Numbered from the stretch's first letter, positions 1 to 64,000 are shown. The stretch is 64,000 nt of DNA from Candidatus Poribacteria bacterium (GCA_965208325.1 OZ242326.1:4320001-4384000); one strand, 5' to 3'. Notes: generated from the letters alone by a model not told the origin. Program-made: numbers and translations.

Positions 1-66
1 AGATTCACGTGGGAATCCATTGCTCAAGAGACTTATGCGGTCTACCGTGACCTTGTACCGGCATAG
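1..66 (+). CDS. 3' end of a probable glycosyltransferase family 4 (GT-B) protein, truncated by window edge
   Basis: Frame 1 reads RFTWESIAQETYAVYRDLVPA*, matching the typical GT4 C-terminal F[ST]W..IA..T..VY..L helix; not in the ORF track. Confidence 0.6.
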   Translation, partial: RFTWESIAQETYAVYRDLVPA

Positions 67-280
67 CGAATTTCAGTTGCAAACAACACACTAACGCATT
101 GAACGTTGATGGCACGTCCGCGGTTGCTCATGGATACCAGATGACGTGACTTCCTTAATCTTTCGAAAAACCGATAAACCGTTGAAGGGTTGCAAAATGG
201 GAGATGCGTATTTTGGCGAAAAACGCCCATTCCAATACCTCACTTTCTACGTTAGGTTAATCCCTCCAAGGCACGCCGAC

Positions 281-1297
281 GTGACGCGCCATGCGTGTTA
301 CGCGTCGCGTTTCAAATTTTACGCGCTCGCCGGTTTTTTCCTAGCCGTTAGTCTGGTCTCTGCGCCGCGCAGTGCCGCAGATGCCGGATCTCCGCAAAGC
401 CAAAAACCAATTGATTATGTTGTTGCTGTGGTAAATGATAGGGCAATCACATTGAGTGCACTGGAAAACGAACTGATCATTAGACAGATTCGAGAGTCAT
501 CGGACGGGGTGAATCGAGCGCGGTTATTGAAAAATCTCATCGAACAAAATCTGTTGTTGCAGGAGGCAGAACGGTGGGGAATTCCACTGGCACGCTGGAA
601 GGATAAGGTCAATGCAGAGGTCGAGGATATCAAATCCAAATACGACTCGGAATTGCTGTTTTTTGAGGAACTTGAAGAAAGCGGGTTGGAATTTAAAGAT
701 TTGGAGGAGTGGATTAAATCTCGTTTAATCTTGAACGAGCTGATAGTCCGCCGATTTCATAGCAAATTTGATAAGGAGGCTATTGAACAGGCTGCGATTC
801 AATACTTCAAGCAAAACCAGTTCTTTCAATTCCAATATATCATAGTGTTCTCAAGCCCTGAAGATTCGCTTGATCAACAAGCCCAAACGAAGCAAATCGC
901 GGAGAAGATTTACACGCGGTTGCAAGCGGGCGCGGAGTTTGACGACATTCAACAAACCTACGAATCTGCGCCCAATGTTAAGGTGGAGTACCAGCCTCAA
1001 ATCATTGCCGCTGACACCAAGTTGGGACGAACCGTTGCAAAACTTGGGAACAATGAACTGAGCCACCCTATTTTAACGCCCGAAGGCTTCCTAATCTGCA
1101 AATTGATGGACGAATCGTCGCCATATTGGAAATCTGATGAAGCGGCTATTGAAGATATAAAAATTACGATGATTCAGAAGGAAGAGAGATCGCAAGTTGA
1201 CGCGTGGTTAAAGGCGCAGTGGGAGGTGGGGAGTATTCGTATCTTGGATGCCGAACTGGCGCATATACAGACGACCGAACACCAACCAGAGCATTAA
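281..1297 (+). CDS. SurA-like periplasmic chaperone / parvulin-type PPIase domain protein (start uncertain, ORF open from 146)
   Basis: Signal-like hydrophobic stretch, then IDYVVAVVNDRAITLS and L..LIEQNLLLQEAER.GI (SurA N-domain); degenerate PPIase region. Confidence 0.7.
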   Translation: MTRHACYASRFKFYALAGFFLAVSLVSAPRSAADAGSPQSQKPIDYVVAVVNDRAITLSALENELIIRQIRESSDGVNRARLLKNLIEQNLLLQEAERWGIPLARWKDKVNAEVEDIKSKYDSELLFFEELEESGLEFKDLEEWIKSRLILNELIVRRFHSKFDKEAIEQAAIQYFKQNQFFQFQYIIVFSSPEDSLDQQAQTKQIAEKIYTRLQAGAEFDDIQQTYESAPNVKVEYQPQIIAADTKLGRTVAKLGNNELSHPILTPEGFLICKLMDESSPYWKSDEAAIEDIKITMIQKEERSQVDAWLKAQWEVGSIRILDAELAHIQTTEHQPEH

Positions 1298-1468
1298 TCT
1301 TAGGCGTGTGAACTCAACTCAAATCCCTCGTTGCAGCGCGTTGGTTAGGCTAGTAAATGACGGATTCATTCCAAAATTTGTAAACTTAGGTTTTCGAAGT
1401 TTGTAGATTTATGTTGTGCTCCGCTGTAAACGTCTATTAACCCATAACGTGAAAGGAAAATCGAGACT

Positions 1469-1900
1469 ATGGTTTTAACATTTTTGAATAAACATAGACA
1501 TATTGGGCTTTTAATTCTCCGTATTGGACTGGGGTGCATGTTCCTCATTCACGGCGGCCCCAAGCTGTTTGGCGGACCTGAGAAATGGGAAAAAATCGGC
1601 ATGGCGATGAATTACCTTGGCATTGGGTTCATACCAGCGTTTTGGGGGTTCATGGCTGCAATTTCAGAGTTCATAGGGGGTGCCTGCCTAATTCTCGGAC
1701 TATTCTTCAGGCCGGCGTGTATCCTTTTAACGATTACCATGCTGGTCGCCGCTATCTTCCATCTGGGTCGAGGCGATGGTTTTTCGGGAGCGGCTCACCC
1801 CATCGAAGTTGGCATCGTTTTTCTGAGTTTAATCCTGATTGGAGCAGGAAACTATAGCCTTGACGAAAGACTCAACCCTCGACAAAGCGAGGATGGCTAG
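1469..1900 (+). CDS. DoxX family membrane protein
   Basis: LRIGLGCMFLIHGGPKL, EFIGG..LILGLF.R and GAG.YSLD motifs; four hydrophobic segments. Confidence 0.9.
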   Translation: MVLTFLNKHRHIGLLILRIGLGCMFLIHGGPKLFGGPEKWEKIGMAMNYLGIGFIPAFWGFMAAISEFIGGACLILGLFFRPACILLTITMLVAAIFHLGRGDGFSGAAHPIEVGIVFLSLILIGAGNYSLDERLNPRQSEDG

Positions 1901-2196
1901 TTTTGTAGGTTAGGTTTCGCTGCGTCCATCGTATTTTGCATGCAGTTTGCCTAACAAAGCGGTTTGATATAATAGACATCTTTCCAAATTAATTCCGCCG
2001 CCCGATAGCACCAGACGGGATCTTCGATCGTCAAATCGAAGATAGTTTTTTCAGGCATGTTCAGAAACCACATTCGACAACGTTCCAAAATATTTTCAGA
2101 GTCCGATGTTGCTTCAGTTTTGTCAACCACATTGAGTAAATTAGGAAAGATGTCTAATGAACAACTTCCAATGTACCCGCTCTATCCAACCTACAA
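1901..2196. repeat. Degenerate REP-doublet (REPIN-like) element 1
   Basis: TTGTAGGTTAGGTTTCGCTGCG at ~1903 faces CCCGCTCTATCCAACCTACAA at 2176-2196; 1908-1972 resembles 2460-2524. Confidence 0.6.
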
Positions 2197-2212
2197 ATGC
2201 TGTCGCGGGGAA

Positions 2213-2566
2213 GTTCTTGTAGGTTGGGTAGAGCGGTGATGGTGAGACAGTCGAAGTATGCCGCAGGGTATTCGTTCGATGAGATTTGTTGATAATTTTT
2301 ATAGTGAAGCGAAACCCAACGTTTTTGGAGCGTTCGGGTAACCGGTTGTCGGCCTAAACGACGGGGACGATCGGAATAGGAAAAAACAAGGCGTTGTTTG
2401 GTGTTCGGAGTGGCAGGTTGAATACGGAATCGTATTGGAATGCTGGAGGTTTTAAGGACGTTGGGTTTCGCTGCGTTCATCGTATCTTGTGCGCCGTCAG
2501 CGTAACAGAGCGATTCGTTTTAATGTGCGGTTTTCGGTTTACCCGCTCTACCCAACCTACAAGAAC
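2213..2566. repeat. REP-doublet / MITE-like element 2 with nested inverted repeats
   Basis: Perfect 24-bp outer IR (GTTCTTGTAGGTTGGGTAGAGCGG 2213-2236 / 2543-2566) and perfect 15-bp inner IR (AGCGAAACCCAACGT 2308-2322 / 2458-2472); GTAG-headed like known REPs. Confidence 0.85.
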
Positions 2567-2665
2567 AGAGTAAACATTATCCCAATTTACTACTGATACT
2601 TTCGCGAAGCAGGGCGGTATATCCCGCGTGCTTGTCCTAACGCTTACCCAAACACGGACTAAAAA

Positions 2666-3625
2666 ATGAACGTCGAGAGAGATTATTTCTGGTTTCGGCT
2701 CTTTAAGACGCGTGATATCGGTACCAAGTCTTTGATCGAGATTGACAAAATTCTCGAAAAGAAGAACCGCACCGCTGAAATCTCTTCGTGGAGCCATAGC
2801 GACCTTTTGATGCAATATCCGGAATTAGCGGAATTCTTTTCCAAAATCTCTGAAGAAGATGAGAACGCGGTGCATGAAGAGTATGAGGAACTCAAAAGCA
2901 ATAGTGTTGAAATTATCTACCCGTCGCACCCCAATATTCCGCCAAATTCCCTTGAAATTGCACCGATTCTATTTTTAAAGGGAAAACGAACGCTGCTCGC
3001 TTCCAATGGGGTTGCAATCGTAGGATCGCGGAATGTGTCAGATACGGGGATTTGCGTGGCGGGGAAAATCGCCGCTGAACTCGCGAACGAAGCATTAAAC
3101 GTTGTATCCGGATACGCCAAGGGCGTGGACTCCAAAGCCCACTTGAGTGCGTTAGCCGCAGAGGGAACAACTACGATAGTACTTCCCTACGGCATCAAGG
3201 AATTGCGTCAGAAAAAAGCACTGAAAGAATTTGACTGGCGGCGAGATGTGCTGGCAGTTTCGCAATTTGCACCGGGCGCCAAGTGGCTAGCGCGGAACGC
3301 GATGGTTCGGAATAACCTCATTTGTGCGCTTTCCAAGGCTGTAGTCGTGATTGAATCGGGACCTGAACGAGACGCAAAGGGTAAAATGTCAGGAACTTTC
3401 AACACCGCACAAACGGCGCTACGCATGAAGTTACCGCTGTTTGTCATAAATCCGGAATGCTTTGACAATCCTCCGATTGGTAACGCTAACCTAATTGACC
3501 TAGGCGGTGAACGCCTCAATCCAGACGGCGCCGCGAAGACGATTTCCGAACGCATTTTTGCCGCACAAACGGAATTGTCTCCCGGCAAAAAGCAGGATTC
3601 TCATGTGCAATTGGAGTTCTTGTAG
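2666..3625 (+). CDS. DprA/Smf-like (SLOG family) DNA-processing protein
   Basis: VAIVGSR, VVSGYAKGVDSKAH, RN.LICALSKAVVVIES and SGTFNTA motifs; atypical N-terminus, no C-terminal winged helix. Confidence 0.85.
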   Translation: MNVERDYFWFRLFKTRDIGTKSLIEIDKILEKKNRTAEISSWSHSDLLMQYPELAEFFSKISEEDENAVHEEYEELKSNSVEIIYPSHPNIPPNSLEIAPILFLKGKRTLLASNGVAIVGSRNVSDTGICVAGKIAAELANEALNVVSGYAKGVDSKAHLSALAAEGTTTIVLPYGIKELRQKKALKEFDWRRDVLAVSQFAPGAKWLARNAMVRNNLICALSKAVVVIESGPERDAKGKMSGTFNTAQTALRMKLPLFVINPECFDNPPIGNANLIDLGGERLNPDGAAKTISERIFAAQTELSPGKKQDSHVQLEFL

Positions 3626-3668
3626 GTTGGGTAGAGCGAGTGCGGCGAGTCGGAAATCGTTCCTGCAG
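3616..3668. repeat. REP copy overlapping the dprA-like stop codon
   Basis: GTTCTTGTAGGTTGGGTAGAGCG at 3616-3638 is identical to 2213-2235; followed by GGAAATCGTTCCTGCAG. Confidence 0.8.
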
Positions 3669-3753
3669 AGAGAGAGTAAGTTCCAGATTCGCAATGAAAC
3701 GTTTCTCCGTGCCGTGACATACGAGCAGTGCAAAAGAATATGAGAAATCTGAA

Positions 3754-4977
3754 TTAATCCTCCAGTGGGTTATCATTCGTTTTTGGGTGCTTCGCAAGTT
3801 GTTCTGAATCTATCAACTTAAATTTTCCGTTGTTCTGGTCCGTCAAGGAGACCAACAGTTGAGCTCCCATCGGACGGTGCAAATTTATTTCAAGTCCGAT
3901 AACGTAAATGCTAGCATTGTTGACATTCTTCGCTCGAACGGTCTCAAGTATTTTCCTAGAATCAGTTTCAATATAGACTTGCGTGTTTTGGCCTGCCGTG
4001 GGCACTCCATCGGTGACCAACACGATGACAGACGTGTCAGTTTCAAGGGCTTTTTCAACCGCTGCAAGTAGGTTTGTCCCTTGGTAATTCGCGATGCGTT
4101 CAGGGGTAAATCGATTGAGGTATTTTGACGCTATTTCAATATTTTCAAGCGTCGCAGGCAAGAGCGATTTGCTCATCAGTGTAGCTTGAGCCGAGAACGT
4201 GACAATATTGAAATTATCGTCGCTGCCAAGCGAACGCAGCGATTGTTTAATTGACTGAAGTGCGAGTTCAAGTTTCTTCAATCCTGCTACCTGCATACTT
4301 GCAGAGACATCAAGGCAATAGACGATGTTTTGCGGGCCTTCAAACTCGTCAAGAAAGTCGATGATACCCAATTTATCGCCGATTCCCGAATTCCCACCCC
4401 CGCCAAGCAGTCCGTCAATGGAATCGCCGTAAGAATCAACACCGAACATCCCGTTGCGCTGCCCGGGTACCCGCACACGTCCCGTGACCTTGCCCTGCCC
4501 GTCCACCGGTCCAGGGTGGGAAACCAGCCGTTCAAGATTTGATGCTTCAGCGTCACGGAGTTGGGCGTCCGTCATTAATTCAGGAATCTTCTCACTTGGC
4601 GCTGCCGTGTTGACTTCGATATTTTTGTACACAATCCGTTCACTGAGACGCATGACTTCTCGAATTTTGTTGGGTGAGGATTCGGCGAGTTTGTTTTTTG
4701 CCTCGCGCGCAAGCAGTTCATCGGGTCTGCGGACTGTCTTTTTTAACGGCGGTTTGGTCTTGGGCTGCCGCAGTTTCAGTTTAGGTAAGTCCTTGACCCA
4801 TTCCACGGCTATGCTATCTTCGTCTTTGACAGGTTTCTGCTGAAGGACAAAAAGATAGATGATTACAGCGATGAGGTGAAAGATTAACGACAGGAGCAGC
4901 GCCGAACGCCTCTGAGTTTTGCTGCGCTCAATCTGCTCTTGTCTGGCAGCCAAGGTTGTCAATTGTAACGTTGTCAT
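3754..4977 (-). CDS. Membrane-anchored von Willebrand factor A (vWA) domain protein with TonB-like N-terminus
   Basis: N-terminal TM with SLIFH; Pro/Lys-rich linker; MIDAS DVSASM, FNIVTFS, GTNL..A and LVTDG. Confidence 0.85.
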   Translation of the reverse strand: MTTLQLTTLAARQEQIERSKTQRRSALLLSLIFHLIAVIIYLFVLQQKPVKDEDSIAVEWVKDLPKLKLRQPKTKPPLKKTVRRPDELLAREAKNKLAESSPNKIREVMRLSERIVYKNIEVNTAAPSEKIPELMTDAQLRDAEASNLERLVSHPGPVDGQGKVTGRVRVPGQRNGMFGVDSYGDSIDGLLGGGGNSGIGDKLGIIDFLDEFEGPQNIVYCLDVSASMQVAGLKKLELALQSIKQSLRSLGSDDNFNIVTFSAQATLMSKSLLPATLENIEIASKYLNRFTPERIANYQGTNLLAAVEKALETDTSVIVLVTDGVPTAGQNTQVYIETDSRKILETVRAKNVNNASIYVIGLEINLHRPMGAQLLVSLTDQNNGKFKLIDSEQLAKHPKTNDNPLED

Positions 4978-5060
4978 TGTAGACTCCTCAATTCATCGGG
5001 CGAATCCATCACAGAATCTCTTGAATCTAGCTGCGGGATCATCAACACAATATAAATATA

Positions 5061-5075
5061 GCAATTAATGTGCCA
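5061..5075 (-). promoter_or_regulatory. Sigma54 (-24/-12) promoter for the vWA gene
   Basis: Minus strand TGGCAC-ATTAA-TTGC, exact TGGCAC-N5-TTGC consensus, ~85 bp upstream of the start. Confidence 0.7.
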
Positions 5076-5210
5076 TAAGGAAGTATGCGCTACACTTTTG
5101 CACATTGTGCTAGAAAATGAGCGAAAAACTGTCATCTATCAGAAACATATAAAGGGAATCCTGTGGTAATCTTGATACAGAAGCGGCACTAGAATGAGAC
5201 GCGAATCAAT

Positions 5211-5284
5211 TTCTTGTAAGTTGGGTAGAGCGATTGGCCGAATATGTGCCGCGAATGCCGCGATTAGGAAATCGCTCCTACAAG
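5211..5284. repeat. REP copy (hybrid arms)
   Basis: TTCTTGTAAGTTGGGTAGAGCG at 5211-5232 and GGAAATCGCTCCTACAAG at 5267-5284; same layout as 3616-3668. Confidence 0.7.
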
Positions 5285-5315
5285 GGGAGCAAAAAAACTT
5301 ACCGCCATTTTTCCC

Positions 5316-5345
5316 TTGACACGCCAACTTACCATTATGTATAAT
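5316..5345 (+). promoter_or_regulatory. Sigma70-type promoter
   Basis: TTGACA-N18-TATAAT. Confidence 0.6.
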
Positions 5346-5390
5346 CTGGCAAGATTCTGCTAAAATTCATGAAGTTATATAACGGCGAGG

Positions 5391-5429
5391 CGAGGGCGCT
5401 GTATCGTGTCTACCCTCGTTTTTTTTTTT
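5391..5429 (+). terminator. Probable intrinsic terminator
   Basis: CGAGGG...CCCTCG stem followed by 11 T. Confidence 0.55.
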
Positions 5430-5696
5430 GCTTGAAAAAACACAACATGTGTACAACCCGATCCGTGAAACGTGTCCCAAAAATGGAATTCTCGATTTAA
5501 GGGCACAAAAGGGCACAAAAGGACACATTGCGTCAGGCGCATTGAGAGGACGTTCGATACGCCGCGGAGCTAGTGTTTAACGTGTTTCTTAAGCAATCGA
5601 ATGTGCCAAAATCAAAATAAATTTTGCCGATTGGGGAAAGTGCCCCCGAGGGCAAAATCGCGGCAGCGGGGACACGAATCTTTAAACGATTTGCGG

Positions 5697-5725
5697 TTGA
5701 CACTCAAACACGATACGAATATAAT
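5697..5725 (+). promoter_or_regulatory. Sigma70-type promoter of the TRAP operon
   Basis: Perfect TTGACA-N17-TATAAT, 80 bp upstream of 5805. Confidence 0.75.
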
Positions 5726-5804
5726 ACACGAGCAATGGTGGATTTTCAATTCGCACCGAGGTTTTTCAAGCGCTTCATAATGTTAATCGCCTACGGAATT
5801 CAAG

Positions 5805-6758
5805 ATGACAAACTTTAGAGTAAATTATCTGTATGTTTTTATTGTCTACCTGTCCTCGATATTGATTGCCGGTTGCAGCACAACCAAATTAACTGTCAAC
5901 CAAACAGTGAAGGTTTTTGCAAAAGCCTCCAAAACCTACGACAAGGAAGCTGACCTAATGCTTGCGGATGCCGGCATCAGGTCGAACCTCAAGACTTTCG
6001 AGGGACTGCGGGAGATTGTGCCTGAAAATCAGCGGCTGATGACGCTTACGGCGAGATCATTCGCCTCGTATGCATTTGGCTTTGTTGAAGACAAGATGGA
6101 AGCTGCAGCGGCAGTTGGCGACTTTCAAACTGAATCTGAAATGCGTGCGCGCGCGATCGATTATTATGGACGCAGCAAACGCTCTGGTTTGAGGGCTTTG
6201 TCGAAAGTGAATTCAAAATTTCCGGATGCATTGGACGGTGCGCCGGAGAAGTTGGAACGCGCGTTAAAGGGCTTCAAGAAAAAACACGTGCCGGCGCTAT
6301 TCTGGACGGCGTATGCATGGGGTAGGTCGATAAATCTGCAGCAGGACAATCCGATGCTGCTCGTCGATCTTGCCAACGTCGAGATGATGATGCGCCGCGT
6401 TATCGAACTTGATGAATCCTTTTATTTCGGCGGCGCGCATCTGTTTTTCAGCGCTTACTACGGCAGCCGTTCGCCGCAGTTGGGAGGAAACCCGGAGAAA
6501 GTGAAGCAACATCTGCAAAAGGTGGACGAAATCAACAATGGCAAATTTCAGTTTAGCAAGTTGTTTCTCGCCCGCTATTACGCTTATCCCCTTCAGGATA
6601 GGGCACTTTACGAACAGACGCTGCAAGAGATTGTTGATGCGCCGATTGACGTGTTCCCGGAACATCGAATTTCTACCGCGATTGCTAAAGCGCGCGCCAA
6701 GCGTTGGCTTGCCCAGACTGACGATGTGTTTGGTGAAGCAGATGCCCGCGATGAGTAA
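5805..6758 (+). CDS. TRAP transporter T-component lipoprotein (TatT-like)
   Basis: Lipobox IAGC; helical repeats; VPALFWTAYAWG, ELDESFYFGGAH and LGGNPEK motifs; first gene of a dctPQM operon. Confidence 0.8.
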   Translation: MTNFRVNYLYVFIVYLSSILIAGCSTTKLTVNQTVKVFAKASKTYDKEADLMLADAGIRSNLKTFEGLREIVPENQRLMTLTARSFASYAFGFVEDKMEAAAAVGDFQTESEMRARAIDYYGRSKRSGLRALSKVNSKFPDALDGAPEKLERALKGFKKKHVPALFWTAYAWGRSINLQQDNPMLLVDLANVEMMMRRVIELDESFYFGGAHLFFSAYYGSRSPQLGGNPEKVKQHLQKVDEINNGKFQFSKLFLARYYAYPLQDRALYEQTLQEIVDAPIDVFPEHRISTAIAKARAKRWLAQTDDVFGEADARDE

Positions 6759-6882
6759 CATTCAGTAAATTGCGTTGGAGCGTGATTAGTGTCGGGTTGA
6801 GATTGTTGACGCGCATTTTACGATTCACGCATGTTTCGCGGCACCTGCTAGATTTATTAGGTTTATCAGATTGGAGACACGA

Positions 6883-7899
6883 ATGACTCGCTTCACACTA
6901 ATTTGCCTTATTATTTTTATATATGCCAACCTTCTCATTTTACCCGCCGCTAGCGGTGAAGAGACCATTAAATTGGCTACGCTCGCCCCCAAAAACTCGT
7001 CGTGGATGAAAATCTTTTATGCCATGGGGAAGGAAATCGAGGAAAAAAGCGGTAGAAAAGTAAAGATTCGATTTTATCCGGATGGGGTGCAGGGCGATGA
7101 GATTGATGTGATTCGTAAAATGCGCGCGGGACTGCTTCATGCCGGTGCGATGACCGATGTCGGATTAGGTGAGATTCATAAACCTGTGCTTATTTTTCAA
7201 ACATTCCGCATGTTTAATAGCTATGCCGAACTCGACTACGTGCGCAATCAACTGCGGGACGGACTTGAACAAGCGTTCGATGAGGCGGGCTATGTCCTGC
7301 TGGGATGGGGGGATATCGGTTACTACTATATTTTCAGCAATCATCCGATAAAGACCATCGAAGATCTCCGCAATCCAAACGTCAAGGTGTGGGTACGCAC
7401 AGGCGATCCGGTCTCGGAACACTTCTACAAGACTATTGATTTCATCGGCGTTCCAGTATCAGTACCGCAGGTGTTGTTATCATTGCAAACCGGGCAAATC
7501 AACGCGCTGCTTGTTTCGCCGTTGGCGTGCGTTGCGCTGCAGTGGTACCCAAAACTGAAGTACATGTCCGACATGCCAATTAGAATAGGAATCGGCGCAA
7601 CGCTAATCACAAAAGAGAGATACAATCAATTGCCTGCCGAAGCACAGAATATTCTCCGCGATACGGCGCGGGAATATCACCAGAAACTCATCCAGCGCGT
7701 CCGCGAGGACAACGATAAATCGGTCGAGGCGCTGACAAAGAAAGCGGGCATCCAGATTGTGAGAGTTAGCGAGGCAGAGCGGGAGAAGTGGAATACCCGA
7801 TGCTCCCAAATGCGCGATGATCTTGCGGGAAATATATATCCGCAGCCGCTGCTTGAACAGGTGGACGCATTATTGGAAGCGTATCGCGCAGGTCAATAA
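6883..7899 (+). CDS. dctP: TRAP transporter substrate-binding protein DctP
   Basis: IKLATLAPKNSSW and GVQGDE.DVIRKMRAG.L motifs; signal peptide; GGAG RBS before ATG 6883. Confidence 0.9.
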   Translation: MTRFTLICLIIFIYANLLILPAASGEETIKLATLAPKNSSWMKIFYAMGKEIEEKSGRKVKIRFYPDGVQGDEIDVIRKMRAGLLHAGAMTDVGLGEIHKPVLIFQTFRMFNSYAELDYVRNQLRDGLEQAFDEAGYVLLGWGDIGYYYIFSNHPIKTIEDLRNPNVKVWVRTGDPVSEHFYKTIDFIGVPVSVPQVLLSLQTGQINALLVSPLACVALQWYPKLKYMSDMPIRIGIGATLITKERYNQLPAEAQNILRDTAREYHQKLIQRVREDNDKSVEALTKKAGIQIVRVSEAEREKWNTRCSQMRDDLAGNIYPQPLLEQVDALLEAYRAGQ

Positions 7900-7936
7900 C
7901 AAGTTCAACACTAGCCAATCGGCTGAGATTTTCAGA

Positions 7937-8443
7937 TTGAACGCCGTCAAACGAATCAATACCCTCCTTGGAAACATCGAAACTGCGTTGCTATGCCTGA
8001 TTATCCTTTCAATCGTTGGATTGGGGATTCTGAAGATTTTTCTGCGGTATGTTTTTCAGATTAGCCTCCTGTGGAACCAAGTTGTATTGCAGCATTTCAT
8101 ATTGTGGTTAGCGTTCTTGGGGGCATCGCTCGCCACATGCGAAAACCGCCACATTAGTATTGATGTCCTCACCCGATACCTTCCGAAGCGCCTCGTCCAA
8201 TTTACCAATATCCTCGTTCATTTCGTCAGCTTTTTTATTGTCTCCATCCTCGCCTATACCGGTTTCGAATTCATCCGTGATGAGCAGGCGAGCAGCGCAA
8301 CGCTCGCGGGCGCCATACCAATTTGGTGGGCGAAGCTCATCATCCCGATTGGGTTTGTATTAATAGCACTTCACTTTGCTCTCCACACCGTCATGGAGAT
8401 TATGAGCAAGACAAAAGGGGAAGTCGCATCATGGGAGCGTTGA
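7937..8443 (+). CDS. dctQ: TRAP transporter small permease DctQ (start approximate)
   Basis: Four TM segments; WLAFLGASLA...RHISIDVL motif. Confidence 0.85.
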   Translation: MNAVKRINTLLGNIETALLCLIILSIVGLGILKIFLRYVFQISLLWNQVVLQHFILWLAFLGASLATCENRHISIDVLTRYLPKRLVQFTNILVHFVSFFIVSILAYTGFEFIRDEQASSATLAGAIPIWWAKLIIPIGFVLIALHFALHTVMEIMSKTKGEVASWER

Positions 8444-9723
8444 TTGGGGCCGGCTTGGGCTTGTTCGCGCTCTTCGGCGGCGCGTTGTTTGTCCTGCTCG
8501 GCGGGTTGGCGATCCTCGGATATGCTGCGTCGGGAGATCCAATCAGCAGCATCATTATTGATCTTAATCGACTCGCGCGAAATTCGACCATCATGACAAT
8601 CCCGCTGTTCACTTTCGCCGGCTACGTGATGGCGGAGAGTAACGCACCCAAGCGCCTCATTGCTCTGGCACAAACAAGTGTCGGTTGGCTGCCCGGCGGT
8701 GTTGCCATGGTTGTGTTGGTAACATGCGCGTTTTTCACCACGTTCACTGGGGCTTCAGGGGTGACAATCGTCGCGCTGGGAGGGTTGCTTTATCCAATCC
8801 TTCGGCAGCATTATACTGAACGGTTCTCACTGGGCATAATTACAACCTCGGGCAGCCTCGGACTGCTTTTCCCGCCGAGTATCCCGCTTATCCTCTATGC
8901 AATCATCGCCCAGGTGCCGATCGATTTGATGTTCTGCGCTGGGATTATCCCCGGATTTCTCCTAATTCTGATTCTTGGCGGCTACTGTTCCGGATGGAGT
9001 ATATTCAAAAGGGTCGAACATACGCCATTTGATTTGCGTGCATTTGGAAGGGCGCTTCGGAATGCTTTGGGTGAGGTACTACTACCGTTCATTGTGCTCG
9101 GTTGCATTATATCGGGTATTGTCACAATTGATGAAGCGGCTGCATTGACCGCAATTTACCTGTTGATTGTCGAGATGGTTATCCATCGCGACATTAGTGT
9201 AAGGCAGTTGCCGAAAATTGTACGGGAGAGCATGCTGCTCGTCGGCGCCATTTTGATCATTCTCGGCATCGCGCTTGGACTGACAAATTATCTGGTCACA
9301 ATTGAATTGCCAAGTATTGCACTAGACTGGATTCAAGGGCAGACACAAAACAAAATTGTCACACTGATCGGGCTCAATCTTTTTTTGCTAGCTGTGGGAT
9401 GCCTGATGGACATTTTCTCCGCAATTGTAATCATTGTTCCCCTGCTGATTCCGATTGCGGAGGGGTTCGGGATAGACAAGGCGCACCTTGGAATCATCGT
9501 GCTGACGAATCTGGAGATTGGCTACCTCACACCGCCCGTTGGTATGAATCTTTTCATCTCAAGCCTCAAGTTTGAAAAATCCGTTATTTCGCTGTACCGA
9601 TCTGTGTTGTTGTTTATCGGGTTGCTGCTATTCGCGCTGGTGATCGTCACCTACGTCCCCGAGTTGAGCTTGTGGCTGCCGCGGGTACTGGGAAAAACGT
9701 CCACACCGCTGTTAATCGAATAG
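8431..9723 (+). CDS. dctM: TRAP transporter large permease DctM
   Basis: IPLFTFAG, GSLGLLFPPSIPLILY and EIGYLTPPVGMNLF motifs. Confidence 0.92.
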   Translation: MGALIGAGLGLFALFGGALFVLLGGLAILGYAASGDPISSIIIDLNRLARNSTIMTIPLFTFAGYVMAESNAPKRLIALAQTSVGWLPGGVAMVVLVTCAFFTTFTGASGVTIVALGGLLYPILRQHYTERFSLGIITTSGSLGLLFPPSIPLILYAIIAQVPIDLMFCAGIIPGFLLILILGGYCSGWSIFKRVEHTPFDLRAFGRALRNALGEVLLPFIVLGCIISGIVTIDEAAALTAIYLLIVEMVIHRDISVRQLPKIVRESMLLVGAILIILGIALGLTNYLVTIELPSIALDWIQGQTQNKIVTLIGLNLFLLAVGCLMDIFSAIVIIVPLLIPIAEGFGIDKAHLGIIVLTNLEIGYLTPPVGMNLFISSLKFEKSVISLYRSVLLFIGLLLFALVIVTYVPELSLWLPRVLGKTSTPLLIE

Positions 9724-9743
9724 CTTTCAATACATTGCAATTC

Positions 9744-11054
9744 TCAACTGGATTCTGCGGGCGAGTCTTTCAAAATGTATTTGGGAGCTAGGGCGGTTAG
9801 CGTCAAGCCGCGCGCGACAGAATACAGTGTCAGCGCCAACCAAAGGCCGTGGTTTCCGAGCGGTTTGAGCAAGAAATATGCTGGCAAGAAGACGACGAAT
9901 GTTGATGCAATCATTGCGTTTCGCAGCGGTTTTGAAGCGGTCGCGCCGATGAATATTCCATCCCAGAGGTATGCCACGGCATTAATGATTGGAGTAAGGG
10001 CGACCCAAATCAAATATGGGAACGCACGTTTCACAATATCAAACTTGTTTGTAAAGACAAACAGCAACGGCTGACCGAGCAATCCGTAAATCAGGCTGAA
10101 TACCCCCGCCAGGCCTATTCCCCAGATAAATACATGCCGCACCGCTAATCTTAAGTTGCGGATGTCGAAGGCGCCCTTGTATTTACCGATAATGCTTTCC
10201 GCCGCAAAAGCGAAACCATCAATGGCATAAGCCAGAAAATAAATGTACTGTAGAAGGATGGTGTTGACCGCTAGAATGGTATCGCTCACAGCAGCCGATT
10301 TCGCGGTGAAAAACGTATGGGAGAAAACTAGGCATAACGTTCGTATGAATATATCGCCGCTAATTGCGAAGAACCGTTTCAAATCGGGTAGATGCAGTGC
10401 CTCTTTCACGTGCCACCCATCCAACAGATCTCCATGCTTTCTGACGAATAGAACTGCGGCACACACAAGTCCAAGATATTGAGCGATAACCGTTCCCAAT
10501 GCGACGCCGTTCGATTTCAACCCCATCGCCTTCACGAAGAACAGGTTTAGTCCGATGTTCAGAAGGTTCATCAGCACCGTGAGTATCATCGGATAACCCG
10601 CATTCTGGACACCCAAAAACCATCCGTGAAACACAAAAATACTCAGCGCTGCCGGGGCGGCGTAGATACGGATTAAAAAATACTGGCGGGCCAATTGTTC
10701 AACTTCGGTACTGGCATCAATGAGATAGAAACTGATATTTGCGATGAGCGACTGAGTTAGGATTAGTGAAACGCTCACGGCAACCGCAACCAACAGGCCT
10801 CTCGTAAGAATCAGGATGCTTTCTCTGTGGTTATTCGCGCCGTGGGCTTGTGCTGTAAGTCCAGTTGTGCTCATTCTGAGGAATCCAAATCCCCAGTACA
10901 ACATGTTAAAAATGGCTGCCCCGATGGCAACTGCACCCAAATGCCGCTCTGATTCTAGCCGCCCCATCAACGCGATGTCAACGGCGCCCAAGATGGGAAC
11001 GGACAAGTTGCTGATGATATTGGGTACAGCCAGTCGAATAATCTGCTTGTTCAT
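9744..11054 (-). CDS. MATE family efflux transporter (DinF-like)
   Basis: LAVPNIISNLSVPILGAVDIALMGRL and FGFLRMSTTGLTAQA motifs; about 12 TM. Confidence 0.92.
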   Translation of the reverse strand: MNKQIIRLAVPNIISNLSVPILGAVDIALMGRLESERHLGAVAIGAAIFNMLYWGFGFLRMSTTGLTAQAHGANNHRESILILTRGLLVAVAVSVSLILTQSLIANISFYLIDASTEVEQLARQYFLIRIYAAPAALSIFVFHGWFLGVQNAGYPMILTVLMNLLNIGLNLFFVKAMGLKSNGVALGTVIAQYLGLVCAAVLFVRKHGDLLDGWHVKEALHLPDLKRFFAISGDIFIRTLCLVFSHTFFTAKSAAVSDTILAVNTILLQYIYFLAYAIDGFAFAAESIIGKYKGAFDIRNLRLAVRHVFIWGIGLAGVFSLIYGLLGQPLLFVFTNKFDIVKRAFPYLIWVALTPIINAVAYLWDGIFIGATASKPLRNAMIASTFVVFLPAYFLLKPLGNHGLWLALTLYSVARGLTLTALAPKYILKDSPAESS

Positions 11055-11140
11055 TTCATGATGCTGATAGTTGCAAAGGGGTAGCCGTAGTTAAGATGTA
11101 AGTTCCTGGGGATAAGCTGGCAGCCGCACGTTCGCAAATT

Positions 11141-11746
11141 TCAACAAAATTTTTTGGCTGCGAGTATTCCGTATTCTACATTGTACACCTTTGTTTTCCA
11201 ATCCGATGAAGCCTCCAGATACGGTTTTAGTAATCTTCCCTTGTCCCCCCACAATACATCATCAACGATAATTATGGCGTGCTCGCCGAAGAGATTTTCA
11301 ACAGCTTTGAACTCCTTCCAGATATGATCGCCATCGTTGACAGAATCAAACAAAGCGAAGTGAATTGCCTCGAAGGCATGCCCTTCAACCATATTTGTCA
11401 AGTTTTCAACCGAATCGCCTTCAACGTAGTTAATGTGCTGGTTATAGTCCACACACAATTCTTGACAGACCGCAATGTGTTCGCTGCTAATCTCGAATGT
11501 GTAGAAATCACCCCGCCCCACTAACACCGAAGAGATGGCTAAAGTGCTTTCAGTGCCTTCGTTGGCATCCCGAATACAGCCAGTTTCAATGATAATCGGA
11601 TGAGGTGTACTGTCAAGCACTTCTAACAAATATCTCTCAAGAATTGCCCTGTGCGCCCGCATATGCTGCCGAAACCCTAGTTTGTAAAGAATGAGATGCA
11701 GCGCTTTCCACGCTTTGTTTGCCAATCGACTTTTGCTGATTGACAT
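11141..11746 (-). CDS. Class I SAM-dependent methyltransferase
   Basis: IIETGC motif I, GDSVENL, FALFDS and IIIVDD. Confidence 0.7.
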   Translation of the reverse strand: MSISKSRLANKAWKALHLILYKLGFRQHMRAHRAILERYLLEVLDSTPHPIIIETGCIRDANEGTESTLAISSVLVGRGDFYTFEISSEHIAVCQELCVDYNQHINYVEGDSVENLTNMVEGHAFEAIHFALFDSVNDGDHIWKEFKAVENLFGEHAIIIVDDVLWGDKGRLLKPYLEASSDWKTKVYNVEYGILAAKKFC

Positions 11747-11805
11747 ATTTTGAGTCTCCTCTTTGGGGCGTTATATCGCCCGACCTGAAATCGTTCCGGC
11801 GCTTC

Positions 11806-13518
11806 TTATTTGATTGCTGTAATTCGATTGTTCGTCCGCTTGACAGCCGCTTTAATGATAACAAAAGAGATTAATAGGACGATAAGCAGGACCCCGGTTA
11901 TTCCTTTCATGAAGGCATAGGCTTGCTGCTTTTTGACATAATTTAGGGTAGCTTGCACCTCTTCATTATTGGCGTCTAGGGTTAGCACGGCTTTAAGGTG
12001 TATTGCTGATTTCTTGAAATTCCGATTCTTGAGGTAGACGTGCCCCAAACTGTTATGCGTTTGAGCGTTCTTCGGGTTCAACTCTAGCAGTTTTTGATAT
12101 GTTAGAATCGCGCCGTCTAAATCGTCGGCTATGCTCTTTTGCCAGCCGGTTTGTGTCAAGGCTGCTTCCAGATTTTGGCTGGCATGCCAACTATCCGGGT
12201 GGTACTCCAACGCGCGTTCATAGCACCGTATTGCGCTCGGCCAATCTTCGACCCGCGCCTGTTGTGCGCCCAGATTATTCAATGTTGTTGCAATTCCCGC
12301 GCGCACGGCTGGGGCCTGAGAATCAATCTCCAATGCGCGGAGATAAATTTCCAATGCCTTTCGATAATCTCCCGCCGCATCGTAGGTAACGGCGAGATCC
12401 TGCAGCAGGATATTGGAGAATGGATAGCGCGTAAGCCCGTCATTCAGGCGGTTGATTGCCGGTGAAAACTGCTTTGCCTGCAGTAATTGAATTCCCCACC
12501 GGTGGTAAGTTGCCAAGAGGTTATTGTTCAGTTCGGACGAATCGGGATTAAGCCGTAATGCACGCTGAAAGAAGTGCACTGCCTCACTGAACTGGCCTTG
12601 AAGCACCGAAATGCTGCCGAGCGCTCCAAACACTTCAGCAGTTGGTTTTGTGCGTGACGCCATTCTGTAATGTGAAATCGCCAAGTTGTACATCCCCTTG
12701 GACTGAAAGATTTGAGCGAGTTGAACTGCAGAATTATGGAAGGATGGATTAATCTCAAGGGCTTTTTGAAACGCATTGATGGCTTCGTGATAATCGCCGA
12801 GATCGGCGTGCACCATGCCGAGTGCGTAATAGGTGCCGGCAGTGGACGGCGATGTTTTGATTTCATCTTGAAGCACTCTGATAGCTTGGCTGTGAAAGGG
12901 TGTTTTTACGGGTGTTTCCCGCACCTTCATCCATGTCGCCGAATCTCGTGTTGTCGGCTTTTGAGCAGTCGCAGCGAAATACATCACATCATTTGGGTTA
13001 TCGCTGTGTCCCCACAGTCCGATGGCGTGCCCAATCTCGTGCAGCATCACGGCTTGAATCACGTTCGGCGTGAGTAATTCCAACTTTGTGTCGTTCTGTA
13101 GAATTATCTCAATTTCGACATGAAATCCGTTCGCGTTTCGAATCAAAACCGCCTCACCGATATTCTTATACATCCCGGCTCGACTTCGCTGATGTACCCA
13201 CTTGATACGAATATCTGCCGCCGCCGGCGTTGGCGAAGTCTGAAACTGTAAATGCCCGTTGGTTGCCTTATGCCATAAGTCTAGAGATTGATTCAGCGCA
13301 TGACGGTAAACCGCTGCTGTATCCGGCGCAAGTGGAATCGCTTCCGTATAGACTGATATTGATGCCCGGTCAAACCGAGTCAGACGCCCATTGGAAGCGG
13401 TGGTAATCCGATCAAAATAGTCATCCGCACCGACAGCATTTCCAATGAGAATATACACAACAGATACAATTAGTCCTAAAATCCGCGATTCCTGAATTTC
13501 GTAAAAACGGTTTGCCAT
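11806..13518 (-). CDS. Matrixin-like zinc metalloprotease fused to TPR repeats with C-terminal TM anchor
   Basis: HEIGHAIGLWGHS zinc motif plus DVMY Met-turn; many TPRs; hydrophobic N- and C-terminal segments. Confidence 0.85.
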   Translation of the reverse strand: MANRFYEIQESRILGLIVSVVYILIGNAVGADDYFDRITTASNGRLTRFDRASISVYTEAIPLAPDTAAVYRHALNQSLDLWHKATNGHLQFQTSPTPAAADIRIKWVHQRSRAGMYKNIGEAVLIRNANGFHVEIEIILQNDTKLELLTPNVIQAVMLHEIGHAIGLWGHSDNPNDVMYFAATAQKPTTRDSATWMKVRETPVKTPFHSQAIRVLQDEIKTSPSTAGTYYALGMVHADLGDYHEAINAFQKALEINPSFHNSAVQLAQIFQSKGMYNLAISHYRMASRTKPTAEVFGALGSISVLQGQFSEAVHFFQRALRLNPDSSELNNNLLATYHRWGIQLLQAKQFSPAINRLNDGLTRYPFSNILLQDLAVTYDAAGDYRKALEIYLRALEIDSQAPAVRAGIATTLNNLGAQQARVEDWPSAIRCYERALEYHPDSWHASQNLEAALTQTGWQKSIADDLDGAILTYQKLLELNPKNAQTHNSLGHVYLKNRNFKKSAIHLKAVLTLDANNEEVQATLNYVKKQQAYAFMKGITGVLLIVLLISFVIIKAAVKRTNNRITAIK

Positions 13519-13643
13519 AGCTTGGACTTTCGCGCGCCTTAGCGTTTTTGCATTTCGCCTCTCTGTCTTCTGGGTTTTACACTTGTTGACTCCCCGCCGC
13601 AGTTGCCCGTTGTCAGCCGTACACCATCAATCAGTGAAATGCA

Positions 13644-13673
13644 ATGGTATCACTTTGATTCGTCCTTTGTCAA
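13644..13673 (-). promoter_or_regulatory. Sigma70-type promoter (divergent pair, leftward)
   Basis: Minus strand TTGACA-N18-TACCAT with TG extension. Confidence 0.45.
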
Positions 13674-13698
13674 TTGTCTTTCATTAGCCAGAAATGGA

Positions 13699-13727
13699 TT
13701 GACAGCGGATTGGCTCATTGCTATAAT
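13699..13727 (+). promoter_or_regulatory. Sigma70-type promoter
   Basis: Perfect TTGACA-N17-TATAAT with extended -10 TG. Confidence 0.75.
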
Positions 13728-13884
13728 GCAAATTCTTGAGTGGGTGAGTAGTGAGAATCAGGAAACGGTCTGAAATGGCTACTGGTGCCTTCGCTTTACA
13801 AAAACCACCGGTACGGCGTGTTTTGCAGCGGGTGCGAGATTATACGAAAACAAGCGTGGGACGTGAGGTTAGAACGATAACGCT

Positions 13885-14847
13885 ATGAAAATTTTAGTGC
13901 GCTTGTCTCTTGTTGATAATTTCCGGCACTTGGTTCGGGACGCTGCTGGCGATAATACTGTTGTGTTTGCAAATTCAGACGAAGACTCGCTTCATATCGA
14001 AGGCGTCGACGCGGAAGTCTATTGCGGGAATTGCAGTGAAGCGGAATTTCAACATCTGCCCAATGTGAAGTGGATGCAGTTCGGCAGTGCGGGGATGGAT
14101 GCCTTTCTGTATCCTGCACTCCGGGACAGCGATGTTATCGTAACAAATGGCGCGGGATTGTACGGACCAGAAGGCGCAGAACACGCGTTCGCGCTGCTGC
14201 TCAGTTTGACGCGGGGAATTCATCACTGCGCACGTAATCAGACCAATCCCCCCGCTGACAGTCCATCATTTCAATCCGGCAGAGCGTGGGGGACGGAAAT
14301 TAACGGCTGGACGCTTGGGGTTATTGGTATAGGCGGGTTTGGGCTAAACATGGCAAGGATCGGCAAGGGCTTTAACATGCACGTCATTGCCGTAGATGCG
14401 TACCGCACCGATAAACCGGACGCTGTCGATGAACTAACCCCGTTGGGCGGGCTTTCAGACTTGATGCGCAGCGCCGATGTGGTGATGACTGCTTGCCCGC
14501 TGACGGCGGAGACGTACCATTTGATTAATGCGGACAACTTAGCGTTGATGAAACCAACGGCTTATGTAATCAATGTCACTCGGGGCGGGGTAATCGACGA
14601 GTCTGCCCTTATTGAAGCCCTTAAAGCGGGTAAGATTGCCGGTGCGGGGCTAGACGTTGTTGAAATTGAGCCGCTAGCTGAAGACAGCCCGCTTCGAAAT
14701 ATGGATAATGTCGTTCTTTCTCCGCACTGGGCTGGAATTTCGCAACAATCGCCGCATCGGTTCGCCGCGTTGTTTTGCGAGAATCTGAGGCGGTATTTGA
14801 ACGGTGAACCGTTGAAAAACGTCGTAGATAAACAGCTCGGCTTTTAG
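13885..14847 (+). CDS. D-2-hydroxyacid dehydrogenase family protein
   Basis: GVIGIGGFG, INVTRGGVIDE, AGLDVVEIEPL and SPHWAG motifs. Confidence 0.9.
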   Translation: MKILVRLSLVDNFRHLVRDAAGDNTVVFANSDEDSLHIEGVDAEVYCGNCSEAEFQHLPNVKWMQFGSAGMDAFLYPALRDSDVIVTNGAGLYGPEGAEHAFALLLSLTRGIHHCARNQTNPPADSPSFQSGRAWGTEINGWTLGVIGIGGFGLNMARIGKGFNMHVIAVDAYRTDKPDAVDELTPLGGLSDLMRSADVVMTACPLTAETYHLINADNLALMKPTAYVINVTRGGVIDESALIEALKAGKIAGAGLDVVEIEPLAEDSPLRNMDNVVLSPHWAGISQQSPHRFAALFCENLRRYLNGEPLKNVVDKQLGF

Positions 14848-15110
14848 AAATAACCCGCAGGATATTCACCCTTGTGCACCGCCCGCCTACCGCCCTCTTA
14901 CCCCGACCTACAGGCGCTTCCACCATGGCTGTAAATTTCCAGAGTTTTAGCAGTTTAGAAGTATTTTCCAATCGGGGATCCAAAAATTTGCTATTGAAAT
15001 CCTACCTTGACAAATAGCTACTACACACCCAGTGTGTCAATCATTGAGTTTGAAAAATGTATGATAAATTTTGGAAATAAAAAAAATTAATTTGATGAGG
15101 AGAAAATCGC

Positions 15111-16178
15111 ATGGCAGAGATGAAAGTAAAACCCCAGCGTGTAAAAGACTTCTGCGTGTGCGCCTTAGAAAAGGCCGGGATGGCATCCGACGACGCTCGA
15201 ATAGCTGCAGAGGTGCTTGTTACCGCAGACATGCGGGGAACCGCAACGCACGGCACCATCGGATTAAGAGGGTATATCAGGCAGATACGGGAAGGCGGAA
15301 TGAACCCCAAAGCCAATATCGAAATTGTTCGCGAGGGGCAGACATGGGCGGTTGTAGACGGGCACGCTGGATTGGGCGTGGTGACATCGTTCAAGGCGGC
15401 GCAGCTCGCAATAGCCAAAGCAAAATCAAATACTGTTGGCATGGTTTGGGTCAAAAACAGCAACCACTTCGCGGCAGCCGGGTATTACGCCATGATGTGC
15501 GCTGAAGCGGACATGATTGGATTGGCGATGACAAACGCAGACATTTCGCTCAGCGCTCCGGGTTCCGCGGGCCGGGTCATCGGAAATAACGCGTTTGCTT
15601 ACGGAGCGCCGGCGGGAGCGGCGCCCCCGGTCAATCTGGATATTGCGATGGGTGTGGTCGCCGGCGGCAAGGTGCACGCCGCGGCGAGAGAGGGAAGAAG
15701 TATTCCAATGGGGTGGGCAATTGACAGTCAGGGGGTGCCTGCCACTGACCCCAAAAAGTATGAGGAGGAAGGCGGCGCAACGGTTCCCTTGGCGGCGCAT
15801 AAGGGTTTTGGACTGGCGCTGCTGATCGAAATACTCGCCGGCGTCATGACGGGCGGAGGGATACGGACGGAATTGAAATCCTACGCCCATAATCCCGAAA
15901 GCCCAAGCGGCATAGGGCATTTCTTTATGGCTATCGACATTGGAACCATCATGCCGATTGAGGAATTCAGAGTCCGCATGGATGGCTTGATAACCGGAAT
16001 TAGCTCGTCGCCCAAAGCGCAGGGGGTGGACCGCATTTATCTGCCGGGTGAAATGGAATATGAACGGGAAGAAAAAACGAATACAGAGGGATTCGTTCTT
16101 GATGACGGCGCATTGAACAATCTCAAAGGGTTGGCACAGGATTTGGGGTTGGAAGACGAAGGATTCTGGCATCAATAG
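15111..16178 (+). CDS. Ldh_2 (type-2 malate/L-lactate dehydrogenase family) oxidoreductase
   Basis: ADMRGTATHG, NSNHFAAAGYY, HKGFGLAL and IYLPGE motifs. Confidence 0.9.
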   Translation: MAEMKVKPQRVKDFCVCALEKAGMASDDARIAAEVLVTADMRGTATHGTIGLRGYIRQIREGGMNPKANIEIVREGQTWAVVDGHAGLGVVTSFKAAQLAIAKAKSNTVGMVWVKNSNHFAAAGYYAMMCAEADMIGLAMTNADISLSAPGSAGRVIGNNAFAYGAPAGAAPPVNLDIAMGVVAGGKVHAAAREGRSIPMGWAIDSQGVPATDPKKYEEEGGATVPLAAHKGFGLALLIEILAGVMTGGGIRTELKSYAHNPESPSGIGHFFMAIDIGTIMPIEEFRVRMDGLITGISSSPKAQGVDRIYLPGEMEYEREEKTNTEGFVLDDGALNNLKGLAQDLGLEDEGFWHQ

Positions 16179-16226
16179 GCAAGAATTTAATTCGCACCGC
16201 GAGTAAACAGTAAAGAGGGCTGTATT

Positions 16227-17027
16227 ATGGCTGTAAATCAAACCGCGAGACTCAACTCGGGCGTTTTCATCCTTTGCCAGTTGGTTATGATTTTTTTCGT
16301 TTTAACGCAATCGCCAGTGCGGGCGAATGAACAGAGTGCAGATGTTGATGTCAAGGCTATCATTCAAGCGGTTGATGAACTCTATCGGAGTCAGACCAGC
16401 CGCGCGGAAATCGAAATGCAAATTTTCACGCCCCATTGGGAGAGAACTTTGACTTTGAAAATCTGGACAAAGGGGATGGATCGAACGTTTATCTTGATTA
16501 CATCACCCAAAAAAGAGAAGGGCGTTGCCACCTTGCGAATAGGGAATGAAATGTGGAACTATCTTCCCAAAACCAACAAGGTGATGAAGGTGCCGCCGTC
16601 AATGATGATGGGATCTTGGATGGGTTCGGACTTCACGAATGACGACCTTGTCAAAGAGTCATCAATGCTTAATGACTACACCTACGAACTCATCACACCG
16701 AGGGATGTCCAACCTGGCCATCTCTACATTCAGTTGCTGCCAAAGGAAGATTCACCGATTGTCTGGGGCAAACTTATCGTCGCAATCCGTGAAAATGATC
16801 GGATTCCGGTTTGGCAGCATTTCTACGACGAAACAGGCCGTCTGACACGAGTTCTGAACTTTGAAGAGGTCGAATCATTCGACGGAAAGACCATACCTTC
16901 AGTGATGGAGATGATACCGCAGAACAGAGAGGGACACAAAACCGTTGTAAGATTTGTGGACGCCGCATTTGACACGGAGATTGGCGAAAAAACCTTCACC
17001 CGCCGAAACCTCCGGAAGCGGAGATAG
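16227..17027 (+). CDS. Outer-membrane lipoprotein-sorting protein (LolA-like)
   Basis: P.KEKGVATLR, MWNYLP and SWMGSDFTNDD motifs; signal peptide; adjacent ABC genes. Confidence 0.85.
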   Translation: MAVNQTARLNSGVFILCQLVMIFFVLTQSPVRANEQSADVDVKAIIQAVDELYRSQTSRAEIEMQIFTPHWERTLTLKIWTKGMDRTFILITSPKKEKGVATLRIGNEMWNYLPKTNKVMKVPPSMMMGSWMGSDFTNDDLVKESSMLNDYTYELITPRDVQPGHLYIQLLPKEDSPIVWGKLIVAIRENDRIPVWQHFYDETGRLTRVLNFEEVESFDGKTIPSVMEMIPQNREGHKTVVRFVDAAFDTEIGEKTFTRRNLRKRR

Positions 17028-17134
17028 CTAGCGGGCATATTTGTATAAATCAACATGCGGGTTTTAATGTTTAATTGCTAAATTGACTCTTATACCTCTT
17101 ACGCATTACGTTTTACGTATTAATTCTTCACGCC

Positions 17135-18352
17135 ATGATGACGCTCAAAATTGCATTCCGCAACATCTTCCGTCAAAAACGACGCTCCATATTAACTGCG
17201 CTCGCGATGATTGTCGGATTTACGCTCTCGTCCGTGTTCATTGGATGGTCCGATGGTGCGTATTCCGATATAATTGAGATGTTTACAAAGAACCGCATCG
17301 GGCATATTCAGGTGCATCAACGCGGCTATCTTGATAAACCCTCGCTCTACAAAACCATCGACGGCTACGAATCAACTGGCGAAACCATCGGGGGTATAAA
17401 AGGCGTAGCGGCGTGGACGCCGCGGGTGTATTCGGCGGGGCTTGGCTCGGTCGGCGCAAAAAGCACCGCTGTACAAATTATCGGTATTGATGCGGCACGT
17501 GAAGTCGAAGCAACTCGATTTGACAAGAAAATAATTGATGGCAGCAAATTCTCGGTGCAGCCTGTGCGTGAAGCGGTTTTGGGCAAGGGGCTTGCACGGG
17601 TGCTTGCCGCAACGGTCGGCGGCGAAATCGTGCTTGTATCACAGGGAGCTGACGGTTCAATCGCTAACGAGCTGTATGAGATTGCCGGAATTGCAGAAAG
17701 CGGCGACGACATCACTGATCGCACGGCGTGTTATCTCCACATCGGAGACGCGCAGGAGTTACTTGTTCTCGAAGGGCGCTGCCATGAAATTGTCGTGATT
17801 GTATCCAACATCAATCGAGTCCACAAAATCACGAAAGCAATTGAAGCCGGCCTTGATGATTCGAGACTGGATGTTGCCCCTTGGCAGGTGGTCGCCAAGG
17901 CTTTCTATCGGGCGATGCAGGCAGACAAGCAGGGAGATGCCATCGGACGGATTATCATCATGCTCATCGTCGCTATCGGTGTGTTGAATACGGTGCTGAT
18001 GTCGGTGCTGGAGCGGACAAGTGAATACGGTGTGTTAAGGGCGGTCGGAACGAAACCGGCGCAAATCTTTTGGTTGGTGATTTGCGAAGTGCTCATCATT
18101 GCCCTCGGCAGCATCGCTGTCGGCGCTTTACTCGGTGCTTCAATCAACCATCTACTATCGATATACGGTATTTCCATGCCCCAGGAGTTTACCTACGGCG
18201 GTATTAAATTTAAGACGATGTACGCCGAGGTTAGTGCAAGAAGTCTCATTATTCCTGCAATTACCGTTGTTCTCGCGGCAGCGGTTGTCAGTCTGTTTCC
18301 GGCGCTGAAAGCGGCGCGAATTCTACCGGCGAGGGCGATGCGAGCGAATTGA
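17135..18352 (+). CDS. ABC transporter permease, FtsX/LolE-MacB family
   Basis: AFRNIFRQKRRS and NTVLMSVLERT.EYGVLRAVG motifs. Confidence 0.9.
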   Translation: MMTLKIAFRNIFRQKRRSILTALAMIVGFTLSSVFIGWSDGAYSDIIEMFTKNRIGHIQVHQRGYLDKPSLYKTIDGYESTGETIGGIKGVAAWTPRVYSAGLGSVGAKSTAVQIIGIDAAREVEATRFDKKIIDGSKFSVQPVREAVLGKGLARVLAATVGGEIVLVSQGADGSIANELYEIAGIAESGDDITDRTACYLHIGDAQELLVLEGRCHEIVVIVSNINRVHKITKAIEAGLDDSRLDVAPWQVVAKAFYRAMQADKQGDAIGRIIIMLIVAIGVLNTVLMSVLERTSEYGVLRAVGTKPAQIFWLVICEVLIIALGSIAVGALLGASINHLLSIYGISMPQEFTYGGIKFKTMYAEVSARSLIIPAITVVLAAAVVSLFPALKAARILPARAMRAN

Positions 18353-18367
18353 CGTCAGCAATCTGCA

Positions 18368-18392
18368 ACCGAGTCTTTGCCAAAAACTCGGT
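18368..18392. repeat. Intergenic palindrome / hairpin
   Basis: AACCGAGT-CTTTGCCAAAA-ACTCGGTT between the two permease genes. Confidence 0.5.
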
Positions 18393-18431
18393 TTCTCTTA
18401 TCATGTTCATCAAATTTCACGGCGTAAAATC

Positions 18432-19661
18432 ATGTGGTTAATCCTCGTTAAACTGGCTTGGAGAAATCTGTTTCGAAATAAACGGCGCACCATTATTGCT
18501 TCGATAGCGATTGGTATTGGTCTGGCTGCGCTAATCTTTGTTGATGCATTGTGGGTTGGGATGGAGCGGAACATGGTCGAAACTGCCACTGCCTCGTTTC
18601 TCGGCGATGGACAGATTCATCGGGCAGGCTTCCGCGAGGCGCAGGCAGCCGAAATGACTATCAATGAACTGGGTAAAGTGGCGGGCGATCTCTCGCAGGA
18701 AGCTATTGTTGAACGTTTCTCACACCGAACGTTCACCTTTGGGATGATTACCTCCGCGGCAAATGTCAGCGCAATTAGCCTTGTGGGGGTGCAACCGCCG
18801 ACAGAACGGTTCTTAACCCAAATTGATGACGCCATCACGGAAGGGGCGTACTTTGAAGGGGACAACAACCGCGATATAGTGATTGGTGCGAAGCTGGCGG
18901 AACTGCTTGACGTGACGCTTGGCAACCGGGTCGTTGTGACCGTGGCACAGTCGGAGAGCGGTGATTTGTCACAAGAGATGTTTCGGATTTCAGGGATCTA
19001 CCGTTTTGGCGATGAAGCGATGGAGAGCGGCATGGCGTTTGTACGCTTGGCGAAAGCCCAAGAGATGCTTGCCATCGGTTCTCAAGTGCATGAGATTGCT
19101 ATCAAATTTACGGACACAAAATACGGACAGGATACAGCTTCGACATTTTGGGATCGGTATTCCCAGCACGGCAACGAAGCGGTAAGTTGGACGGAAATTT
19201 TGCCCCAACTACAAGTTGCGTTCGAAATGTCCAAGTTCACCAAATACATACTGGGGGTTGTTCTGTTTGGCGTTGTTGTGTTTGGGATTATCAACACGCT
19301 TTTTATGTCGCTATATGAGCGGATGTTCGAGTTTGGTGTCTTACGCGCCGTTGGCACCCGCCCGTTAGGGATGGCGCGACTGATTTTGTTTGAAGCCGGA
19401 GCGTTAGCAATTGTTAGTATCGTCCTCGGCACTATCCTCGGTTTCGCCTTGACGTGGATATTCGCGATAGTCGGGATTGATTACACCGGCATTGAAATGA
19501 TGGGTGTGACGATACGAGATCTCATCTATCCCGTCATGACGATTCAGCCGTTCATCTTATATTCCATCTGGGTATTTATCTTTACCATTATCACAGGGCT
19601 GTATCCGGCGAGATATGCGGCGAAGATAGCCCCAGCGGCCGCGATGCGAAGGAGTTTTTGA
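18432..19661 (+). CDS. ABC transporter permease, FtsX/LolE-MacB family
   Basis: AWRNLFRNKRRT and NTLFMSLYERMFEFGVLRAVG motifs. Confidence 0.9.
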   Translation: MWLILVKLAWRNLFRNKRRTIIASIAIGIGLAALIFVDALWVGMERNMVETATASFLGDGQIHRAGFREAQAAEMTINELGKVAGDLSQEAIVERFSHRTFTFGMITSAANVSAISLVGVQPPTERFLTQIDDAITEGAYFEGDNNRDIVIGAKLAELLDVTLGNRVVVTVAQSESGDLSQEMFRISGIYRFGDEAMESGMAFVRLAKAQEMLAIGSQVHEIAIKFTDTKYGQDTASTFWDRYSQHGNEAVSWTEILPQLQVAFEMSKFTKYILGVVLFGVVVFGIINTLFMSLYERMFEFGVLRAVGTRPLGMARLILFEAGALAIVSIVLGTILGFALTWIFAIVGIDYTGIEMMGVTIRDLIYPVMTIQPFILYSIWVFIFTIITGLYPARYAAKIAPAAAMRRSF

Positions 19662-19727
19662 TTCGGCAGAAATGGCGGGATGGGAGATTGGAAGAAAATG
19701 CACTGCGGAATACGTTAGGAGCGAAGG

Positions 19728-20420
19728 GTGACGAATTCTGATGTCATTGTCACAGAGAGCATTACGAAGGTGTATGCGGAAAATGGTGTGCCCGTCGAAG
19801 CCTTACGGGGCGTGGATTTGACGATCCGGTCAGGCGAGTTTACGGCGTTGGTGGGACCGTCGGGGTCGGGGAAGACTACGCTTCTCAACATTATTTCCGG
19901 GCTGGATGCGCCGACAGCGGGGAAGGTCTGGTTGTCGGGCAAGTTGCTGTCAGGCATGAGTGGCAATGACTTGTCCGATTTTCGCCGTGACAACATCGGC
20001 TTCATTTTTCAGGCTTACAATCTCATTCCGGTGCTGACAGTGGAAGAGAACGTGGAATATATTATGCTGCTGCAGCGCGTGTCCAAAGCGGAGCGGCATA
20101 GGCGCGTTGACGCAATGCTTGAAGAGGTTGGATTAGCGGGATATGCGGATCGAAACCCGCTCCAACTCTCGGGCGGGCAGCAACAACGTGTCGCCATTGC
20201 ACGGGCGATGGTCTCCGAACCTGCGATTATTCTTGCGGATGAGCCGACCGCGAACCTCGACTCCAAAACAGGTTCAGATTTGCTTGAGATGATGAACCGC
20301 CTCAATACGCAGACTAGTATGACGTTCGTATTTTCGACCCACGATCCAATGGTGATGGAGCGCGCAAGGCGATTGATAACGCTCAAGGACGGAAAAGTTG
20401 AGAGCGACGAGAGTAAATAA
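19728..20420 (+). CDS. ABC transporter ATP-binding protein (LolD-like)
   Basis: GPSGSGKT, LSGGQQQRVAIARA and ADEPTANLD. Confidence 0.93.
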   Translation: MTNSDVIVTESITKVYAENGVPVEALRGVDLTIRSGEFTALVGPSGSGKTTLLNIISGLDAPTAGKVWLSGKLLSGMSGNDLSDFRRDNIGFIFQAYNLIPVLTVEENVEYIMLLQRVSKAERHRRVDAMLEEVGLAGYADRNPLQLSGGQQQRVAIARAMVSEPAIILADEPTANLDSKTGSDLLEMMNRLNTQTSMTFVFSTHDPMVMERARRLITLKDGKVESDESK

Positions 20421-20442
20421 ACCTTCAAATTTTACTGTGGTT

Positions 20443-20715
20443 TCAGTCGTAATGCCCTCTGCATACTGAAATGACAATTCTATCCGCTTCGACTCTGTAA
20501 ACGATGCGATTCGCCTTGTCGATTCGCCTTGACCAGAAACCTGATAAATCGCCTTTCAGTGCCTCAGGTTTACCCGTTCCGCGGAAAGGATCTCGCCGAA
20601 TTTCCCGAAGTAAATTGAGAATGCGTCGAGTTGTCCTGTGGTCTCGCTGAATCCACCACGCCAGATCTTCAAACGCTGCAGGTTCAAATTCCAAGTTTCT
20701 CGCGGACGACTTCAT
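20443..20715 (-). CDS. yoeB: Txe/YoeB family addiction module toxin
   Basis: DPFRGTGKPEALKGDLSGFWSRRID..NRIVY...CRGHY. Confidence 0.92.
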   Translation of the reverse strand: MKSSARNLEFEPAAFEDLAWWIQRDHRTTRRILNLLREIRRDPFRGTGKPEALKGDLSGFWSRRIDKANRIVYRVEADRIVISVCRGHYD

Positions 20716-20926
20716 AAGGAATTTCTTCGGTACTGTTTCTCGATTTCAAAAGTCGATCTTTTATCTTCGGATCGCTCAACAAGTATTCCGTTTCCTTTTC
20801 TGCGCTTTCTGATGCCTCCCTGACCATTTCCTCAATAATTTGGGCAACAGTCATCATCCGCTGTTTTGCTTGAATGGATAACCATTCGTAATCTGAATCG
20901 CTGATATGAATAGAAATTGTCTTCAT
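20684..20926 (-). CDS. Antitoxin (RHH/CopG-like N-terminus, YefM-like C-terminus)
   Basis: Small gene upstream of and overlapping the toxin; MKTISIHISD beta strand and ETEYLLSDP....RLL segment. Confidence 0.7.
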   Translation of the reverse strand: MKTISIHISDSDYEWLSIQAKQRMMTVAQIIEEMVREASESAEKETEYLLSDPKIKDRLLKSRNSTEEIPYEVVREKLGI

Positions 20927-21112
20927 TTTAGTTTTTATGCGGAAACTGCCACACTGTTAGAGAGGAAGCTACGCTTCTCCATACATCGGTTGAATTTTCT
21001 CTGAAAAATTTCCATCACATACCCATTATACCACAATCCTTAACGTATAAACACGGCTATTTTAAAGTACAATAGATAAAGGGCATCACTTTTCCGATAC
21101 CTGTTTGCGAAA

Positions 21113-22339
21113 ATGGTGAGAAAATTCCTTGGGATTACTATCTTTCTGATTATTATTGGGATTGCCGATTCCACTGATGCCGAATTTCAAATTGGTGGAT
21201 ATTACAAAAACTTTTCCATAGGCTTGGATTCTCCCTTACCGGACGAACCGATTATCGGTGCGGTGAACAACCGACTGCGGTTAAATTGGGCTTATGTTCC
21301 CGCCGATGCAGTCTCGTTTGACCTCTCTTACGATATTGGGTCACGTATTCAAGACCCCTCGCTGTTTTTTGAACCGACAATCGTGGGTGCTGCCAATTCA
21401 CTCCGCTACCGCGTTGTGGATTTTGATTCCGAAATCTATCCAGGCGAGAGTGACACAGTGGGAAGTTTCGGCCTATTTCAAAATTTCGACAGGGTTTCAG
21501 TAGCTTACACCGGCGGTTTCGGCGACATCACAATCGGCCGCCAAGCCATCGCATGGGGGAGTGCGCGGGTCGTGAACCCAACGGACGTTCTTGCGCCTTA
21601 CGCCTACAATCAACTGGACACGGAGGACCGAATCGGTGTGGATGCGGTACGGGTACAAATTCCGATTGGCGTGTTGGGAGAGTTTGATGCCGGTTATGTT
21701 TTCGGGCAGGATTTAGCTCTTGAAAAGAGCGCCTTTTACGTTCGGAGCCAGTTGAATGCGGCAGCGACTGATTTCTCAATATTACTATTGGGATTTCGTG
21801 AACACTTGATGACAGGCTTTGACTTAGCGCGGGGTATTGGCGGCGCCGGATTCTGGTTTGAAGGTGCTTACGTTTACGCCGACGCCATCGAAGGTGAAAA
21901 CGGTGAGGTGGAAACCTACCTCCGCACGTCAATAGGGCTGGACTACAGTTTCCGTGGGGTGATTTACGGGTTCATTGAATATCATTTCAGCGGTGCAGGT
22001 GCAGGCAAACCGGCAGATTATCTCGACAACCTTGCCAAACCGGCGAACACCGACGGCGCAGTCTACCTTATGGGCAGACACTATATTGTTCCCGGATTGA
22101 CCTGCCAAATATCGCCGCTCATGTCGTTGAGCAGCTTCGTGCTATGGAACGTCTCTGATCTTTCAGTATTACCTTCTGTGCAAATTGAATACAATCTCGC
22201 ACAAGATGTTTATCTCTCTGCTGGCGGATTCATCGGGATTGGCAAACGCGCTGTAACCGAGGGGGAAGAAACACAATTCAGATCGGAGTTTGGCGGATAT
22301 TCTAACGTCTATTTTCTTTCGTTTCGAATATATTACTGA
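21113..22339 (+). CDS. Probable outer-membrane beta-barrel protein associated with the LolA-like/ABC operon
   Basis: Signal peptide; GRQAIAWG...NPTD motif; alternating strands; C-terminal aromatic FRIYY. Confidence 0.65.
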   Translation: MVRKFLGITIFLIIIGIADSTDAEFQIGGYYKNFSIGLDSPLPDEPIIGAVNNRLRLNWAYVPADAVSFDLSYDIGSRIQDPSLFFEPTIVGAANSLRYRVVDFDSEIYPGESDTVGSFGLFQNFDRVSVAYTGGFGDITIGRQAIAWGSARVVNPTDVLAPYAYNQLDTEDRIGVDAVRVQIPIGVLGEFDAGYVFGQDLALEKSAFYVRSQLNAAATDFSILLLGFREHLMTGFDLARGIGGAGFWFEGAYVYADAIEGENGEVETYLRTSIGLDYSFRGVIYGFIEYHFSGAGAGKPADYLDNLAKPANTDGAVYLMGRHYIVPGLTCQISPLMSLSSFVLWNVSDLSVLPSVQIEYNLAQDVYLSAGGFIGIGKRAVTEGEETQFRSEFGGYSNVYFLSFRIYY

Positions 22340-23268
22340 CGATGCGGCGATTTCAGAATACGCATGGCTTTCTCCGCACACCTAGTTGTATGCCAAGTGT
22401 GTTCTCAAGCTGTCACGATTAATGACCCTTTTACTGACTTAATTGATGTTCATCATACGCTTCAAATCTTGGCAATTGACGCTTTGCCTTTCACCGTCCC
22501 CTTCTTGTACCGAGGTCAAATTCTGACAAATCTGAATCCGTGTGAATCGCTCTCCTTTCCGCTTAAGTTTTTAAGATTCCCGGTGCCTAGGTAAAGCCTT
22601 CTCAATAGTCATCTACCCATAGGTTGCCTTATCGCCTCGATGTGCTTCATCCCACTCCGGTCGATAAAGTTACGATTGACGGAAAATCGAAGCAATCACG
22701 GGGAAACACTGCGCCCAGTACACAGCAGTGAGCTTAATCGACTCCCTCGGTAAGCTGTAACTGTTGGTATTGCCTGATATCGACGCATCAAACTTTGGGC
22801 AACTCAGTAACGGCGGCTGGCTAAATCTCTGGTTATTCGCTGTGTGGTGGCTCTGCAGCCTCACTTACCAAAGTGAATTTAGCACATGTACGGTAGATGG
22901 AATGAAAAAGCGTTAGCACCGTCTATATTTGCCCGTGAGGTAGTTTTTAAAAGGTAGGCGGGGGAGGATTATGTCTCCGAGACTAAAGAAAATTGCTACG
23001 AATCGAAAAAAGCATTGACACGATTTTTCAGGTGTGATACGTTTTCAATCGGTTAGGAGATTCCTTTTACATTTTCCAGGGGACCGAGTGCTCATCATTT
23101 AACCTCCTGAAGTAAAATGAGGCTGTGGACGGATCTTGGTAACCACACTAACGTTCCAGGCCAAGTTATTTGGAACCCGTCTTGTATAGGTTCCGTTCAG
23201 CAAGTTGCCCTACTCATAACACTAGTGCCTTTTTGAACAAACGGTCAAATTTTTCTTAGGAGGTAGGT

Positions 23269-24504
23269 ATGTTTAATGGCAAGTTTAGGCGCTGCCTCGT
23301 TGCATTGGGTGTGGTTTTTCTATTTGGCGTTGGATACCATTTTTACAACAGTCAAATTGAATTAGGCGAATATACGAGAGACTATTTTCAGTTTGAGAAG
23401 ACTTATCCAGATATGGATACTAGGGGGGCGCAACATTCCCTTGGTGAGGTCGACAGCGTGACCAATGTTAGCTCTGAATTAGCTGAGCGACACTGGTCAA
23501 CGTATGATAAGCAAGAGTGGGAAACGTATTGGTCAAATCAAGAGCCTGTAAAGGTCAAATACACACAGACTTCGTCGCCCGATGATGAGGGGGTCACAAC
23601 GGTTCGTCATGAAGGTCCTCCTAGAGAATATCATAAAGAGGATTTGGTGCCGCAATTGGTTGAAACCCCTGATGGGCAGGTAACTAAAATGTTGTGGTTT
23701 TCAAAACTAAAACCTGGGCAAGCTGTACCTCATCCCAAGTGGTGGCTCGGGGATAAGGTTATCATAGATGGGCTGGTGTATGAAGTTCCGCCAGACGAAA
23801 CCGCAGATTCGTACATCGATAAAATTAGGTTGAGTACAATCTATGATGTCCCCCTTGATTCTGTTGATAGCCTGATTGAAGCGGGTATAATTCCAAGTTC
23901 GCCGCTAGACGCACAATACGACCCAATCTTTGACGATCCTCTCTTTGTAACCCGCGAGGACAGTCGACCGGTGGAAGCCAGTTCTGGGGCACTGCCTTCT
24001 GATTTTGGTGAGCCTAATGAGCCTCAAGTAATCTACCTCAACGAAATAAGCGCTAACTATCCGAACTTGTCCGAACTTTTCTCCCAGCTCGTCGAGAATC
24101 CACGTGAAGGTTGGCCTAACGTCGACGACTTTAACGAACTTATCAACCAACTCATCAAGGATCCAAACGGCGATCATCTTGAATTGGACGAACTAATCAG
24201 CCAGCTCATCAAGGATTCAAGCGGTGATTATGGTGAAACGGAATGGGGTTCAAGCAGTGAGATAAACACGGTGGGCGACTCAACAGACGTCCAACCCTCG
24301 TTAGCCGGTGACTTCGAGCAAAAGCCCGCTGAGATAGAATCGAAGGCGTTACCGGTGACACCGGACGAGATTGAAGCGGAGTTGAGCGAAGGGATATCAC
24401 TAGAACGAAGTGACAAAATGCCAATGGGAATAAACCAGTACAGCACAGAAGAGAAATACCTTCGTCTGCGAGAGACGCGGAGGGATCCTGAAGAGGCACG
24501 GTGA
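23269..24504 (+). CDS. Hypothetical acidic membrane-anchored/exported protein with internal repeats
   Basis: Strong RBS AGGAGG; N-terminal TM; three EL.[SN]QL...P..G-like repeats. Confidence 0.7.
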   Translation: MFNGKFRRCLVALGVVFLFGVGYHFYNSQIELGEYTRDYFQFEKTYPDMDTRGAQHSLGEVDSVTNVSSELAERHWSTYDKQEWETYWSNQEPVKVKYTQTSSPDDEGVTTVRHEGPPREYHKEDLVPQLVETPDGQVTKMLWFSKLKPGQAVPHPKWWLGDKVIIDGLVYEVPPDETADSYIDKIRLSTIYDVPLDSVDSLIEAGIIPSSPLDAQYDPIFDDPLFVTREDSRPVEASSGALPSDFGEPNEPQVIYLNEISANYPNLSELFSQLVENPREGWPNVDDFNELINQLIKDPNGDHLELDELISQLIKDSSGDYGETEWGSSSEINTVGDSTDVQPSLAGDFEQKPAEIESKALPVTPDEIEAELSEGISLERSDKMPMGINQYSTEEKYLRLRETRRDPEEAR

Positions 24505-24822
24505 TTTGAGCTGGCGCGTCTCCGTTCCCAGAGTCTTCGACCTTCTGAGACTACCCGTACGGCGCCTGATGACGGACAATCGGAACGCTAAAAATGGCTG
24601 ATAGGCTTACGCCTAGCAATCCCAGCAAACTCTAATAGGTAGGGGGGTGTGTCTTCAGACTTTAGGATTTGCCCTCATTTTTGTGCCTCGCATGGCTCTT
24701 AGCTTAGTGTATAATTTTTGAATGGGATCGGCTATCTTTGGTCGGCGCGGTGGCAACAACGCAAGGAGCTAGTAAAATTGCTCAAATCGAAAAAACTATT
24801 CTGACCCTTTTGGAATATTTTA

Positions 24823-24851
24823 TTGAAAATAAAGATCAAATATGCTATAAT
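24823..24851 (+). promoter_or_regulatory. Sigma70-type promoter of the pyr operon
   Basis: TTGAAA-N17-TATAAT with extended -10 TG. Confidence 0.65.
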
Positions 24852-24889
24852 CTTATTGTTCGTTCATGATGTCGAGGTTGCAAAAATTC

Positions 24890-24925
24890 TCCTTTTTAAT
24901 CTGATCCGGTGAGGTTGGAAAAGGG
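24890..24925 (+). promoter_or_regulatory. PyrR-binding leader RNA (pyr attenuator binding loop)
   Basis: CCUUUUUAAU-CUGAUC-CGGUGA-GGUUGG-AAAAGG: lower stem, UUUAA, upper stem and CNGNGA hexaloop as in PyrR sites; upstream of the pyrR operon. Confidence 0.8.
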
Positions 24926-24977
24926 TGCAATACGTTTCACGCGATTATATATATTGTCCATATTCTATTGTCAGATG

Positions 24978-25005
24978 ACCTCCCTTTATCAAGGGAGGTT
25001 TTTTT
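24978..25005 (+). terminator. Attenuator terminator / RBS-sequestering hairpin
   Basis: ACCTCCCTT-TATC-AAGGGAGGT followed by a T run ending at the ATG at 25006. Confidence 0.8.
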
Positions 25006-25611
25006 ATGCGCCGGATTCCCCGAACGATTATGAATGCACAAGCGGTGTTGGACTTGGTTGAAGAGATTGGCGTGCTAAAGAATCTTCCGCGTACCGGTTG
25101 GCGGTTTCGCGGGATTAAAGACGCCGAGAGTGTCGCAGATCACTGCTATCGCGTGTCCTTTTTGTCAATGCTGTTGGCTGATGTGTTGGCGAAACAGGGC
25201 GTTCAGCTCGACGTTGAAAAGGTGATGCGAATCGCCTTGCTGCACGAAGTCGCCGAGGCAAGAATCGGCGACGTGCCATTTCCAGCTTTGGAATATATTC
25301 CTGAAGATGTCAAAGAAGCGGGGGAAAAAGCCGCATTTCGGTCGATGTTTGAGGGCTTTGACACGCTTTTACCGAAATACACCGACTTGTGGGAGGAGTT
25401 TGAGAATGGAACGTCGTTGGAAGGAAAATTAGTGCGGGCGGCGGATAAACTTGAATTGATGATTCAAGTATTTGAATATGAACAGTTGGGGTATCGCTCG
25501 CTCGACAAGTTTTGGACGAACGCTTGGAACCTCAAAGGATTTGATGACTATGCCCTAGTGCGGGAAATCATGGATTTACTTGTCGAAAGAAGGATTCAAC
25601 TGAGTGAATAG
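25006..25611 (+). CDS. HD-domain hydrolase (YfbR/HDDC2-like 5'-deoxynucleotidase family)
   Basis: LK.LPRTGW, ESVADH, H(E)VAEARIGD and ADKLE motifs. Confidence 0.85.
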   Translation: MRRIPRTIMNAQAVLDLVEEIGVLKNLPRTGWRFRGIKDAESVADHCYRVSFLSMLLADVLAKQGVQLDVEKVMRIALLHEVAEARIGDVPFPALEYIPEDVKEAGEKAAFRSMFEGFDTLLPKYTDLWEEFENGTSLEGKLVRAADKLELMIQVFEYEQLGYRSLDKFWTNAWNLKGFDDYALVREIMDLLVERRIQLSE

Positions 25612-25744
25612 CGAAGGATCAAGCGACCGAACAGGAACCGCGATAGTCTCCAAATAATCACTAGCCTTAGGGGAAATAAAACTCTTTTTAAATTACCGCA
25701 AAATTGACTTGTTCAGCGTAATTCAGTGAAGAGGTGTTTTCAAA

Positions 25745-26290
25745 ATGCGCGAAAAAACACAGGTAATGACGTCCGAGGATATTCGACGTGCGTTGACCCG
25801 AATATCACATGAGATTGTGGAGCACAATCATCGAGAAATTGCCGATCTCGCGCTGATTGGGATTAAGAGCCGCGGGGATCACTTGGCACACCGCATTGCA
25901 AAAAACTTGGAAACTATTGAAAATATTGAAGTCCCGGTGGGCGTAGTTGACGTGCGATTGTATCGAGATGATGTCAATCTGTACGAAGAAGAGATAAAAA
26001 TTAACCGGACGGACATCCCGTTCAGCGTTGAAGGTAAATGCGTGATTCTGGTAGATGAAGTTATCTACACCGGACGCACAATCCGCGCCGCGATGGATGC
26101 CGTCATGGATTTTGGACGTCCTGCGGCAATTCGACTTGCAGTGCTCATCGATCGAGGACATCGTGAACTGCCAATCTCCGCGAATTATGTTGGCAAAAAT
26201 ATCCCGACATCGCGAAAGGAAATTGTGCGTGTCCAATTGGTCGAAGAGCACGGGTCGGATCGAGCGGCGATTTATGAGGGCGGCGAATGA
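25745..26290 (+). CDS. pyrR: Bifunctional pyr operon regulator / uracil phosphoribosyltransferase
   Basis: RISHEIVE, LYRDD, TGRTIRAAMDA and DRGHRELPI..YVGKNIPTS. Confidence 0.95.
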   Translation: MREKTQVMTSEDIRRALTRISHEIVEHNHREIADLALIGIKSRGDHLAHRIAKNLETIENIEVPVGVVDVRLYRDDVNLYEEEIKINRTDIPFSVEGKCVILVDEVIYTGRTIRAAMDAVMDFGRPAAIRLAVLIDRGHRELPISANYVGKNIPTSRKEIVRVQLVEEHGSDRAAIYEGGE

Positions 26291-27576
26291 ATCGGATTCT
26301 CATCTGCAATGGCCACATCGTTGATCCCGCCAATCAGGTTGATTCGATTCAGAATCTACTCATCTGCGGCGGAAAAATCGCCCAAATTGGGGAACGAATT
26401 GAAGTTGAAGCGGATAGGGTTATTGATGCGGAGGGATTGATCGTTACGCCGGGATTGATTGACATGCATGTCCATCTGCGGGAACCCGGTTTTGAGCACA
26501 AAGAAACCATCAAATCGGGCACCCGTGCGGCAGCCGCGGGTGGATTTACATCGGTTGCCTGTATGGCGAATACGCAACCGGTTGCTGATTCCCCGGAGGT
26601 CATTCGATTTATCCGGTCGCAAGCTGAAAAAAGCGGTGTCGCTAACGTGTTCCCCATCGGCAGCATCACAAAAAACCTCACGGGGGAAGAAGTTACCGAT
26701 GTTCCTGCATTGCTAGAAGCCGGAGCGGTCGCATTGTCCGATGATGGCAAAACCGTCATGAACGCCGCGCTTATGCGCGAGGTGTTAGCCTGGAGCGCGC
26801 AACTCGGCTTTCCCGTTGCAGTCCACTGCGAAGAACACAATCTGAATGCGGGCACGGTGATGAACCTCGGCGAAACCTCGAACAGGCTGAATCTGCCCGG
26901 CAGTCCCAACGCAGCGGAAGACATTATAGCCGCCCGTGACATTATGCTTGCCGAGTTAACTGGCGGACATCTCCACGTTTTACACGTCAGCACCGCTGGA
27001 ACCGTCGAGCTAGTTCGGTGGGGAAAGCGCAGGGGCGTCCATGTAACAGCTGAAGCTACACCGCACCATTTCGCGCTCACCGAAGCCGCTGTCGAAGAGC
27101 ACGGAGCAAACGCAAAAATGCACCCACCCTTGCGAACCGAGGCGGACGTTCGCGCAGTGATTGATGGGCTGATTGATGGAACGCTTGATGCAATTGCTAC
27201 TGACCATGCTCCTCACGCTCCGATTGAGAAAGCGCAGGGGATGAACGACGCTCCCCCCGGCATCGTCGGGTCGGAAACTTGCGTTCCGCTAGTTTTCACT
27301 AAACTCATTGATTCTGGGCGGCTCACGCTATCGAAAGCCATTGCAAAGATGACGTGTACCCCAGCGAAAATTTTGAATATCGACCGCGGTACCCTCTCCA
27401 TCGGCGCGGCCGCTGACGTAACGCTAATCGATCCAAAACGAGAAGTTAAAGTTGTTCCGGCACAATTCGTGTCCAAAAGCCGTAATACGCCTTTCGGCGG
27501 CTGGGCGTTGAAGGGTTGCCCCGTGATGACCATTCGTGACGGAGAAGTGACGCATTCCGTCCTCAATGACGGCTGA
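26287..27576 (+). CDS. pyrC: Dihydroorotase (type I, long form)
   Basis: DMHVHLREPG, ATDHAPH and SKSRNTPF; ATGA overlap with pyrR. Confidence 0.95.
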   Translation: MNRILICNGHIVDPANQVDSIQNLLICGGKIAQIGERIEVEADRVIDAEGLIVTPGLIDMHVHLREPGFEHKETIKSGTRAAAAGGFTSVACMANTQPVADSPEVIRFIRSQAEKSGVANVFPIGSITKNLTGEEVTDVPALLEAGAVALSDDGKTVMNAALMREVLAWSAQLGFPVAVHCEEHNLNAGTVMNLGETSNRLNLPGSPNAAEDIIAARDIMLAELTGGHLHVLHVSTAGTVELVRWGKRRGVHVTAEATPHHFALTEAAVEEHGANAKMHPPLRTEADVRAVIDGLIDGTLDAIATDHAPHAPIEKAQGMNDAPPGIVGSETCVPLVFTKLIDSGRLTLSKAIAKMTCTPAKILNIDRGTLSIGAAADVTLIDPKREVKVVPAQFVSKSRNTPFGGWALKGCPVMTIRDGEVTHSVLNDG

Positions 27577-27679
27577 TTCCATAGAAACAGGATAATTTCA
27601 TAAGCAGGCGCACACCATTCCGTCTAATGCACAACACGCACAAAGACTTCCGCTCCCAGTGTTGAGGTGATTCAAAATA

Positions 27680-28852
27680 ATGAGAGCAGTATTAGCATTA
27701 GCAGACGGCACAATTTACGAAGGCGAACATTTCGGCGCCGCCGGGGAGTCCGTCGGCGAGGTTGTCTTCAATACAAGTATGACGGGTTATCAAGAAATCC
27801 TCACGGATCCATCCTATAAAGGACAGATTGTGGCGATGACATATCCGTTAATCGGAAATTACGGCTGCAATGATGTTGATGTTGAATCAATTGTCCCGCA
27901 GGTCGAAGGATTTGTAGTGCGTGAATATAGTGCGCACTATAGTAATTGGCGCTCCCGCCGCAGCCTGGGTACCTACCTAGAAGAGAATGGAGTTATCGGA
28001 ATCCACGGTGTCGATACTCGCGCCTTAACCAAAAGGCTTAGAGTTCACGGCGTTATGAATGGGGTTCTATCGTCGGAAAGTTCTGACACTCGGCAACTTA
28101 TTGCAAAAGCGCGGGCGTGGCAGGGGTTGATAGGCGCAGACTTAGTTAAACGTGTGACCTGCCCAAATCCGTACTTGTGGAAGGATTCCAATCCGCATCC
28201 GAATTCTCTACCTCATTCAGATTGCTACAAGCGCCAGTGCAGCCCGCAAATGACAATTGATTTCGATTCATCGCCAGTCGGAGCCGTAACGGAGCCGCAG
28301 TTTCGTGTTATCGCAATGGACTTCGGGATAAAGTACAATATTTTGCGCCAACTAACTCAACACGGTTGTCAAGTGCAGGTTGTTCCAGCCCAAACCAAGG
28401 CGGAAGAGATTCTTGCGGCGAACCCTGATGGTATCTTTTTGTCGAACGGCCCCGGCGACCCGGACGCAGTTGATTATGCACTTGAGACAATCAAGAAACT
28501 CATTGGCAGAAAGCCAATCTTCGGTATCTGTTTGGGCCATCAACTATTAGGACTTGCGCTCGGGGGAAAGAGATTCAAACTCAAATTTGGACATCGAGGC
28601 GCAAATCAGCCGGTCAAACGGCTTGAAACTGACAAGGTAGAAATTACCGCCCAAAACCACGGTTTCTGTGTGGACATCGACTCATTGCCAAACACTGTAG
28701 AGATTACACACCTAAATCTGAATGACAATACCCTCGAAGGAATTCGGCATTTGGAACATCCCGTTTTCGCCGTACAGTATCATCCGGAAGCGTCGCCCGG
28801 CCCTCATGATGCAAGTTATCTTTTCGAGCAATTTACGGACCTTATGAAATGA
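27680..28852 (+). CDS. carA: Carbamoyl-phosphate synthase small subunit
   Basis: GEVVFNTSMTGYQE, SNGPGDP, GICLGHQ and QYHPEASPGPHD. Confidence 0.97.
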   Translation: MRAVLALADGTIYEGEHFGAAGESVGEVVFNTSMTGYQEILTDPSYKGQIVAMTYPLIGNYGCNDVDVESIVPQVEGFVVREYSAHYSNWRSRRSLGTYLEENGVIGIHGVDTRALTKRLRVHGVMNGVLSSESSDTRQLIAKARAWQGLIGADLVKRVTCPNPYLWKDSNPHPNSLPHSDCYKRQCSPQMTIDFDSSPVGAVTEPQFRVIAMDFGIKYNILRQLTQHGCQVQVVPAQTKAEEILAANPDGIFLSNGPGDPDAVDYALETIKKLIGRKPIFGICLGHQLLGLALGGKRFKLKFGHRGANQPVKRLETDKVEITAQNHGFCVDIDSLPNTVEITHLNLNDNTLEGIRHLEHPVFAVQYHPEASPGPHDASYLFEQFTDLMK

Positions 28853-28933
28853 AAAGCGATCAATCGAACGACGAGCGGGTGCGATGGTCTTCGGAAGACT
28901 ATTGCCATTTGCTCAATTAATGCGACGAAGACC

Positions 28934-31900
28934 ATGCCTAAGCGAACCGACATTGAGAAGATTTTAATCATCGGCTCCGGACCCATTATTATTGGGCAGG
29001 CCTGTGAATTTGACTATTCCGGGGCGCAAGCCTGCAAAGCCTTGCAAGAGGAAGGATTTGAGATTGTTCTGGTGAACAGTAATCCGGCGACGATCATGAC
29101 TGACCCGGAATTTGCAGACAGAACTTATATTGAGCCGATTACGGCGGATGTGGTCGAACGGATCATCGCGAGCGAACGTCCTGACGCCTTGCTGCCAACG
29201 TTGGGAGGCCAAACCGGGTTAAACGTCTCAGTTGAACTTGCGGAAGCCGGCGTGCTAGACACGTATAAGGTTGAATTGATTGGCGCGAAGCTTGAGGCTA
29301 TCAAAAAGGCAGAAGATCGCGAACTCTTTAAGCGGTCAATGCAGCGAATCGGATTGTCGGTACCAAATAGCGGCGTCGTGCATTCCGTTGAAGACGCCGT
29401 AAGTGTAGTTTCTTCAATTGGATACCCCGCAATTATCCGTCCGGCGTTCACACTGGGCGGAACAGGCGGCGGCATTGCGTATAACATCGAAGAGTTTCAG
29501 GTGATGGTCGAACATGGCTTGGCATTGAGTCCAGTCAATGAGGTTTTAATTGAAGAGTCAGTAATTGGGTGGAAAGAATTTGAACTAGAGGTGATGCGCG
29601 ATCATGCGGATAATGTCGTGATTATCTGTTCAATTGAAAATGTTGACCCAATGGGCATCCATACGGGTGATAGCATTACAGTTGCGCCTGTCCAGACGTT
29701 GACAGACAAAGAATATCAGAAGATGCGAGATGCAGCCATCAAGATAATCAGAGAAATAGGCGTAGATACGGGCGGCTCAAATGTCCAATTCGCCGTCCAC
29801 CCTCAGACAGGAGAACAGGTCGTCATCGAAATGAATCCGCGCGTTTCGAGGAGTTCTGCACTCGCGTCCAAAGCCACAGGATTTCCAATCGCCAAGATTG
29901 CGGCAAAACTTGCAGTTGGCTATACGCTTGATGAAATTCCCAACGACATCACCCGCCAAACCCCGGCTTCCTTTGAGCCTACAATTGATTACGTTGTCGT
30001 CAAAATCCCGCGTTGGGCGTTCGAAAAATTTCCGGATGCCGATGGAACCCTGACCACCCAGATGAAATCGGTCGGAGAAGCGATGGCAATCGGGCGGACT
30101 TTCAAAGAGGCTTTGCAGAAAGGCTTACGTTCGTTGGAAACAGGGTGGTATGGGCTTGGAGATCGGCACGTACAAAATCTCCCAGTTTCTGAATTGCCCG
30201 AAAAACTGACCTTTCCGAACGTTGAACGGCTCTTTTATATCAAACAGGCCTTCCAAGGCGGTATGAGTGTAGACCAGGTGTACGGCCATACAAAAATAGA
30301 TCCCTTCTTTTTGTATAACGTCAAGGAGATAGTCGATTTTGAAATGCACCTGACGACACAGGGAAGGGAGGAAATGAAAAAATCAACATCAGGATCGCGT
30401 GTTGTCCCATTGCCTCGCGAGTTGATGTCCCTGCTCCGCAAGTCGAAACAGTATGGATTTTCAGACCGCCAGGTTGCCGGGCTATGGGATGTTTCTGAAT
30501 CAGACGTCAGGTTGTTGCGGAAGAAAGCTGGAATCGAAGCAACATATAAGACGGTTGATACATGCGCCGCTGAATTTGAGGCGGTAACACCCTACTACTA
30601 TTCAACTTATAGCAGCGAGGATGAAGTTCGCCCAACTTCTAAAAGCAAGATTATCATTTTGGGCGGGGGGCCAAATCGGATTGGCCAGGGAATTGAGTTT
30701 GACTATTGTTGCGTTCACGCAGCTATGGCGCTTAAGGAAGATGGATTTGAGACGATTATGGTCAATAGCAATCCTGAAACGGTGAGTACAGACTACGATA
30801 CCTCGGACCGTCTGTATTTTGAACCGCTCACGCTTGAAGATGTGTTGAACATTATCGATCGCGAGCAACCTGACGGCGTTATCGTTCAATTCGGCGGGCA
30901 AACCCCCTTGAATCTTGCACTTGCACTCAAAGACGCAGGCGTACGCATTATCGGAACCAGTCCCGATGACATTGCGCGGTCGGAAGATCGAAAATTGTTC
31001 AAAGCTGTATTGGATGAAATAGGTCTGGTACAACCGCCAAACGGAACTGCAACATCGATTGAAGAAGCCAAACCAATCGCCGCGTCACTTGGCTATCCAG
31101 TCATTGTTCGCCCCTCGTATGTTCTCGGCGGGCGCGCAATGCAGATTGTCTACGACCAAACCCTGTTGCAGGAATACATGGACTCCGCAGTTGCCGCTTC
31201 ACCCGAACATCCGGTTTTAATCGACAAGTATTTGGAAGATGCAATCGAGGTGGATGTCGACGCAATTTCAGACGGCAGAACAACCCTCGTCGGGGGTATC
31301 ATGGAGCACATTGAAGAAGCTGGAATCCATTCCGGAGACAGTGATTGCGTGCTGCCCCCTTATACTCTTGTGGAAGAACAACTTGGCGAACTGAAACGGT
31401 ATACTTACGCGCTGGCAAAGGCACTCAACGTTCGTGGACTGATGAACGTTCAGTATGCTATCAAGAACAACGAAATCTATGTGTTGGAGGTCAACCCGCG
31501 CGCCTCACGGACTATACCGTTTGTCAGCAAAGCGATTGGGGTACCGTTGGCAAAACATGCGGCGCGGATTATGGCGGGAAAAACCCTAGAGGAAATCGGA
31601 TTTACCGAAGAAATCGAAAGGAACTATTTCTGTGTGAAAGCCCCCGTATTTCCGTTCAATCGCTTTCCGGGAGCAAATTCGCAACTTGGGCCCGAGATGA
31701 AATCGACAGGCGAGGTGATGGGCATCGACGAAGATCTTTCTCAAGCATTTGCCAAAGCACAAAAGGCGTGCGGCTACTCCTTGCCCGTCAATGGACGGGC
31801 GTTCATCAGCGTCAAAAACAAAGATAAGCGCGCAATCATATTTATCGCCAAGAAGCTCTCTGACATTGGATTTCAATTGATAGCAACTCACGGAACGGCA

Positions 31901-32191
31901 AAGGTGTTGCGTAGGAATGGGTTGGAGGTTTCGTTAGTCCATAGTATAGGAAAAGGACGCCCCACAATTCACGACTATGTTAAAAATCAAGATGTAGACC
32001 TTATTATCAATACTCCTACAGGTTACGACCATCATCCCGCGGAACAGTTGATAAGAAAGATAACAATTGATTATGGCATTCCACTGTTTTCCACTATCCC
32101 CGGTGCATCCGCTGCCATCAACGGTATTGAGGCGCTTCGCCGTGAAAAGTTAACTGTTGCGCCGCTTCAGGATTATTACACAAAATTGTAA
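28934..32191 (+). CDS. carB: Carbamoyl-phosphate synthase large subunit
   Basis: [28 protein letters not shown]; duplicated ATP-grasp halves; MGS domain. Confidence 0.98.
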
Positions 32192-32275
32192 ATTAGTAAG
32201 CGCGTCCGTACTAGGACAGCTCAGTATGCAACGTGTTAATGGTAGTCAAACCAGCTATAAAGAAATGAGGAACAG

Positions 32276-33721
32276 ATGAGAGATTTGAAAATGGAATCTT
32301 ATTCTAACGACTGGAGGCAGCGGGAAGAAGCCGCCGAGTCGATGATCCCACTGATTGGAGAACTTTACCGCAATCATGGCGTGGTTACTACCGTTTACGG
32401 CCATTCTCTAGTTCATGGCTCGACCATTGATATTCTAAAGGCTCACCGTTTTTCTCGGCAGATTGTCCAAGACGAACTTTCTGCTTTCACAAGCTTACCT
32501 ATTCTTCAAGCGATGAGCCAGTTGAACCTTTCACCAGCTCGTATTGACATTGGCAAGTTGACTACAATGTATCTGCGCAACGAGACAGGCGCGTCCCTAG
32601 ACACCTTTGTTAGAACCGAACTGGCTGATATCAACAACGGTGAAAAGACGACCTTGGCTGCACCGCAAGATGTCGTCCTTTATGGATTTGGACGGATCGG
32701 ACGAACTCTCGCTCGGATTCTCATTCAAAGAAGCGGCGGCGGCGGCAGGTTGAGATTGCGGGCAGTCGTTGTACGCAACGAAATCAGAGGCGACCTGCCG
32801 AAGCGGGCAAGCCTCCTACGCCGTGATTCCGTCCATGGTTCGTTCAAAGGCACCATTATAGTCAACGAGTCAGAAAACGCCTTCATTGCTAATGGTAACA
32901 TGATTCGTCTCCTATACGCAGATAGCCCTGAACAGGCTGACTACAGCCGATATGGCATTCAAAATGCGATTGTCCTTGACAACACCGGTGTTTGGCGGGA
33001 TCGGCGCGGACTTGAACGGCATCTCAAAGCCGAAGGCGCCGCAAAAATTATCCTCACTGCGCCGGGCAAAGAAGAAGTTCCAAATGTTGTTTATGGCGTA
33101 AATAACCATGCCATCATGGATGGCGAGAAGATTGTCTCCGCTGCTAGCTGCACTACCAACGCTATTGTTCCGGTTCTTAAGGTGATGCACGACCGATTCC
33201 AAATTGAAGAAGGTCACATTGAAACTTGCCACGCTTACACCAATGACCAAAACCTGATTGACAATTACCACAAAAAGAGTCGAAGAGGGCGTGGCGCGCC
33301 GCTGAACATGGTAATTACAGAAACAGGCGCTGCTGAAGCGGTAGGCAAAGTATTGCCGGAATTGTCCGGCAGGCTAACGGCTAATGCGATTCGGGTTCCA
33401 ACCCCGAATGTATCACTCGCTATCCTGCATTTAACGCTAAACGAGGTGAGTACGGTAAGGGAAGTAAACAACTATCTGCGCGCCATTTCGCTCGACTCGC
33501 CGTTGCAAGGACAGATTGATTTCACCAGTTCGCCGGATGCGGTTTCGAGCGACTTTATCGGCACTTTGAAGACGGGAATAGTTGACTCGCTAGCAACCAT
33601 TGTGTCTGGCAATCGGTGCGTGCTATACGTCTGGTATGACAACGAATTTGGTTACAGCCACCAAGTGATTCGCATTCTCCAGTACATTGCAGGTTTGGAA
33701 CTTCCCGCTTTTCCGCGGTAA
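32276..33721 (+). CDS. gap: Glyceraldehyde-3-phosphate dehydrogenase, long form with N-terminal extension
   Basis: YGFGRIGR, SAASCTTN and WYDNEFGY; ~130 aa N-terminal extension. Confidence 0.93.
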   Translation: MRDLKMESYSNDWRQREEAAESMIPLIGELYRNHGVVTTVYGHSLVHGSTIDILKAHRFSRQIVQDELSAFTSLPILQAMSQLNLSPARIDIGKLTTMYLRNETGASLDTFVRTELADINNGEKTTLAAPQDVVLYGFGRIGRTLARILIQRSGGGGRLRLRAVVVRNEIRGDLPKRASLLRRDSVHGSFKGTIIVNESENAFIANGNMIRLLYADSPEQADYSRYGIQNAIVLDNTGVWRDRRGLERHLKAEGAAKIILTAPGKEEVPNVVYGVNNHAIMDGEKIVSAASCTTNAIVPVLKVMHDRFQIEEGHIETCHAYTNDQNLIDNYHKKSRRGRGAPLNMVITETGAAEAVGKVLPELSGRLTANAIRVPTPNVSLAILHLTLNEVSTVREVNNYLRAISLDSPLQGQIDFTSSPDAVSSDFIGTLKTGIVDSLATIVSGNRCVLYVWYDNEFGYSHQVIRILQYIAGLELPAFPR

Positions 33722-33889
33722 CCCTTTCAACCTCGAAGATTTAGCATCCTATTGATTTTCGCCGCGCTAGCTGATTTCGAAAATCGGCGTGAAATCAGTT
33801 GCCGTAAATATCACACACGTTTACAGGATAAAATATCCTCACTACTAATCTTCCTACATCCAGCATAGTTGACATGTCTCCCATGCATA

Positions 33890-35233
33890 ATGAAAAGAGT
33901 TGCTTCTGTTCGCCAACTTGCGTTGGACTGTCTAATCCGATTGGAAGAAGACAGTGCACCTATTGCTCGGTTAATTAATTGTACAATTCTTCAAAGCCGT
34001 TTGGATGCTTTAGATTGCGGTCTGCTAAATGAGCTTGTTTATGGTGTGGTTCGGTGGAGGAAGAAACTTGACTGGATTCTCCGCCAATTTGTAGATTCCC
34101 GGTTTCAATTGGATTTGAAAAGCCGCAACATCTTGAGACTAGGGGCATATCAGTTGCTCCACTTGGATAGGGTTCCACCGCATGCGGCTATATATGAAAC
34201 AGTCGAACTAGCGAAGCCTAAACGGAAACATGCGCAATTCATCAACGCGGTACTGCGTTCGGTGCAGCGAAATGCAAATCGCCTTGAGTTTTCCTCACTA
34301 CAAGCCGATCCGCTTCAGCATATCTCAATTTCTCTTTCCTATCCACAGTGGTTGGTGAAACGGTGGCTAATTCACTACGATTCCGAGTGGACACTGGCGT
34401 TCTGCCGCGCAAGTAATCAGATTGCACCGCTATCTATCCGGCTTAATTCCTTGAAAACTAACCGCGAAGAATTAATCGAATCGCTCACAGCGGATAGCGT
34501 TACGGTAAAGGAAAGCCAGATTTCGCCCGACGGTTTGATTTTGGCGGATTCACCTTCGTTACAGTCGTTGCAAGCTTACCGCAATGGCTGGTTCTACGTA
34601 CAAGATGAAAGTGCGATGTTAGTGGCGCACCTGCTAAATCCTCAACCGGAGAAAAAGGTTGTGGATCTATGTGCCGCACCCGGCGGGAAGACCAGCCACA
34701 TCGCGCAGCTCATGGGAAACACGGGGCAGATTGTTGCTGTAGATGTTTCGCAGGACAGGGTTAGAAGAATTGAGGAGAACTGCCAGCGACTCGGTATAAC
34801 AAATATTCTGCCACATGTTGCAAATTCCGCTAACGACTCGCTCGAATTCGTCAAGTATGCGGATTTCGTCCTAATCGATGCGCCCTGTTCAGGATTCGGA
34901 ACCCTTCGCCGCCATCCGGACATACGGTGGAATAAATCCCCCGAACAGATTAACGAGCTTGCTCAACTACAGCTTAACCTTCTGCAAAACGCGGTGCGCC
35001 ATGTTAAGCCAGGCGGCGTACTAGTTTATAGTACATGCAGCACAGAACCGGAAGAAAACGAGATGGTCGTGCGCCGTTTCCTCAAAAACCGTCCGAATAT
35101 TGTCATCGAAAACGCAGGAGAATTTCTACCGGCTATGCCTCCACACGCTATCACTTCGGAAGGTTTTCTACAAACCTTTCCGCATGAACACGGCACTGAC
35201 GGCGCTTTTGCCGTGCGTCTGAGAGTAAGTTAG
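33890..35233 (+). CDS. rsmB: 16S rRNA (cytosine967-C5)-methyltransferase RsmB
   Basis: NusB-like N-terminus; VQDES, DLCAAPGGKT, DAPCSG.G.LRRHPDIRW and YSTCS. Confidence 0.93.
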   Translation: MKRVASVRQLALDCLIRLEEDSAPIARLINCTILQSRLDALDCGLLNELVYGVVRWRKKLDWILRQFVDSRFQLDLKSRNILRLGAYQLLHLDRVPPHAAIYETVELAKPKRKHAQFINAVLRSVQRNANRLEFSSLQADPLQHISISLSYPQWLVKRWLIHYDSEWTLAFCRASNQIAPLSIRLNSLKTNREELIESLTADSVTVKESQISPDGLILADSPSLQSLQAYRNGWFYVQDESAMLVAHLLNPQPEKKVVDLCAAPGGKTSHIAQLMGNTGQIVAVDVSQDRVRRIEENCQRLGITNILPHVANSANDSLEFVKYADFVLIDAPCSGFGTLRRHPDIRWNKSPEQINELAQLQLNLLQNAVRHVKPGGVLVYSTCSTEPEENEMVVRRFLKNRPNIVIENAGEFLPAMPPHAITSEGFLQTFPHEHGTDGAFAVRLRVS

Positions 35234-35293
35234 AATTAAAAGTCAACAGAAGAAAACTGCGGTTAATCGAACGCGATTCACTTTGATTTTACA

Positions 35294-36835
35294 ATGACAC
35301 ACCCGCTTCTCGAAATGCAATCCATAACAAAAGACTTTCCGGGCGTCCGCGCGCTCAATGATGTTTCATTCGATGTGCAGCATGGCGAGATTCACGCGTT
35401 GTGCGGTGAGAACGGCGCGGGTAAGTCTACACTCATTAAGGTGCTTGGCGGCGTGTACCCTCATGGCGCTTATGAGGGTACGTTATGCATCAACGGTCGC
35501 GTTTATGATTTTAGTACTGTCGGCGACTCTGAAAATGAGGGAGTAGCGATAATCTATCAGGAGCCCGCATTGGTGCCAGATATGACGGTCGGCGAAAATA
35601 TTTTTTTGGGCCGCGAGCCTGGACGGTTCGGTTTCATTGATTGGAATCAGTTGTATCACCGAGCGGCGCGTCTGCTGTCAGACTTTGGCCTCCCTCTAGA
35701 ACCTCAAACCGCCGTGAATCAGTTGGGAATCGGAGGGCAGCAGATGGTGGAAATCGCCAAAGCCCTGTCGCGAGACGCTCGCTTGCTCGTACTTGATGAA
35801 CCGACCGCAGCGCTAACTGAAAGTGAAATAGAAAAGTTGATGCACATTCTCCGCCGTTTGCGGGAACAAGGAGTCTCTTGTATTTACATCACGCACAAGC
35901 TCAAGGAAATCTTCGAGATTGCGAATCGTGTAACTGTCCTGCGTGACGGAAAGACAGTGGGTACCTACACGGTAAATGAGTGCAGTGAAAGTGAATTGAT
36001 TGCCCGGATGGTTGGACGCGAATTGACGGATTTTTACCCGAAAAGTGAAAGGAAATTTGGAGAACTCGCGTTGCAAGTGCGAAATCTGAATTCATATCAT
36101 CCAGAAAGACCTGACCGGCAGTTCCTGAGAGATATATCCTTTTCTGTACGGCAGGGGGAAATTTTAGGTATCGCCGGGCTGATGGGATCGGGGCGGACAG
36201 AATTAATCAATGCCGTTTTTGGTGCATATCCGGGCAAGTGCACGGGAGAAATCGTTGTAGATGGTGTTCAAGTTTCGATTGAATCTCCCAGCGACGCGAT
36301 TCGGCACGGAATTGGGCTTGTCAGCGAGGATCGCAAGCGATTCGGGCTAATCCTTGACGCTGTTGTGCAGTCGAACATGACGTTAGCCAGCCTTGATGCT
36401 AGGTGCACCGAACGAGGGACTAAGATTGCACCACATGGGATTATCAATTGGAACGAAGAGTTTCGTCAGAGCCGTAATTATGTCGATTCTCTGCAAATTA
36501 AAGCGCCGTCGCTCGATTCCCAAGTTAACCACCTTAGCGGCGGCAACCAACAGAAGGTAGTATTGGGCAAATGCTTGATGACGCTGCCGAGGATTCTTCT
36601 CCTTGACGAGCCTACCCGCGGCATTGATGTGGCTGCGAAAGCGGAGATTCACCGGTTGATTGCTGAACTTGCCCGCCAAGATGTTGCGATCGTGATGGTT
36701 TCGTCTGAGTTCCCCGAAATCTTGAACATGAGCGATCGAATCCTAATTCTGCATGAGGGTGAAATTTCGGGGGAATTTGATAATGACGATGCGACTCAAG
36801 CCGAGATTTTGCGTTGCGCCGCTGGTGGAACGTAA
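35294..36835 (+). CDS. Monosaccharide ABC transporter ATP-binding protein (XylG/RbsA-like)
   Basis: GENGAGKSTL; tandem ABC domains; LSGGNQQKVV and DEPTRGIDV. Confidence 0.92.
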   Translation: MTHPLLEMQSITKDFPGVRALNDVSFDVQHGEIHALCGENGAGKSTLIKVLGGVYPHGAYEGTLCINGRVYDFSTVGDSENEGVAIIYQEPALVPDMTVGENIFLGREPGRFGFIDWNQLYHRAARLLSDFGLPLEPQTAVNQLGIGGQQMVEIAKALSRDARLLVLDEPTAALTESEIEKLMHILRRLREQGVSCIYITHKLKEIFEIANRVTVLRDGKTVGTYTVNECSESELIARMVGRELTDFYPKSERKFGELALQVRNLNSYHPERPDRQFLRDISFSVRQGEILGIAGLMGSGRTELINAVFGAYPGKCTGEIVVDGVQVSIESPSDAIRHGIGLVSEDRKRFGLILDAVVQSNMTLASLDARCTERGTKIAPHGIINWNEEFRQSRNYVDSLQIKAPSLDSQVNHLSGGNQQKVVLGKCLMTLPRILLLDEPTRGIDVAAKAEIHRLIAELARQDVAIVMVSSEFPEILNMSDRILILHEGEISGEFDNDDATQAEILRCAAGGT

Positions 36836-36882
36836 AATCAAAAAACTCACATGACGTAAATTAAACGTAAGGGAAATATGCT

Positions 36883-37851
36883 ATGGAAAACGCAAAGATA
36901 GTGTGTACAGGCCCCATTGATGATATCGCAGTTGAAATATTGCGTCCATACGGCGAAATCGTGATTGCTCCGGTTTTCGAGGAGGAAGCGTTGCTTTCGC
37001 TTGTTGGCAGCGCCATCGGCCTGGTAGTACGGGGAGCGGAAGGAAGCGTGAACGCGTGTGTGATAAATGCCGCAACAGACCTAAGGGTAATCGGCCGCTC
37101 CGGCGTAGGATATGACAACGTCGACATTAGTGCTGCCACAGCACGAAATATTCCGGTGGTTTACACGCCCGGAGTTAACGCCCGTGCGATAGCAGAGGCA
37201 GCTATGGCACTTATTTTTACCTTGTGTAAGAAGGTCGTCTTTTGGGACGCTCAGCTAAAACTGGGCAACTGGAGCAGCCGTTTTCGAAACCAGCCAGGGG
37301 ATTTGGACGGCGCCACGTTGGGTATCATCGGTTTCGGACGAATCGGACAGATGCTTGCACAGTTAATCCGCCCATTTAATGTAACAATTCTAGCCTATGA
37401 CCCCTACGTGTCACACGAACAGGCGAACGAGCTAGAAACAGAACTGGTCAATCTTGAATCATTATTACAGCGCTCAGATTTCATCTCTATCCACGCGGCC
37501 TTGACACCTGAAACGCAGGGGCTAATCAACCGCGACCGTTTGCAACATTTAAAGCAGGGCGCTTACATCGTTAATTTGGCGCGGGGCGGACTAATTGAAA
37601 GTCTTGACGTATTATATGAATCGTTGAAATCAGGCAGATTAGGAGGCGTTGGACTGGATGTTTTCCAACCTGAACCGCCGGACGTCAGCCATCCTATTTT
37701 TCAATTGCCCCAGTGCATTACGTCACCTCACGCTCTAGGATTGACGCCGCAAGCCATGACGAAAATATTCGAGAGCATGGCTACAGACATGGCAGCAATA
37801 TTAGATGGAAAGCCGCCGCGGCACGTTGTAAACCCAGAAGTTTTAAGATAG
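36883..37851 (+). CDS. D-isomer-specific 2-hydroxyacid dehydrogenase (SerA-like catalytic domain)
   Basis: GRSGVGYDNVD, GIIGFGRIG, VNLARGG and GLDVFQPEPP. Confidence 0.9.
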   Translation: MENAKIVCTGPIDDIAVEILRPYGEIVIAPVFEEEALLSLVGSAIGLVVRGAEGSVNACVINAATDLRVIGRSGVGYDNVDISAATARNIPVVYTPGVNARAIAEAAMALIFTLCKKVVFWDAQLKLGNWSSRFRNQPGDLDGATLGIIGFGRIGQMLAQLIRPFNVTILAYDPYVSHEQANELETELVNLESLLQRSDFISIHAALTPETQGLINRDRLQHLKQGAYIVNLARGGLIESLDVLYESLKSGRLGGVGLDVFQPEPPDVSHPIFQLPQCITSPHALGLTPQAMTKIFESMATDMAAILDGKPPRHVVNPEVLR

Positions 37852-37917
37852 GATGGCCCCGTTGATTCCGTATTTTTGTTGCCTGCTCGCATTGATGGCT
37901 TAAATTAAGATGACAAC

Positions 37918-39846
37918 ATGAATAACACTCATGAGTTTGAGACGAAAAGCGCCAGCGGCCTTACATTCCGTGTAATATTCATCGGGCTGATACTCGTTAT
38001 CATCAACTCCTACTGGATCAATCTCTTCATCCCCTTCTACGGCGGCATCCTCCACAGTTACATGTCGCTCTTCTCCAACACCGTCTTTACCCTGCTAGTT
38101 ATTCTTCTGCTTAACCCACTCTTGGCACGTATGCACCCTCACTTCGCTCTGCATGGCTCCGAGGCGCTAGCGATTTACATTATGCTAATTATGGTCTCCA
38201 CTGTAGGCGGGGCGCCGCACCTGAGCTATCTGGCTTATATGCTGCCTCATCCGTTTTGGTTTGCCTCCTCAGAAAATGACTGGTCAAACTTATTCCTTGG
38301 GCACGTTCCCGACTGGATGACGGTAAAAAATCCGCAGGTGTTGCGCGGGTTTTATGAGGGCGATTCGTCGTTTTGGATGTCACAAGTCTTTAACAGTTGG
38401 ATAGTCCCGCTGCTGACATGGTCTGTTTTTATGCTGGTTCTATTTTTTGTATTGATGTGTATGAACACCATACTGAGAAAACAGTTCACGGACTATGAAC
38501 GACTGACATATCCAATTACGTGGCTGCCGCTGGAAATGGGCAAAAACCCATCTCGCTTTTTTGCGAACAAGTTGATGTGGATAGGGTTCGGTATCGCTGC
38601 AGGCGGCGGGTTGCTCAACGGTCTTAGCCATCTATATCCGGCGCTTCCCTCGCTGCCCATCCGAGCGCTAGACAACCGAATCACACACCTTTTCCTCGAA
38701 CGCCCATGGAATGCGGTCGGAACAATGCTGATTGCACTTCACCCGTTTGCTATCGGCCTCTCCTTCTTTATGCCCTTGGACTTGGCGTTTTCGTCGCTTT
38801 TTTTCTTTTTCTTTGGAAAAGCGGTCCTAGTGCTCAGAAGCGCTTTGGGGTTGCAAATGGATCTTTATCTCGACGAACAGTCGGAAGGGGCGTGGATCGG
38901 GTTAGGCCTTCTCGCCTTGTGGGTGGGGCGAAGACACTTGAAACAGGCGTTCGCCGCAGCCGGTAGAGGGAAAGGGCATCTAGACGACTCGAAGGAACCC
39001 ATGGCATATAAATGGGCGATATGGGGAATCATCGGGGGTATGATTTTCCTGATAATTTTCGCGATAAAAGCGGGGTTTTCGCTATGGGTTTTTCTTCTGT
39101 TCATCGGAATCTACTTCTTGATGGCAATCAGCCTGACAAAGGTCAGAGCCGGCCTTGGCCCGCCGATGCACGAGGTCATTTTCAAGGATCCGGCAACAAC
39201 GATGGTTTCTGCGCTGGGGACTCGTACAATCGGCGCTAAGAATCTAACGCTTATGTCGTTCCTATACTGGCTAAACCGAGTCAATACGTCGCACCCGATG
39301 CCTAACCAGCTTGAGGCGTTCCGAATAAGCGAACAAGCACAGTTAAACAGTCGAAAACTCACCGTTGTCATGCTCGCTGCACTCGCGGTGAGCATCGTTA
39401 CTACGTGGACGGTCTATTTTTCCCACGCGTATGAGCGCGGCGCCGGTCTGGCTGGTGGGGGAATTGCTTGGGAATGTTTCAATCGCCTGCAGCGCTGGCT
39501 AAATTCGCCGACAGAATATAACTATCCCGCAATAATCGCCATGGGCACCGGCTTCGGCGTCACCCTTATTCTATCAGCGTTGAAACTGCGTTTTCTATGG
39601 TGGCCCTTCCACCCGATTGGGTATGTAATTGGAACAGGCAGGTGGGGGGACCTCTCCTTCATCTGGTTTCCCATGCTTCTCTGTTGGGCGCTCAAGCTGG
39701 GCATTCTACGCTATGGCGGGCTGCAAGCCTACCGCCGGGCGATTCCGTTTTTTGCGGGTTTAATTCTCGGAGATTATTCCATGGCGTGCCTATGGGGCAT
39801 CATCGGGTGGGTTTTAAAGCGGCAGATGTATCAAATTTGGGTTTAG
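37918..39846 (+). CDS. Large polytopic membrane protein, putative transporter (DUF6785/DUF6784-like)
   Basis: Many TM segments; ERLTYPI..LP, HPMPNQLEAF, WWPFHPIGY and RYGG..AYRRAIPFF.GLILG motifs; family name recalled, not searched. Confidence 0.6.
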   Translation: MNNTHEFETKSASGLTFRVIFIGLILVIINSYWINLFIPFYGGILHSYMSLFSNTVFTLLVILLLNPLLARMHPHFALHGSEALAIYIMLIMVSTVGGAPHLSYLAYMLPHPFWFASSENDWSNLFLGHVPDWMTVKNPQVLRGFYEGDSSFWMSQVFNSWIVPLLTWSVFMLVLFFVLMCMNTILRKQFTDYERLTYPITWLPLEMGKNPSRFFANKLMWIGFGIAAGGGLLNGLSHLYPALPSLPIRALDNRITHLFLERPWNAVGTMLIALHPFAIGLSFFMPLDLAFSSLFFFFFGKAVLVLRSALGLQMDLYLDEQSEGAWIGLGLLALWVGRRHLKQAFAAAGRGKGHLDDSKEPMAYKWAIWGIIGGMIFLIIFAIKAGFSLWVFLLFIGIYFLMAISLTKVRAGLGPPMHEVIFKDPATTMVSALGTRTIGAKNLTLMSFLYWLNRVNTSHPMPNQLEAFRISEQAQLNSRKLTVVMLAALAVSIVTTWTVYFSHAYERGAGLAGGGIAWECFNRLQRWLNSPTEYNYPAIIAMGTGFGVTLILSALKLRFLWWPFHPIGYVIGTGRWGDLSFIWFPMLLCWALKLGILRYGGLQAYRRAIPFFAGLILGDYSMACLWGIIGWVLKRQMYQIWV

Positions 39847-39902
39847 CGGGCCGTTCTTTGCAAAAACGGCATGATATGAAATGGACATCATTCCTAGTGC
39901 AC

Positions 39903-40270
39903 GCGGGGCAAGATGCCCCGCCTACGGAGGGTGGCGGTGTACGCGTGTCAAGATTCCCCGGCTACGTGGGAGGAAGAATCGGGTGGCGGCGGCGCGTTTA
40001 CGGTGATTGGGTAGTGGGATTTCGCGGAAGATTACGGCACACGGAGTGTGCCTACTACTTTGTGCGGGGCAAGGTGCCCCGCCTACGGAGGGTGGCGGCG
40101 TGCGCGGGGCAGGATTCTCCGGCTACAGGGGGAAGATGCGGTGCGACGAGGCGCGGTTACGGTGAGTGGGTAGTGGGATTTCGCGGAAGATTACGGCACA
40201 CGGAGTGTGCCTACTACTTTGTGCGGGGCAAGATGCCCCGCCTACAAGGGTTGGCGGCGTATGCGGGGCT
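39903..40270. repeat. BIME-like tandem mosaic of REP palindromes (~160-bp period)
   Basis: GCGGGGCAAG[AG]TGCCCCGCCTAC at 39903, 40064 and 40223; GGCACACGGAGTGTGCCTACTAC at 40036 and 40195; lies between convergent genes. Confidence 0.85.
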
Positions 40271-40411
40271 ATCGGGTAGGACATGTCTTATTTGGCGACA
40301 TTCCGAATTGACTCGATGTGGTGGACAGTATCCAAGTGCCAGCAGTGTTTGTAATCATTATGGGAAGATGTCTAATCTTCCCCGTTAATTCAAACTCAAT
40401 ATTGGACGGTA

Positions 40412-41347
40412 TTACTCCTCGCCGGAGGCTGCTTCCTTCCCGGATTCTGATTCCACGAGCGTCGATTTCAAAGAGAGACTGTAATCAAGCAGCATCCTTG
40501 CGTACGGGATATTGTGGAGGCCATAACCGCTGTCGCCTTTAACCATGTCATAGTTCCACTTTGCCGCTTTGTACGTTTCGCTGTTTGGATCGGCCGCACC
40601 GTCCAGCATAGCCTTTACCGCGTCCATTTTGCCGCCAATCTCCTCACGATACCTTTTTAGCCTAGCTTCCATATCATCGTGGCAATCCCCGCAAATCGAA
40701 AAGTCTGCTATAAAGGTATGCCCGCCGCGCTGCGCAATCTCATCTTTTGATTCCTTTTTCGCCATGTGGCAGTGTACGCATCGCTTCTTCATCACTCTAA
40801 CGTGCGGTGAAGGTTTCCGCCTGACGCCCTTCCCGTCGCGGCCTAAGAACATCTCTGTTTGAGATTTGTGGATGATCCCATCTCCGGCGCAGCCGCAATC
40901 CATTTTGTGGCAGGAAACACAGAGTTTCCGAGTCGACTTTACCAACAGATTTTCGCGGGTACTACTATGCAAATGGCACGACGAACAACTGACGGCATTC
41001 ACAGCAGTCTCCAGATTGTAGGGATGGCCTTTCGATCTGCCGATTCTGGAATGTATCTCATAGCCGGCGGAATGACAGCTAAGACAAGAGACGCGTACGG
41101 GATGGTCGCCGTGGTCAAGGTTGATTAACGCCTTCGCGTGTCCAGCCATCTTCCATTCAGCGTAAGCAGCTTCGCTTCCATGGCATGTGTAGCACTTTTC
41201 ACGGAAAGGAGAATCTTCATGCGTATCAACGCCTCCGTGCGTTGACTCTGAATGCACGGCTTCGCCCGCTTGAAGACTGTTAAATGAGATGAATCCGACA
41301 GAAAGCATGGCTGCTGTCAGCAAAAGAAATAATAGCGATTGTTTCAT
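40412..41347 (-). CDS. Periplasmic multiheme cytochrome c (6 CxxCH)
   Basis: Signal peptide; CYTCH, CLSCH, CSSCH, CVSCH, CVHCH, CGDCH; C-terminal D.GYGLHN.PYA helix region. Confidence 0.9.
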   Translation of the reverse strand: MKQSLLFLLLTAAMLSVGFISFNSLQAGEAVHSESTHGGVDTHEDSPFREKCYTCHGSEAAYAEWKMAGHAKALINLDHGDHPVRVSCLSCHSAGYEIHSRIGRSKGHPYNLETAVNAVSCSSCHLHSSTRENLLVKSTRKLCVSCHKMDCGCAGDGIIHKSQTEMFLGRDGKGVRRKPSPHVRVMKKRCVHCHMAKKESKDEIAQRGGHTFIADFSICGDCHDDMEARLKRYREEIGGKMDAVKAMLDGAADPNSETYKAAKWNYDMVKGDSGYGLHNIPYARMLLDYSLSLKSTLVESESGKEAASGEE

Positions 41348-41443
41348 CTGTTAGAGTATTTCTCCCCTCCTTGCTTCAATGCAATATCGCCGCAGTGGAG
41401 GCGGGCGCGGCGAAACTCGGATTCACTCCGCAATTGTGCGGTG

Positions 41444-43636
41444 TTACTTCACTATCACCATCCGACGTAACGCGTTGTAATCACCTGCACGGAATTGATA
41501 GAAATAAGTACCGCTTGTGACGCGTTCGCCGTTTTGGTTCCGCCCGTCCCAATACGCTGCATTCGTTTTGTCACGGTAGATGCCGGACTTCTGATGTCCC
41601 ATGTCCAGCGTTCGCACAATTTGGCCGCTCTGGTCGTAGATGTTTAAGGTCACGAGTGCATCGTTTGCCAACTGATACGGTATCCAGGTTTCGGGGTTGA
41701 ACGGATTCGGGTAATTTTGAAGCAACACTGTCCGTTTAATGTCTCCCAACGTAGTCAAGAAATTTCCCAACGGTTCCACGCCGACTCCAATGCCGGTATA
41801 AGAGTCAAGTTCCCAAAGCAACACAGCCCCATCGTAACCCGAGCTAGCCAGGGTGCCTCCGTCAGGGCTGAATGCAAGGCTATGCACCCACAAGGAATGC
41901 CCATGGAGCGAAGCTAGGAGTTCCCACGAATCGGTGTCCCAGAGACGAACGTTACCGTCGATACCCCCACTGGCGAGTGTGCGTCCGTCGGGACTGAACG
42001 CAAGGCTATTGACGGAATACGCATTCGGGATATTAAGGGTTCGCAGCAGTTCTCCCTTATCAACATTCCACAATAAAATTGATTCCCTACCCCCGCTTGC
42101 GAGGGTGCTGCCTCCTGGGCTGAACGCAACGCTATAGAAAGGGCCTTTATGCTCATGCAGTTTTCGCAGTTGTTCTCCTGTATCTACGTCCCACAGAATA
42201 AGCGCCTCCCAACCCGCGCTTGCCAGCGTTCCTCCGTCCGGACTGAACGCCACGCTATTCAGATCGTGCATATCCACGGTGAGTGTATGCCTAGCGTTCC
42301 CAGCACCGGCGTCCCACAAACGTACGGTGTTGTCCCAACTCGCACTTGCGATAATACTGCCGTCCGGACTGAACGCAACGTCTTTAATCGGAGCCGTATG
42401 ACCCTCAAGCTTTAGCTGCTCTTCTCCGGTATCGGCGTCCCGCACACGGACCGTGTTGCCCCAACTCTCGCTGGCAATGGTTTCGCCGTCGGGGCTGTAC
42501 GCAACGCTGACGCTACCACCAAAATCGCCATCGCCAAACGAGCGTCTGTGTTCTCCCGTTTCGGAGTCCCAAAGCCGGACAGCGTCCCCACTCGCACTTG
42601 CGACTGTGCCGCCGTCCGGGCTGAACGCGACGCTGTGAACTTGGGGGTAGTGTCCGATGATAGTGCGTAGCAGTTTACCCGATCCGGCGTCCCACAGTCG
42701 GAAAGTCTGGTCATGGCTCAAACCGGCAATCGTGCGTCCGTCGGGACTAAATGTAAAGGTATAGCACCAATGCGATTCGTTAAGGCGCCGCAACTCTTCT
42801 CCGGTTGCGGAGTTCCACAATCGGACAACTTGCCCTTCCGCGCTAGCAAGGATGTTCCCATCCGGACTAAATGCGACTGTATCGACCGAACCCGAAGCGG
42901 AAAGTGTACGCAGATGTTGTCCGGTTGTTGCGTCCCATAGGCGGACAGTTTTGTCATTGCTGCCGCTTGCGAGGATGCTGCCGTCCGGACTGAACGCAAC
43001 GCTATACACGTACGCCGTATGCCCCCCCAGCGTGCTTAGGAGGTCTCCAGTATCGGCGTCCCACAGGCCGATGGTTCGGTCTGCGCCCGCGCTAGCGATA
43101 ATACTGCTATCCGGGCTGAACGCTAAGCCGTTGACCCAACTTCCGTACCCGTTGAGCGTGCGAAGATGTCTTCCCGTTTCTGCATCCCAAAGTTCAATAT
43201 CTCGGTTCCCAGTTTCGCTTGCGATGGTGCGTCCGTCGGGGCTGTACGCAAGGCTGTTTGCCGCGCCCGACCCTTTAATCGTTTGCAGATGTTTTCCCGT
43301 TGCGGCATCCCACAGTCGAATGTCATCGTTCCAACTTGCCCCGGCGATTGTGCTGCCATCGGGGCTAATCGCAATGCTGTCGACGTCCGTATTCCCGACA
43401 AACAGATCGGTTTCCTTATGAGTCGCCGTATCGTAAAGCCATACACCGATTCCACTGGCGACCGCGAGTCCGGTACCATCGGGCGTATAAGCAATTTCGT
43501 GAATCCGGCCTTGCCCAATGCGCAATTTGGCGCCTTCGGGCAGCCCCCATTGCAGAGAATGCTGGGCATAGCTTTGCGGTAAACACAGCGCGGCAACGAA
43601 TAACAAGCTGAATTTGAAAACCAATGCCTTCTTCAT
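41444..43636 (-). CDS. Secreted WD40-repeat protein with FlgD-Ig/T9SS-CTD-like C-terminal domain (paralogue 4)
   Basis: Signal peptide; ~13-14 VAFSPDG..LASGS.D..IRLWD repeats; QNYPNPFNPETWIPYQL...WDGRN..GE.V.SG.YFY. Confidence 0.9.
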   Translation of the reverse strand: MKKALVFKFSLLFVAALCLPQSYAQHSLQWGLPEGAKLRIGQGRIHEIAYTPDGTGLAVASGIGVWLYDTATHKETDLFVGNTDVDSIAISPDGSTIAGASWNDDIRLWDAATGKHLQTIKGSGAANSLAYSPDGRTIASETGNRDIELWDAETGRHLRTLNGYGSWVNGLAFSPDSSIIASAGADRTIGLWDADTGDLLSTLGGHTAYVYSVAFSPDGSILASGSNDKTVRLWDATTGQHLRTLSASGSVDTVAFSPDGNILASAEGQVVRLWNSATGEELRRLNESHWCYTFTFSPDGRTIAGLSHDQTFRLWDAGSGKLLRTIIGHYPQVHSVAFSPDGGTVASASGDAVRLWDSETGEHRRSFGDGDFGGSVSVAYSPDGETIASESWGNTVRVRDADTGEEQLKLEGHTAPIKDVAFSPDGSIIASASWDNTVRLWDAGAGNARHTLTVDMHDLNSVAFSPDGGTLASAGWEALILWDVDTGEQLRKLHEHKGPFYSVAFSPGGSTLASGGRESILLWNVDKGELLRTLNIPNAYSVNSLAFSPDGRTLASGGIDGNVRLWDTDSWELLASLHGHSLWVHSLAFSPDGGTLASSGYDGAVLLWELDSYTGIGVGVEPLGNFLTTLGDIKRTVLLQNYPNPFNPETWIPYQLANDALVTLNIYDQSGQIVRTLDMGHQKSGIYRDKTNAAYWDGRNQNGERVTSGTYFYQFRAGDYNALRRMVIVK

Positions 43637-43714
43637 TGAAATTTTCCTCCTTGTTGAGTTCGCGGGTGCATCTCCGCGATTTCTACTTTTGGCGTACGTC
43701 CCTTGATTTAAAGC

Positions 43715-44090
43715 CTGGCTGAAGAAGAAAAAGTTACATGAACGTTTGGAGTTCTCGACTATTCATTTCAGAATATTGATTCTGAACCAATACAAGAAGA
43801 AATTATAATCTTCAAGCGATTTGCCCGCGAGTTGTGAGATGTTCAATTGGAATATCCGACTCCCCGCACTAGTTCCATTACAACGAAGGCATTCATGCAA
43901 ACCTGTATTTGGTACGATAGGACCATTTACATGTAAATTATACACCATTAGATGATTTACTTCAACTTTGACGCGAAAAACCTGATGTATCAAGGCGCGC
44001 GACAGTTTGAATTCCGTCATCTAGAGTGTTGGGTTTTGCATCAAGCTGCGCAGATTGAACGAATCCTTTGGAGAATAACCGTGCTTCACA
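43715..44090 (+). pseudogene. Possible degraded AT-rich gene fragment between WD40 genes
   Basis: One + frame reads protein-like (…VLDYSFQNIDSEPIQEEIIIFKRFAREL*DVQLEYP…) with several stops. Confidence 0.3.
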
Positions 44091-44105
44091 CTGTTCTGTT
44101 AGGCG

Positions 44106-46322
44106 TTACTTAACAATCGCCATCCGCCTTAGAGAAGCGTAATCACCCGCGCGGAGTTGATAGTAATACGCGCCGCTTGTGACGCGTTCTCCGTTCTGGT
44201 TGCGCCCGTCCCAATACGCGGCGTTCTCTTTGTCTTGGTAGACCCCCGGTTTTTGATGTCCAATGTCCAACCTGCGTACGATACGGCCGCTCTGGTCGTA
44301 GATGTTCAAAGTCACGAGCGCATCGTCTGCCAACTGATACGGTATCCAAGTTTCGGGGTTGAACGGATTTGGATAATTCTGCAGCAACGCAGTGCGTTTG
44401 ATGTCGCCAAGAGTCGTCAAGTGATTTTCCCTCGGTTCGACCCCAACTCCGATTGAAGTGCGAAGATCCCATAACAACACGGTGCCGTCCCAACTCCCGC
44501 TGGCGAGGGTGCGTCCCTCGGGACCGAATGTAACGCTATAGACACCATCCGTATGGCCGGTAAGCGTTTGCAGGTGTTTGCCAGTATCAACATCCCAGAG
44601 GCGGATTCTCCGATCTGCATTCGCGCTCACGAGGGTGCCGCCATCAGGGCTGAAATCAACGCTATTGACCCATCCGCCATGCCAAGTAATCGTCCGAAGG
44701 TGTTTGCCGGTATCGACGTTCCACAAGCGGATGGATCTATCCCAACCGCCGCTTGCAAGCGTACTGCCATCTGGACTGAACGCAATGCTCTGGATGGATA
44801 GCGTGTGTCCTTTAAGGACGCGCAGCCTTTCACCGTTATCGACGTCCCATAGTACGATAGTGGTTTTACCCCCACTGGCGAGGATTTTGCCGTCCGGGCT
44901 GTACGCAAGGCTTGAAACCCCAAACCTAGGGGTATGTACGCTGCTCCGTGTTCGTAAGAGTTCACCGGTATCGGCATCCCAAATACGGACGGTATTGTCC
45001 AAACTTCCGCCAGCGACGCGGCGTCCATCAGGACTGAACGCAACCCCATAAATCGAATTCGTATGCCCCATGAGCGTCCGTACGTGTTCTCCAGTAGCCG
45101 TGTCCCACAGACGAATGGTTAGGTCGCGACTTCCGCTTGCGATGCGGCGTCCATCCGGACTGAACACGACGTTCGTGACGTGCTTCTCATGCCCGGTGAG
45201 TGTGTGCAAGTGATCGCCGGTATTGGCGTCCCATAGGCGAACAGTTTCGTCCCCCCAGCTGCCGCTGGCAACCGTTCCGCCGTCTGGACTAAATGCGACA
45301 CTTCTGACCGAGCCCGTATACCCTGTCAGCGTTCCTAAGTGTTTGCCAGTAGCGGCATCCCACACGCGGACGGTACCGTCCCAACTCCCGCTTGCGAGTG
45401 TGCGTCCATCGGGACTGTACGCAACAGTGCCAACCCAATCCGTGTGTCCGTTTAGCGTTTGCAGGTGTTCGCCTGTTATTGTGTCCCACAGGCGGATTGA
45501 ATCGTCCCAGCTTCCGCTCGCAATGGTGCCGCCGTCGGGGCTGAACAAGACACTATTGACCGAATGCGTATGGCCGTTTAGTGTTCGCAGCCGTTTTCCC
45601 GTATTAGCATCCCATAGTAGGATGGAATTATCGTCACTACCGCTAACAATCGTATCACCGTCGGGGCTGAATGAAACACTGTGTACCGGATTCGTGTGAT
45701 CGTCTAGCGTTAGCAGGTGTTTTCCCGTAGACGTGTCCCATAGGCGGATTGTGGTATCTCTACTCCCGCTTGCGATGGTGCCGCCATCGGGACTGTACGA
45801 GACGATAATGACGTTGTCTGTATGCCCGCGGAGCGTATGCAGACTCTTTCCCGTTTCCGAGTCCCACAAATGGATGGTATTGTCGTAAGTCCCTCCTGCT
45901 AAAGTATCGCCGTTGGGACTGAACGAAACGTTAATCACCCAATCCCCGTAACCGTTCAGGGTTCTAAGGCGATTTCCCGTTTCCACATCCCACATACTGA
46001 GGATGTCCACACCGTCACTGGCACTGGCAATTGTACCCCCGTCGGGACTGAACGAAAAACCGCTAATTACTCCTGTATCCCCGGTAAGGAATGCGGCTTC
46101 TTTATGGGTTTCTGCATCGTAAAGCCATATTCCGATGCTGCTGGAAACTGCAAGTCGTTTGCCGTCTGGTGAATACTGTATTTCGCCTATCGAACCTCTA
46201 CCGAGCCGCGCTTTGGCGATTTCGGGTAGATGCCATTGAAGAGAATCTTGGGCGTAGCTGAATGGTACACATAGCGCGGCAACGAAGAAATAGTTAAGCT
46301 TGAAAATTGTGGATTTTTTCAC
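44106..46322 (-). CDS. Secreted WD40-repeat protein with FlgD-Ig/T9SS-CTD-like domain (paralogue 3)
   Basis: Same architecture; GTG start with GGAGG RBS. Confidence 0.9.
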   Translation of the reverse strand: MKKSTIFKLNYFFVAALCVPFSYAQDSLQWHLPEIAKARLGRGSIGEIQYSPDGKRLAVSSSIGIWLYDAETHKEAAFLTGDTGVISGFSFSPDGGTIASASDGVDILSMWDVETGNRLRTLNGYGDWVINVSFSPNGDTLAGGTYDNTIHLWDSETGKSLHTLRGHTDNVIIVSYSPDGGTIASGSRDTTIRLWDTSTGKHLLTLDDHTNPVHSVSFSPDGDTIVSGSDDNSILLWDANTGKRLRTLNGHTHSVNSVLFSPDGGTIASGSWDDSIRLWDTITGEHLQTLNGHTDWVGTVAYSPDGRTLASGSWDGTVRVWDAATGKHLGTLTGYTGSVRSVAFSPDGGTVASGSWGDETVRLWDANTGDHLHTLTGHEKHVTNVVFSPDGRRIASGSRDLTIRLWDTATGEHVRTLMGHTNSIYGVAFSPDGRRVAGGSLDNTVRIWDADTGELLRTRSSVHTPRFGVSSLAYSPDGKILASGGKTTIVLWDVDNGERLRVLKGHTLSIQSIAFSPDGSTLASGGWDRSIRLWNVDTGKHLRTITWHGGWVNSVDFSPDGGTLVSANADRRIRLWDVDTGKHLQTLTGHTDGVYSVTFGPEGRTLASGSWDGTVLLWDLRTSIGVGVEPRENHLTTLGDIKRTALLQNYPNPFNPETWIPYQLADDALVTLNIYDQSGRIVRRLDIGHQKPGVYQDKENAAYWDGRNQNGERVTSGAYYYQLRAGDYASLRRMAIVK

Positions 46323-46432
46323 TGGAATCCTCCTCCGATTTTGCGTTGTGCATCCAAAAATACTCGTTCTATGTATCGTCAGACAACAATTTTATTAGAA
46401 ATACTCGGATTATCACCTCCAATCGTTATGTG

Positions 46433-48640
46433 CTATTTCAATATCACCATCTGCCTTAACGAAGTGTAATCGTCCGCGCGAAATTGATAATAATATCTGC
46501 CGCTCGCGACCGGTTCCCCGTTATGATTGCGGCCGTCCCAATATGCTGCGCTTGCTTTGTCTCGGTAGACGCCCGTTCTTTGAAGTCCAATGTCGAGTGT
46601 GCGGATAACATGACCGCTCTGATCATAGATGTTCAGCGTCACGAGCGAATCGTTTGCCAACTGATACGGTATCCAGGTTTCCGGGTTGAACGGATTCGGA
46701 AAGTTTTGCAGCAGCGCTGTCCTTTTAATGTTTCCCAGCGTAGTGATTTGACTTCCCAATGGTTCTACACTCAAAGCAATTAAAGAGGTAAGGTTCCACA
46801 CCAACACGGTCCCGTCCGAACTTCCACTGGCGAGCGCGCGTCCATTGACATTGAACGCAACGCTCCGGACCTCGTCCGTATGTCCAATTAAGGTTACCAA
46901 ATGTTCTCCAGATTTGGCTTCCCACAGCCGGACAGTATAGTCACCGCCTCCACTAGCGATGGTTTTGCCATCGGGACTGAACGCAACACTGTTTACCCTA
47001 GCCTCGTGCCCAGTCAGCGTTCGTAGGTGTTTTCCCCTATTAGTGTCCCAAAGACGGATGGTAGCGTCCGCACACCCGCTGGCGACGGTGCGTCCATCGG
47101 GGCTAAACGCAACGCTCCAAACCCAATCCGTATGTCCTTCAAGTGTTCGCAGAAGCCTTCCAGTAGCTGTTGCCCAGAGACGGACTGTATGGTCTCCACC
47201 TCCGCTGGCGATATTGTGTCCATCTGGACTGAACACAACGCTTTCCACGGGCAATGCGTGCCCATTGAACGTGCGCAGCCGTTTTCCGTTATTAACGTCC
47301 CAGAGATGGATAGAAGTGTCCGCGTTCCCGCTCGCTATTCTCTGTCCATCCGGGCTGAATGCAACGCTTATCACCGCCAACGTATTCCCTTTAAGCGTAC
47401 GTAGGGGTTTTCCAGTATCGGTGGACCACAGTTGAATGGTACGGTCCCAGCTTCCACTGGCGACGGTGCCGCCATTGGGACTAAACGCTACACTAGGAAC
47501 CGCCGATTTATGCCCCTCTAAGGTTCGCAGGTGAATTCCCGATTCGGGGTTCCACAAACGAATGTATCGGTCATTACTTCCACTCGCAAGCGTATCACTA
47601 ATGGGATTGAACGCAACGCTCTTCACCGGCCTTGTATGCCCGGCGATTGTTCTCCGGAGTTCCCACGAATGGCCGTCCCACAGACAGATTGTCCCGTCCA
47701 AACTCCCGCTGGCGAACATGCCGCCATCGGAACTGAATGCGACGCTGTCGACCCAATGCGTATGCCTGACGAGCGATCGAATGGGTTTGCCCGTATCCGC
47801 CGCCCACAGCCGAATTGTGTCGTCCAAGCTGCCGCTCGCAATCATGAGTCCATTGGGACTAAATTCAACGCAATTGACCATAGCATCATGTCCCAGGAGA
47901 GTTTGCAGGTTGTCACCAGTATCGGCGCTCCACAGTCGAATGGCATTGTCGCCGCCTCCGCTGGCAATAGTCCCGCCGTCCGGACTAAAGGCTACACTCC
48001 GCACCGAATCCTCATGCGCTTTTACTCTCCAAAGTCGTTCCCCGGTGCGGACGTTCCACAGGCGCATTGTATTATCCGCACCCCCGCTAACGAGCATGCT
48101 GCCGTCGGGGCTGAACGCGACACCATAAACCCAGGACGTGTTCCCAGTAAGCATTCTCAAATAATCGCCGGTATCGGCGTCCCACAGTCGGATGGTACGG
48201 TCTCCGCTTCCGCTTGCGATAATATCCCCATTAGGACTGAAGGCGACACTATTCACCGGACCCGTATGCCCTGTGAGCGTTTGCAGGTGATGGCCAGTAT
48301 TGGCATCCCACAGACGGACCGAACGGTCCTGGCTCCCGCTGACAAGCCTACTGCCATCGGGGCTGAACACTACGCTCCAGACTCGACCCGTATGCCCGGT
48401 CAACAAGGCGACCTCTTGACGCGTCGCCGGGTTGTAGATCCAAATACCGATGCTGCTAGCCACCGCAAGGCGCGTGCCGTTGGGGTAAAATTGTATTTCA
48501 TTTATCCTGCCCTTACCCAGCCGCGTTTTAGCACCTTCAGGTAAGCCCCATTGGGGAAAATCATGTGCAGTGCTGTGTGATAGACAGAATGCGGTAGCGA
48601 AAAAATATGCACTTAATTTGAAAAACAACGCTTTCACCAT
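46433..48640 (-). CDS. Secreted WD40-repeat protein with FlgD-Ig/T9SS-CTD-like domain (paralogue 2)
   Basis: Same architecture; GGAGG RBS. Confidence 0.9.
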   Translation of the reverse strand: MVKALFFKLSAYFFATAFCLSHSTAHDFPQWGLPEGAKTRLGKGRINEIQFYPNGTRLAVASSIGIWIYNPATRQEVALLTGHTGRVWSVVFSPDGSRLVSGSQDRSVRLWDANTGHHLQTLTGHTGPVNSVAFSPNGDIIASGSGDRTIRLWDADTGDYLRMLTGNTSWVYGVAFSPDGSMLVSGGADNTMRLWNVRTGERLWRVKAHEDSVRSVAFSPDGGTIASGGGDNAIRLWSADTGDNLQTLLGHDAMVNCVEFSPNGLMIASGSLDDTIRLWAADTGKPIRSLVRHTHWVDSVAFSSDGGMFASGSLDGTICLWDGHSWELRRTIAGHTRPVKSVAFNPISDTLASGSNDRYIRLWNPESGIHLRTLEGHKSAVPSVAFSPNGGTVASGSWDRTIQLWSTDTGKPLRTLKGNTLAVISVAFSPDGQRIASGNADTSIHLWDVNNGKRLRTFNGHALPVESVVFSPDGHNIASGGGDHTVRLWATATGRLLRTLEGHTDWVWSVAFSPDGRTVASGCADATIRLWDTNRGKHLRTLTGHEARVNSVAFSPDGKTIASGGGDYTVRLWEAKSGEHLVTLIGHTDEVRSVAFNVNGRALASGSSDGTVLVWNLTSLIALSVEPLGSQITTLGNIKRTALLQNFPNPFNPETWIPYQLANDSLVTLNIYDQSGHVIRTLDIGLQRTGVYRDKASAAYWDGRNHNGEPVASGRYYYQFRADDYTSLRQMVILK

Positions 48641-48706
48641 TGAAACGATCCTCCGTTAGCAGACCGAACATAGCGTCACTACTTTTCTCACCCGAAGTGT
48701 ATGGCG

Positions 48707-50911
48707 CTACTTCAAAATCACCATCTGCCTTAACGACGTATAATCACCCGCGCGAAGTTTATAGTAATACGAGCCGCTTGGGACGCGTTCTCCGTTTTGA
48801 TTGCGTCCATCCCAATACGCTGCGCGCACCTTGTCTCGGTAGATTCCCGATTTTTGATGTCCAATTTCGAGTGTGCGGACGATATGACCGCTCTGGTTGT
48901 AGATGTTCAACGTCACGAGCGCATCGTCCCCCAACTGATACGGAATCCAAGTTTCGGGGTTGAACGGATTCGGAAAATTTTGCAGCAGCGCTGTCCGTTT
49001 GATGTCTCCCAAGGTGGTAATGCGGTTTCCCAACGGTTCCACGCCAAATGGTATCGAAGAGGGAAGTTCCCACAGCAATACGGTGCCGTCCCCACTCGCG
49101 CTGGCGAGTGCGCGTCCGTCGGCACTGAACGCAAGGCTTCGGACTTCACCTGTATGCCCTGCGCGCACTTGCAGTTTTTTTCCCGTATGGATGTCCCACA
49201 AGCGAATGGTACAGTCCACACCGCTACTGGCGAGTATTCGCCCATTGGGGCTGAACGCAAGGCTTAAGACCCAATTCGTATGCCCTTTGAGCGTTCGCAG
49301 ACGTATTCCGGTATCAGTGTCCCACAGACGGATGGTAAGGTCACCACTCCCGCTAGCGAGCGTTCTGCTATCGGGACTAAATGCTACGCTCGTAACCGAA
49401 TTCGAATGTCCTTTCAGCGTTCGCAGGTGATTTCCGGTATGGGTGTCCCACAGACGCACCGTAGTGTCGCGGCTGCCGCTAGCAATCGTGCCACCGTCTG
49501 GGTTAAACGCAACAACTTCAACCTCGCTATTATGCCCCATGAAGGTCAGCAGCAGTTTTCCGGTATCGGTGTCCCGCAGCCGCACTGTACCGTCTCGTCT
49601 CCCGCTAGCAATTGTTCGCCCATCCGGACCGACCGCAACGCAACTGAACCCTATCCCTTGCCCGTCGTGGGTTCGCAGGCGTCTTCCGGTATCGGTGTGC
49701 CACAGACTTATGGTATCGTGTGCACTTCCACTTGCGATAGTGCGCCCATCGGGACTGAATCCAATGCTAAATACGCTTGATGAATGCCCCTTCAGCGTTC
49801 GCAGGTGTTTTCCCGTATCGGCATCCCGCAGTCGGATTGTATGGGTTTCACCGCTGTACGCGATGATGCTGCTATCGGGACTAAACACAACGCTATAGGC
49901 CCCTAACGTATATCCTTTGAAGGTTCGGCGGTGATTTCCGGTATTGGCGTCCCACAGACGGATTGTAGTGTCGTCGCTCCCACTTGCGATGGTGCCGCCA
50001 TCAGGACTGAACGCTACGGTATCAACATCATCCTTATGACCTATGAGCGTTCGGCGGTGTTTTCCGGTATTGGCATTCCATAGACGGATTGTGTCGTCCC
50101 GGCTCCCACTAGCAATGGTGCGACCATCTGGACTGAACGCAACACTATAGACGGCAGATTCATGTCCCGTAAGCGTTTGGCGGTGTTTTCCGGTATCGGC
50201 GTCCCACAGGCGAATAGTCTTGTCCCAACTCCCGCTTGCAATTGTACGTCCATCGGGGCTGTACACAACCTTAACGATGCCGTCTTCATGCCCCTTGAGC
50301 GTTTGCAGAAGTTTTCCAGTATCGACGTCCAACAGTCGAATAGAGTTGTCCCCAATCGCACTAGCGATGGTGCGGCCATCTGGACTGAACGCAACACTAG
50401 AATGCAAACCCCCACGCAAACCATCCCTGAATATATGCAGGAGTCCTCCGGTGCGGGCGTTCCACAGACGGATGCTGCCCAAACCCGTACTAGCGATGGT
50501 ACGGCCATCTGGACTGAACGCAATGCTAGAGATCCAATTGCTATGGTTGAGCGTTCGAAAGGGTTTTCCCGTGTCGGTGTCCCATAACCGAATAGTATAG
50601 TCCCAACTCCCGCTAGCAATTGTGCGGCCATCCGGACTGAACGCAACGCATTTGACATAGTATGAATGCCCGTTGATTAGGGCGACCTCTTGATAGGTCT
50701 CCGTATCGTAAAGCCAAATTCCGATGCTACTGGCAACAGCAAGTCGAGTGCCGTCAGGCGAATACTGAAGTTCACTTATTTCGCCTTTACCGAAGCGTGC
50801 TTTAGCGTCCTCGGGACGACCCCATTGCGGAGAGTCTTGGGCAAAGCTGGGCGGTAGATATAGGGAGGTTACTAACAGTAAGCTAAGCTCGAAAACAATC
50901 GCCTTTTTCAT
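48707..50911 (-). CDS. Secreted WD40-repeat protein with FlgD-Ig/T9SS-CTD-like domain (paralogue 1)
   Basis: Same architecture; GGAGG RBS. Confidence 0.9.
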   Translation of the reverse strand: MKKAIVFELSLLLVTSLYLPPSFAQDSPQWGRPEDAKARFGKGEISELQYSPDGTRLAVASSIGIWLYDTETYQEVALINGHSYYVKCVAFSPDGRTIASGSWDYTIRLWDTDTGKPFRTLNHSNWISSIAFSPDGRTIASTGLGSIRLWNARTGGLLHIFRDGLRGGLHSSVAFSPDGRTIASAIGDNSIRLLDVDTGKLLQTLKGHEDGIVKVVYSPDGRTIASGSWDKTIRLWDADTGKHRQTLTGHESAVYSVAFSPDGRTIASGSRDDTIRLWNANTGKHRRTLIGHKDDVDTVAFSPDGGTIASGSDDTTIRLWDANTGNHRRTFKGYTLGAYSVVFSPDSSIIAYSGETHTIRLRDADTGKHLRTLKGHSSSVFSIGFSPDGRTIASGSAHDTISLWHTDTGRRLRTHDGQGIGFSCVAVGPDGRTIASGRRDGTVRLRDTDTGKLLLTFMGHNSEVEVVAFNPDGGTIASGSRDTTVRLWDTHTGNHLRTLKGHSNSVTSVAFSPDSRTLASGSGDLTIRLWDTDTGIRLRTLKGHTNWVLSLAFSPNGRILASSGVDCTIRLWDIHTGKKLQVRAGHTGEVRSLAFSADGRALASASGDGTVLLWELPSSIPFGVEPLGNRITTLGDIKRTALLQNFPNPFNPETWIPYQLGDDALVTLNIYNQSGHIVRTLEIGHQKSGIYRDKVRAAYWDGRNQNGERVPSGSYYYKLRAGDYTSLRQMVILK

Positions 50912-51028
50912 TGGAATAATCCTCCATGCAAGCGTTCGGGATATATCTTCTCAATCTCTAATGGGTTATTCCAGAGATTTATCGGACGTGCAAAGTGAAC
51001 TAGGCTCTTAATCTTGGCGATTGTACGA

Positions 51029-51043
51029 GCAAATACCGTGCCA
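51029..51043 (-). promoter_or_regulatory. Sigma54 (-24/-12) promoter for the WD40 array
   Basis: Minus strand TGGCAC-GGTAT-TTGC, exact consensus, ~118 bp upstream of the first WD40 start. Confidence 0.75.
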
Positions 51044-51116
51044 TTGACACAAAATCAGGACTTTATAGATGGCTTAAACGTGCACGCTGAAAGAGATGAA
51101 AGTTGAGAATTGAAAA

Positions 51117-51156
51117 TGTAGCGATATTCCGACATCACTGTGTCAATTTCGCTACA
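51117..51156. promoter_or_regulatory. Paired TGT-N12-ACA sites, putative enhancer (UAS) for a sigma54 activator
   Basis: TGTAGCGATATTCCGACA and TGTGTCAATTTCGCTACA form an imperfect inverted pair 75-115 bp upstream of the -24 box. Confidence 0.55.
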
Positions 51157-51646
51157 CCATTTGAATTATTTTCAGACGCGTTCCACACGCTGAAAATCCG
51201 ATCCCCGGGTGATTGAAACCCGTGAGATTCAAATAGCATCGTCTTTTTTTCGGGGAACTTGAGAAGTGTCGGTTAGGTATTGTGCAATGGAGTCGGACTA
51301 TGCGACCACATATACGGTGAGGTTTAATTCGAATTGAATTAGAAATTCACAATTCAAATAATATTTCCGTTACTGTCGAATAGGGCAATTCTCGCCGCAA
51401 AAGGCAAATCGGCTCAAAACCTTCACGTCGAATCCGTTAAGATAAAACATCTGAAGAGCTGCGGCGAGAATCTAAGTGAGGAGCGGCAATTTTGACTAGT
51501 CTTAACCAGTTTACCGGCGTCGTGGGTCGTAACTCTTCGCCGTTGGATAGGTCGGCCTCAACATGCACGCCATTTACAGATATTCTTGTTGCGTTTCAGC
51601 CGACCTACCGAAGGACTCAGTGTAAGAATCATTCACGGCTACACCG

Positions 51647-52693
51647 TTATCTTGCCGATGTACTGTCCAACTGCTTGACCCATCCCCAACTCAGCGGCTG
51701 CTTGCCCGCGGGAGATACGGCAAATTCGACGACAAAATCGGGATCAAACCAAGCGGGTCCCCGGTTAATCGATCCAGCTTCTCCAATAACCGGCAGGTTA
51801 AACCGATTTTCGTGATTTCCTTTTCCAGCTGCATTCTTCACATCGTAGATGACTATCCAAGCGGAACCGCCCGCGAACATAATCGTTGCTACTTGCTTGT
51901 CGTTCGGATTCCAGGTTATATCTTGTTTTTCTTCCTGGCTAAAGATTTCAAATACGTTTTGGGCTCCATCTTCGCCAACTTCGGCGTCCATTACCCACAC
52001 GTTTCCGGTTCCGTCTCGCCGCGTAATCCATGCAATCCGGTCTCCTTCAAACGAAAATTCCGGCTGAATATCCTCGCCCTTATGATTTGTGTAATTCACC
52101 TGGTTTCCGCCATCGGAATTCATCACGTAGATGTCTCCGAGCGTGCGTCCGCGTTTGGATGAGAACGCAATCCGCCGACCGTCCGGCGACCAAGATGGCA
52201 TTTTGTCTGGGGCGGGGTCGTTTGTGAGATTGGCAATAATATTGCCACCATCCGACATTACATAAATTTCGAGGTTCCCGTCCCTATTAGAAGCGATGGC
52301 GAGCTTTCTGCCGCCAGGGTGCCAATCGGGCCAGCTATCTACGCCTTCATGATCGGTGATTCGCCGCAGATTCTTGCCGTTGGCGTCTACGATATAGATG
52401 TCGGTATTTTTCTGTGAAGTCGCATGGAAGGCGAGTTTGCGGCCATCCGGTGACCATTCAAGTCCAAGCGGCCGCGGGTCTTCGTTATCTGTTGCAAGGT
52501 TGAACAATGCATTCACAGCACCGCCGCCTTTCCCTTCAGGATTAGTCAAAAAAATTGTCTCCTCGCCGGATACAGCTATTGTCGCTTCGTTGGGTGCGAT
52601 CGCCTGCCCGCCCATAGGAAAAACGAGGTTGATTAGGATTACTAATTTGGAGAATGCCAAGATTCTCAAAGTCAATAGCGTTCTGTTTTGCAT
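51647..52693 (-). CDS. TolB-like (PD40-repeat) beta-propeller exported protein with C-terminal VxP..WG.VK motif
   Basis: WSPDGRKLAF and SNRDGNLEIYVM repeats; GAGGAGG RBS before ATG 52693. Confidence 0.85.
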   Translation of the reverse strand: MQNRTLLTLRILAFSKLVILINLVFPMGGQAIAPNEATIAVSGEETIFLTNPEGKGGGAVNALFNLATDNEDPRPLGLEWSPDGRKLAFHATSQKNTDIYIVDANGKNLRRITDHEGVDSWPDWHPGGRKLAIASNRDGNLEIYVMSDGGNIIANLTNDPAPDKMPSWSPDGRRIAFSSKRGRTLGDIYVMNSDGGNQVNYTNHKGEDIQPEFSFEGDRIAWITRRDGTGNVWVMDAEVGEDGAQNVFEIFSQEEKQDITWNPNDKQVATIMFAGGSAWIVIYDVKNAAGKGNHENRFNLPVIGEAGSINRGPAWFDPDFVVEFAVSPAGKQPLSWGWVKQLDSTSAR

Positions 52694-52854
52694 AAGTCTT
52701 TCCTCCTCTTTACAATTTGAAAATTCACGGCAAACGCCGTCTATCCAAAAACTGTCCGAGAACCAATTGGAATAGTAAATTAATTTGGATCGAGTGTTGT
52801 GCTGCACCTTATTTTCAACTGTATGGCTCGCAAATTCTGCACGTGCCGTAGTGC

Positions 52855-54327
52855 CTACTCAACCATGCCAATCTTCGCCGCCTCGGGCGCGCGTGTCGGC
52901 AAGCTCTGTGTTGCAAGCTGATCCTCCGGGACGTAGCGAGAGTAATCTGAAATCTTTCCGTGGGTCAAAGCGTATACCGCTACGTTGGTCATAAACCGAT
53001 ACACGCCGGGAGAATAGTGCACGGACCGCGTCGGCAGGCTTACGGCTTCCATTGCGCACATGTAGTCACGGCGGACCAGCAACACCGAAAGCTTTTCGCC
53101 TACGGAAATGCCTTCGAGGAAATTCCGCTTCGGCGGCTGTGTGCCAAACCAGAAGATATCGAAACCGACCGGCGGTCCGCCCATTTCGTAAAAGTTGTTA
53201 TAGACTTCATGGTCATTGGGAATCCGTTCCAACTGGTATTCTGGCATCACATAGCGCATTTGAGCCATGAATATGCGAACAGTTGCTTGAGCCGCCCGAT
53301 TTACGCCGCAATCATCGAATATTAGAATTCCGCCCCTGTCAACAAGGTATCGCCGCAACCCAGCCGCTTCCGGCTCAGTAAACCTGCTGTTCAGCGTTGC
53401 ACCTAAGCCGCCCTTGTTCACATGCGTCCGCACGAGGGCAGGATCATGCCCTGTCATGAATGCCATTGGAGTCTTTTGCAGATTGGCGTCCGTTAATTTC
53501 AGCGCGCCACCTTCAACGTTCATGTCGGTTTTGATTTTCGTCCGCTCATTGAGCCATTTTGTCAGCGCATTCAGCGATGACGCATCTGCCCACCAATCGG
53601 CAAGATTGTGCCGGATTCGTGCAAATCGGAAGACGCCTTGTATGTCGCGCCCTTTGCCAATGACTCGACCCCCAGGCTCTCCTCTCGGCAGGGGCGGAAC
53701 ATCGACATTGCCGAGCGTGATGCTTTCAACTACATCGCCTAGCGCATCTCGTGCAGCACCAACCTGCTCCACCATCGTCAGACCCGGTGGACGTTCAAAT
53801 GCAACCTTTACCTGCACTATCCCGCCGGCAATCCCGCGTCCAATATTCGACGGGCCGGCACTTGGTGCAGACGCAACAGGCCCGGAAAACGCCAATGCGC
53901 CCGGCGCATCAGATACCGGCAAATCGGCATGCGTTGTTATTTGCGGAACCGGCGCATTCGGGTTAACGACTTTGGGAACATTAGGATTGATGGGTTGGTC
54001 TAGTTTGACGACTTTATTCGAAAATTCGAGCACGGTTTGTGGCTCGATTGTAGACGTACGAACGACCGCAGCGGTTGTGACTCTGGGTTGAACCTGAACC
54101 TGTTCAACGACAACGGTGTTATCCGTTGGAATAGTCGGTTTAATCTGTTTAATAACCGGCTTACGTACTTGGGGTTTTGGCGGCTCAGGCGGTTCAAGCA
54201 CTTGTGCACCGACTAAGTCTTTGAATTGCGGGGTTTGTGTGACGAGATAAACACCTAGAATCAGCACAGCGACGCCGTGAAGAATCAACGATGTCATCAA
54301 GGCACCTGAAATCTTCTTGGCACTCAT
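52855..54327 (-). CDS. Membrane-anchored DUF4159-like domain protein with TonB-like N-terminus
   Basis: TM with SLILH; Pro-rich linker; P.AFMTGH, LRRYL..RGG.LIFDDC, IP.DHEVY and N.AVYALTH motifs. Confidence 0.7.
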   Translation of the reverse strand: MSAKKISGALMTSLILHGVAVLILGVYLVTQTPQFKDLVGAQVLEPPEPPKPQVRKPVIKQIKPTIPTDNTVVVEQVQVQPRVTTAAVVRTSTIEPQTVLEFSNKVVKLDQPINPNVPKVVNPNAPVPQITTHADLPVSDAPGALAFSGPVASAPSAGPSNIGRGIAGGIVQVKVAFERPPGLTMVEQVGAARDALGDVVESITLGNVDVPPLPRGEPGGRVIGKGRDIQGVFRFARIRHNLADWWADASSLNALTKWLNERTKIKTDMNVEGGALKLTDANLQKTPMAFMTGHDPALVRTHVNKGGLGATLNSRFTEPEAAGLRRYLVDRGGILIFDDCGVNRAAQATVRIFMAQMRYVMPEYQLERIPNDHEVYNNFYEMGGPPVGFDIFWFGTQPPKRNFLEGISVGEKLSVLLVRRDYMCAMEAVSLPTRSVHYSPGVYRFMTNVAVYALTHGKISDYSRYVPEDQLATQSLPTRAPEAAKIGMVE

Positions 54328-54405
54328 CTTCCGTGTCGCCTCCGATTCGTATTAGTAAGCGCGGCATGGGACCTATAATTCAACTGCGCCGCCAGTACAA
54401 AGCCT

Positions 54406-55434
54406 TTATTCTGGCCTGTAAATCCCTGTGCCTAGCTGTTTAATCCAACTCCAGGTCAAGGGGCGCTTTTTGCCGGGCGATACTGCATACGGCACAACAA
54501 AGTCCGGGTCAAACCAATCCGGAGAACGGCTGCCTTGCCATTCTGCGCCAAGCGGCAAGACTTTTCCATCTGCACGTACATCGTCGACAACCTTATCTGA
54601 TTCCATCACGGCAATTTCCACAAACGGAGCATCTGAAAGGACGAGCATTGTTCCATCGGGAGACCACGCCGGGTCAAAGTTACATCGCGGCCCAGGCGTG
54701 AGGTTTTTCACGTTTTCACCGTTGGCGTCCATGGTGTGCAGATCGCCCGTCCCATTGCGCCTAGATGTCCAGACAATCTTTTGGCTGTTCGGCGACCAAC
54801 GGGGATAGCTGTCATCGCCGCGGTGGTTAGTCAAATTCAAGGGGTTTTCACCACTCGCATCCATCGTGTATACATCTGAAATAGTTCTACCCCGCTTGGA
54901 AGCGAAGGCAATCATTCGACCGTCGGCTGACCAATCAGGTTGCCTGTCGGGAGCAGCGTCGTTAGTCAGGTTCACCCCGACGTTCCCGTTAGCTGTCAAT
55001 GTGTAGATTTCGTAATTGCCATCCCGATTGGTGGTGAACGCAAGCCGTTGTCCGCTAGGATGCCACGTGGGCCAACTATCCTCGGCTTCATGGTTGGTCA
55101 GTCTCTTGAGCTTCTCGCCATCGGCGTTAACCACGTAGATATCAATGTTGCCGTCCAACTTGGTATGGAACGCCACCCTTTGTCCATCTGGCGACCACCT
55201 AACCCCTAACGGCTGTTCGTCCGCTTTAAGCCGTAAATCAATTAACGGACGAAGATTTGCACTGTCGGGGTCCATCAGCCAAAGGTCGCCTTCCGGTTGG
55301 CTGCTCGAAAACACAATGGTCGGATCCTCGGGTGCCCGCTGCGCAATTGCGCCGGACGCAACAACCATGCTGCCAATAAGGAACGTAGTTACTGAAAATA
55401 CAAGCCGCGTTGCGAATGGTATTCTATGTTGCAT
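54406..55434 (-). CDS. TolB-like (PD40-repeat) beta-propeller exported protein
   Basis: Paralogue of 51647-52693; C-terminal VSPGKKRPLTWSWIK. Confidence 0.85.
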   Translation of the reverse strand: MQHRIPFATRLVFSVTTFLIGSMVVASGAIAQRAPEDPTIVFSSSQPEGDLWLMDPDSANLRPLIDLRLKADEQPLGVRWSPDGQRVAFHTKLDGNIDIYVVNADGEKLKRLTNHEAEDSWPTWHPSGQRLAFTTNRDGNYEIYTLTANGNVGVNLTNDAAPDRQPDWSADGRMIAFASKRGRTISDVYTMDASGENPLNLTNHRGDDSYPRWSPNSQKIVWTSRRNGTGDLHTMDANGENVKNLTPGPRCNFDPAWSPDGTMLVLSDAPFVEIAVMESDKVVDDVRADGKVLPLGAEWQGSRSPDWFDPDFVVPYAVSPGKKRPLTWSWIKQLGTGIYRPE

Positions 55435-55478
55435 TCGTGTTTTCTCCTCTCGCTGTTTCAGAGTTGCCGGTTAGAGAT

Positions 55479-55507
55479 ATTTTATAACTAACGGCTCCAA
55501 TTGTCAA
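55479..55507 (-). promoter_or_regulatory. Sigma70-type promoter
   Basis: Minus strand TTGACA-N17-TAAAAT, 45 bp upstream of 55434. Confidence 0.6.
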
Positions 55508-55638
55508 TCAATTTAAAGGGCGATTGCGTAACTGCTCATTGGGAAGGAACGTACGGTATTCGTGCCTGACTCGACGTTTCAGCGTCTGCGTTAGCCTGCA
55601 TTTAAACGACGGTCCGCGGATATTTGACAACTGTTGCA

Positions 55639-57546
55639 CTACTTGCTTACCCTCTGCCTAGCTTGCCGAATGGCATCAAGGCCCTGCTGATACGTTGCGT
55701 TCTCGGGCTGCAGCGTCAGCGCTTTCTGAATTGCGTCTTCTGCCCTCCCGTAGTCTTTCGTGCGGTATAACAACCAAGACAGCGTATTCAGATGTTCCGC
55801 CGCGTTGGGTTGAAGTTTGACGGCTTCTCGCGCGAGTTCCACCGCCCTGTCAAGGTGGATGTCCTGGGCGCCGTATAGATGCGCCAGCCGTTCGTAGGCG
55901 TGCGCAAATGAGGTACCTAGAGCAACTGCCCGTTCAAATGCCCGCACAGCTTCGTCGTTCCGACTTTGCGCCGCATGGATTGTGCCCAAAAAGTAGTATG
56001 CATCTGCCATGTCCGGTTGACGCCTCAGCGCCGCATTCAAGTTATTTGCCCCGTCATCTAACCGTCCTTCCCGGACAGCGATGACACCGAGGATGTAATG
56101 CGGTTCAGCAAGCTCGGGGTCGCTGGCAGTGACCAGTTTATAGTGGTGAACCGCTTGTTGAACCAGTCCTTGGCGCAAGTAGACGCGGGCCAGCCCCAGA
56201 AAAACCTTTGGGTCGCTTAACCCGAACGACAGCAGTTTTTCAAATGCCGTTTGAGCTTCTTTAAAACGGGATAGTTGAAAGGCGATATTGCCCACGTTCT
56301 GCCACGATTCTACAGAGTCGGGTTCAAATTCCAGCGCTTTTCGATACGCCGAAAGGGCGCGGCCGTAAGCCGCAGCATCTTTGGATGCCTGCGCTTTCTT
56401 AAACCAGATTAATCCCAAACCCCGGTGCACGGCAGCCGACTCCGGTTCCAATTCAACTGCGCGTTGCTGCGCCGTAATCGCGTCGTCAAGTTTGCCGCGC
56501 ATCGTATAAACATGCGCCAACCCCTTATGTGCTTCCGTCGAGTTTGGATAGTGCGCCACGGCTTTTTGGAACTGTTTTATTGCTTCTGCATAAATTTTGT
56601 CCCGATTGGGTTCCCACCCAGGCTGCGCGGCGAGTGCATCGGCTTGTGCCATGCTCTTGAGGCCTGCGTCTATAGCATCATTTGCTGTCAACTGCCCTTT
56701 TATCCGCCGATACCGCTGCATCTCGGATTCGGCTTCCGCTGTTCTCCCTTGCTTAAAATACAACAGTCCCAACTGATAGTACGCGCTTTCCATCTGAGCG
56801 TCAATGCGAATAGCTTCGCGGAAAGCAGCCTCCGCGCCATTCTCCTGTTCCTTTGAGAGATTTACCATACCAAGTTGGAAATAGACTTTGGCGAGCGGCG
56901 GCCCCAAATTTATCGCGCGTCCGAAATGTTCGGCAGCTTGGTCAACCCTGCCCTGTTCAAATGCGATTCGCCCAAGAAAGTAAATCACATGCGCGGGCAG
57001 CAGCGCATCCACGCCATACGCGCCTAATCCCGCTTGAGGCGAGGACGGTGCAGTACGGTATTTCGGCGCGTCCGGCGACACCATCAGTGCGAAGGCCTTT
57101 TCGAATTCGGCGATTGCGCGATCATAATCATGGCGCTGAAAGTGAACCATTCCCAGCTGCGCGTGAGCCTGGTCCCAATCTGGGAAGAGCTGAATAGCTC
57201 GCTCAAGCACGGGTATCGCCCGCTCATATTCTTCTCGCAGGTAGTAGATGCCGCCCAAGCGGTGGTAGATACTGGCATCTTCTGAATCTAACCGAAGCGC
57301 GTTTGAAAAAGCCGCTTCCGCTTCGTCTGTCGCATCAAGCGACAGGTACGCCAATCCCAGATTCAAATGGGCTTCGGCCGAGTCGGGGTTTTCATCGACC
57401 GCCTTTTTGTACGGAGCGACCGCTTGCGACAACCCGAATGCCGCATCTTGGGGCTGTGAAACCGTGCACAGTCCAATTAGCATGACCGAAATAAAACCCG
57501 CAAAAGCGAAACTCCGGCTTGTTCGCGGAAGGAAGCAGGTAATCAA
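55639..57546 (-). CDS. Exported tetratricopeptide-repeat protein
   Basis: N-terminal hydrophobic segment; many A...LG..Y TPR units. Confidence 0.88.
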   Translation of the reverse strand: MITCFLPRTSRSFAFAGFISVMLIGLCTVSQPQDAAFGLSQAVAPYKKAVDENPDSAEAHLNLGLAYLSLDATDEAEAAFSNALRLDSEDASIYHRLGGIYYLREEYERAIPVLERAIQLFPDWDQAHAQLGMVHFQRHDYDRAIAEFEKAFALMVSPDAPKYRTAPSSPQAGLGAYGVDALLPAHVIYFLGRIAFEQGRVDQAAEHFGRAINLGPPLAKVYFQLGMVNLSKEQENGAEAAFREAIRIDAQMESAYYQLGLLYFKQGRTAEAESEMQRYRRIKGQLTANDAIDAGLKSMAQADALAAQPGWEPNRDKIYAEAIKQFQKAVAHYPNSTEAHKGLAHVYTMRGKLDDAITAQQRAVELEPESAAVHRGLGLIWFKKAQASKDAAAYGRALSAYRKALEFEPDSVESWQNVGNIAFQLSRFKEAQTAFEKLLSFGLSDPKVFLGLARVYLRQGLVQQAVHHYKLVTASDPELAEPHYILGVIAVREGRLDDGANNLNAALRRQPDMADAYYFLGTIHAAQSRNDEAVRAFERAVALGTSFAHAYERLAHLYGAQDIHLDRAVELAREAVKLQPNAAEHLNTLSWLLYRTKDYGRAEDAIQKALTLQPENATYQQGLDAIRQARQRVSK

Positions 57547-57612
57547 GAACTAACCTCATTTTTGTGGATGAATTAAATCACTATGGATAAATAGCGTAGG
57601 GGCTAGGAATTT

Positions 57613-58665
57613 TCAGTCTCGCGGCCCTAAATTTTTTATCCATCCCCACGTAAGCGGGCGCTTGTCAGCAGGCTCAACATCGAATGGCGGCGCTGGAAAT
57701 GCGGGGTCGAACCAAGCTGGAGACCGGGCGCGCCTGCCTTTATCTAGCACAAGAATCTGTAAGAAATTTTTCGCCGCCTTGAGGTCCGCTTCGAGCGTTT
57801 CTCCAACGCCAAGCTCGTCGATTGCGTGGTAAAGGAAGATGCCTTGCGGGAATGACAGGGAGGCGATGCTTTTGCCGTCTGGAGACCATGTAGCATCCTT
57901 CTTCTCCTCGGTGCTCTTTACCCACCGCTGATTTTCGCCATCCGAATCAATGATGTAGATGTCACCCGTGCCGTCTCGCCGAGATACCCACGCCAATGTT
58001 TCACCGTCAGGCGACCACCTCGGTTGAATATCCTGGCCTTTATGATTGGTGATATTCTGCAGATTTTCGCCTTTCGAATCCATCACATAGATATCTGCAA
58101 TCGTGCGGCCTCGCTTGGTCGAAAACGCAATCTTTCGCCCGTCAGGCGACCAAGACGGGTCAATATCGGGCGCAGCGTCTGCTGTGAGGTTTCCGCCGAC
58201 ATTGCCTTGCGCCGTCATGGTGTAGATTTCAAAATTCCCGTCACGGTTGGTGGCGAACGCCAGTTTTTGACCGCTCGGATGCCACGTGGGCGAGCTGTCT
58301 TCCGCCTCATGCTCGGTAAGCCTCCGCAAATTTTTCCCGTCGGCGTTCACGGAATATACGTCAATGTTGTCCTTCAAGTTAGTATGGAAAGCCAACATTT
58401 CACCGGTTGGGGACCATACCAAGCCCGCCGGCACCGGCTCGCCGTCAATTTCTAATACCAAGAAAGGAGGGTTTACACCTGCCGGATCCATTGACCAGAT
58501 GCCTACTTCGCCCGCCACACCGTCGGTGCCCACGACTATCGTTGGCACCATTGGTGCTTGAGCCTGCCCGCTCTGGAGCGGAGCAATACAGTTTATGAGA
58601 AGCACGCCGATGAACACGACCGGCATGAATATGTCCCGGATCTGAAGGTTTTGTCGGATTTGCAT
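57613..58665 (-). CDS. TolB-like (PD40-repeat) beta-propeller exported protein
   Basis: Third paralogue; GAGGTG RBS; C-terminal VEPADKRPLTWGWIK. Confidence 0.85.
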   Translation of the reverse strand: MQIRQNLQIRDIFMPVVFIGVLLINCIAPLQSGQAQAPMVPTIVVGTDGVAGEVGIWSMDPAGVNPPFLVLEIDGEPVPAGLVWSPTGEMLAFHTNLKDNIDVYSVNADGKNLRRLTEHEAEDSSPTWHPSGQKLAFATNRDGNFEIYTMTAQGNVGGNLTADAAPDIDPSWSPDGRKIAFSTKRGRTIADIYVMDSKGENLQNITNHKGQDIQPRWSPDGETLAWVSRRDGTGDIYIIDSDGENQRWVKSTEEKKDATWSPDGKSIASLSFPQGIFLYHAIDELGVGETLEADLKAAKNFLQILVLDKGRRARSPAWFDPAFPAPPFDVEPADKRPLTWGWIKNLGPRD

Positions 58666-58817
58666 GGTTATCACCTCATCGTGTTGGTTAAGGTTAATGG
58701 ACAATCGCTAAGAGAATCCGGGAAGACGAATTCCTCGGCGCATTTACGCTCGGTATTGCCTGTGAAAACTCGACCGGTTTTTAGCTTGTTGAAACACGCG
58801 GTGAAGGCGGTTAAATA

Positions 58818-60563
58818 TTACTCACGACTCGACTCGGTAACGACAATCTCCTGATTAACCGTTACTTTTTCTAGGATTTGAACAATGCCGCTCGGCCAAT
58901 GAATTTCAAGGCGATCCACAATGGAATTATCGCCGAGACCAAAGTGGCAGCGCGGATCATTGCTGCACATTATACTTGACCCCGCACGCACCTCTTGAAC
59001 CCAAGACTGGGTACCCGCCGTCAAAGTCAGCCGCGCGCCGATGCCGCCGCGATTGCTAAGGACGCCCGCGAGTTTTACCCGCAACCAGTTTTTTTGATTG
59101 CCGCCTTCGTTGCGGAGTAACTGCGCTGCCTGATTCACCTGGGTCGTGACGATATCGCAATCGCCGTCGTTGTCATAATCTCCAAATATCGCGCCGCGGC
59201 TGACGCTCGGTTCATGAAAATATTTTCCCGAACTGAATGAAACTTCCCTGAACGTCCCGTCGCCTTTGTTATGAAACAGTTGATTTCGCTGCGCGTAAGT
59301 TAGAATGTCCGTTACCTGCGCTATATTGTCGATAATATGTCCGTTCGCGATAAAAATATCCAGATATCCATCGTTATCATAGTCGAAAAAGCGCGTACCA
59401 AATCCGACAAATAGAAAACTTTCATCACCGAGATGTGCGCCGTAGATTACATCGGAAAACGTACCATCCCCGTTGTTCTGGTAAAGCGCGTTCGTTTCAT
59501 AGGAAAGGTTGGTGACAAAGATGTCTAGATATCCGTCGCCGTTATAGTCGCCGGCATCAACCCCCATTCCCGCCTGCGCTACGCCGTTGAAGCTATAGGC
59601 GCAGCCCGCCAATAGCCCCGTCTCGGTAAACGTACCGTCCCCGTTGTTGTAGTAAAGGTAGTTCGGCGTATCGTCGTTTGCTACATAAATGTCAGCTTCG
59701 CCGTCGTTATTGAAATCTGCCGCGACGACACCCAAACCCTTCCCACTGTGCGGTCCTTCAGCTACTTTGAAACCTGCCTCCTCGGTGACGTTCGTGAATG
59801 TACCGTCTCCGTTGTTGCGGAAAAACTGATCGGGCGCGCCGTCGAAGTTTTTTGGGTGGCACAAAATGCGGATCCCGTCAACTTCACAAGGTGCATGCGG
59901 CACATCCAACGAATACCGCAAGTAATTCACAACGTAGAGGTCGAGGTCGCCGTCGCGGTCGTAATCAAGAAATGCGGCGCTGCTGCCCCACATCGGGTCC
60001 CCTACCCCTGCGGTTTCCGTGACATTGGTAAAGCTGCCGCCGCCGTTGTTCCGATAGAGCACATTGGCGCCGAAATTCGTTACGTATAAATCTGGATCGC
60101 CGTCATTATCGTAATCGCCGCACGCAGCGCCGACGCCGTAATTTCCGACATTGCCGGCGCCCGAATCGCTTGTCACATCCGTAAATGTGCTATCGCCGTT
60201 GTTGCGGTAGAGAGCGCATGTGACCGTACTTTCTCGTCCTTCGCCCGGTAATTCGCCGCTGTTCACGAGATACAAATCGAGGTCGCCGTCGTTGTCATAG
60301 TCAAGAAACGCTCCGCCGGCACCGAGTTGTTCGGGCAGATGGTAACCGCCTTTCGCCCCGTTTTGATGCCGAAAATGAATCCCCGCCTCCGCGGTAGCAT
60401 CAATGAACTTAATCTGTTCCCCAACGGCAAAGGCGTTGAGGCATATCATCATGAACGCCGTTGCCGCCGATAAACGAGTTAGATTCGTGACGAAAAACTC
60501 CGATTGACTATGGTTGATTGTCGATGTCCTTTGCCAGCCTAAATCCGATAAAACTTGTCCCAA
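58818..60563 (-). CDS. CRTAC1-family FG-GAP/VCBS repeat protein with ASPIC/UnbV C-terminal domain (start uncertain)
   Basis: Repeated DYDNDGDLDLY and NNGDGTF; C-terminal GIGAR...HFGLG...IHWPSG. Confidence 0.9.
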   Translation of the reverse strand: MGQVLSDLGWQRTSTINHSQSEFFVTNLTRLSAATAFMMICLNAFAVGEQIKFIDATAEAGIHFRHQNGAKGGYHLPEQLGAGGAFLDYDNDGDLDLYLVNSGELPGEGRESTVTCALYRNNGDSTFTDVTSDSGAGNVGNYGVGAACGDYDNDGDPDLYVTNFGANVLYRNNGGGSFTNVTETAGVGDPMWGSSAAFLDYDRDGDLDLYVVNYLRYSLDVPHAPCEVDGIRILCHPKNFDGAPDQFFRNNGDGTFTNVTEEAGFKVAEGPHSGKGLGVVAADFNNDGEADIYVANDDTPNYLYYNNGDGTFTETGLLAGCAYSFNGVAQAGMGVDAGDYNGDGYLDIFVTNLSYETNALYQNNGDGTFSDVIYGAHLGDESFLFVGFGTRFFDYDNDGYLDIFIANGHIIDNIAQVTDILTYAQRNQLFHNKGDGTFREVSFSSGKYFHEPSVSRGAIFGDYDNDGDCDIVTTQVNQAAQLLRNEGGNQKNWLRVKLAGVLSNRGGIGARLTLTAGTQSWVQEVRAGSSIMCSNDPRCHFGLGDNSIVDRLEIHWPSGIVQILEKVTVNQEIVVTESSRE

Positions 60564-61371
60564 CCGCCGGGTGGTGTCCCATGCGTGTAATGCACCGAGC
60601 TAACTGCGGCCCATTTGCCCATGACCCGCCCCGCACCACGCGCCGACTGCCCACATCAGGACCCGCCGGGTTTTCGGTAGGGCTGCGATAGTAATAAGAT
60701 TCAGAAAACCAATCTGCGACCCACTCCCAGACATTGCCGCCCATATCGTATACGCCGTACGGGCTTGCGCCAGTCGGAAATTTCCCGACAGGCGCCAAGA
60801 CGTTGTCATATCCGTCTCGCCCATTCCACACATTTGCGTGGACATTTGCGCCGCGTATCGAAACGAAGAAGGCATTCCCCCACGGCCAAACACGTTGGTC
60901 GGTTCCCCGAGACGCTTTCTCCCACTCCGCTTCGGTGGGCAGCCGCTTATTCGCCCATTTGGCATACGCGTCCGCTGCGGCCCAAGAAATACCCACAACG
61001 GGATAGTTCGGCTTGGACTGCGCAATCTCGGGCCAATCCCCCAGTCCGACCTCCTCGCCGTAACTGACTGGAGTGTGCTTACTGCGCTCTCCGCCATCCG
61101 ACATCCAGAAGGCAAAATAATCCGCGTTGGTGACCTCGTGTTTGTCGATGTAATAAGCGTCAATCGAAATCTGGTGCGCTGGTTTCGCGCCAATTCCCCC
61201 GGCATCGTCGCCCATGGTAAATTCACCGCCCGGTATCAACACCATCCCGCCGGGCGGGGTCAATGGACGCGGCGTTTCGGCCCCCTCGGCGTGCCCATGG
61301 GTTATCGGGAGATGCAGGACAGCCCAGAAGAAACAGAATAGATTGAAGGATAAACGGCAGTTTGCTGACAT
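60508..61371 (-). CDS. SUMF1/FGE-sulfatase domain protein
   Basis: IPGGEFTMG, EVTN, RLPTEAEWEKA, DMGGNVWEW, RGGSW and GFR. Confidence 0.9.
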   Translation of the reverse strand: MSANCRLSFNLFCFFWAVLHLPITHGHAEGAETPRPLTPPGGMVLIPGGEFTMGDDAGGIGAKPAHQISIDAYYIDKHEVTNADYFAFWMSDGGERSKHTPVSYGEEVGLGDWPEIAQSKPNYPVVGISWAAADAYAKWANKRLPTEAEWEKASRGTDQRVWPWGNAFFVSIRGANVHANVWNGRDGYDNVLAPVGKFPTGASPYGVYDMGGNVWEWVADWFSESYYYRSPTENPAGPDVGSRRVVRGGSWANGPQLARCITRMGHHPAVGTSFIGFRLAKDIDNQP

Positions 61372-61382
61372 CGTAACGGGTT

Positions 61383-62621
61383 CTATTTTTCAGTTGTGAG
61401 ACGCTGATAGACGCGGTATTCCTCTTGCGCCTTGGCGGTGTCTCCTGCGAATTCATAGGTTTTCGACAGATTCAAGCGAAAACGCGGTTCGGAAGGATCC
61501 AAATGAATCGCATTTTGATAGGCTTCAATGGCTTGGCGATATTCCGTCATCATCAAATAAACACTGCCGAGACCGTTATGATACGCCGCAACATCAGGGC
61601 GGCGCTTTACAACTTCCTGGTATGCCTTCAATGCGCGCCCGTAGGCTTTCAATCGAAAATAGACGAATCCTAAGGCTTCATAGCTCCGCACAGATTCAGG
61701 GTCGAGCGCGATGCACTTTTCAAAGGCGAAGACAGCGGCGCCCCATTGCGCCCGTCCCACTTGGAGGCGGCCCAATGCATACCAGGCATCCCGGTTCGCC
61801 GCATCGCCGCCTACGATGCGCTGCAAACGCTCAATCTCTTCCCCTTCTTGCGTCAGCCGTTGAAAGGTTTCTAACGCCTCTGCCGCCTCCTCCGACAAGC
61901 CCATGCGGTGGTAGCAGTTGCCGAGGTTCAAGTATGCCTTGGCATTGAACGGATCTTGTTCGATTATCCGTTGGAAGAGTGTGCTCGCCGCTTCAAATTC
62001 TCCGCGCTGGAAATAAGCCAATCCGAGCGTATAATACGATTCCAATCGCGAAGGGTCGAGTTCTGCGGCGCGCCGGAGTTCGTGAATCGATTTATCCAGG
62101 CGTTGCTGCCGGAAGTAGGCTAAACCTAAAAGCCGTCGGCTCTCTGCATGATGCGGATCCATTTCGACCGCTTTCTGCAGCGGCGGAATTGCCTTCGACA
62201 CCTGCGCCAACACCTTTAGGTAAGTATCGCCTAATTTGTAATGGGCTTCGATGTAGTCCGGGTCGGTTATTGCGGCTTGTTGAAATGCACGCGTTGCGCT
62301 TTGCCACTTCTGTTGCGACCCGTAGACCATCCCCAAGTAATAGTGTGCGTCAGCGAGCGACGAATCCAGTTCTACGGCGCGTTGAAACGCTGCCTCCGCC
62401 TTATCATAATCTCGATGAAATATAGCCCGCTGCCCTTCGTCGTAGGCGCGAAGCGCCTGGTGGGCATCGGATTTCGCATGTGACGCTGCTATAGCGCGGA
62501 AGGTCAGCGCTAAAAAAAACACGCCAACCAGAATTGGTGTGTTCAGCGTAATTAGACCACTTTTCATAACATCGCAAAATGCGAATAGATAGGGGAAAAC
62601 CCGCCATGCGTAAGTGCACAC
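61383..62621 (-). CDS. Exported tetratricopeptide-repeat protein (true start probably ~62567)
   Basis: Signal-like segment followed by tandem TPRs. Confidence 0.85.
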   Translation of the reverse strand: MCTYAWRVFPYLFAFCDVMKSGLITLNTPILVGVFFLALTFRAIAASHAKSDAHQALRAYDEGQRAIFHRDYDKAEAAFQRAVELDSSLADAHYYLGMVYGSQQKWQSATRAFQQAAITDPDYIEAHYKLGDTYLKVLAQVSKAIPPLQKAVEMDPHHAESRRLLGLAYFRQQRLDKSIHELRRAAELDPSRLESYYTLGLAYFQRGEFEAASTLFQRIIEQDPFNAKAYLNLGNCYHRMGLSEEAAEALETFQRLTQEGEEIERLQRIVGGDAANRDAWYALGRLQVGRAQWGAAVFAFEKCIALDPESVRSYEALGFVYFRLKAYGRALKAYQEVVKRRPDVAAYHNGLGSVYLMMTEYRQAIEAYQNAIHLDPSEPRFRLNLSKTYEFAGDTAKAQEEYRVYQRLTTEK

Positions 62622-62713
62622 GACGGGATTTTCCCGAATTCAAATTCAATCAGAGCGCCGCGAATTGCTAACGGCCAACAATACTAGCGTCGCTGCAGTT
62701 GAGGTTAAATTAG

Positions 62714-63595
62714 CTATCTGCGGGTTTTTATATCCCCCCATGTTGTGGACAGTTTTTCAACCGGTGCAACACCGAGCGCAGTCGTAACGCCAAGCCCATC
62801 ATTCATGATGGCAGCGATTTCTTCTCCGCTCAAAACCCGGCTGAATACCCCGATATCGTCCACTGTAACCTGTGCGGAAGAGCCATACCTGCCGCAAATA
62901 TGCCACGGACCGTGTTCATTGGTCCGAACAAACGGCTCCGTTCCGGGACCGCGATTAACAATTTTACCATTCTGGTATATCACTGTCTCTTTACCATTTC
63001 CCGTAAAGGCGTAGTGGTTCATCTCGTCGCCGTTTGCGGGGAACCACCAACGATGGTCCAGGCGAGGCTTGCCGTATTGCCACAGGACAAACTCGCCCTC
63101 GCCATCATCCCACGGAAAGTGAACCAGAATTCGGTTGTCCCACGGCCCGCCGGGTTCAAATGAGAAGAGATCTTTTTGGGCAAAGGTGCCGATTTTGTCG
63201 TTTCGCTGCACCCATGCGGTTATTGTAATCTCTGTCTCCTTGGGAAGATTGCCGGCATCCGCTTCGTCTTCGTCAGGCCCTAACCGCTCATCCTTGATGA
63301 AGTTTGGGACTATGATAACGCTGCCCTCGCCTTCACATTTCAGAGCCGTGCCGAATTTGCCGTCAACCCACGACGGCCTTAGCGCATCGCTGTCAGGACG
63401 ATTACCTTGCAGCCTGCCGTCCATGTCGTGGGGGTTGCCCGACGCGTCATTGGCAGTGACTCCTTCCCCCTCATCAAATAGCCAAACGGCAATAATGTCG
63501 TCGGGGTCGAGTGCGGCATGAGTCGGGGCTGTCACCATAATCCCGAACAATGAAACGGCGCTGACGCATACCAGCGTTCTTAGCATGAGTTTCAA
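62714..63595 (-). CDS. LamG-like jellyroll domain exported protein with C-terminal TTWG.IK motif
   Basis: W.FDEGEG..A.DASGN, W.DGKFGTAL and DDIGVFSRVLS; GGAGG RBS ~9 nt before TTG 63595. Confidence 0.85.
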   Translation of the reverse strand: MKLMLRTLVCVSAVSLFGIMVTAPTHAALDPDDIIAVWLFDEGEGVTANDASGNPHDMDGRLQGNRPDSDALRPSWVDGKFGTALKCEGEGSVIIVPNFIKDERLGPDEDEADAGNLPKETEITITAWVQRNDKIGTFAQKDLFSFEPGGPWDNRILVHFPWDDGEGEFVLWQYGKPRLDHRWWFPANGDEMNHYAFTGNGKETVIYQNGKIVNRGPGTEPFVRTNEHGPWHICGRYGSSAQVTVDDIGVFSRVLSGEEIAAIMNDGLGVTTALGVAPVEKLSTTWGDIKTRR

Positions 63596-63785
63596 TTTGC
63601 ATTTCCTCCATCTACAGCCGGTACGGTATAGGATGGCCGAATGCTGCCGCTGTAGAAAAACCCATCCCGTATACCTGTACACGGCGAGTTTTTCAAATAT
63701 TGAATCTACATACAACGGCGCCAGTTGCTAAACTGCAAGCAAAACACCACTCGCGCCGTTGTGGTTATGGGTAGAAATCTCTTAG

Positions 63786-64000
63786 CTAATTTTTGGTTTT
63801 TATCACCCCCCATGTTGTTGATATTTTTTCATCCGGTTGAACATCAAGAGCCGCCGCGGCGGCAAGCCCGTCGAGCATGATAGATGCAATTTCACCTTGG
63901 GTCAATACCCGGCTAAATACGCCGATGTCGTCCACTGTAACCTGAGCGGAAGAGCCAAACCTGCCGCAAATATGCCATGGACCGTGTTCATCGGTCCGAA
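63786..64000 (-). CDS. 3' end of a second, closely related LamG-like paralogue (truncated by window edge)
   Basis: My translation gives RTDEHGPWHICGRFGSSAQVTVDDIGVFSRVLTQGEIASIMLDGLAAAAALDVQPDEKISTTWGVIKTKN*; not in the ORF track. Confidence 0.85.
   Translation of the reverse strand, partial: RTDEHGPWHICGRFGSSAQVTVDDIGVFSRVLTQGEIASIMLDGLAAAAALDVQPDEKISTTWGVIKTKN

Follow-up and report, generated by a model that had tools for sequence, protein, structure and literature searches.

A short C-terminal tag on unrelated exported proteins of Poribacteria, a candidate docking signal

Tagged genes at the locus

The window is a stretch of 64,000 nt from the genome of a Candidatus Poribacteria bacterium. 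Nine of its genes, all on the minus strand, encode proteins carrying a short peptide motif, here called the tag (Table 1; tag coordinates are those of the profile matches). The nine instances given in the initial annotation are all present in their places. No window ORF beyond these carriers matches the profile, so the neighbouring TPR, FG-GAP/ASPIC, SUMF1 and DUF4159 proteins lack the tag, as had been said of the first three.

Table 1. Tag-bearing genes of the window and the position of the tag in each
Protein	Gene	Strand	Length	Tag	Following the tag	Remarks
WD40 double-propeller protein	41444..43636	-	730 aa	41735-41785 (internal)	T9SS type-A / FlgD-Ig CTD (last 96 aa)	Signal peptide
WD40 protein	44106..46322	-	738 aa	44397-44447	CTD	
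WD40 protein	46433..48640	-	735 aa	46724-46774	CTD	
WD40 protein	48707..50911	-	734 aa	48998-49048	CTD	Last 150 aa modelled
PD40/TolB-like single propeller	51647..52807	-	386 aa (ORF)	51674-51724 (terminal)	8-aa tail	
PD40/TolB-like propeller	54406..55434	-	342 aa	54439-54489 (terminal)	10-aa tail	Whole protein modelled
PD40/TolB-like propeller	57613..58704	-	363 aa	57634-57684 (terminal)	6-aa tail	
LamG (Laminin_G_3) protein	62714..63715	-	333 aa (ORF)	62726-62776 (terminal)	Tail TRR (3 aa)	
Second LamG-type protein, C-terminal part	63786..64000	-		63798-63848 (terminal)	Tail TKN (3 aa)	Cut by the window end

In each of the four WD40 proteins exactly 96 aa separate the tag from the stop, and RT[AV]LLQN[YF]PNPF comes next after the tag. 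In the first of these (41444..43636) the tag ends at residue 634, and the TIGR04183 match (31.3 bits, cut-off 23) runs from residue 642 to 728, i.e. it begins past the tag. The second (44106..46322) scores 20.5 bits, which is under the cut-off, and its CTD can be aligned with those of its paralogues. The full genomic ORF of the LamG-type protein at the end of the window is 312 aa in length.

AF2 models predict that the tag is outside the passenger fold in both folds tested, rather than being one of its strands. In the last 150 aa of the WD40 protein 48707..50911 the tag (residues 40-54 of the model) is coil, with a pLDDT below 50 at residues 44-52 and of about 90 in the CTD. In the PD40/TolB-like protein 54406..55434 the propeller is modelled with a pLDDT above 90, while residues 320-342 fall below 50; low pLDDT in such models is not proof of disorder.

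Distribution of the tag in the genome and the phylum

An iterated 17-column HMM, seeded by the nine instances, was run against the six-frame translation of the 4.7-Mb genome (28,642 ORFs, minimum length 60 aa). At E ≤ 1 there are 135 carriers. The tag ends 1-14 aa before the stop in 123 of these and exactly 96 aa before it in the other 12; no carrier has it at any other position, and the same ORFs reversed give no match at that threshold. The tag thus occurs far above chance. What was initially described as a motif of nine proteins in three families is instead found on ~135 proteins, which form 13 BLAST clusters after removal of the tag and include at least six Pfam families.

The consensus is [LF][AS]V.P.[GED]K[LR].TTW[GA].[IL]K. 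The 15-aa pattern noted originally is real, but the functional unit extends two residues further upstream, to [LF][AS]. The tag comprises some 17-20 residues and is placed at the very C-terminus, with 0-14 further residues, most of them polar or basic, behind it. Position 17 is lysine in 133 of the 135 carriers and arginine in the remaining two. Residues beyond this lysine are not conserved. The 123 tails end most commonly in R (29), N (18), E (14), K (13) or D (10), with Y (6), F (5) and W (1) less frequent. The modal tail is 3 aa in length and none has length 0 in this genome, LamG proteins preferring ~3 aa and PD40 proteins 6 aa. All synonymous codons are in use at V3, P5, T11, T12, G14 and K17, and with the codons free to vary the tag is under protein-level selection.

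Carriers match the Pfam families Laminin_G_3 (LamG), PD40, WD40, 3keto-disac_hyd (DUF1080), Cohesin and DUF3108_like, and six of the 16 carrier representatives have no Pfam match. A single LamG cluster holds 73 of the 135 carriers, so that paralogy swells the counts. The tag is also borne by proteins that have cohesin domains. The signal-like N-termini remarked upon in the window are general, a hydrophobic N-terminal stretch being present in 125/133 carriers compared with 940/2594 other genes. Homologues of the PD40/TolB-like protein 54406..55434 carry the tag in 43 of 120 cases among the matches listed, always at the C-terminus; the other 77 lack it.

The tag is present in all 121 Poribacteria genomes scanned, from 19 genera (up to 72 candidates were scored per genome, a limit that most genomes reached), and is conserved over these genera while its flanks are not. 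In other lineages bearing the CTD it was found in 0/5, 1/61 and 2/61 genomes, the tally for two other phyla with the same CTD type being only 3/122, and it precedes the CTD at none of 36 loci from records without Poribacteria in the title. On these sequence comparisons the tag appears phylum-wide and Poribacteria-specific, being almost absent elsewhere. In deep-branching classes of the phylum the tails are 0-4 aa in length; 6 of 54 tags stop at the final lysine itself and many have a 1-aa tail. Some lineages have tags that end ...IK or ...IKK.

Relation to the T9SS CTD and to other C-terminal signals

No Pfam or NCBIfam model covers the tag, and eleven tag-only 40-aa tails have no NCBIfam match at E ≤ 10. 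No description of it was found in the literature, and it appears to be unpublished.

The T9SS type-A CTD (TIGR04183 / PF18962 / FlgD_ig-like PF13860) resembles the tag in its C-terminal location on unrelated Sec-exported passengers, and adjoins it directly in 12-14 proteins here, within the coil that PorU-type sortases cleave. The two are nevertheless different entities. The CTD is an Ig-like beta-sandwich that spans about 45-100 aa and includes motifs B, D and E, whereas the tag is 17-20 aa in length and lacks these; its 17 columns are coil in AF2, and the TIGR04183 match starts past it. The CTD is absent from 123/135 carriers, and in other phyla the CTD has no tag. The short T9SS CTDs described in Prevotella intermedia indicate that such signals can be minimised, with a conserved cleavage-site motif preceding the folded CTD, yet at 43-55 aa they are reported still to have three beta-strands as well as motifs B, D and E (PMC11969387); here only 0-14 aa follow the tag.

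The terminal and pre-CTD forms of the tag differ in sequence. Position 13 is W in 123/123 terminal tags of this genome and in none of the 12 pre-CTD tags, all of which have L or F. The proposal of W in the terminal form and L before the Ig domain therefore holds in this genome, with F as an additional variant, but not generally, as W is seen in 12 of 120 metagenomic tag-plus-CTD relatives among the matches listed. The conserved Lys-8 is mostly missing from the pre-CTD form, which indicates that the two forms are under different constraints, and they may not share one function. Passengers bearing both tag and CTD are WD40 proteins in this genome, and FG-GAP, LRR and PD40 proteins elsewhere. The final lysine of the tag is located at -8 from [YF]PNPF in 12/14 pre-CTD tags and is replaced by arginine in the other two. 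CTD proteins of other junction classes have lysine at -8 in 14/35, proline at -9 in 27/35 and threonine at -6 in 29/35. T9SS proteins are described as being cut within the coil that joins the passenger to the CTD (PMC11969387).

The PEP-CTERM/exosortase, LPXTG/sortase and GlyGly-CTERM/rhombosortase signals are similarly short, portable, C-terminal and lineage-specific, and are found on many unrelated exported proteins. There is also a loose parallel in layout with these tripartite signals, the tag having a signature (V.P..K), a mildly hydrophobic stretch and often a basic end. They possess a TM helix, however, whereas the tag does not, as observed from the outset; the hydrophobic part of its consensus is ~8 residues, with no TM-length run. 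PEP-CTERM, which combines a PEP motif with a TM helix and an Arg-rich end, is rejected on this ground and because the genome has no exosortase gene (PF09721 has no match, with a positive control in M. jannaschii); TIGR02595 gave no match at E ≤ 0.01, nor did its positive control. LPXTG is rejected since the consensus contains neither that motif nor a TM segment. The outer-membrane-protein beta-signal, a terminal aromatic (usually Phe) closing a beta-barrel, is excluded by tails that rarely end in F, Y or W and by passengers that are soluble folds. The carriers are not bacterial lipoproteins, a lipobox-like pattern being present within 60 aa of the N-terminus in at most 7/135. To our knowledge, every short C-terminal sorting signal described in bacteria includes a membrane helix and has a membrane-embedded enzyme as its reader, and the T9SS CTD, which is a folded domain, is the sole large signal lacking one.

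The genome encodes a PorU-type C25 sortase (427.4 bits, cut-off 420) whose catalytic His and Cys align with those of RgpB, and homologues are present in 61/61 Poribacteria genomes with 2-3 copies in each. A SprA-like protein (160.6 bits, cut-off 200) and PorV-like barrels (at most 104 bits, cut-off 250) score below threshold. GldL and GldM had no match in the genome, but the controls matched nowhere either. There are two secretins, and nothing ties them to the tag.

Possible roles of the tag

The original suggestion of a sorting or anchoring signal fits a tag that is portable, strictly positional, independent of its passenger and present on proteins of signal-peptide type; on the other hand, no reader was found. 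No receptor is evident among the neighbours of the carriers, which are cytoplasmic PhyH oxygenases, heterogeneous TPR proteins and OPT-like permeases. The explanation we prefer, with about an even prospect of being correct, is that the tag is a TM-less docking or retention handle, bound non-covalently by a shared putative envelope partner. Appended to Sec-exported, non-catalytic binding modules such as LamG, PD40, DUF1080 and cohesin, its mode of action would be that of a small-scale dockerin or an address label, and not that of a sortase substrate. A dockerin is a folded, Ca-binding domain of ~70 aa whose partner is known, and the likeness is one of operation only, in that a small C-terminal module would fix many passengers to a common scaffold. 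In the minority of proteins whose tag runs straight into a T9SS type-A CTD, the PorU-type sortase would remove the CTD. Because the last lysine of the tag, at -8, sits in the PorU cut zone, this would expose a mature C-terminus resembling the stand-alone tag, and both forms would converge on one end.

Besides the failure to find a receptor and the loss of W13, and mostly of K8, from the pre-CTD tags of this genome, two further observations count against docking. Tag-only proteins lack anything like T9SS motifs B, D and E, and a receptor on the cell surface would leave no explanation of how they cross the outer membrane. Nor does simple docking predict the fixed tails of ~3 or 6 aa in this genome, with none of length 0 among 123, although such lengths may come from shared ancestry within families.

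A broader proposal is offered tentatively, as possible but doubtful. With the tag, a diderm bacterium would for the first time be seen to use a short C-terminal sorting signal that has no TM helix, as the basis of a phylum-specific display system for ~3% of the proteome. The same docking peptide would be gained either directly, in tag-only proteins, or after T9SS export and removal of the CTD, with both classes held on one envelope receptor, and the PhyH catabolic gene clusters, likewise Poribacteria-specific, would have the tagged lectin-like proteins as their substrate-capture arm. A disordered tag of 17-20 residues would imply a new recognition system; the tag is found on about one gene in 30, and none of the Poribacteria genomes searched lacks it. 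The lectin-like and 'eukaryote-like' repeat proteins are suspected of mediating contact with the host as well as with polymers derived from it; the tag would give a handle on how an uncultivated, dominant sponge symbiont arranges them. Its one-line pattern could serve to predict which proteins make up the exported 'binding proteome' in Poribacteria, and the peptide could be used as bait in receptor discovery.

The tag could alternatively be taken as a sortase handle, with the PorU-type C25 transpeptidase recognising it and cutting after the final lysine, the CTD or short tail leaving, and the new C-terminus becoming coupled to a surface glycolipid. The tag does end at the CTD boundary with its lysine at -8, His/Cys-dyad enzymes are present phylum-wide, no tag here ends at the lysine, and T9SS cargo is described as amide-linked at its cleaved C-terminus (PMC11969387). 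We consider this unlikely. The zero-length tails of the deep lineages argue against obligatory or simple cleavage after the final lysine, since tags that already end there show that a sortase-type leaving group is not required. In addition, residues after the lysine are not conserved, tag-only proteins have no CTD to take them to a surface-located PorU, and cleavage by the P. gingivalis enzyme is reported to be sequence-independent (PMC4804311).

The near-invariant K17 also invites comparison with Braun's lipoprotein, another exported protein with a conserved lysine at or near its extreme C-terminus. An L,D-transpeptidase might cross-link this lysine to peptidoglycan, fixing periplasmic binding proteins to the wall. 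PD40/TolB-type proteins are usually periplasmic, some lineages end ...IK or ...IKK, and the genome has one YkuD-family gene (58.2 bits, over its cut-off). Yet Braun's protein is a lipoprotein with lysine as its last residue, whereas in the tag a long conserved motif precedes the lysine, 1-14 residues usually follow it and many tails of 3-14 aa have no lysine at the end. Such a tether leaves the conserved V, P, K8 and W unaccounted for, and tags also precede the CTDs of proteins bound for the outside, making it improbable. We judge equally improbable an interfacial membrane anchor, in which K-L-x-T-T-W-G-x-I-K would form a short amphipathic helix peripheral to a membrane leaflet, like the C-terminal helices with which PBP5 and MinD bind membranes. 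In the consensus L, W and I are spaced at i, i+4 and i+7 with flanking lysines, and in the AF2 model of the TolB-like protein 54406..55434 residues 328-335 are drawn as a weak helix. However, the pLDDT of this helix is below 50, the hydrophobic face of the LamG-type tag consists of three residues only, and the conserved upstream V.P..K suggests recognition by protein.

A terminal, disordered, passenger-independent peptide on modules that are all beta-rich might instead be a periplasmic handling signal, either a chaperone site or a degron for a tail-specific protease, governing folding or turnover. A phylum-specific 17-aa degron on ~3% of genes would have no known precedent and the fixed CTD fusion would be left unaccounted for, so we give this little credence. 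Modification of the tag in the cytoplasm by PhyH-type 2-oxoglutarate oxygenases is very improbable. PhyH genes do cluster with carriers, 25/74 being within two genes of one against a background of 254/3780 (odds ratio 7.7), and their expansion is described as Poribacteria-specific (Kamke 2014, PMC3909097), as is the tag. But only 14/72 LamG carriers have a PhyH gene within two genes, the diversity of the PhyH proteins suggests small-molecule catabolism, one generic tag would not need dozens of enzymes, and just one of the 77 PhyH proteins listed across four BLAST families (74 distinct genes) has a leader. Least probable of all, and scarcely credible, is that the tag has no function of its own, being an inherited family tail, linker or structural strand whose counts are inflated by paralogy, as in the large LamG cluster. 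Unrelated folds carry it, more distant homologues of the same folds do not (77 of the 120 PD40 relatives listed), it falls outside the modelled folds, and it has been kept over 19 genera while its flanks vary.

A portable C-terminal peptide and its carriers

The source genome is a complete, single contig of 4,707,648 bases. Within the window (see the table) the nine motifs of the initial annotation lie at the positions it had reported, and both a pattern scan and a profile find none elsewhere in this region. Pfam confirms WD40, PD40 and Laminin_G_3 domains for the tagged proteins, while their untagged neighbours are assigned to DUF4159, FG-GAP/ASPIC and FGE-sulfatase. For the whole genome a 17-column HMM was built from strict matches to the tag and iterated over 28,642 six-frame ORFs of at least 60 aa. 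This gives 135 matches at E ≤ 1 (122 of them at E ≤ 0.01), of which 123 end 1–14 aa before the stop codon and 12 end exactly 96 aa before it, where they are followed by RTALLQN[YF]PNPF; none of the 135 lies at any other position. Off-position matches, 13 in number, occur only among the 21 with E between 1 and 10, and the same profile finds nothing at E ≤ 1 in the reversed ORF set.

The column counts (n = 135) are [LF][AS]-V(131)-x-P(111)-x-[GED]-K(111)-[LR]-x-T-T-W(123)-[GA]-x-[LI]-K(133), the final position being arginine in the other two. The conserved columns use all four codons for Val, Pro, Thr and Gly, and both for Lys. Synonymous codons thus vary freely, so that selection acts on the peptide, and an RNA or DNA element is ruled out. 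Beyond the final lysine the 123 terminal tags have tails of 1 (2 proteins), 2 (9), 3 (47), 4 (17), 5 (15), 6 (18) or more residues (15) and never of zero, although tail length follows the passenger family and these counts are not independent.

Features of the window and of the export machinery. G000 is the source genome; L151 to L153 are single loci
Feature	Position	Strand	Description
Nine tagged proteins	window 38–64 kb	minus	by translation four WD40 (~735 aa), three PD40/TolB-like (342–386 aa), one complete and one truncated LamG
DUF6785/DUF6784 protein	window 37918–39846	plus	642 aa, multi-TM; one of 27 paralogues
Tandem array	window 39903–40290		~2.5 copies of a GC-rich ~160-nt unit, copies 87% alike
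Spurious ORF	window 39597–40388		263 aa
Exported protein with CxxCH motifs	window 40412–41347	minus	311 aa, at least six haem-binding motifs
Gene run with PhyH family	window 51647–63715
DUF4159 protein	window 52855–54327	minus	490 aa, N-terminal TM segment, Pro-rich linker
PorU-type C25 sortase	G000 4021620–4027898 (L151:1–6279)		2092 aa; 427.4 bits on NF033707 (cut-off 420)
PorU-type paralogue	L152:1–6351		2116 aa; 364.7 bits on NF033707
SprA-like protein	L153:1–6567		2188 aa; 160.6 bits, below the cut-off of 200
MoxR-type ATPase gene	G000 4027980

Once the tag is removed, BLAST groups the carriers into 13 clusters. The largest comprises 73 LamG-type proteins of ~270 aa and the second 46 beta-propellers (~25 single PD40 proteins of ~330 aa, ~9 double PD40 proteins of ~630 aa and 12 WD40 proteins with a T9SS C-terminal domain, CTD); the remaining eleven are small. 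Pfam searches with 16 carrier representatives add 3keto-disac_hyd/DUF1080 (2), Cohesin (1) and DUF3108_like (1), and leave six without a match. The recognisable passengers are all non-catalytic binding folds. A hydrophobic stretch is found within the first 75 aa of 125/133 carriers, compared with 940/2594 of the other genes of at least 200 aa, and a lipobox-like pattern in at most 7/135; the carriers are therefore exported proteins of the Sec/SPase-I type. Among the best 120 database relatives of the TolB-like protein, 43 close ones of ~330 aa have the tag, in every case 3–14 aa before the C-terminus, and the other 77 are more distant PD40 proteins lacking it, some of which have a terminal T9SS CTD instead. 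Parts of the TolB-like and LamG genes, 51634–52037 among them, are matched by contigs from RNA libraries (two runs of one sponge study, 90–95% identity). This is a weak hint of expression, as DNA may be present in libraries of this kind and the contigs stem from relatives, and stretches without a contig carry no information.

A second profile, with 24 positions and built from 25 tags, was used to follow the distribution. It matches 121/121 Poribacteria genomes, which represent 8 families and 19 genera. Each genome gave 39–349 first-look candidates, of which no more than 72 were scored, a limit that applied to most of the genomes. Outside the phylum there is no match in five CTD-bearing single genomes of other lineages, a match in 1/61 genomes of the phylum of a locus titled Krumholzibacteriia, and in 2/61 of that of a locus titled Latescibacterota. 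These outsiders have one or two matches each, resembling true tails on LamG-type proteins; bin contamination and gene transfer cannot be told apart here. Ten stretches of viral contigs match a narrow tag alignment, none of which is confirmed by tblastn. In five deep-branching Poribacteria genomes the tag retains V, P, K, W, [GA], [IL] and K, with shorter tails. Among their 54 distinct tags of at least 9 bits six end at the final lysine, 46 continue for 1–4 residues, very often with K or R as the last, and two continue for 32–37.

The tag at the boundary of the T9SS C-terminal domain

In one WD40 protein the match to TIGR04183 (T9SS type A) begins at residue 642, following a tag that ends at residue 634, with a score of 31.3 bits (cut-off 23); another WD40 protein scores 20.5 bits. 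A loose pattern identifies 49 proteins of the genome as having a CTD, with a tag-type junction in 14 and other junctions in 35, such as the helix-like ...RG.L.LEQLL..L.PKET... and ...ANAV.S..LD..G.PK.T.... Numbered relative to [YF]PNPF, the 35 have P at −9 in 27, K at −8 in 14 and T at −6 in 29. The final lysine of the tag falls at −8, so that tag and CTD adjoin without a linker. Conserved modules at the pre-CTD junction come in at least three alternative kinds in this genome, and only the TTLG tag is also found as a stand-alone C-terminal tail. The initial annotation had assigned tryptophan to the terminal form and leucine to the form preceding the CTD, and in this genome the division is complete, with W in 123/123 terminal tags and L or F in 12/12 pre-CTD tags. 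The lysine at column 8 is mostly absent from the latter. A regular expression finds the tag-type junction in 77 of the best 120 metagenomic relatives of the tag plus CTD region, on WD40, FG-GAP_2, LRR, PD40 and FG-GAP/ASPIC passengers, and W replaces L or F in 12 of the best 120.

The same type of CTD occurs in loci titled Ignavibacteria, Calditrichia, Latescibacterota, Gemmatimonadota, Cloacimonadota, Zixibacteria, KSB1 and others, where it is preceded by [IV]P..[FY].L.QNYPNPF; the tag precedes the CTD in none of 36 examined loci not titled Poribacteria. Three proteins of the deep-branching genome G002 (loci L159 and L164, and neighbours) have the tag followed by only 32–37 residues with a CTD-like start (...Y.QYPN...). 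Two of these have tag scores of at least 9 bits, and the short ends may be a much shortened CTD.

A study of Prevotella intermedia (PMC11969387) maps the sites of CTD cleavage to a conserved motif within the coil that joins the passenger to the CTD, and describes the new C-terminus as amide-linked to a glycan. Judged by position, the tag lies in this zone.

Two AlphaFold2 models were calculated, both with alignments. The first comprises the last 150 aa of the WD40 protein 48707–50911 (24 paralogous rows). The propeller strands and CTD are confident, the CTD blocks having pLDDT 89–94, while the tag (residues 40–54) has no secondary structure and residues 44–52 are below pLDDT 50. In the second, of the whole TolB-like protein 54406–55434 (40 rows), the propeller has pLDDT >90, and the tag and tail (residues 320–342), where a weak helix spans 328–335, stay below 50. 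The tag is thus modelled as disordered. It is predicted as a strand neither in the two passengers nor in the CTD; by the initial annotation, a predicted integral strand in each passenger fold would have told against a sorting signal. On the data as a whole, the reading as a mere inherited family tail or fold element is rejected.

Export machinery and the putative function of the tag

The genome encodes two PorU-like proteins, each comprising Propeptide_C25, Peptidase_C25 and a FlgD_ig CTD. Proteins of this kind are found at E ≤ 1e-10 in 61/61 Poribacteria genomes, mostly two or three in each. The catalytic His and Cys align with those of RgpB. In a comparison of S1 pockets with the gingipains an acidic residue aligns with Asp163 of RgpB, but PorU of P. 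gingivalis aligns alike at this position, so the specificity of the PorU-like enzyme is not deducible. A gene for a MoxR-type ATPase follows the PorU-like gene. The PorV model matches at ten places in the genome, with at most 104 bits against a cut-off of 250. Models of GldL and GldM have no match, their controls being equally silent; PEP-CTERM likewise has none with a silent control, and for the Slam-type barrel (PF04575) the same outcome is uninformative. No exosortase was found, the control here being positive. The genome also encodes two secretins and one YkuD L,D-transpeptidase. The predicted complex of a PorV-like barrel (L155, residues 27–364) with an alignment of 40-aa tag-only tails scores 0.01 against a mark of 0.32, and favours neither side.

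Kamke et al. 2014 (PMC3909097) noted poribacterial WD40 proteins with TIGR04183 domains and reported finding no structural Por genes in their single-cell genomes. In contrast, the complete genome analysed here does encode a PorU-type enzyme.

The tag is established as a portable peptide, strictly C-terminal or pre-CTD, that is under protein-level selection, is carried by exported binding modules, and is universal within a single phylum and hardly seen elsewhere. Searches of Pfam and NCBIfam assigned it to no family, and full-text literature searches found no published description. The observation made in the initial annotation stands; its interpretation as a sorting or anchoring signal is supported in part. 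The tag fits no described sorting signal by membership criteria, and its function is putative. The most economical mechanism would be a docking or retention element bound by a shared envelope partner, where genes encoding tag plus CTD would arrive at an identical mature C-terminus once the CTD is removed. A variant with the tag as a sortase handle is attractive given its location at the CTD boundary and its invariant basic residue, but some tags end at that very residue and the tag-only proteins lack any T9SS export signal. Low probabilities attach to a peptidoglycan tether through the tag lysine, weak anchoring to the membrane by an amphipathic segment, a signal for periplasmic handling and a site of modification.

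Genomic neighbours of the carriers

The 133 called carrier genes are arranged in 62 runs of 1–7 genes, and several families are found beside them, none of which (PhyH, TPR, DUF6785/DUF6784 or FG-GAP/ASPIC) includes a reader-like protein. PhyH-type oxygenases are enriched near the carriers, with 29/74 within three genes and 25/74 within two, the latter compared with 254/3780 in the background (odds ratio 7.7). An example is the gene run in the window. Of the 77 PhyH entries listed over four BLAST families, which represent 74 distinct genes, only one shows a hydrophobic stretch at the N-terminus, and the proteins are therefore cytoplasmic. Kamke et al. 2014 (PMC3909097) describe PhyH as the most abundant, phylum-specific Pfam family of Poribacteria. 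As the tag is also phylum-specific and the two are enriched side by side, two phylum-specific expansions are physically intermingled, which points to many of the lectin-like carriers being part of clusters for substrate capture and catabolism with PhyH.

TPR genes are also enriched within three genes of carriers (11/36 versus 9% background, p = 3.5e-4). As a receptor they were rejected, being heterogeneous (226–1058 aa within two genes) and in many cases the usual partners of FG-GAP/ASPIC proteins, which are themselves enriched within three genes of a carrier (5/16). The DUF6785/DUF6784 membrane proteins are enriched there as well, with 8/27. Their ESM-Atlas neighbours include one cluster with OPT (oligopeptide transporter) on 11% of members, suggesting OPT-type permeases; transporter-like rather than sorting enzymes, they were rejected as tag readers, and may be an uncharacterised permease family.

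The DUF4159 protein of the window is encoded between two tagged TolB-like genes. The exported protein beside the WD40 array is, from its CxxCH motifs, a multihaem cytochrome c, and the tandem array lies in the gap between its gene and that of the DUF6785 protein, giving rise to the spurious ORF.
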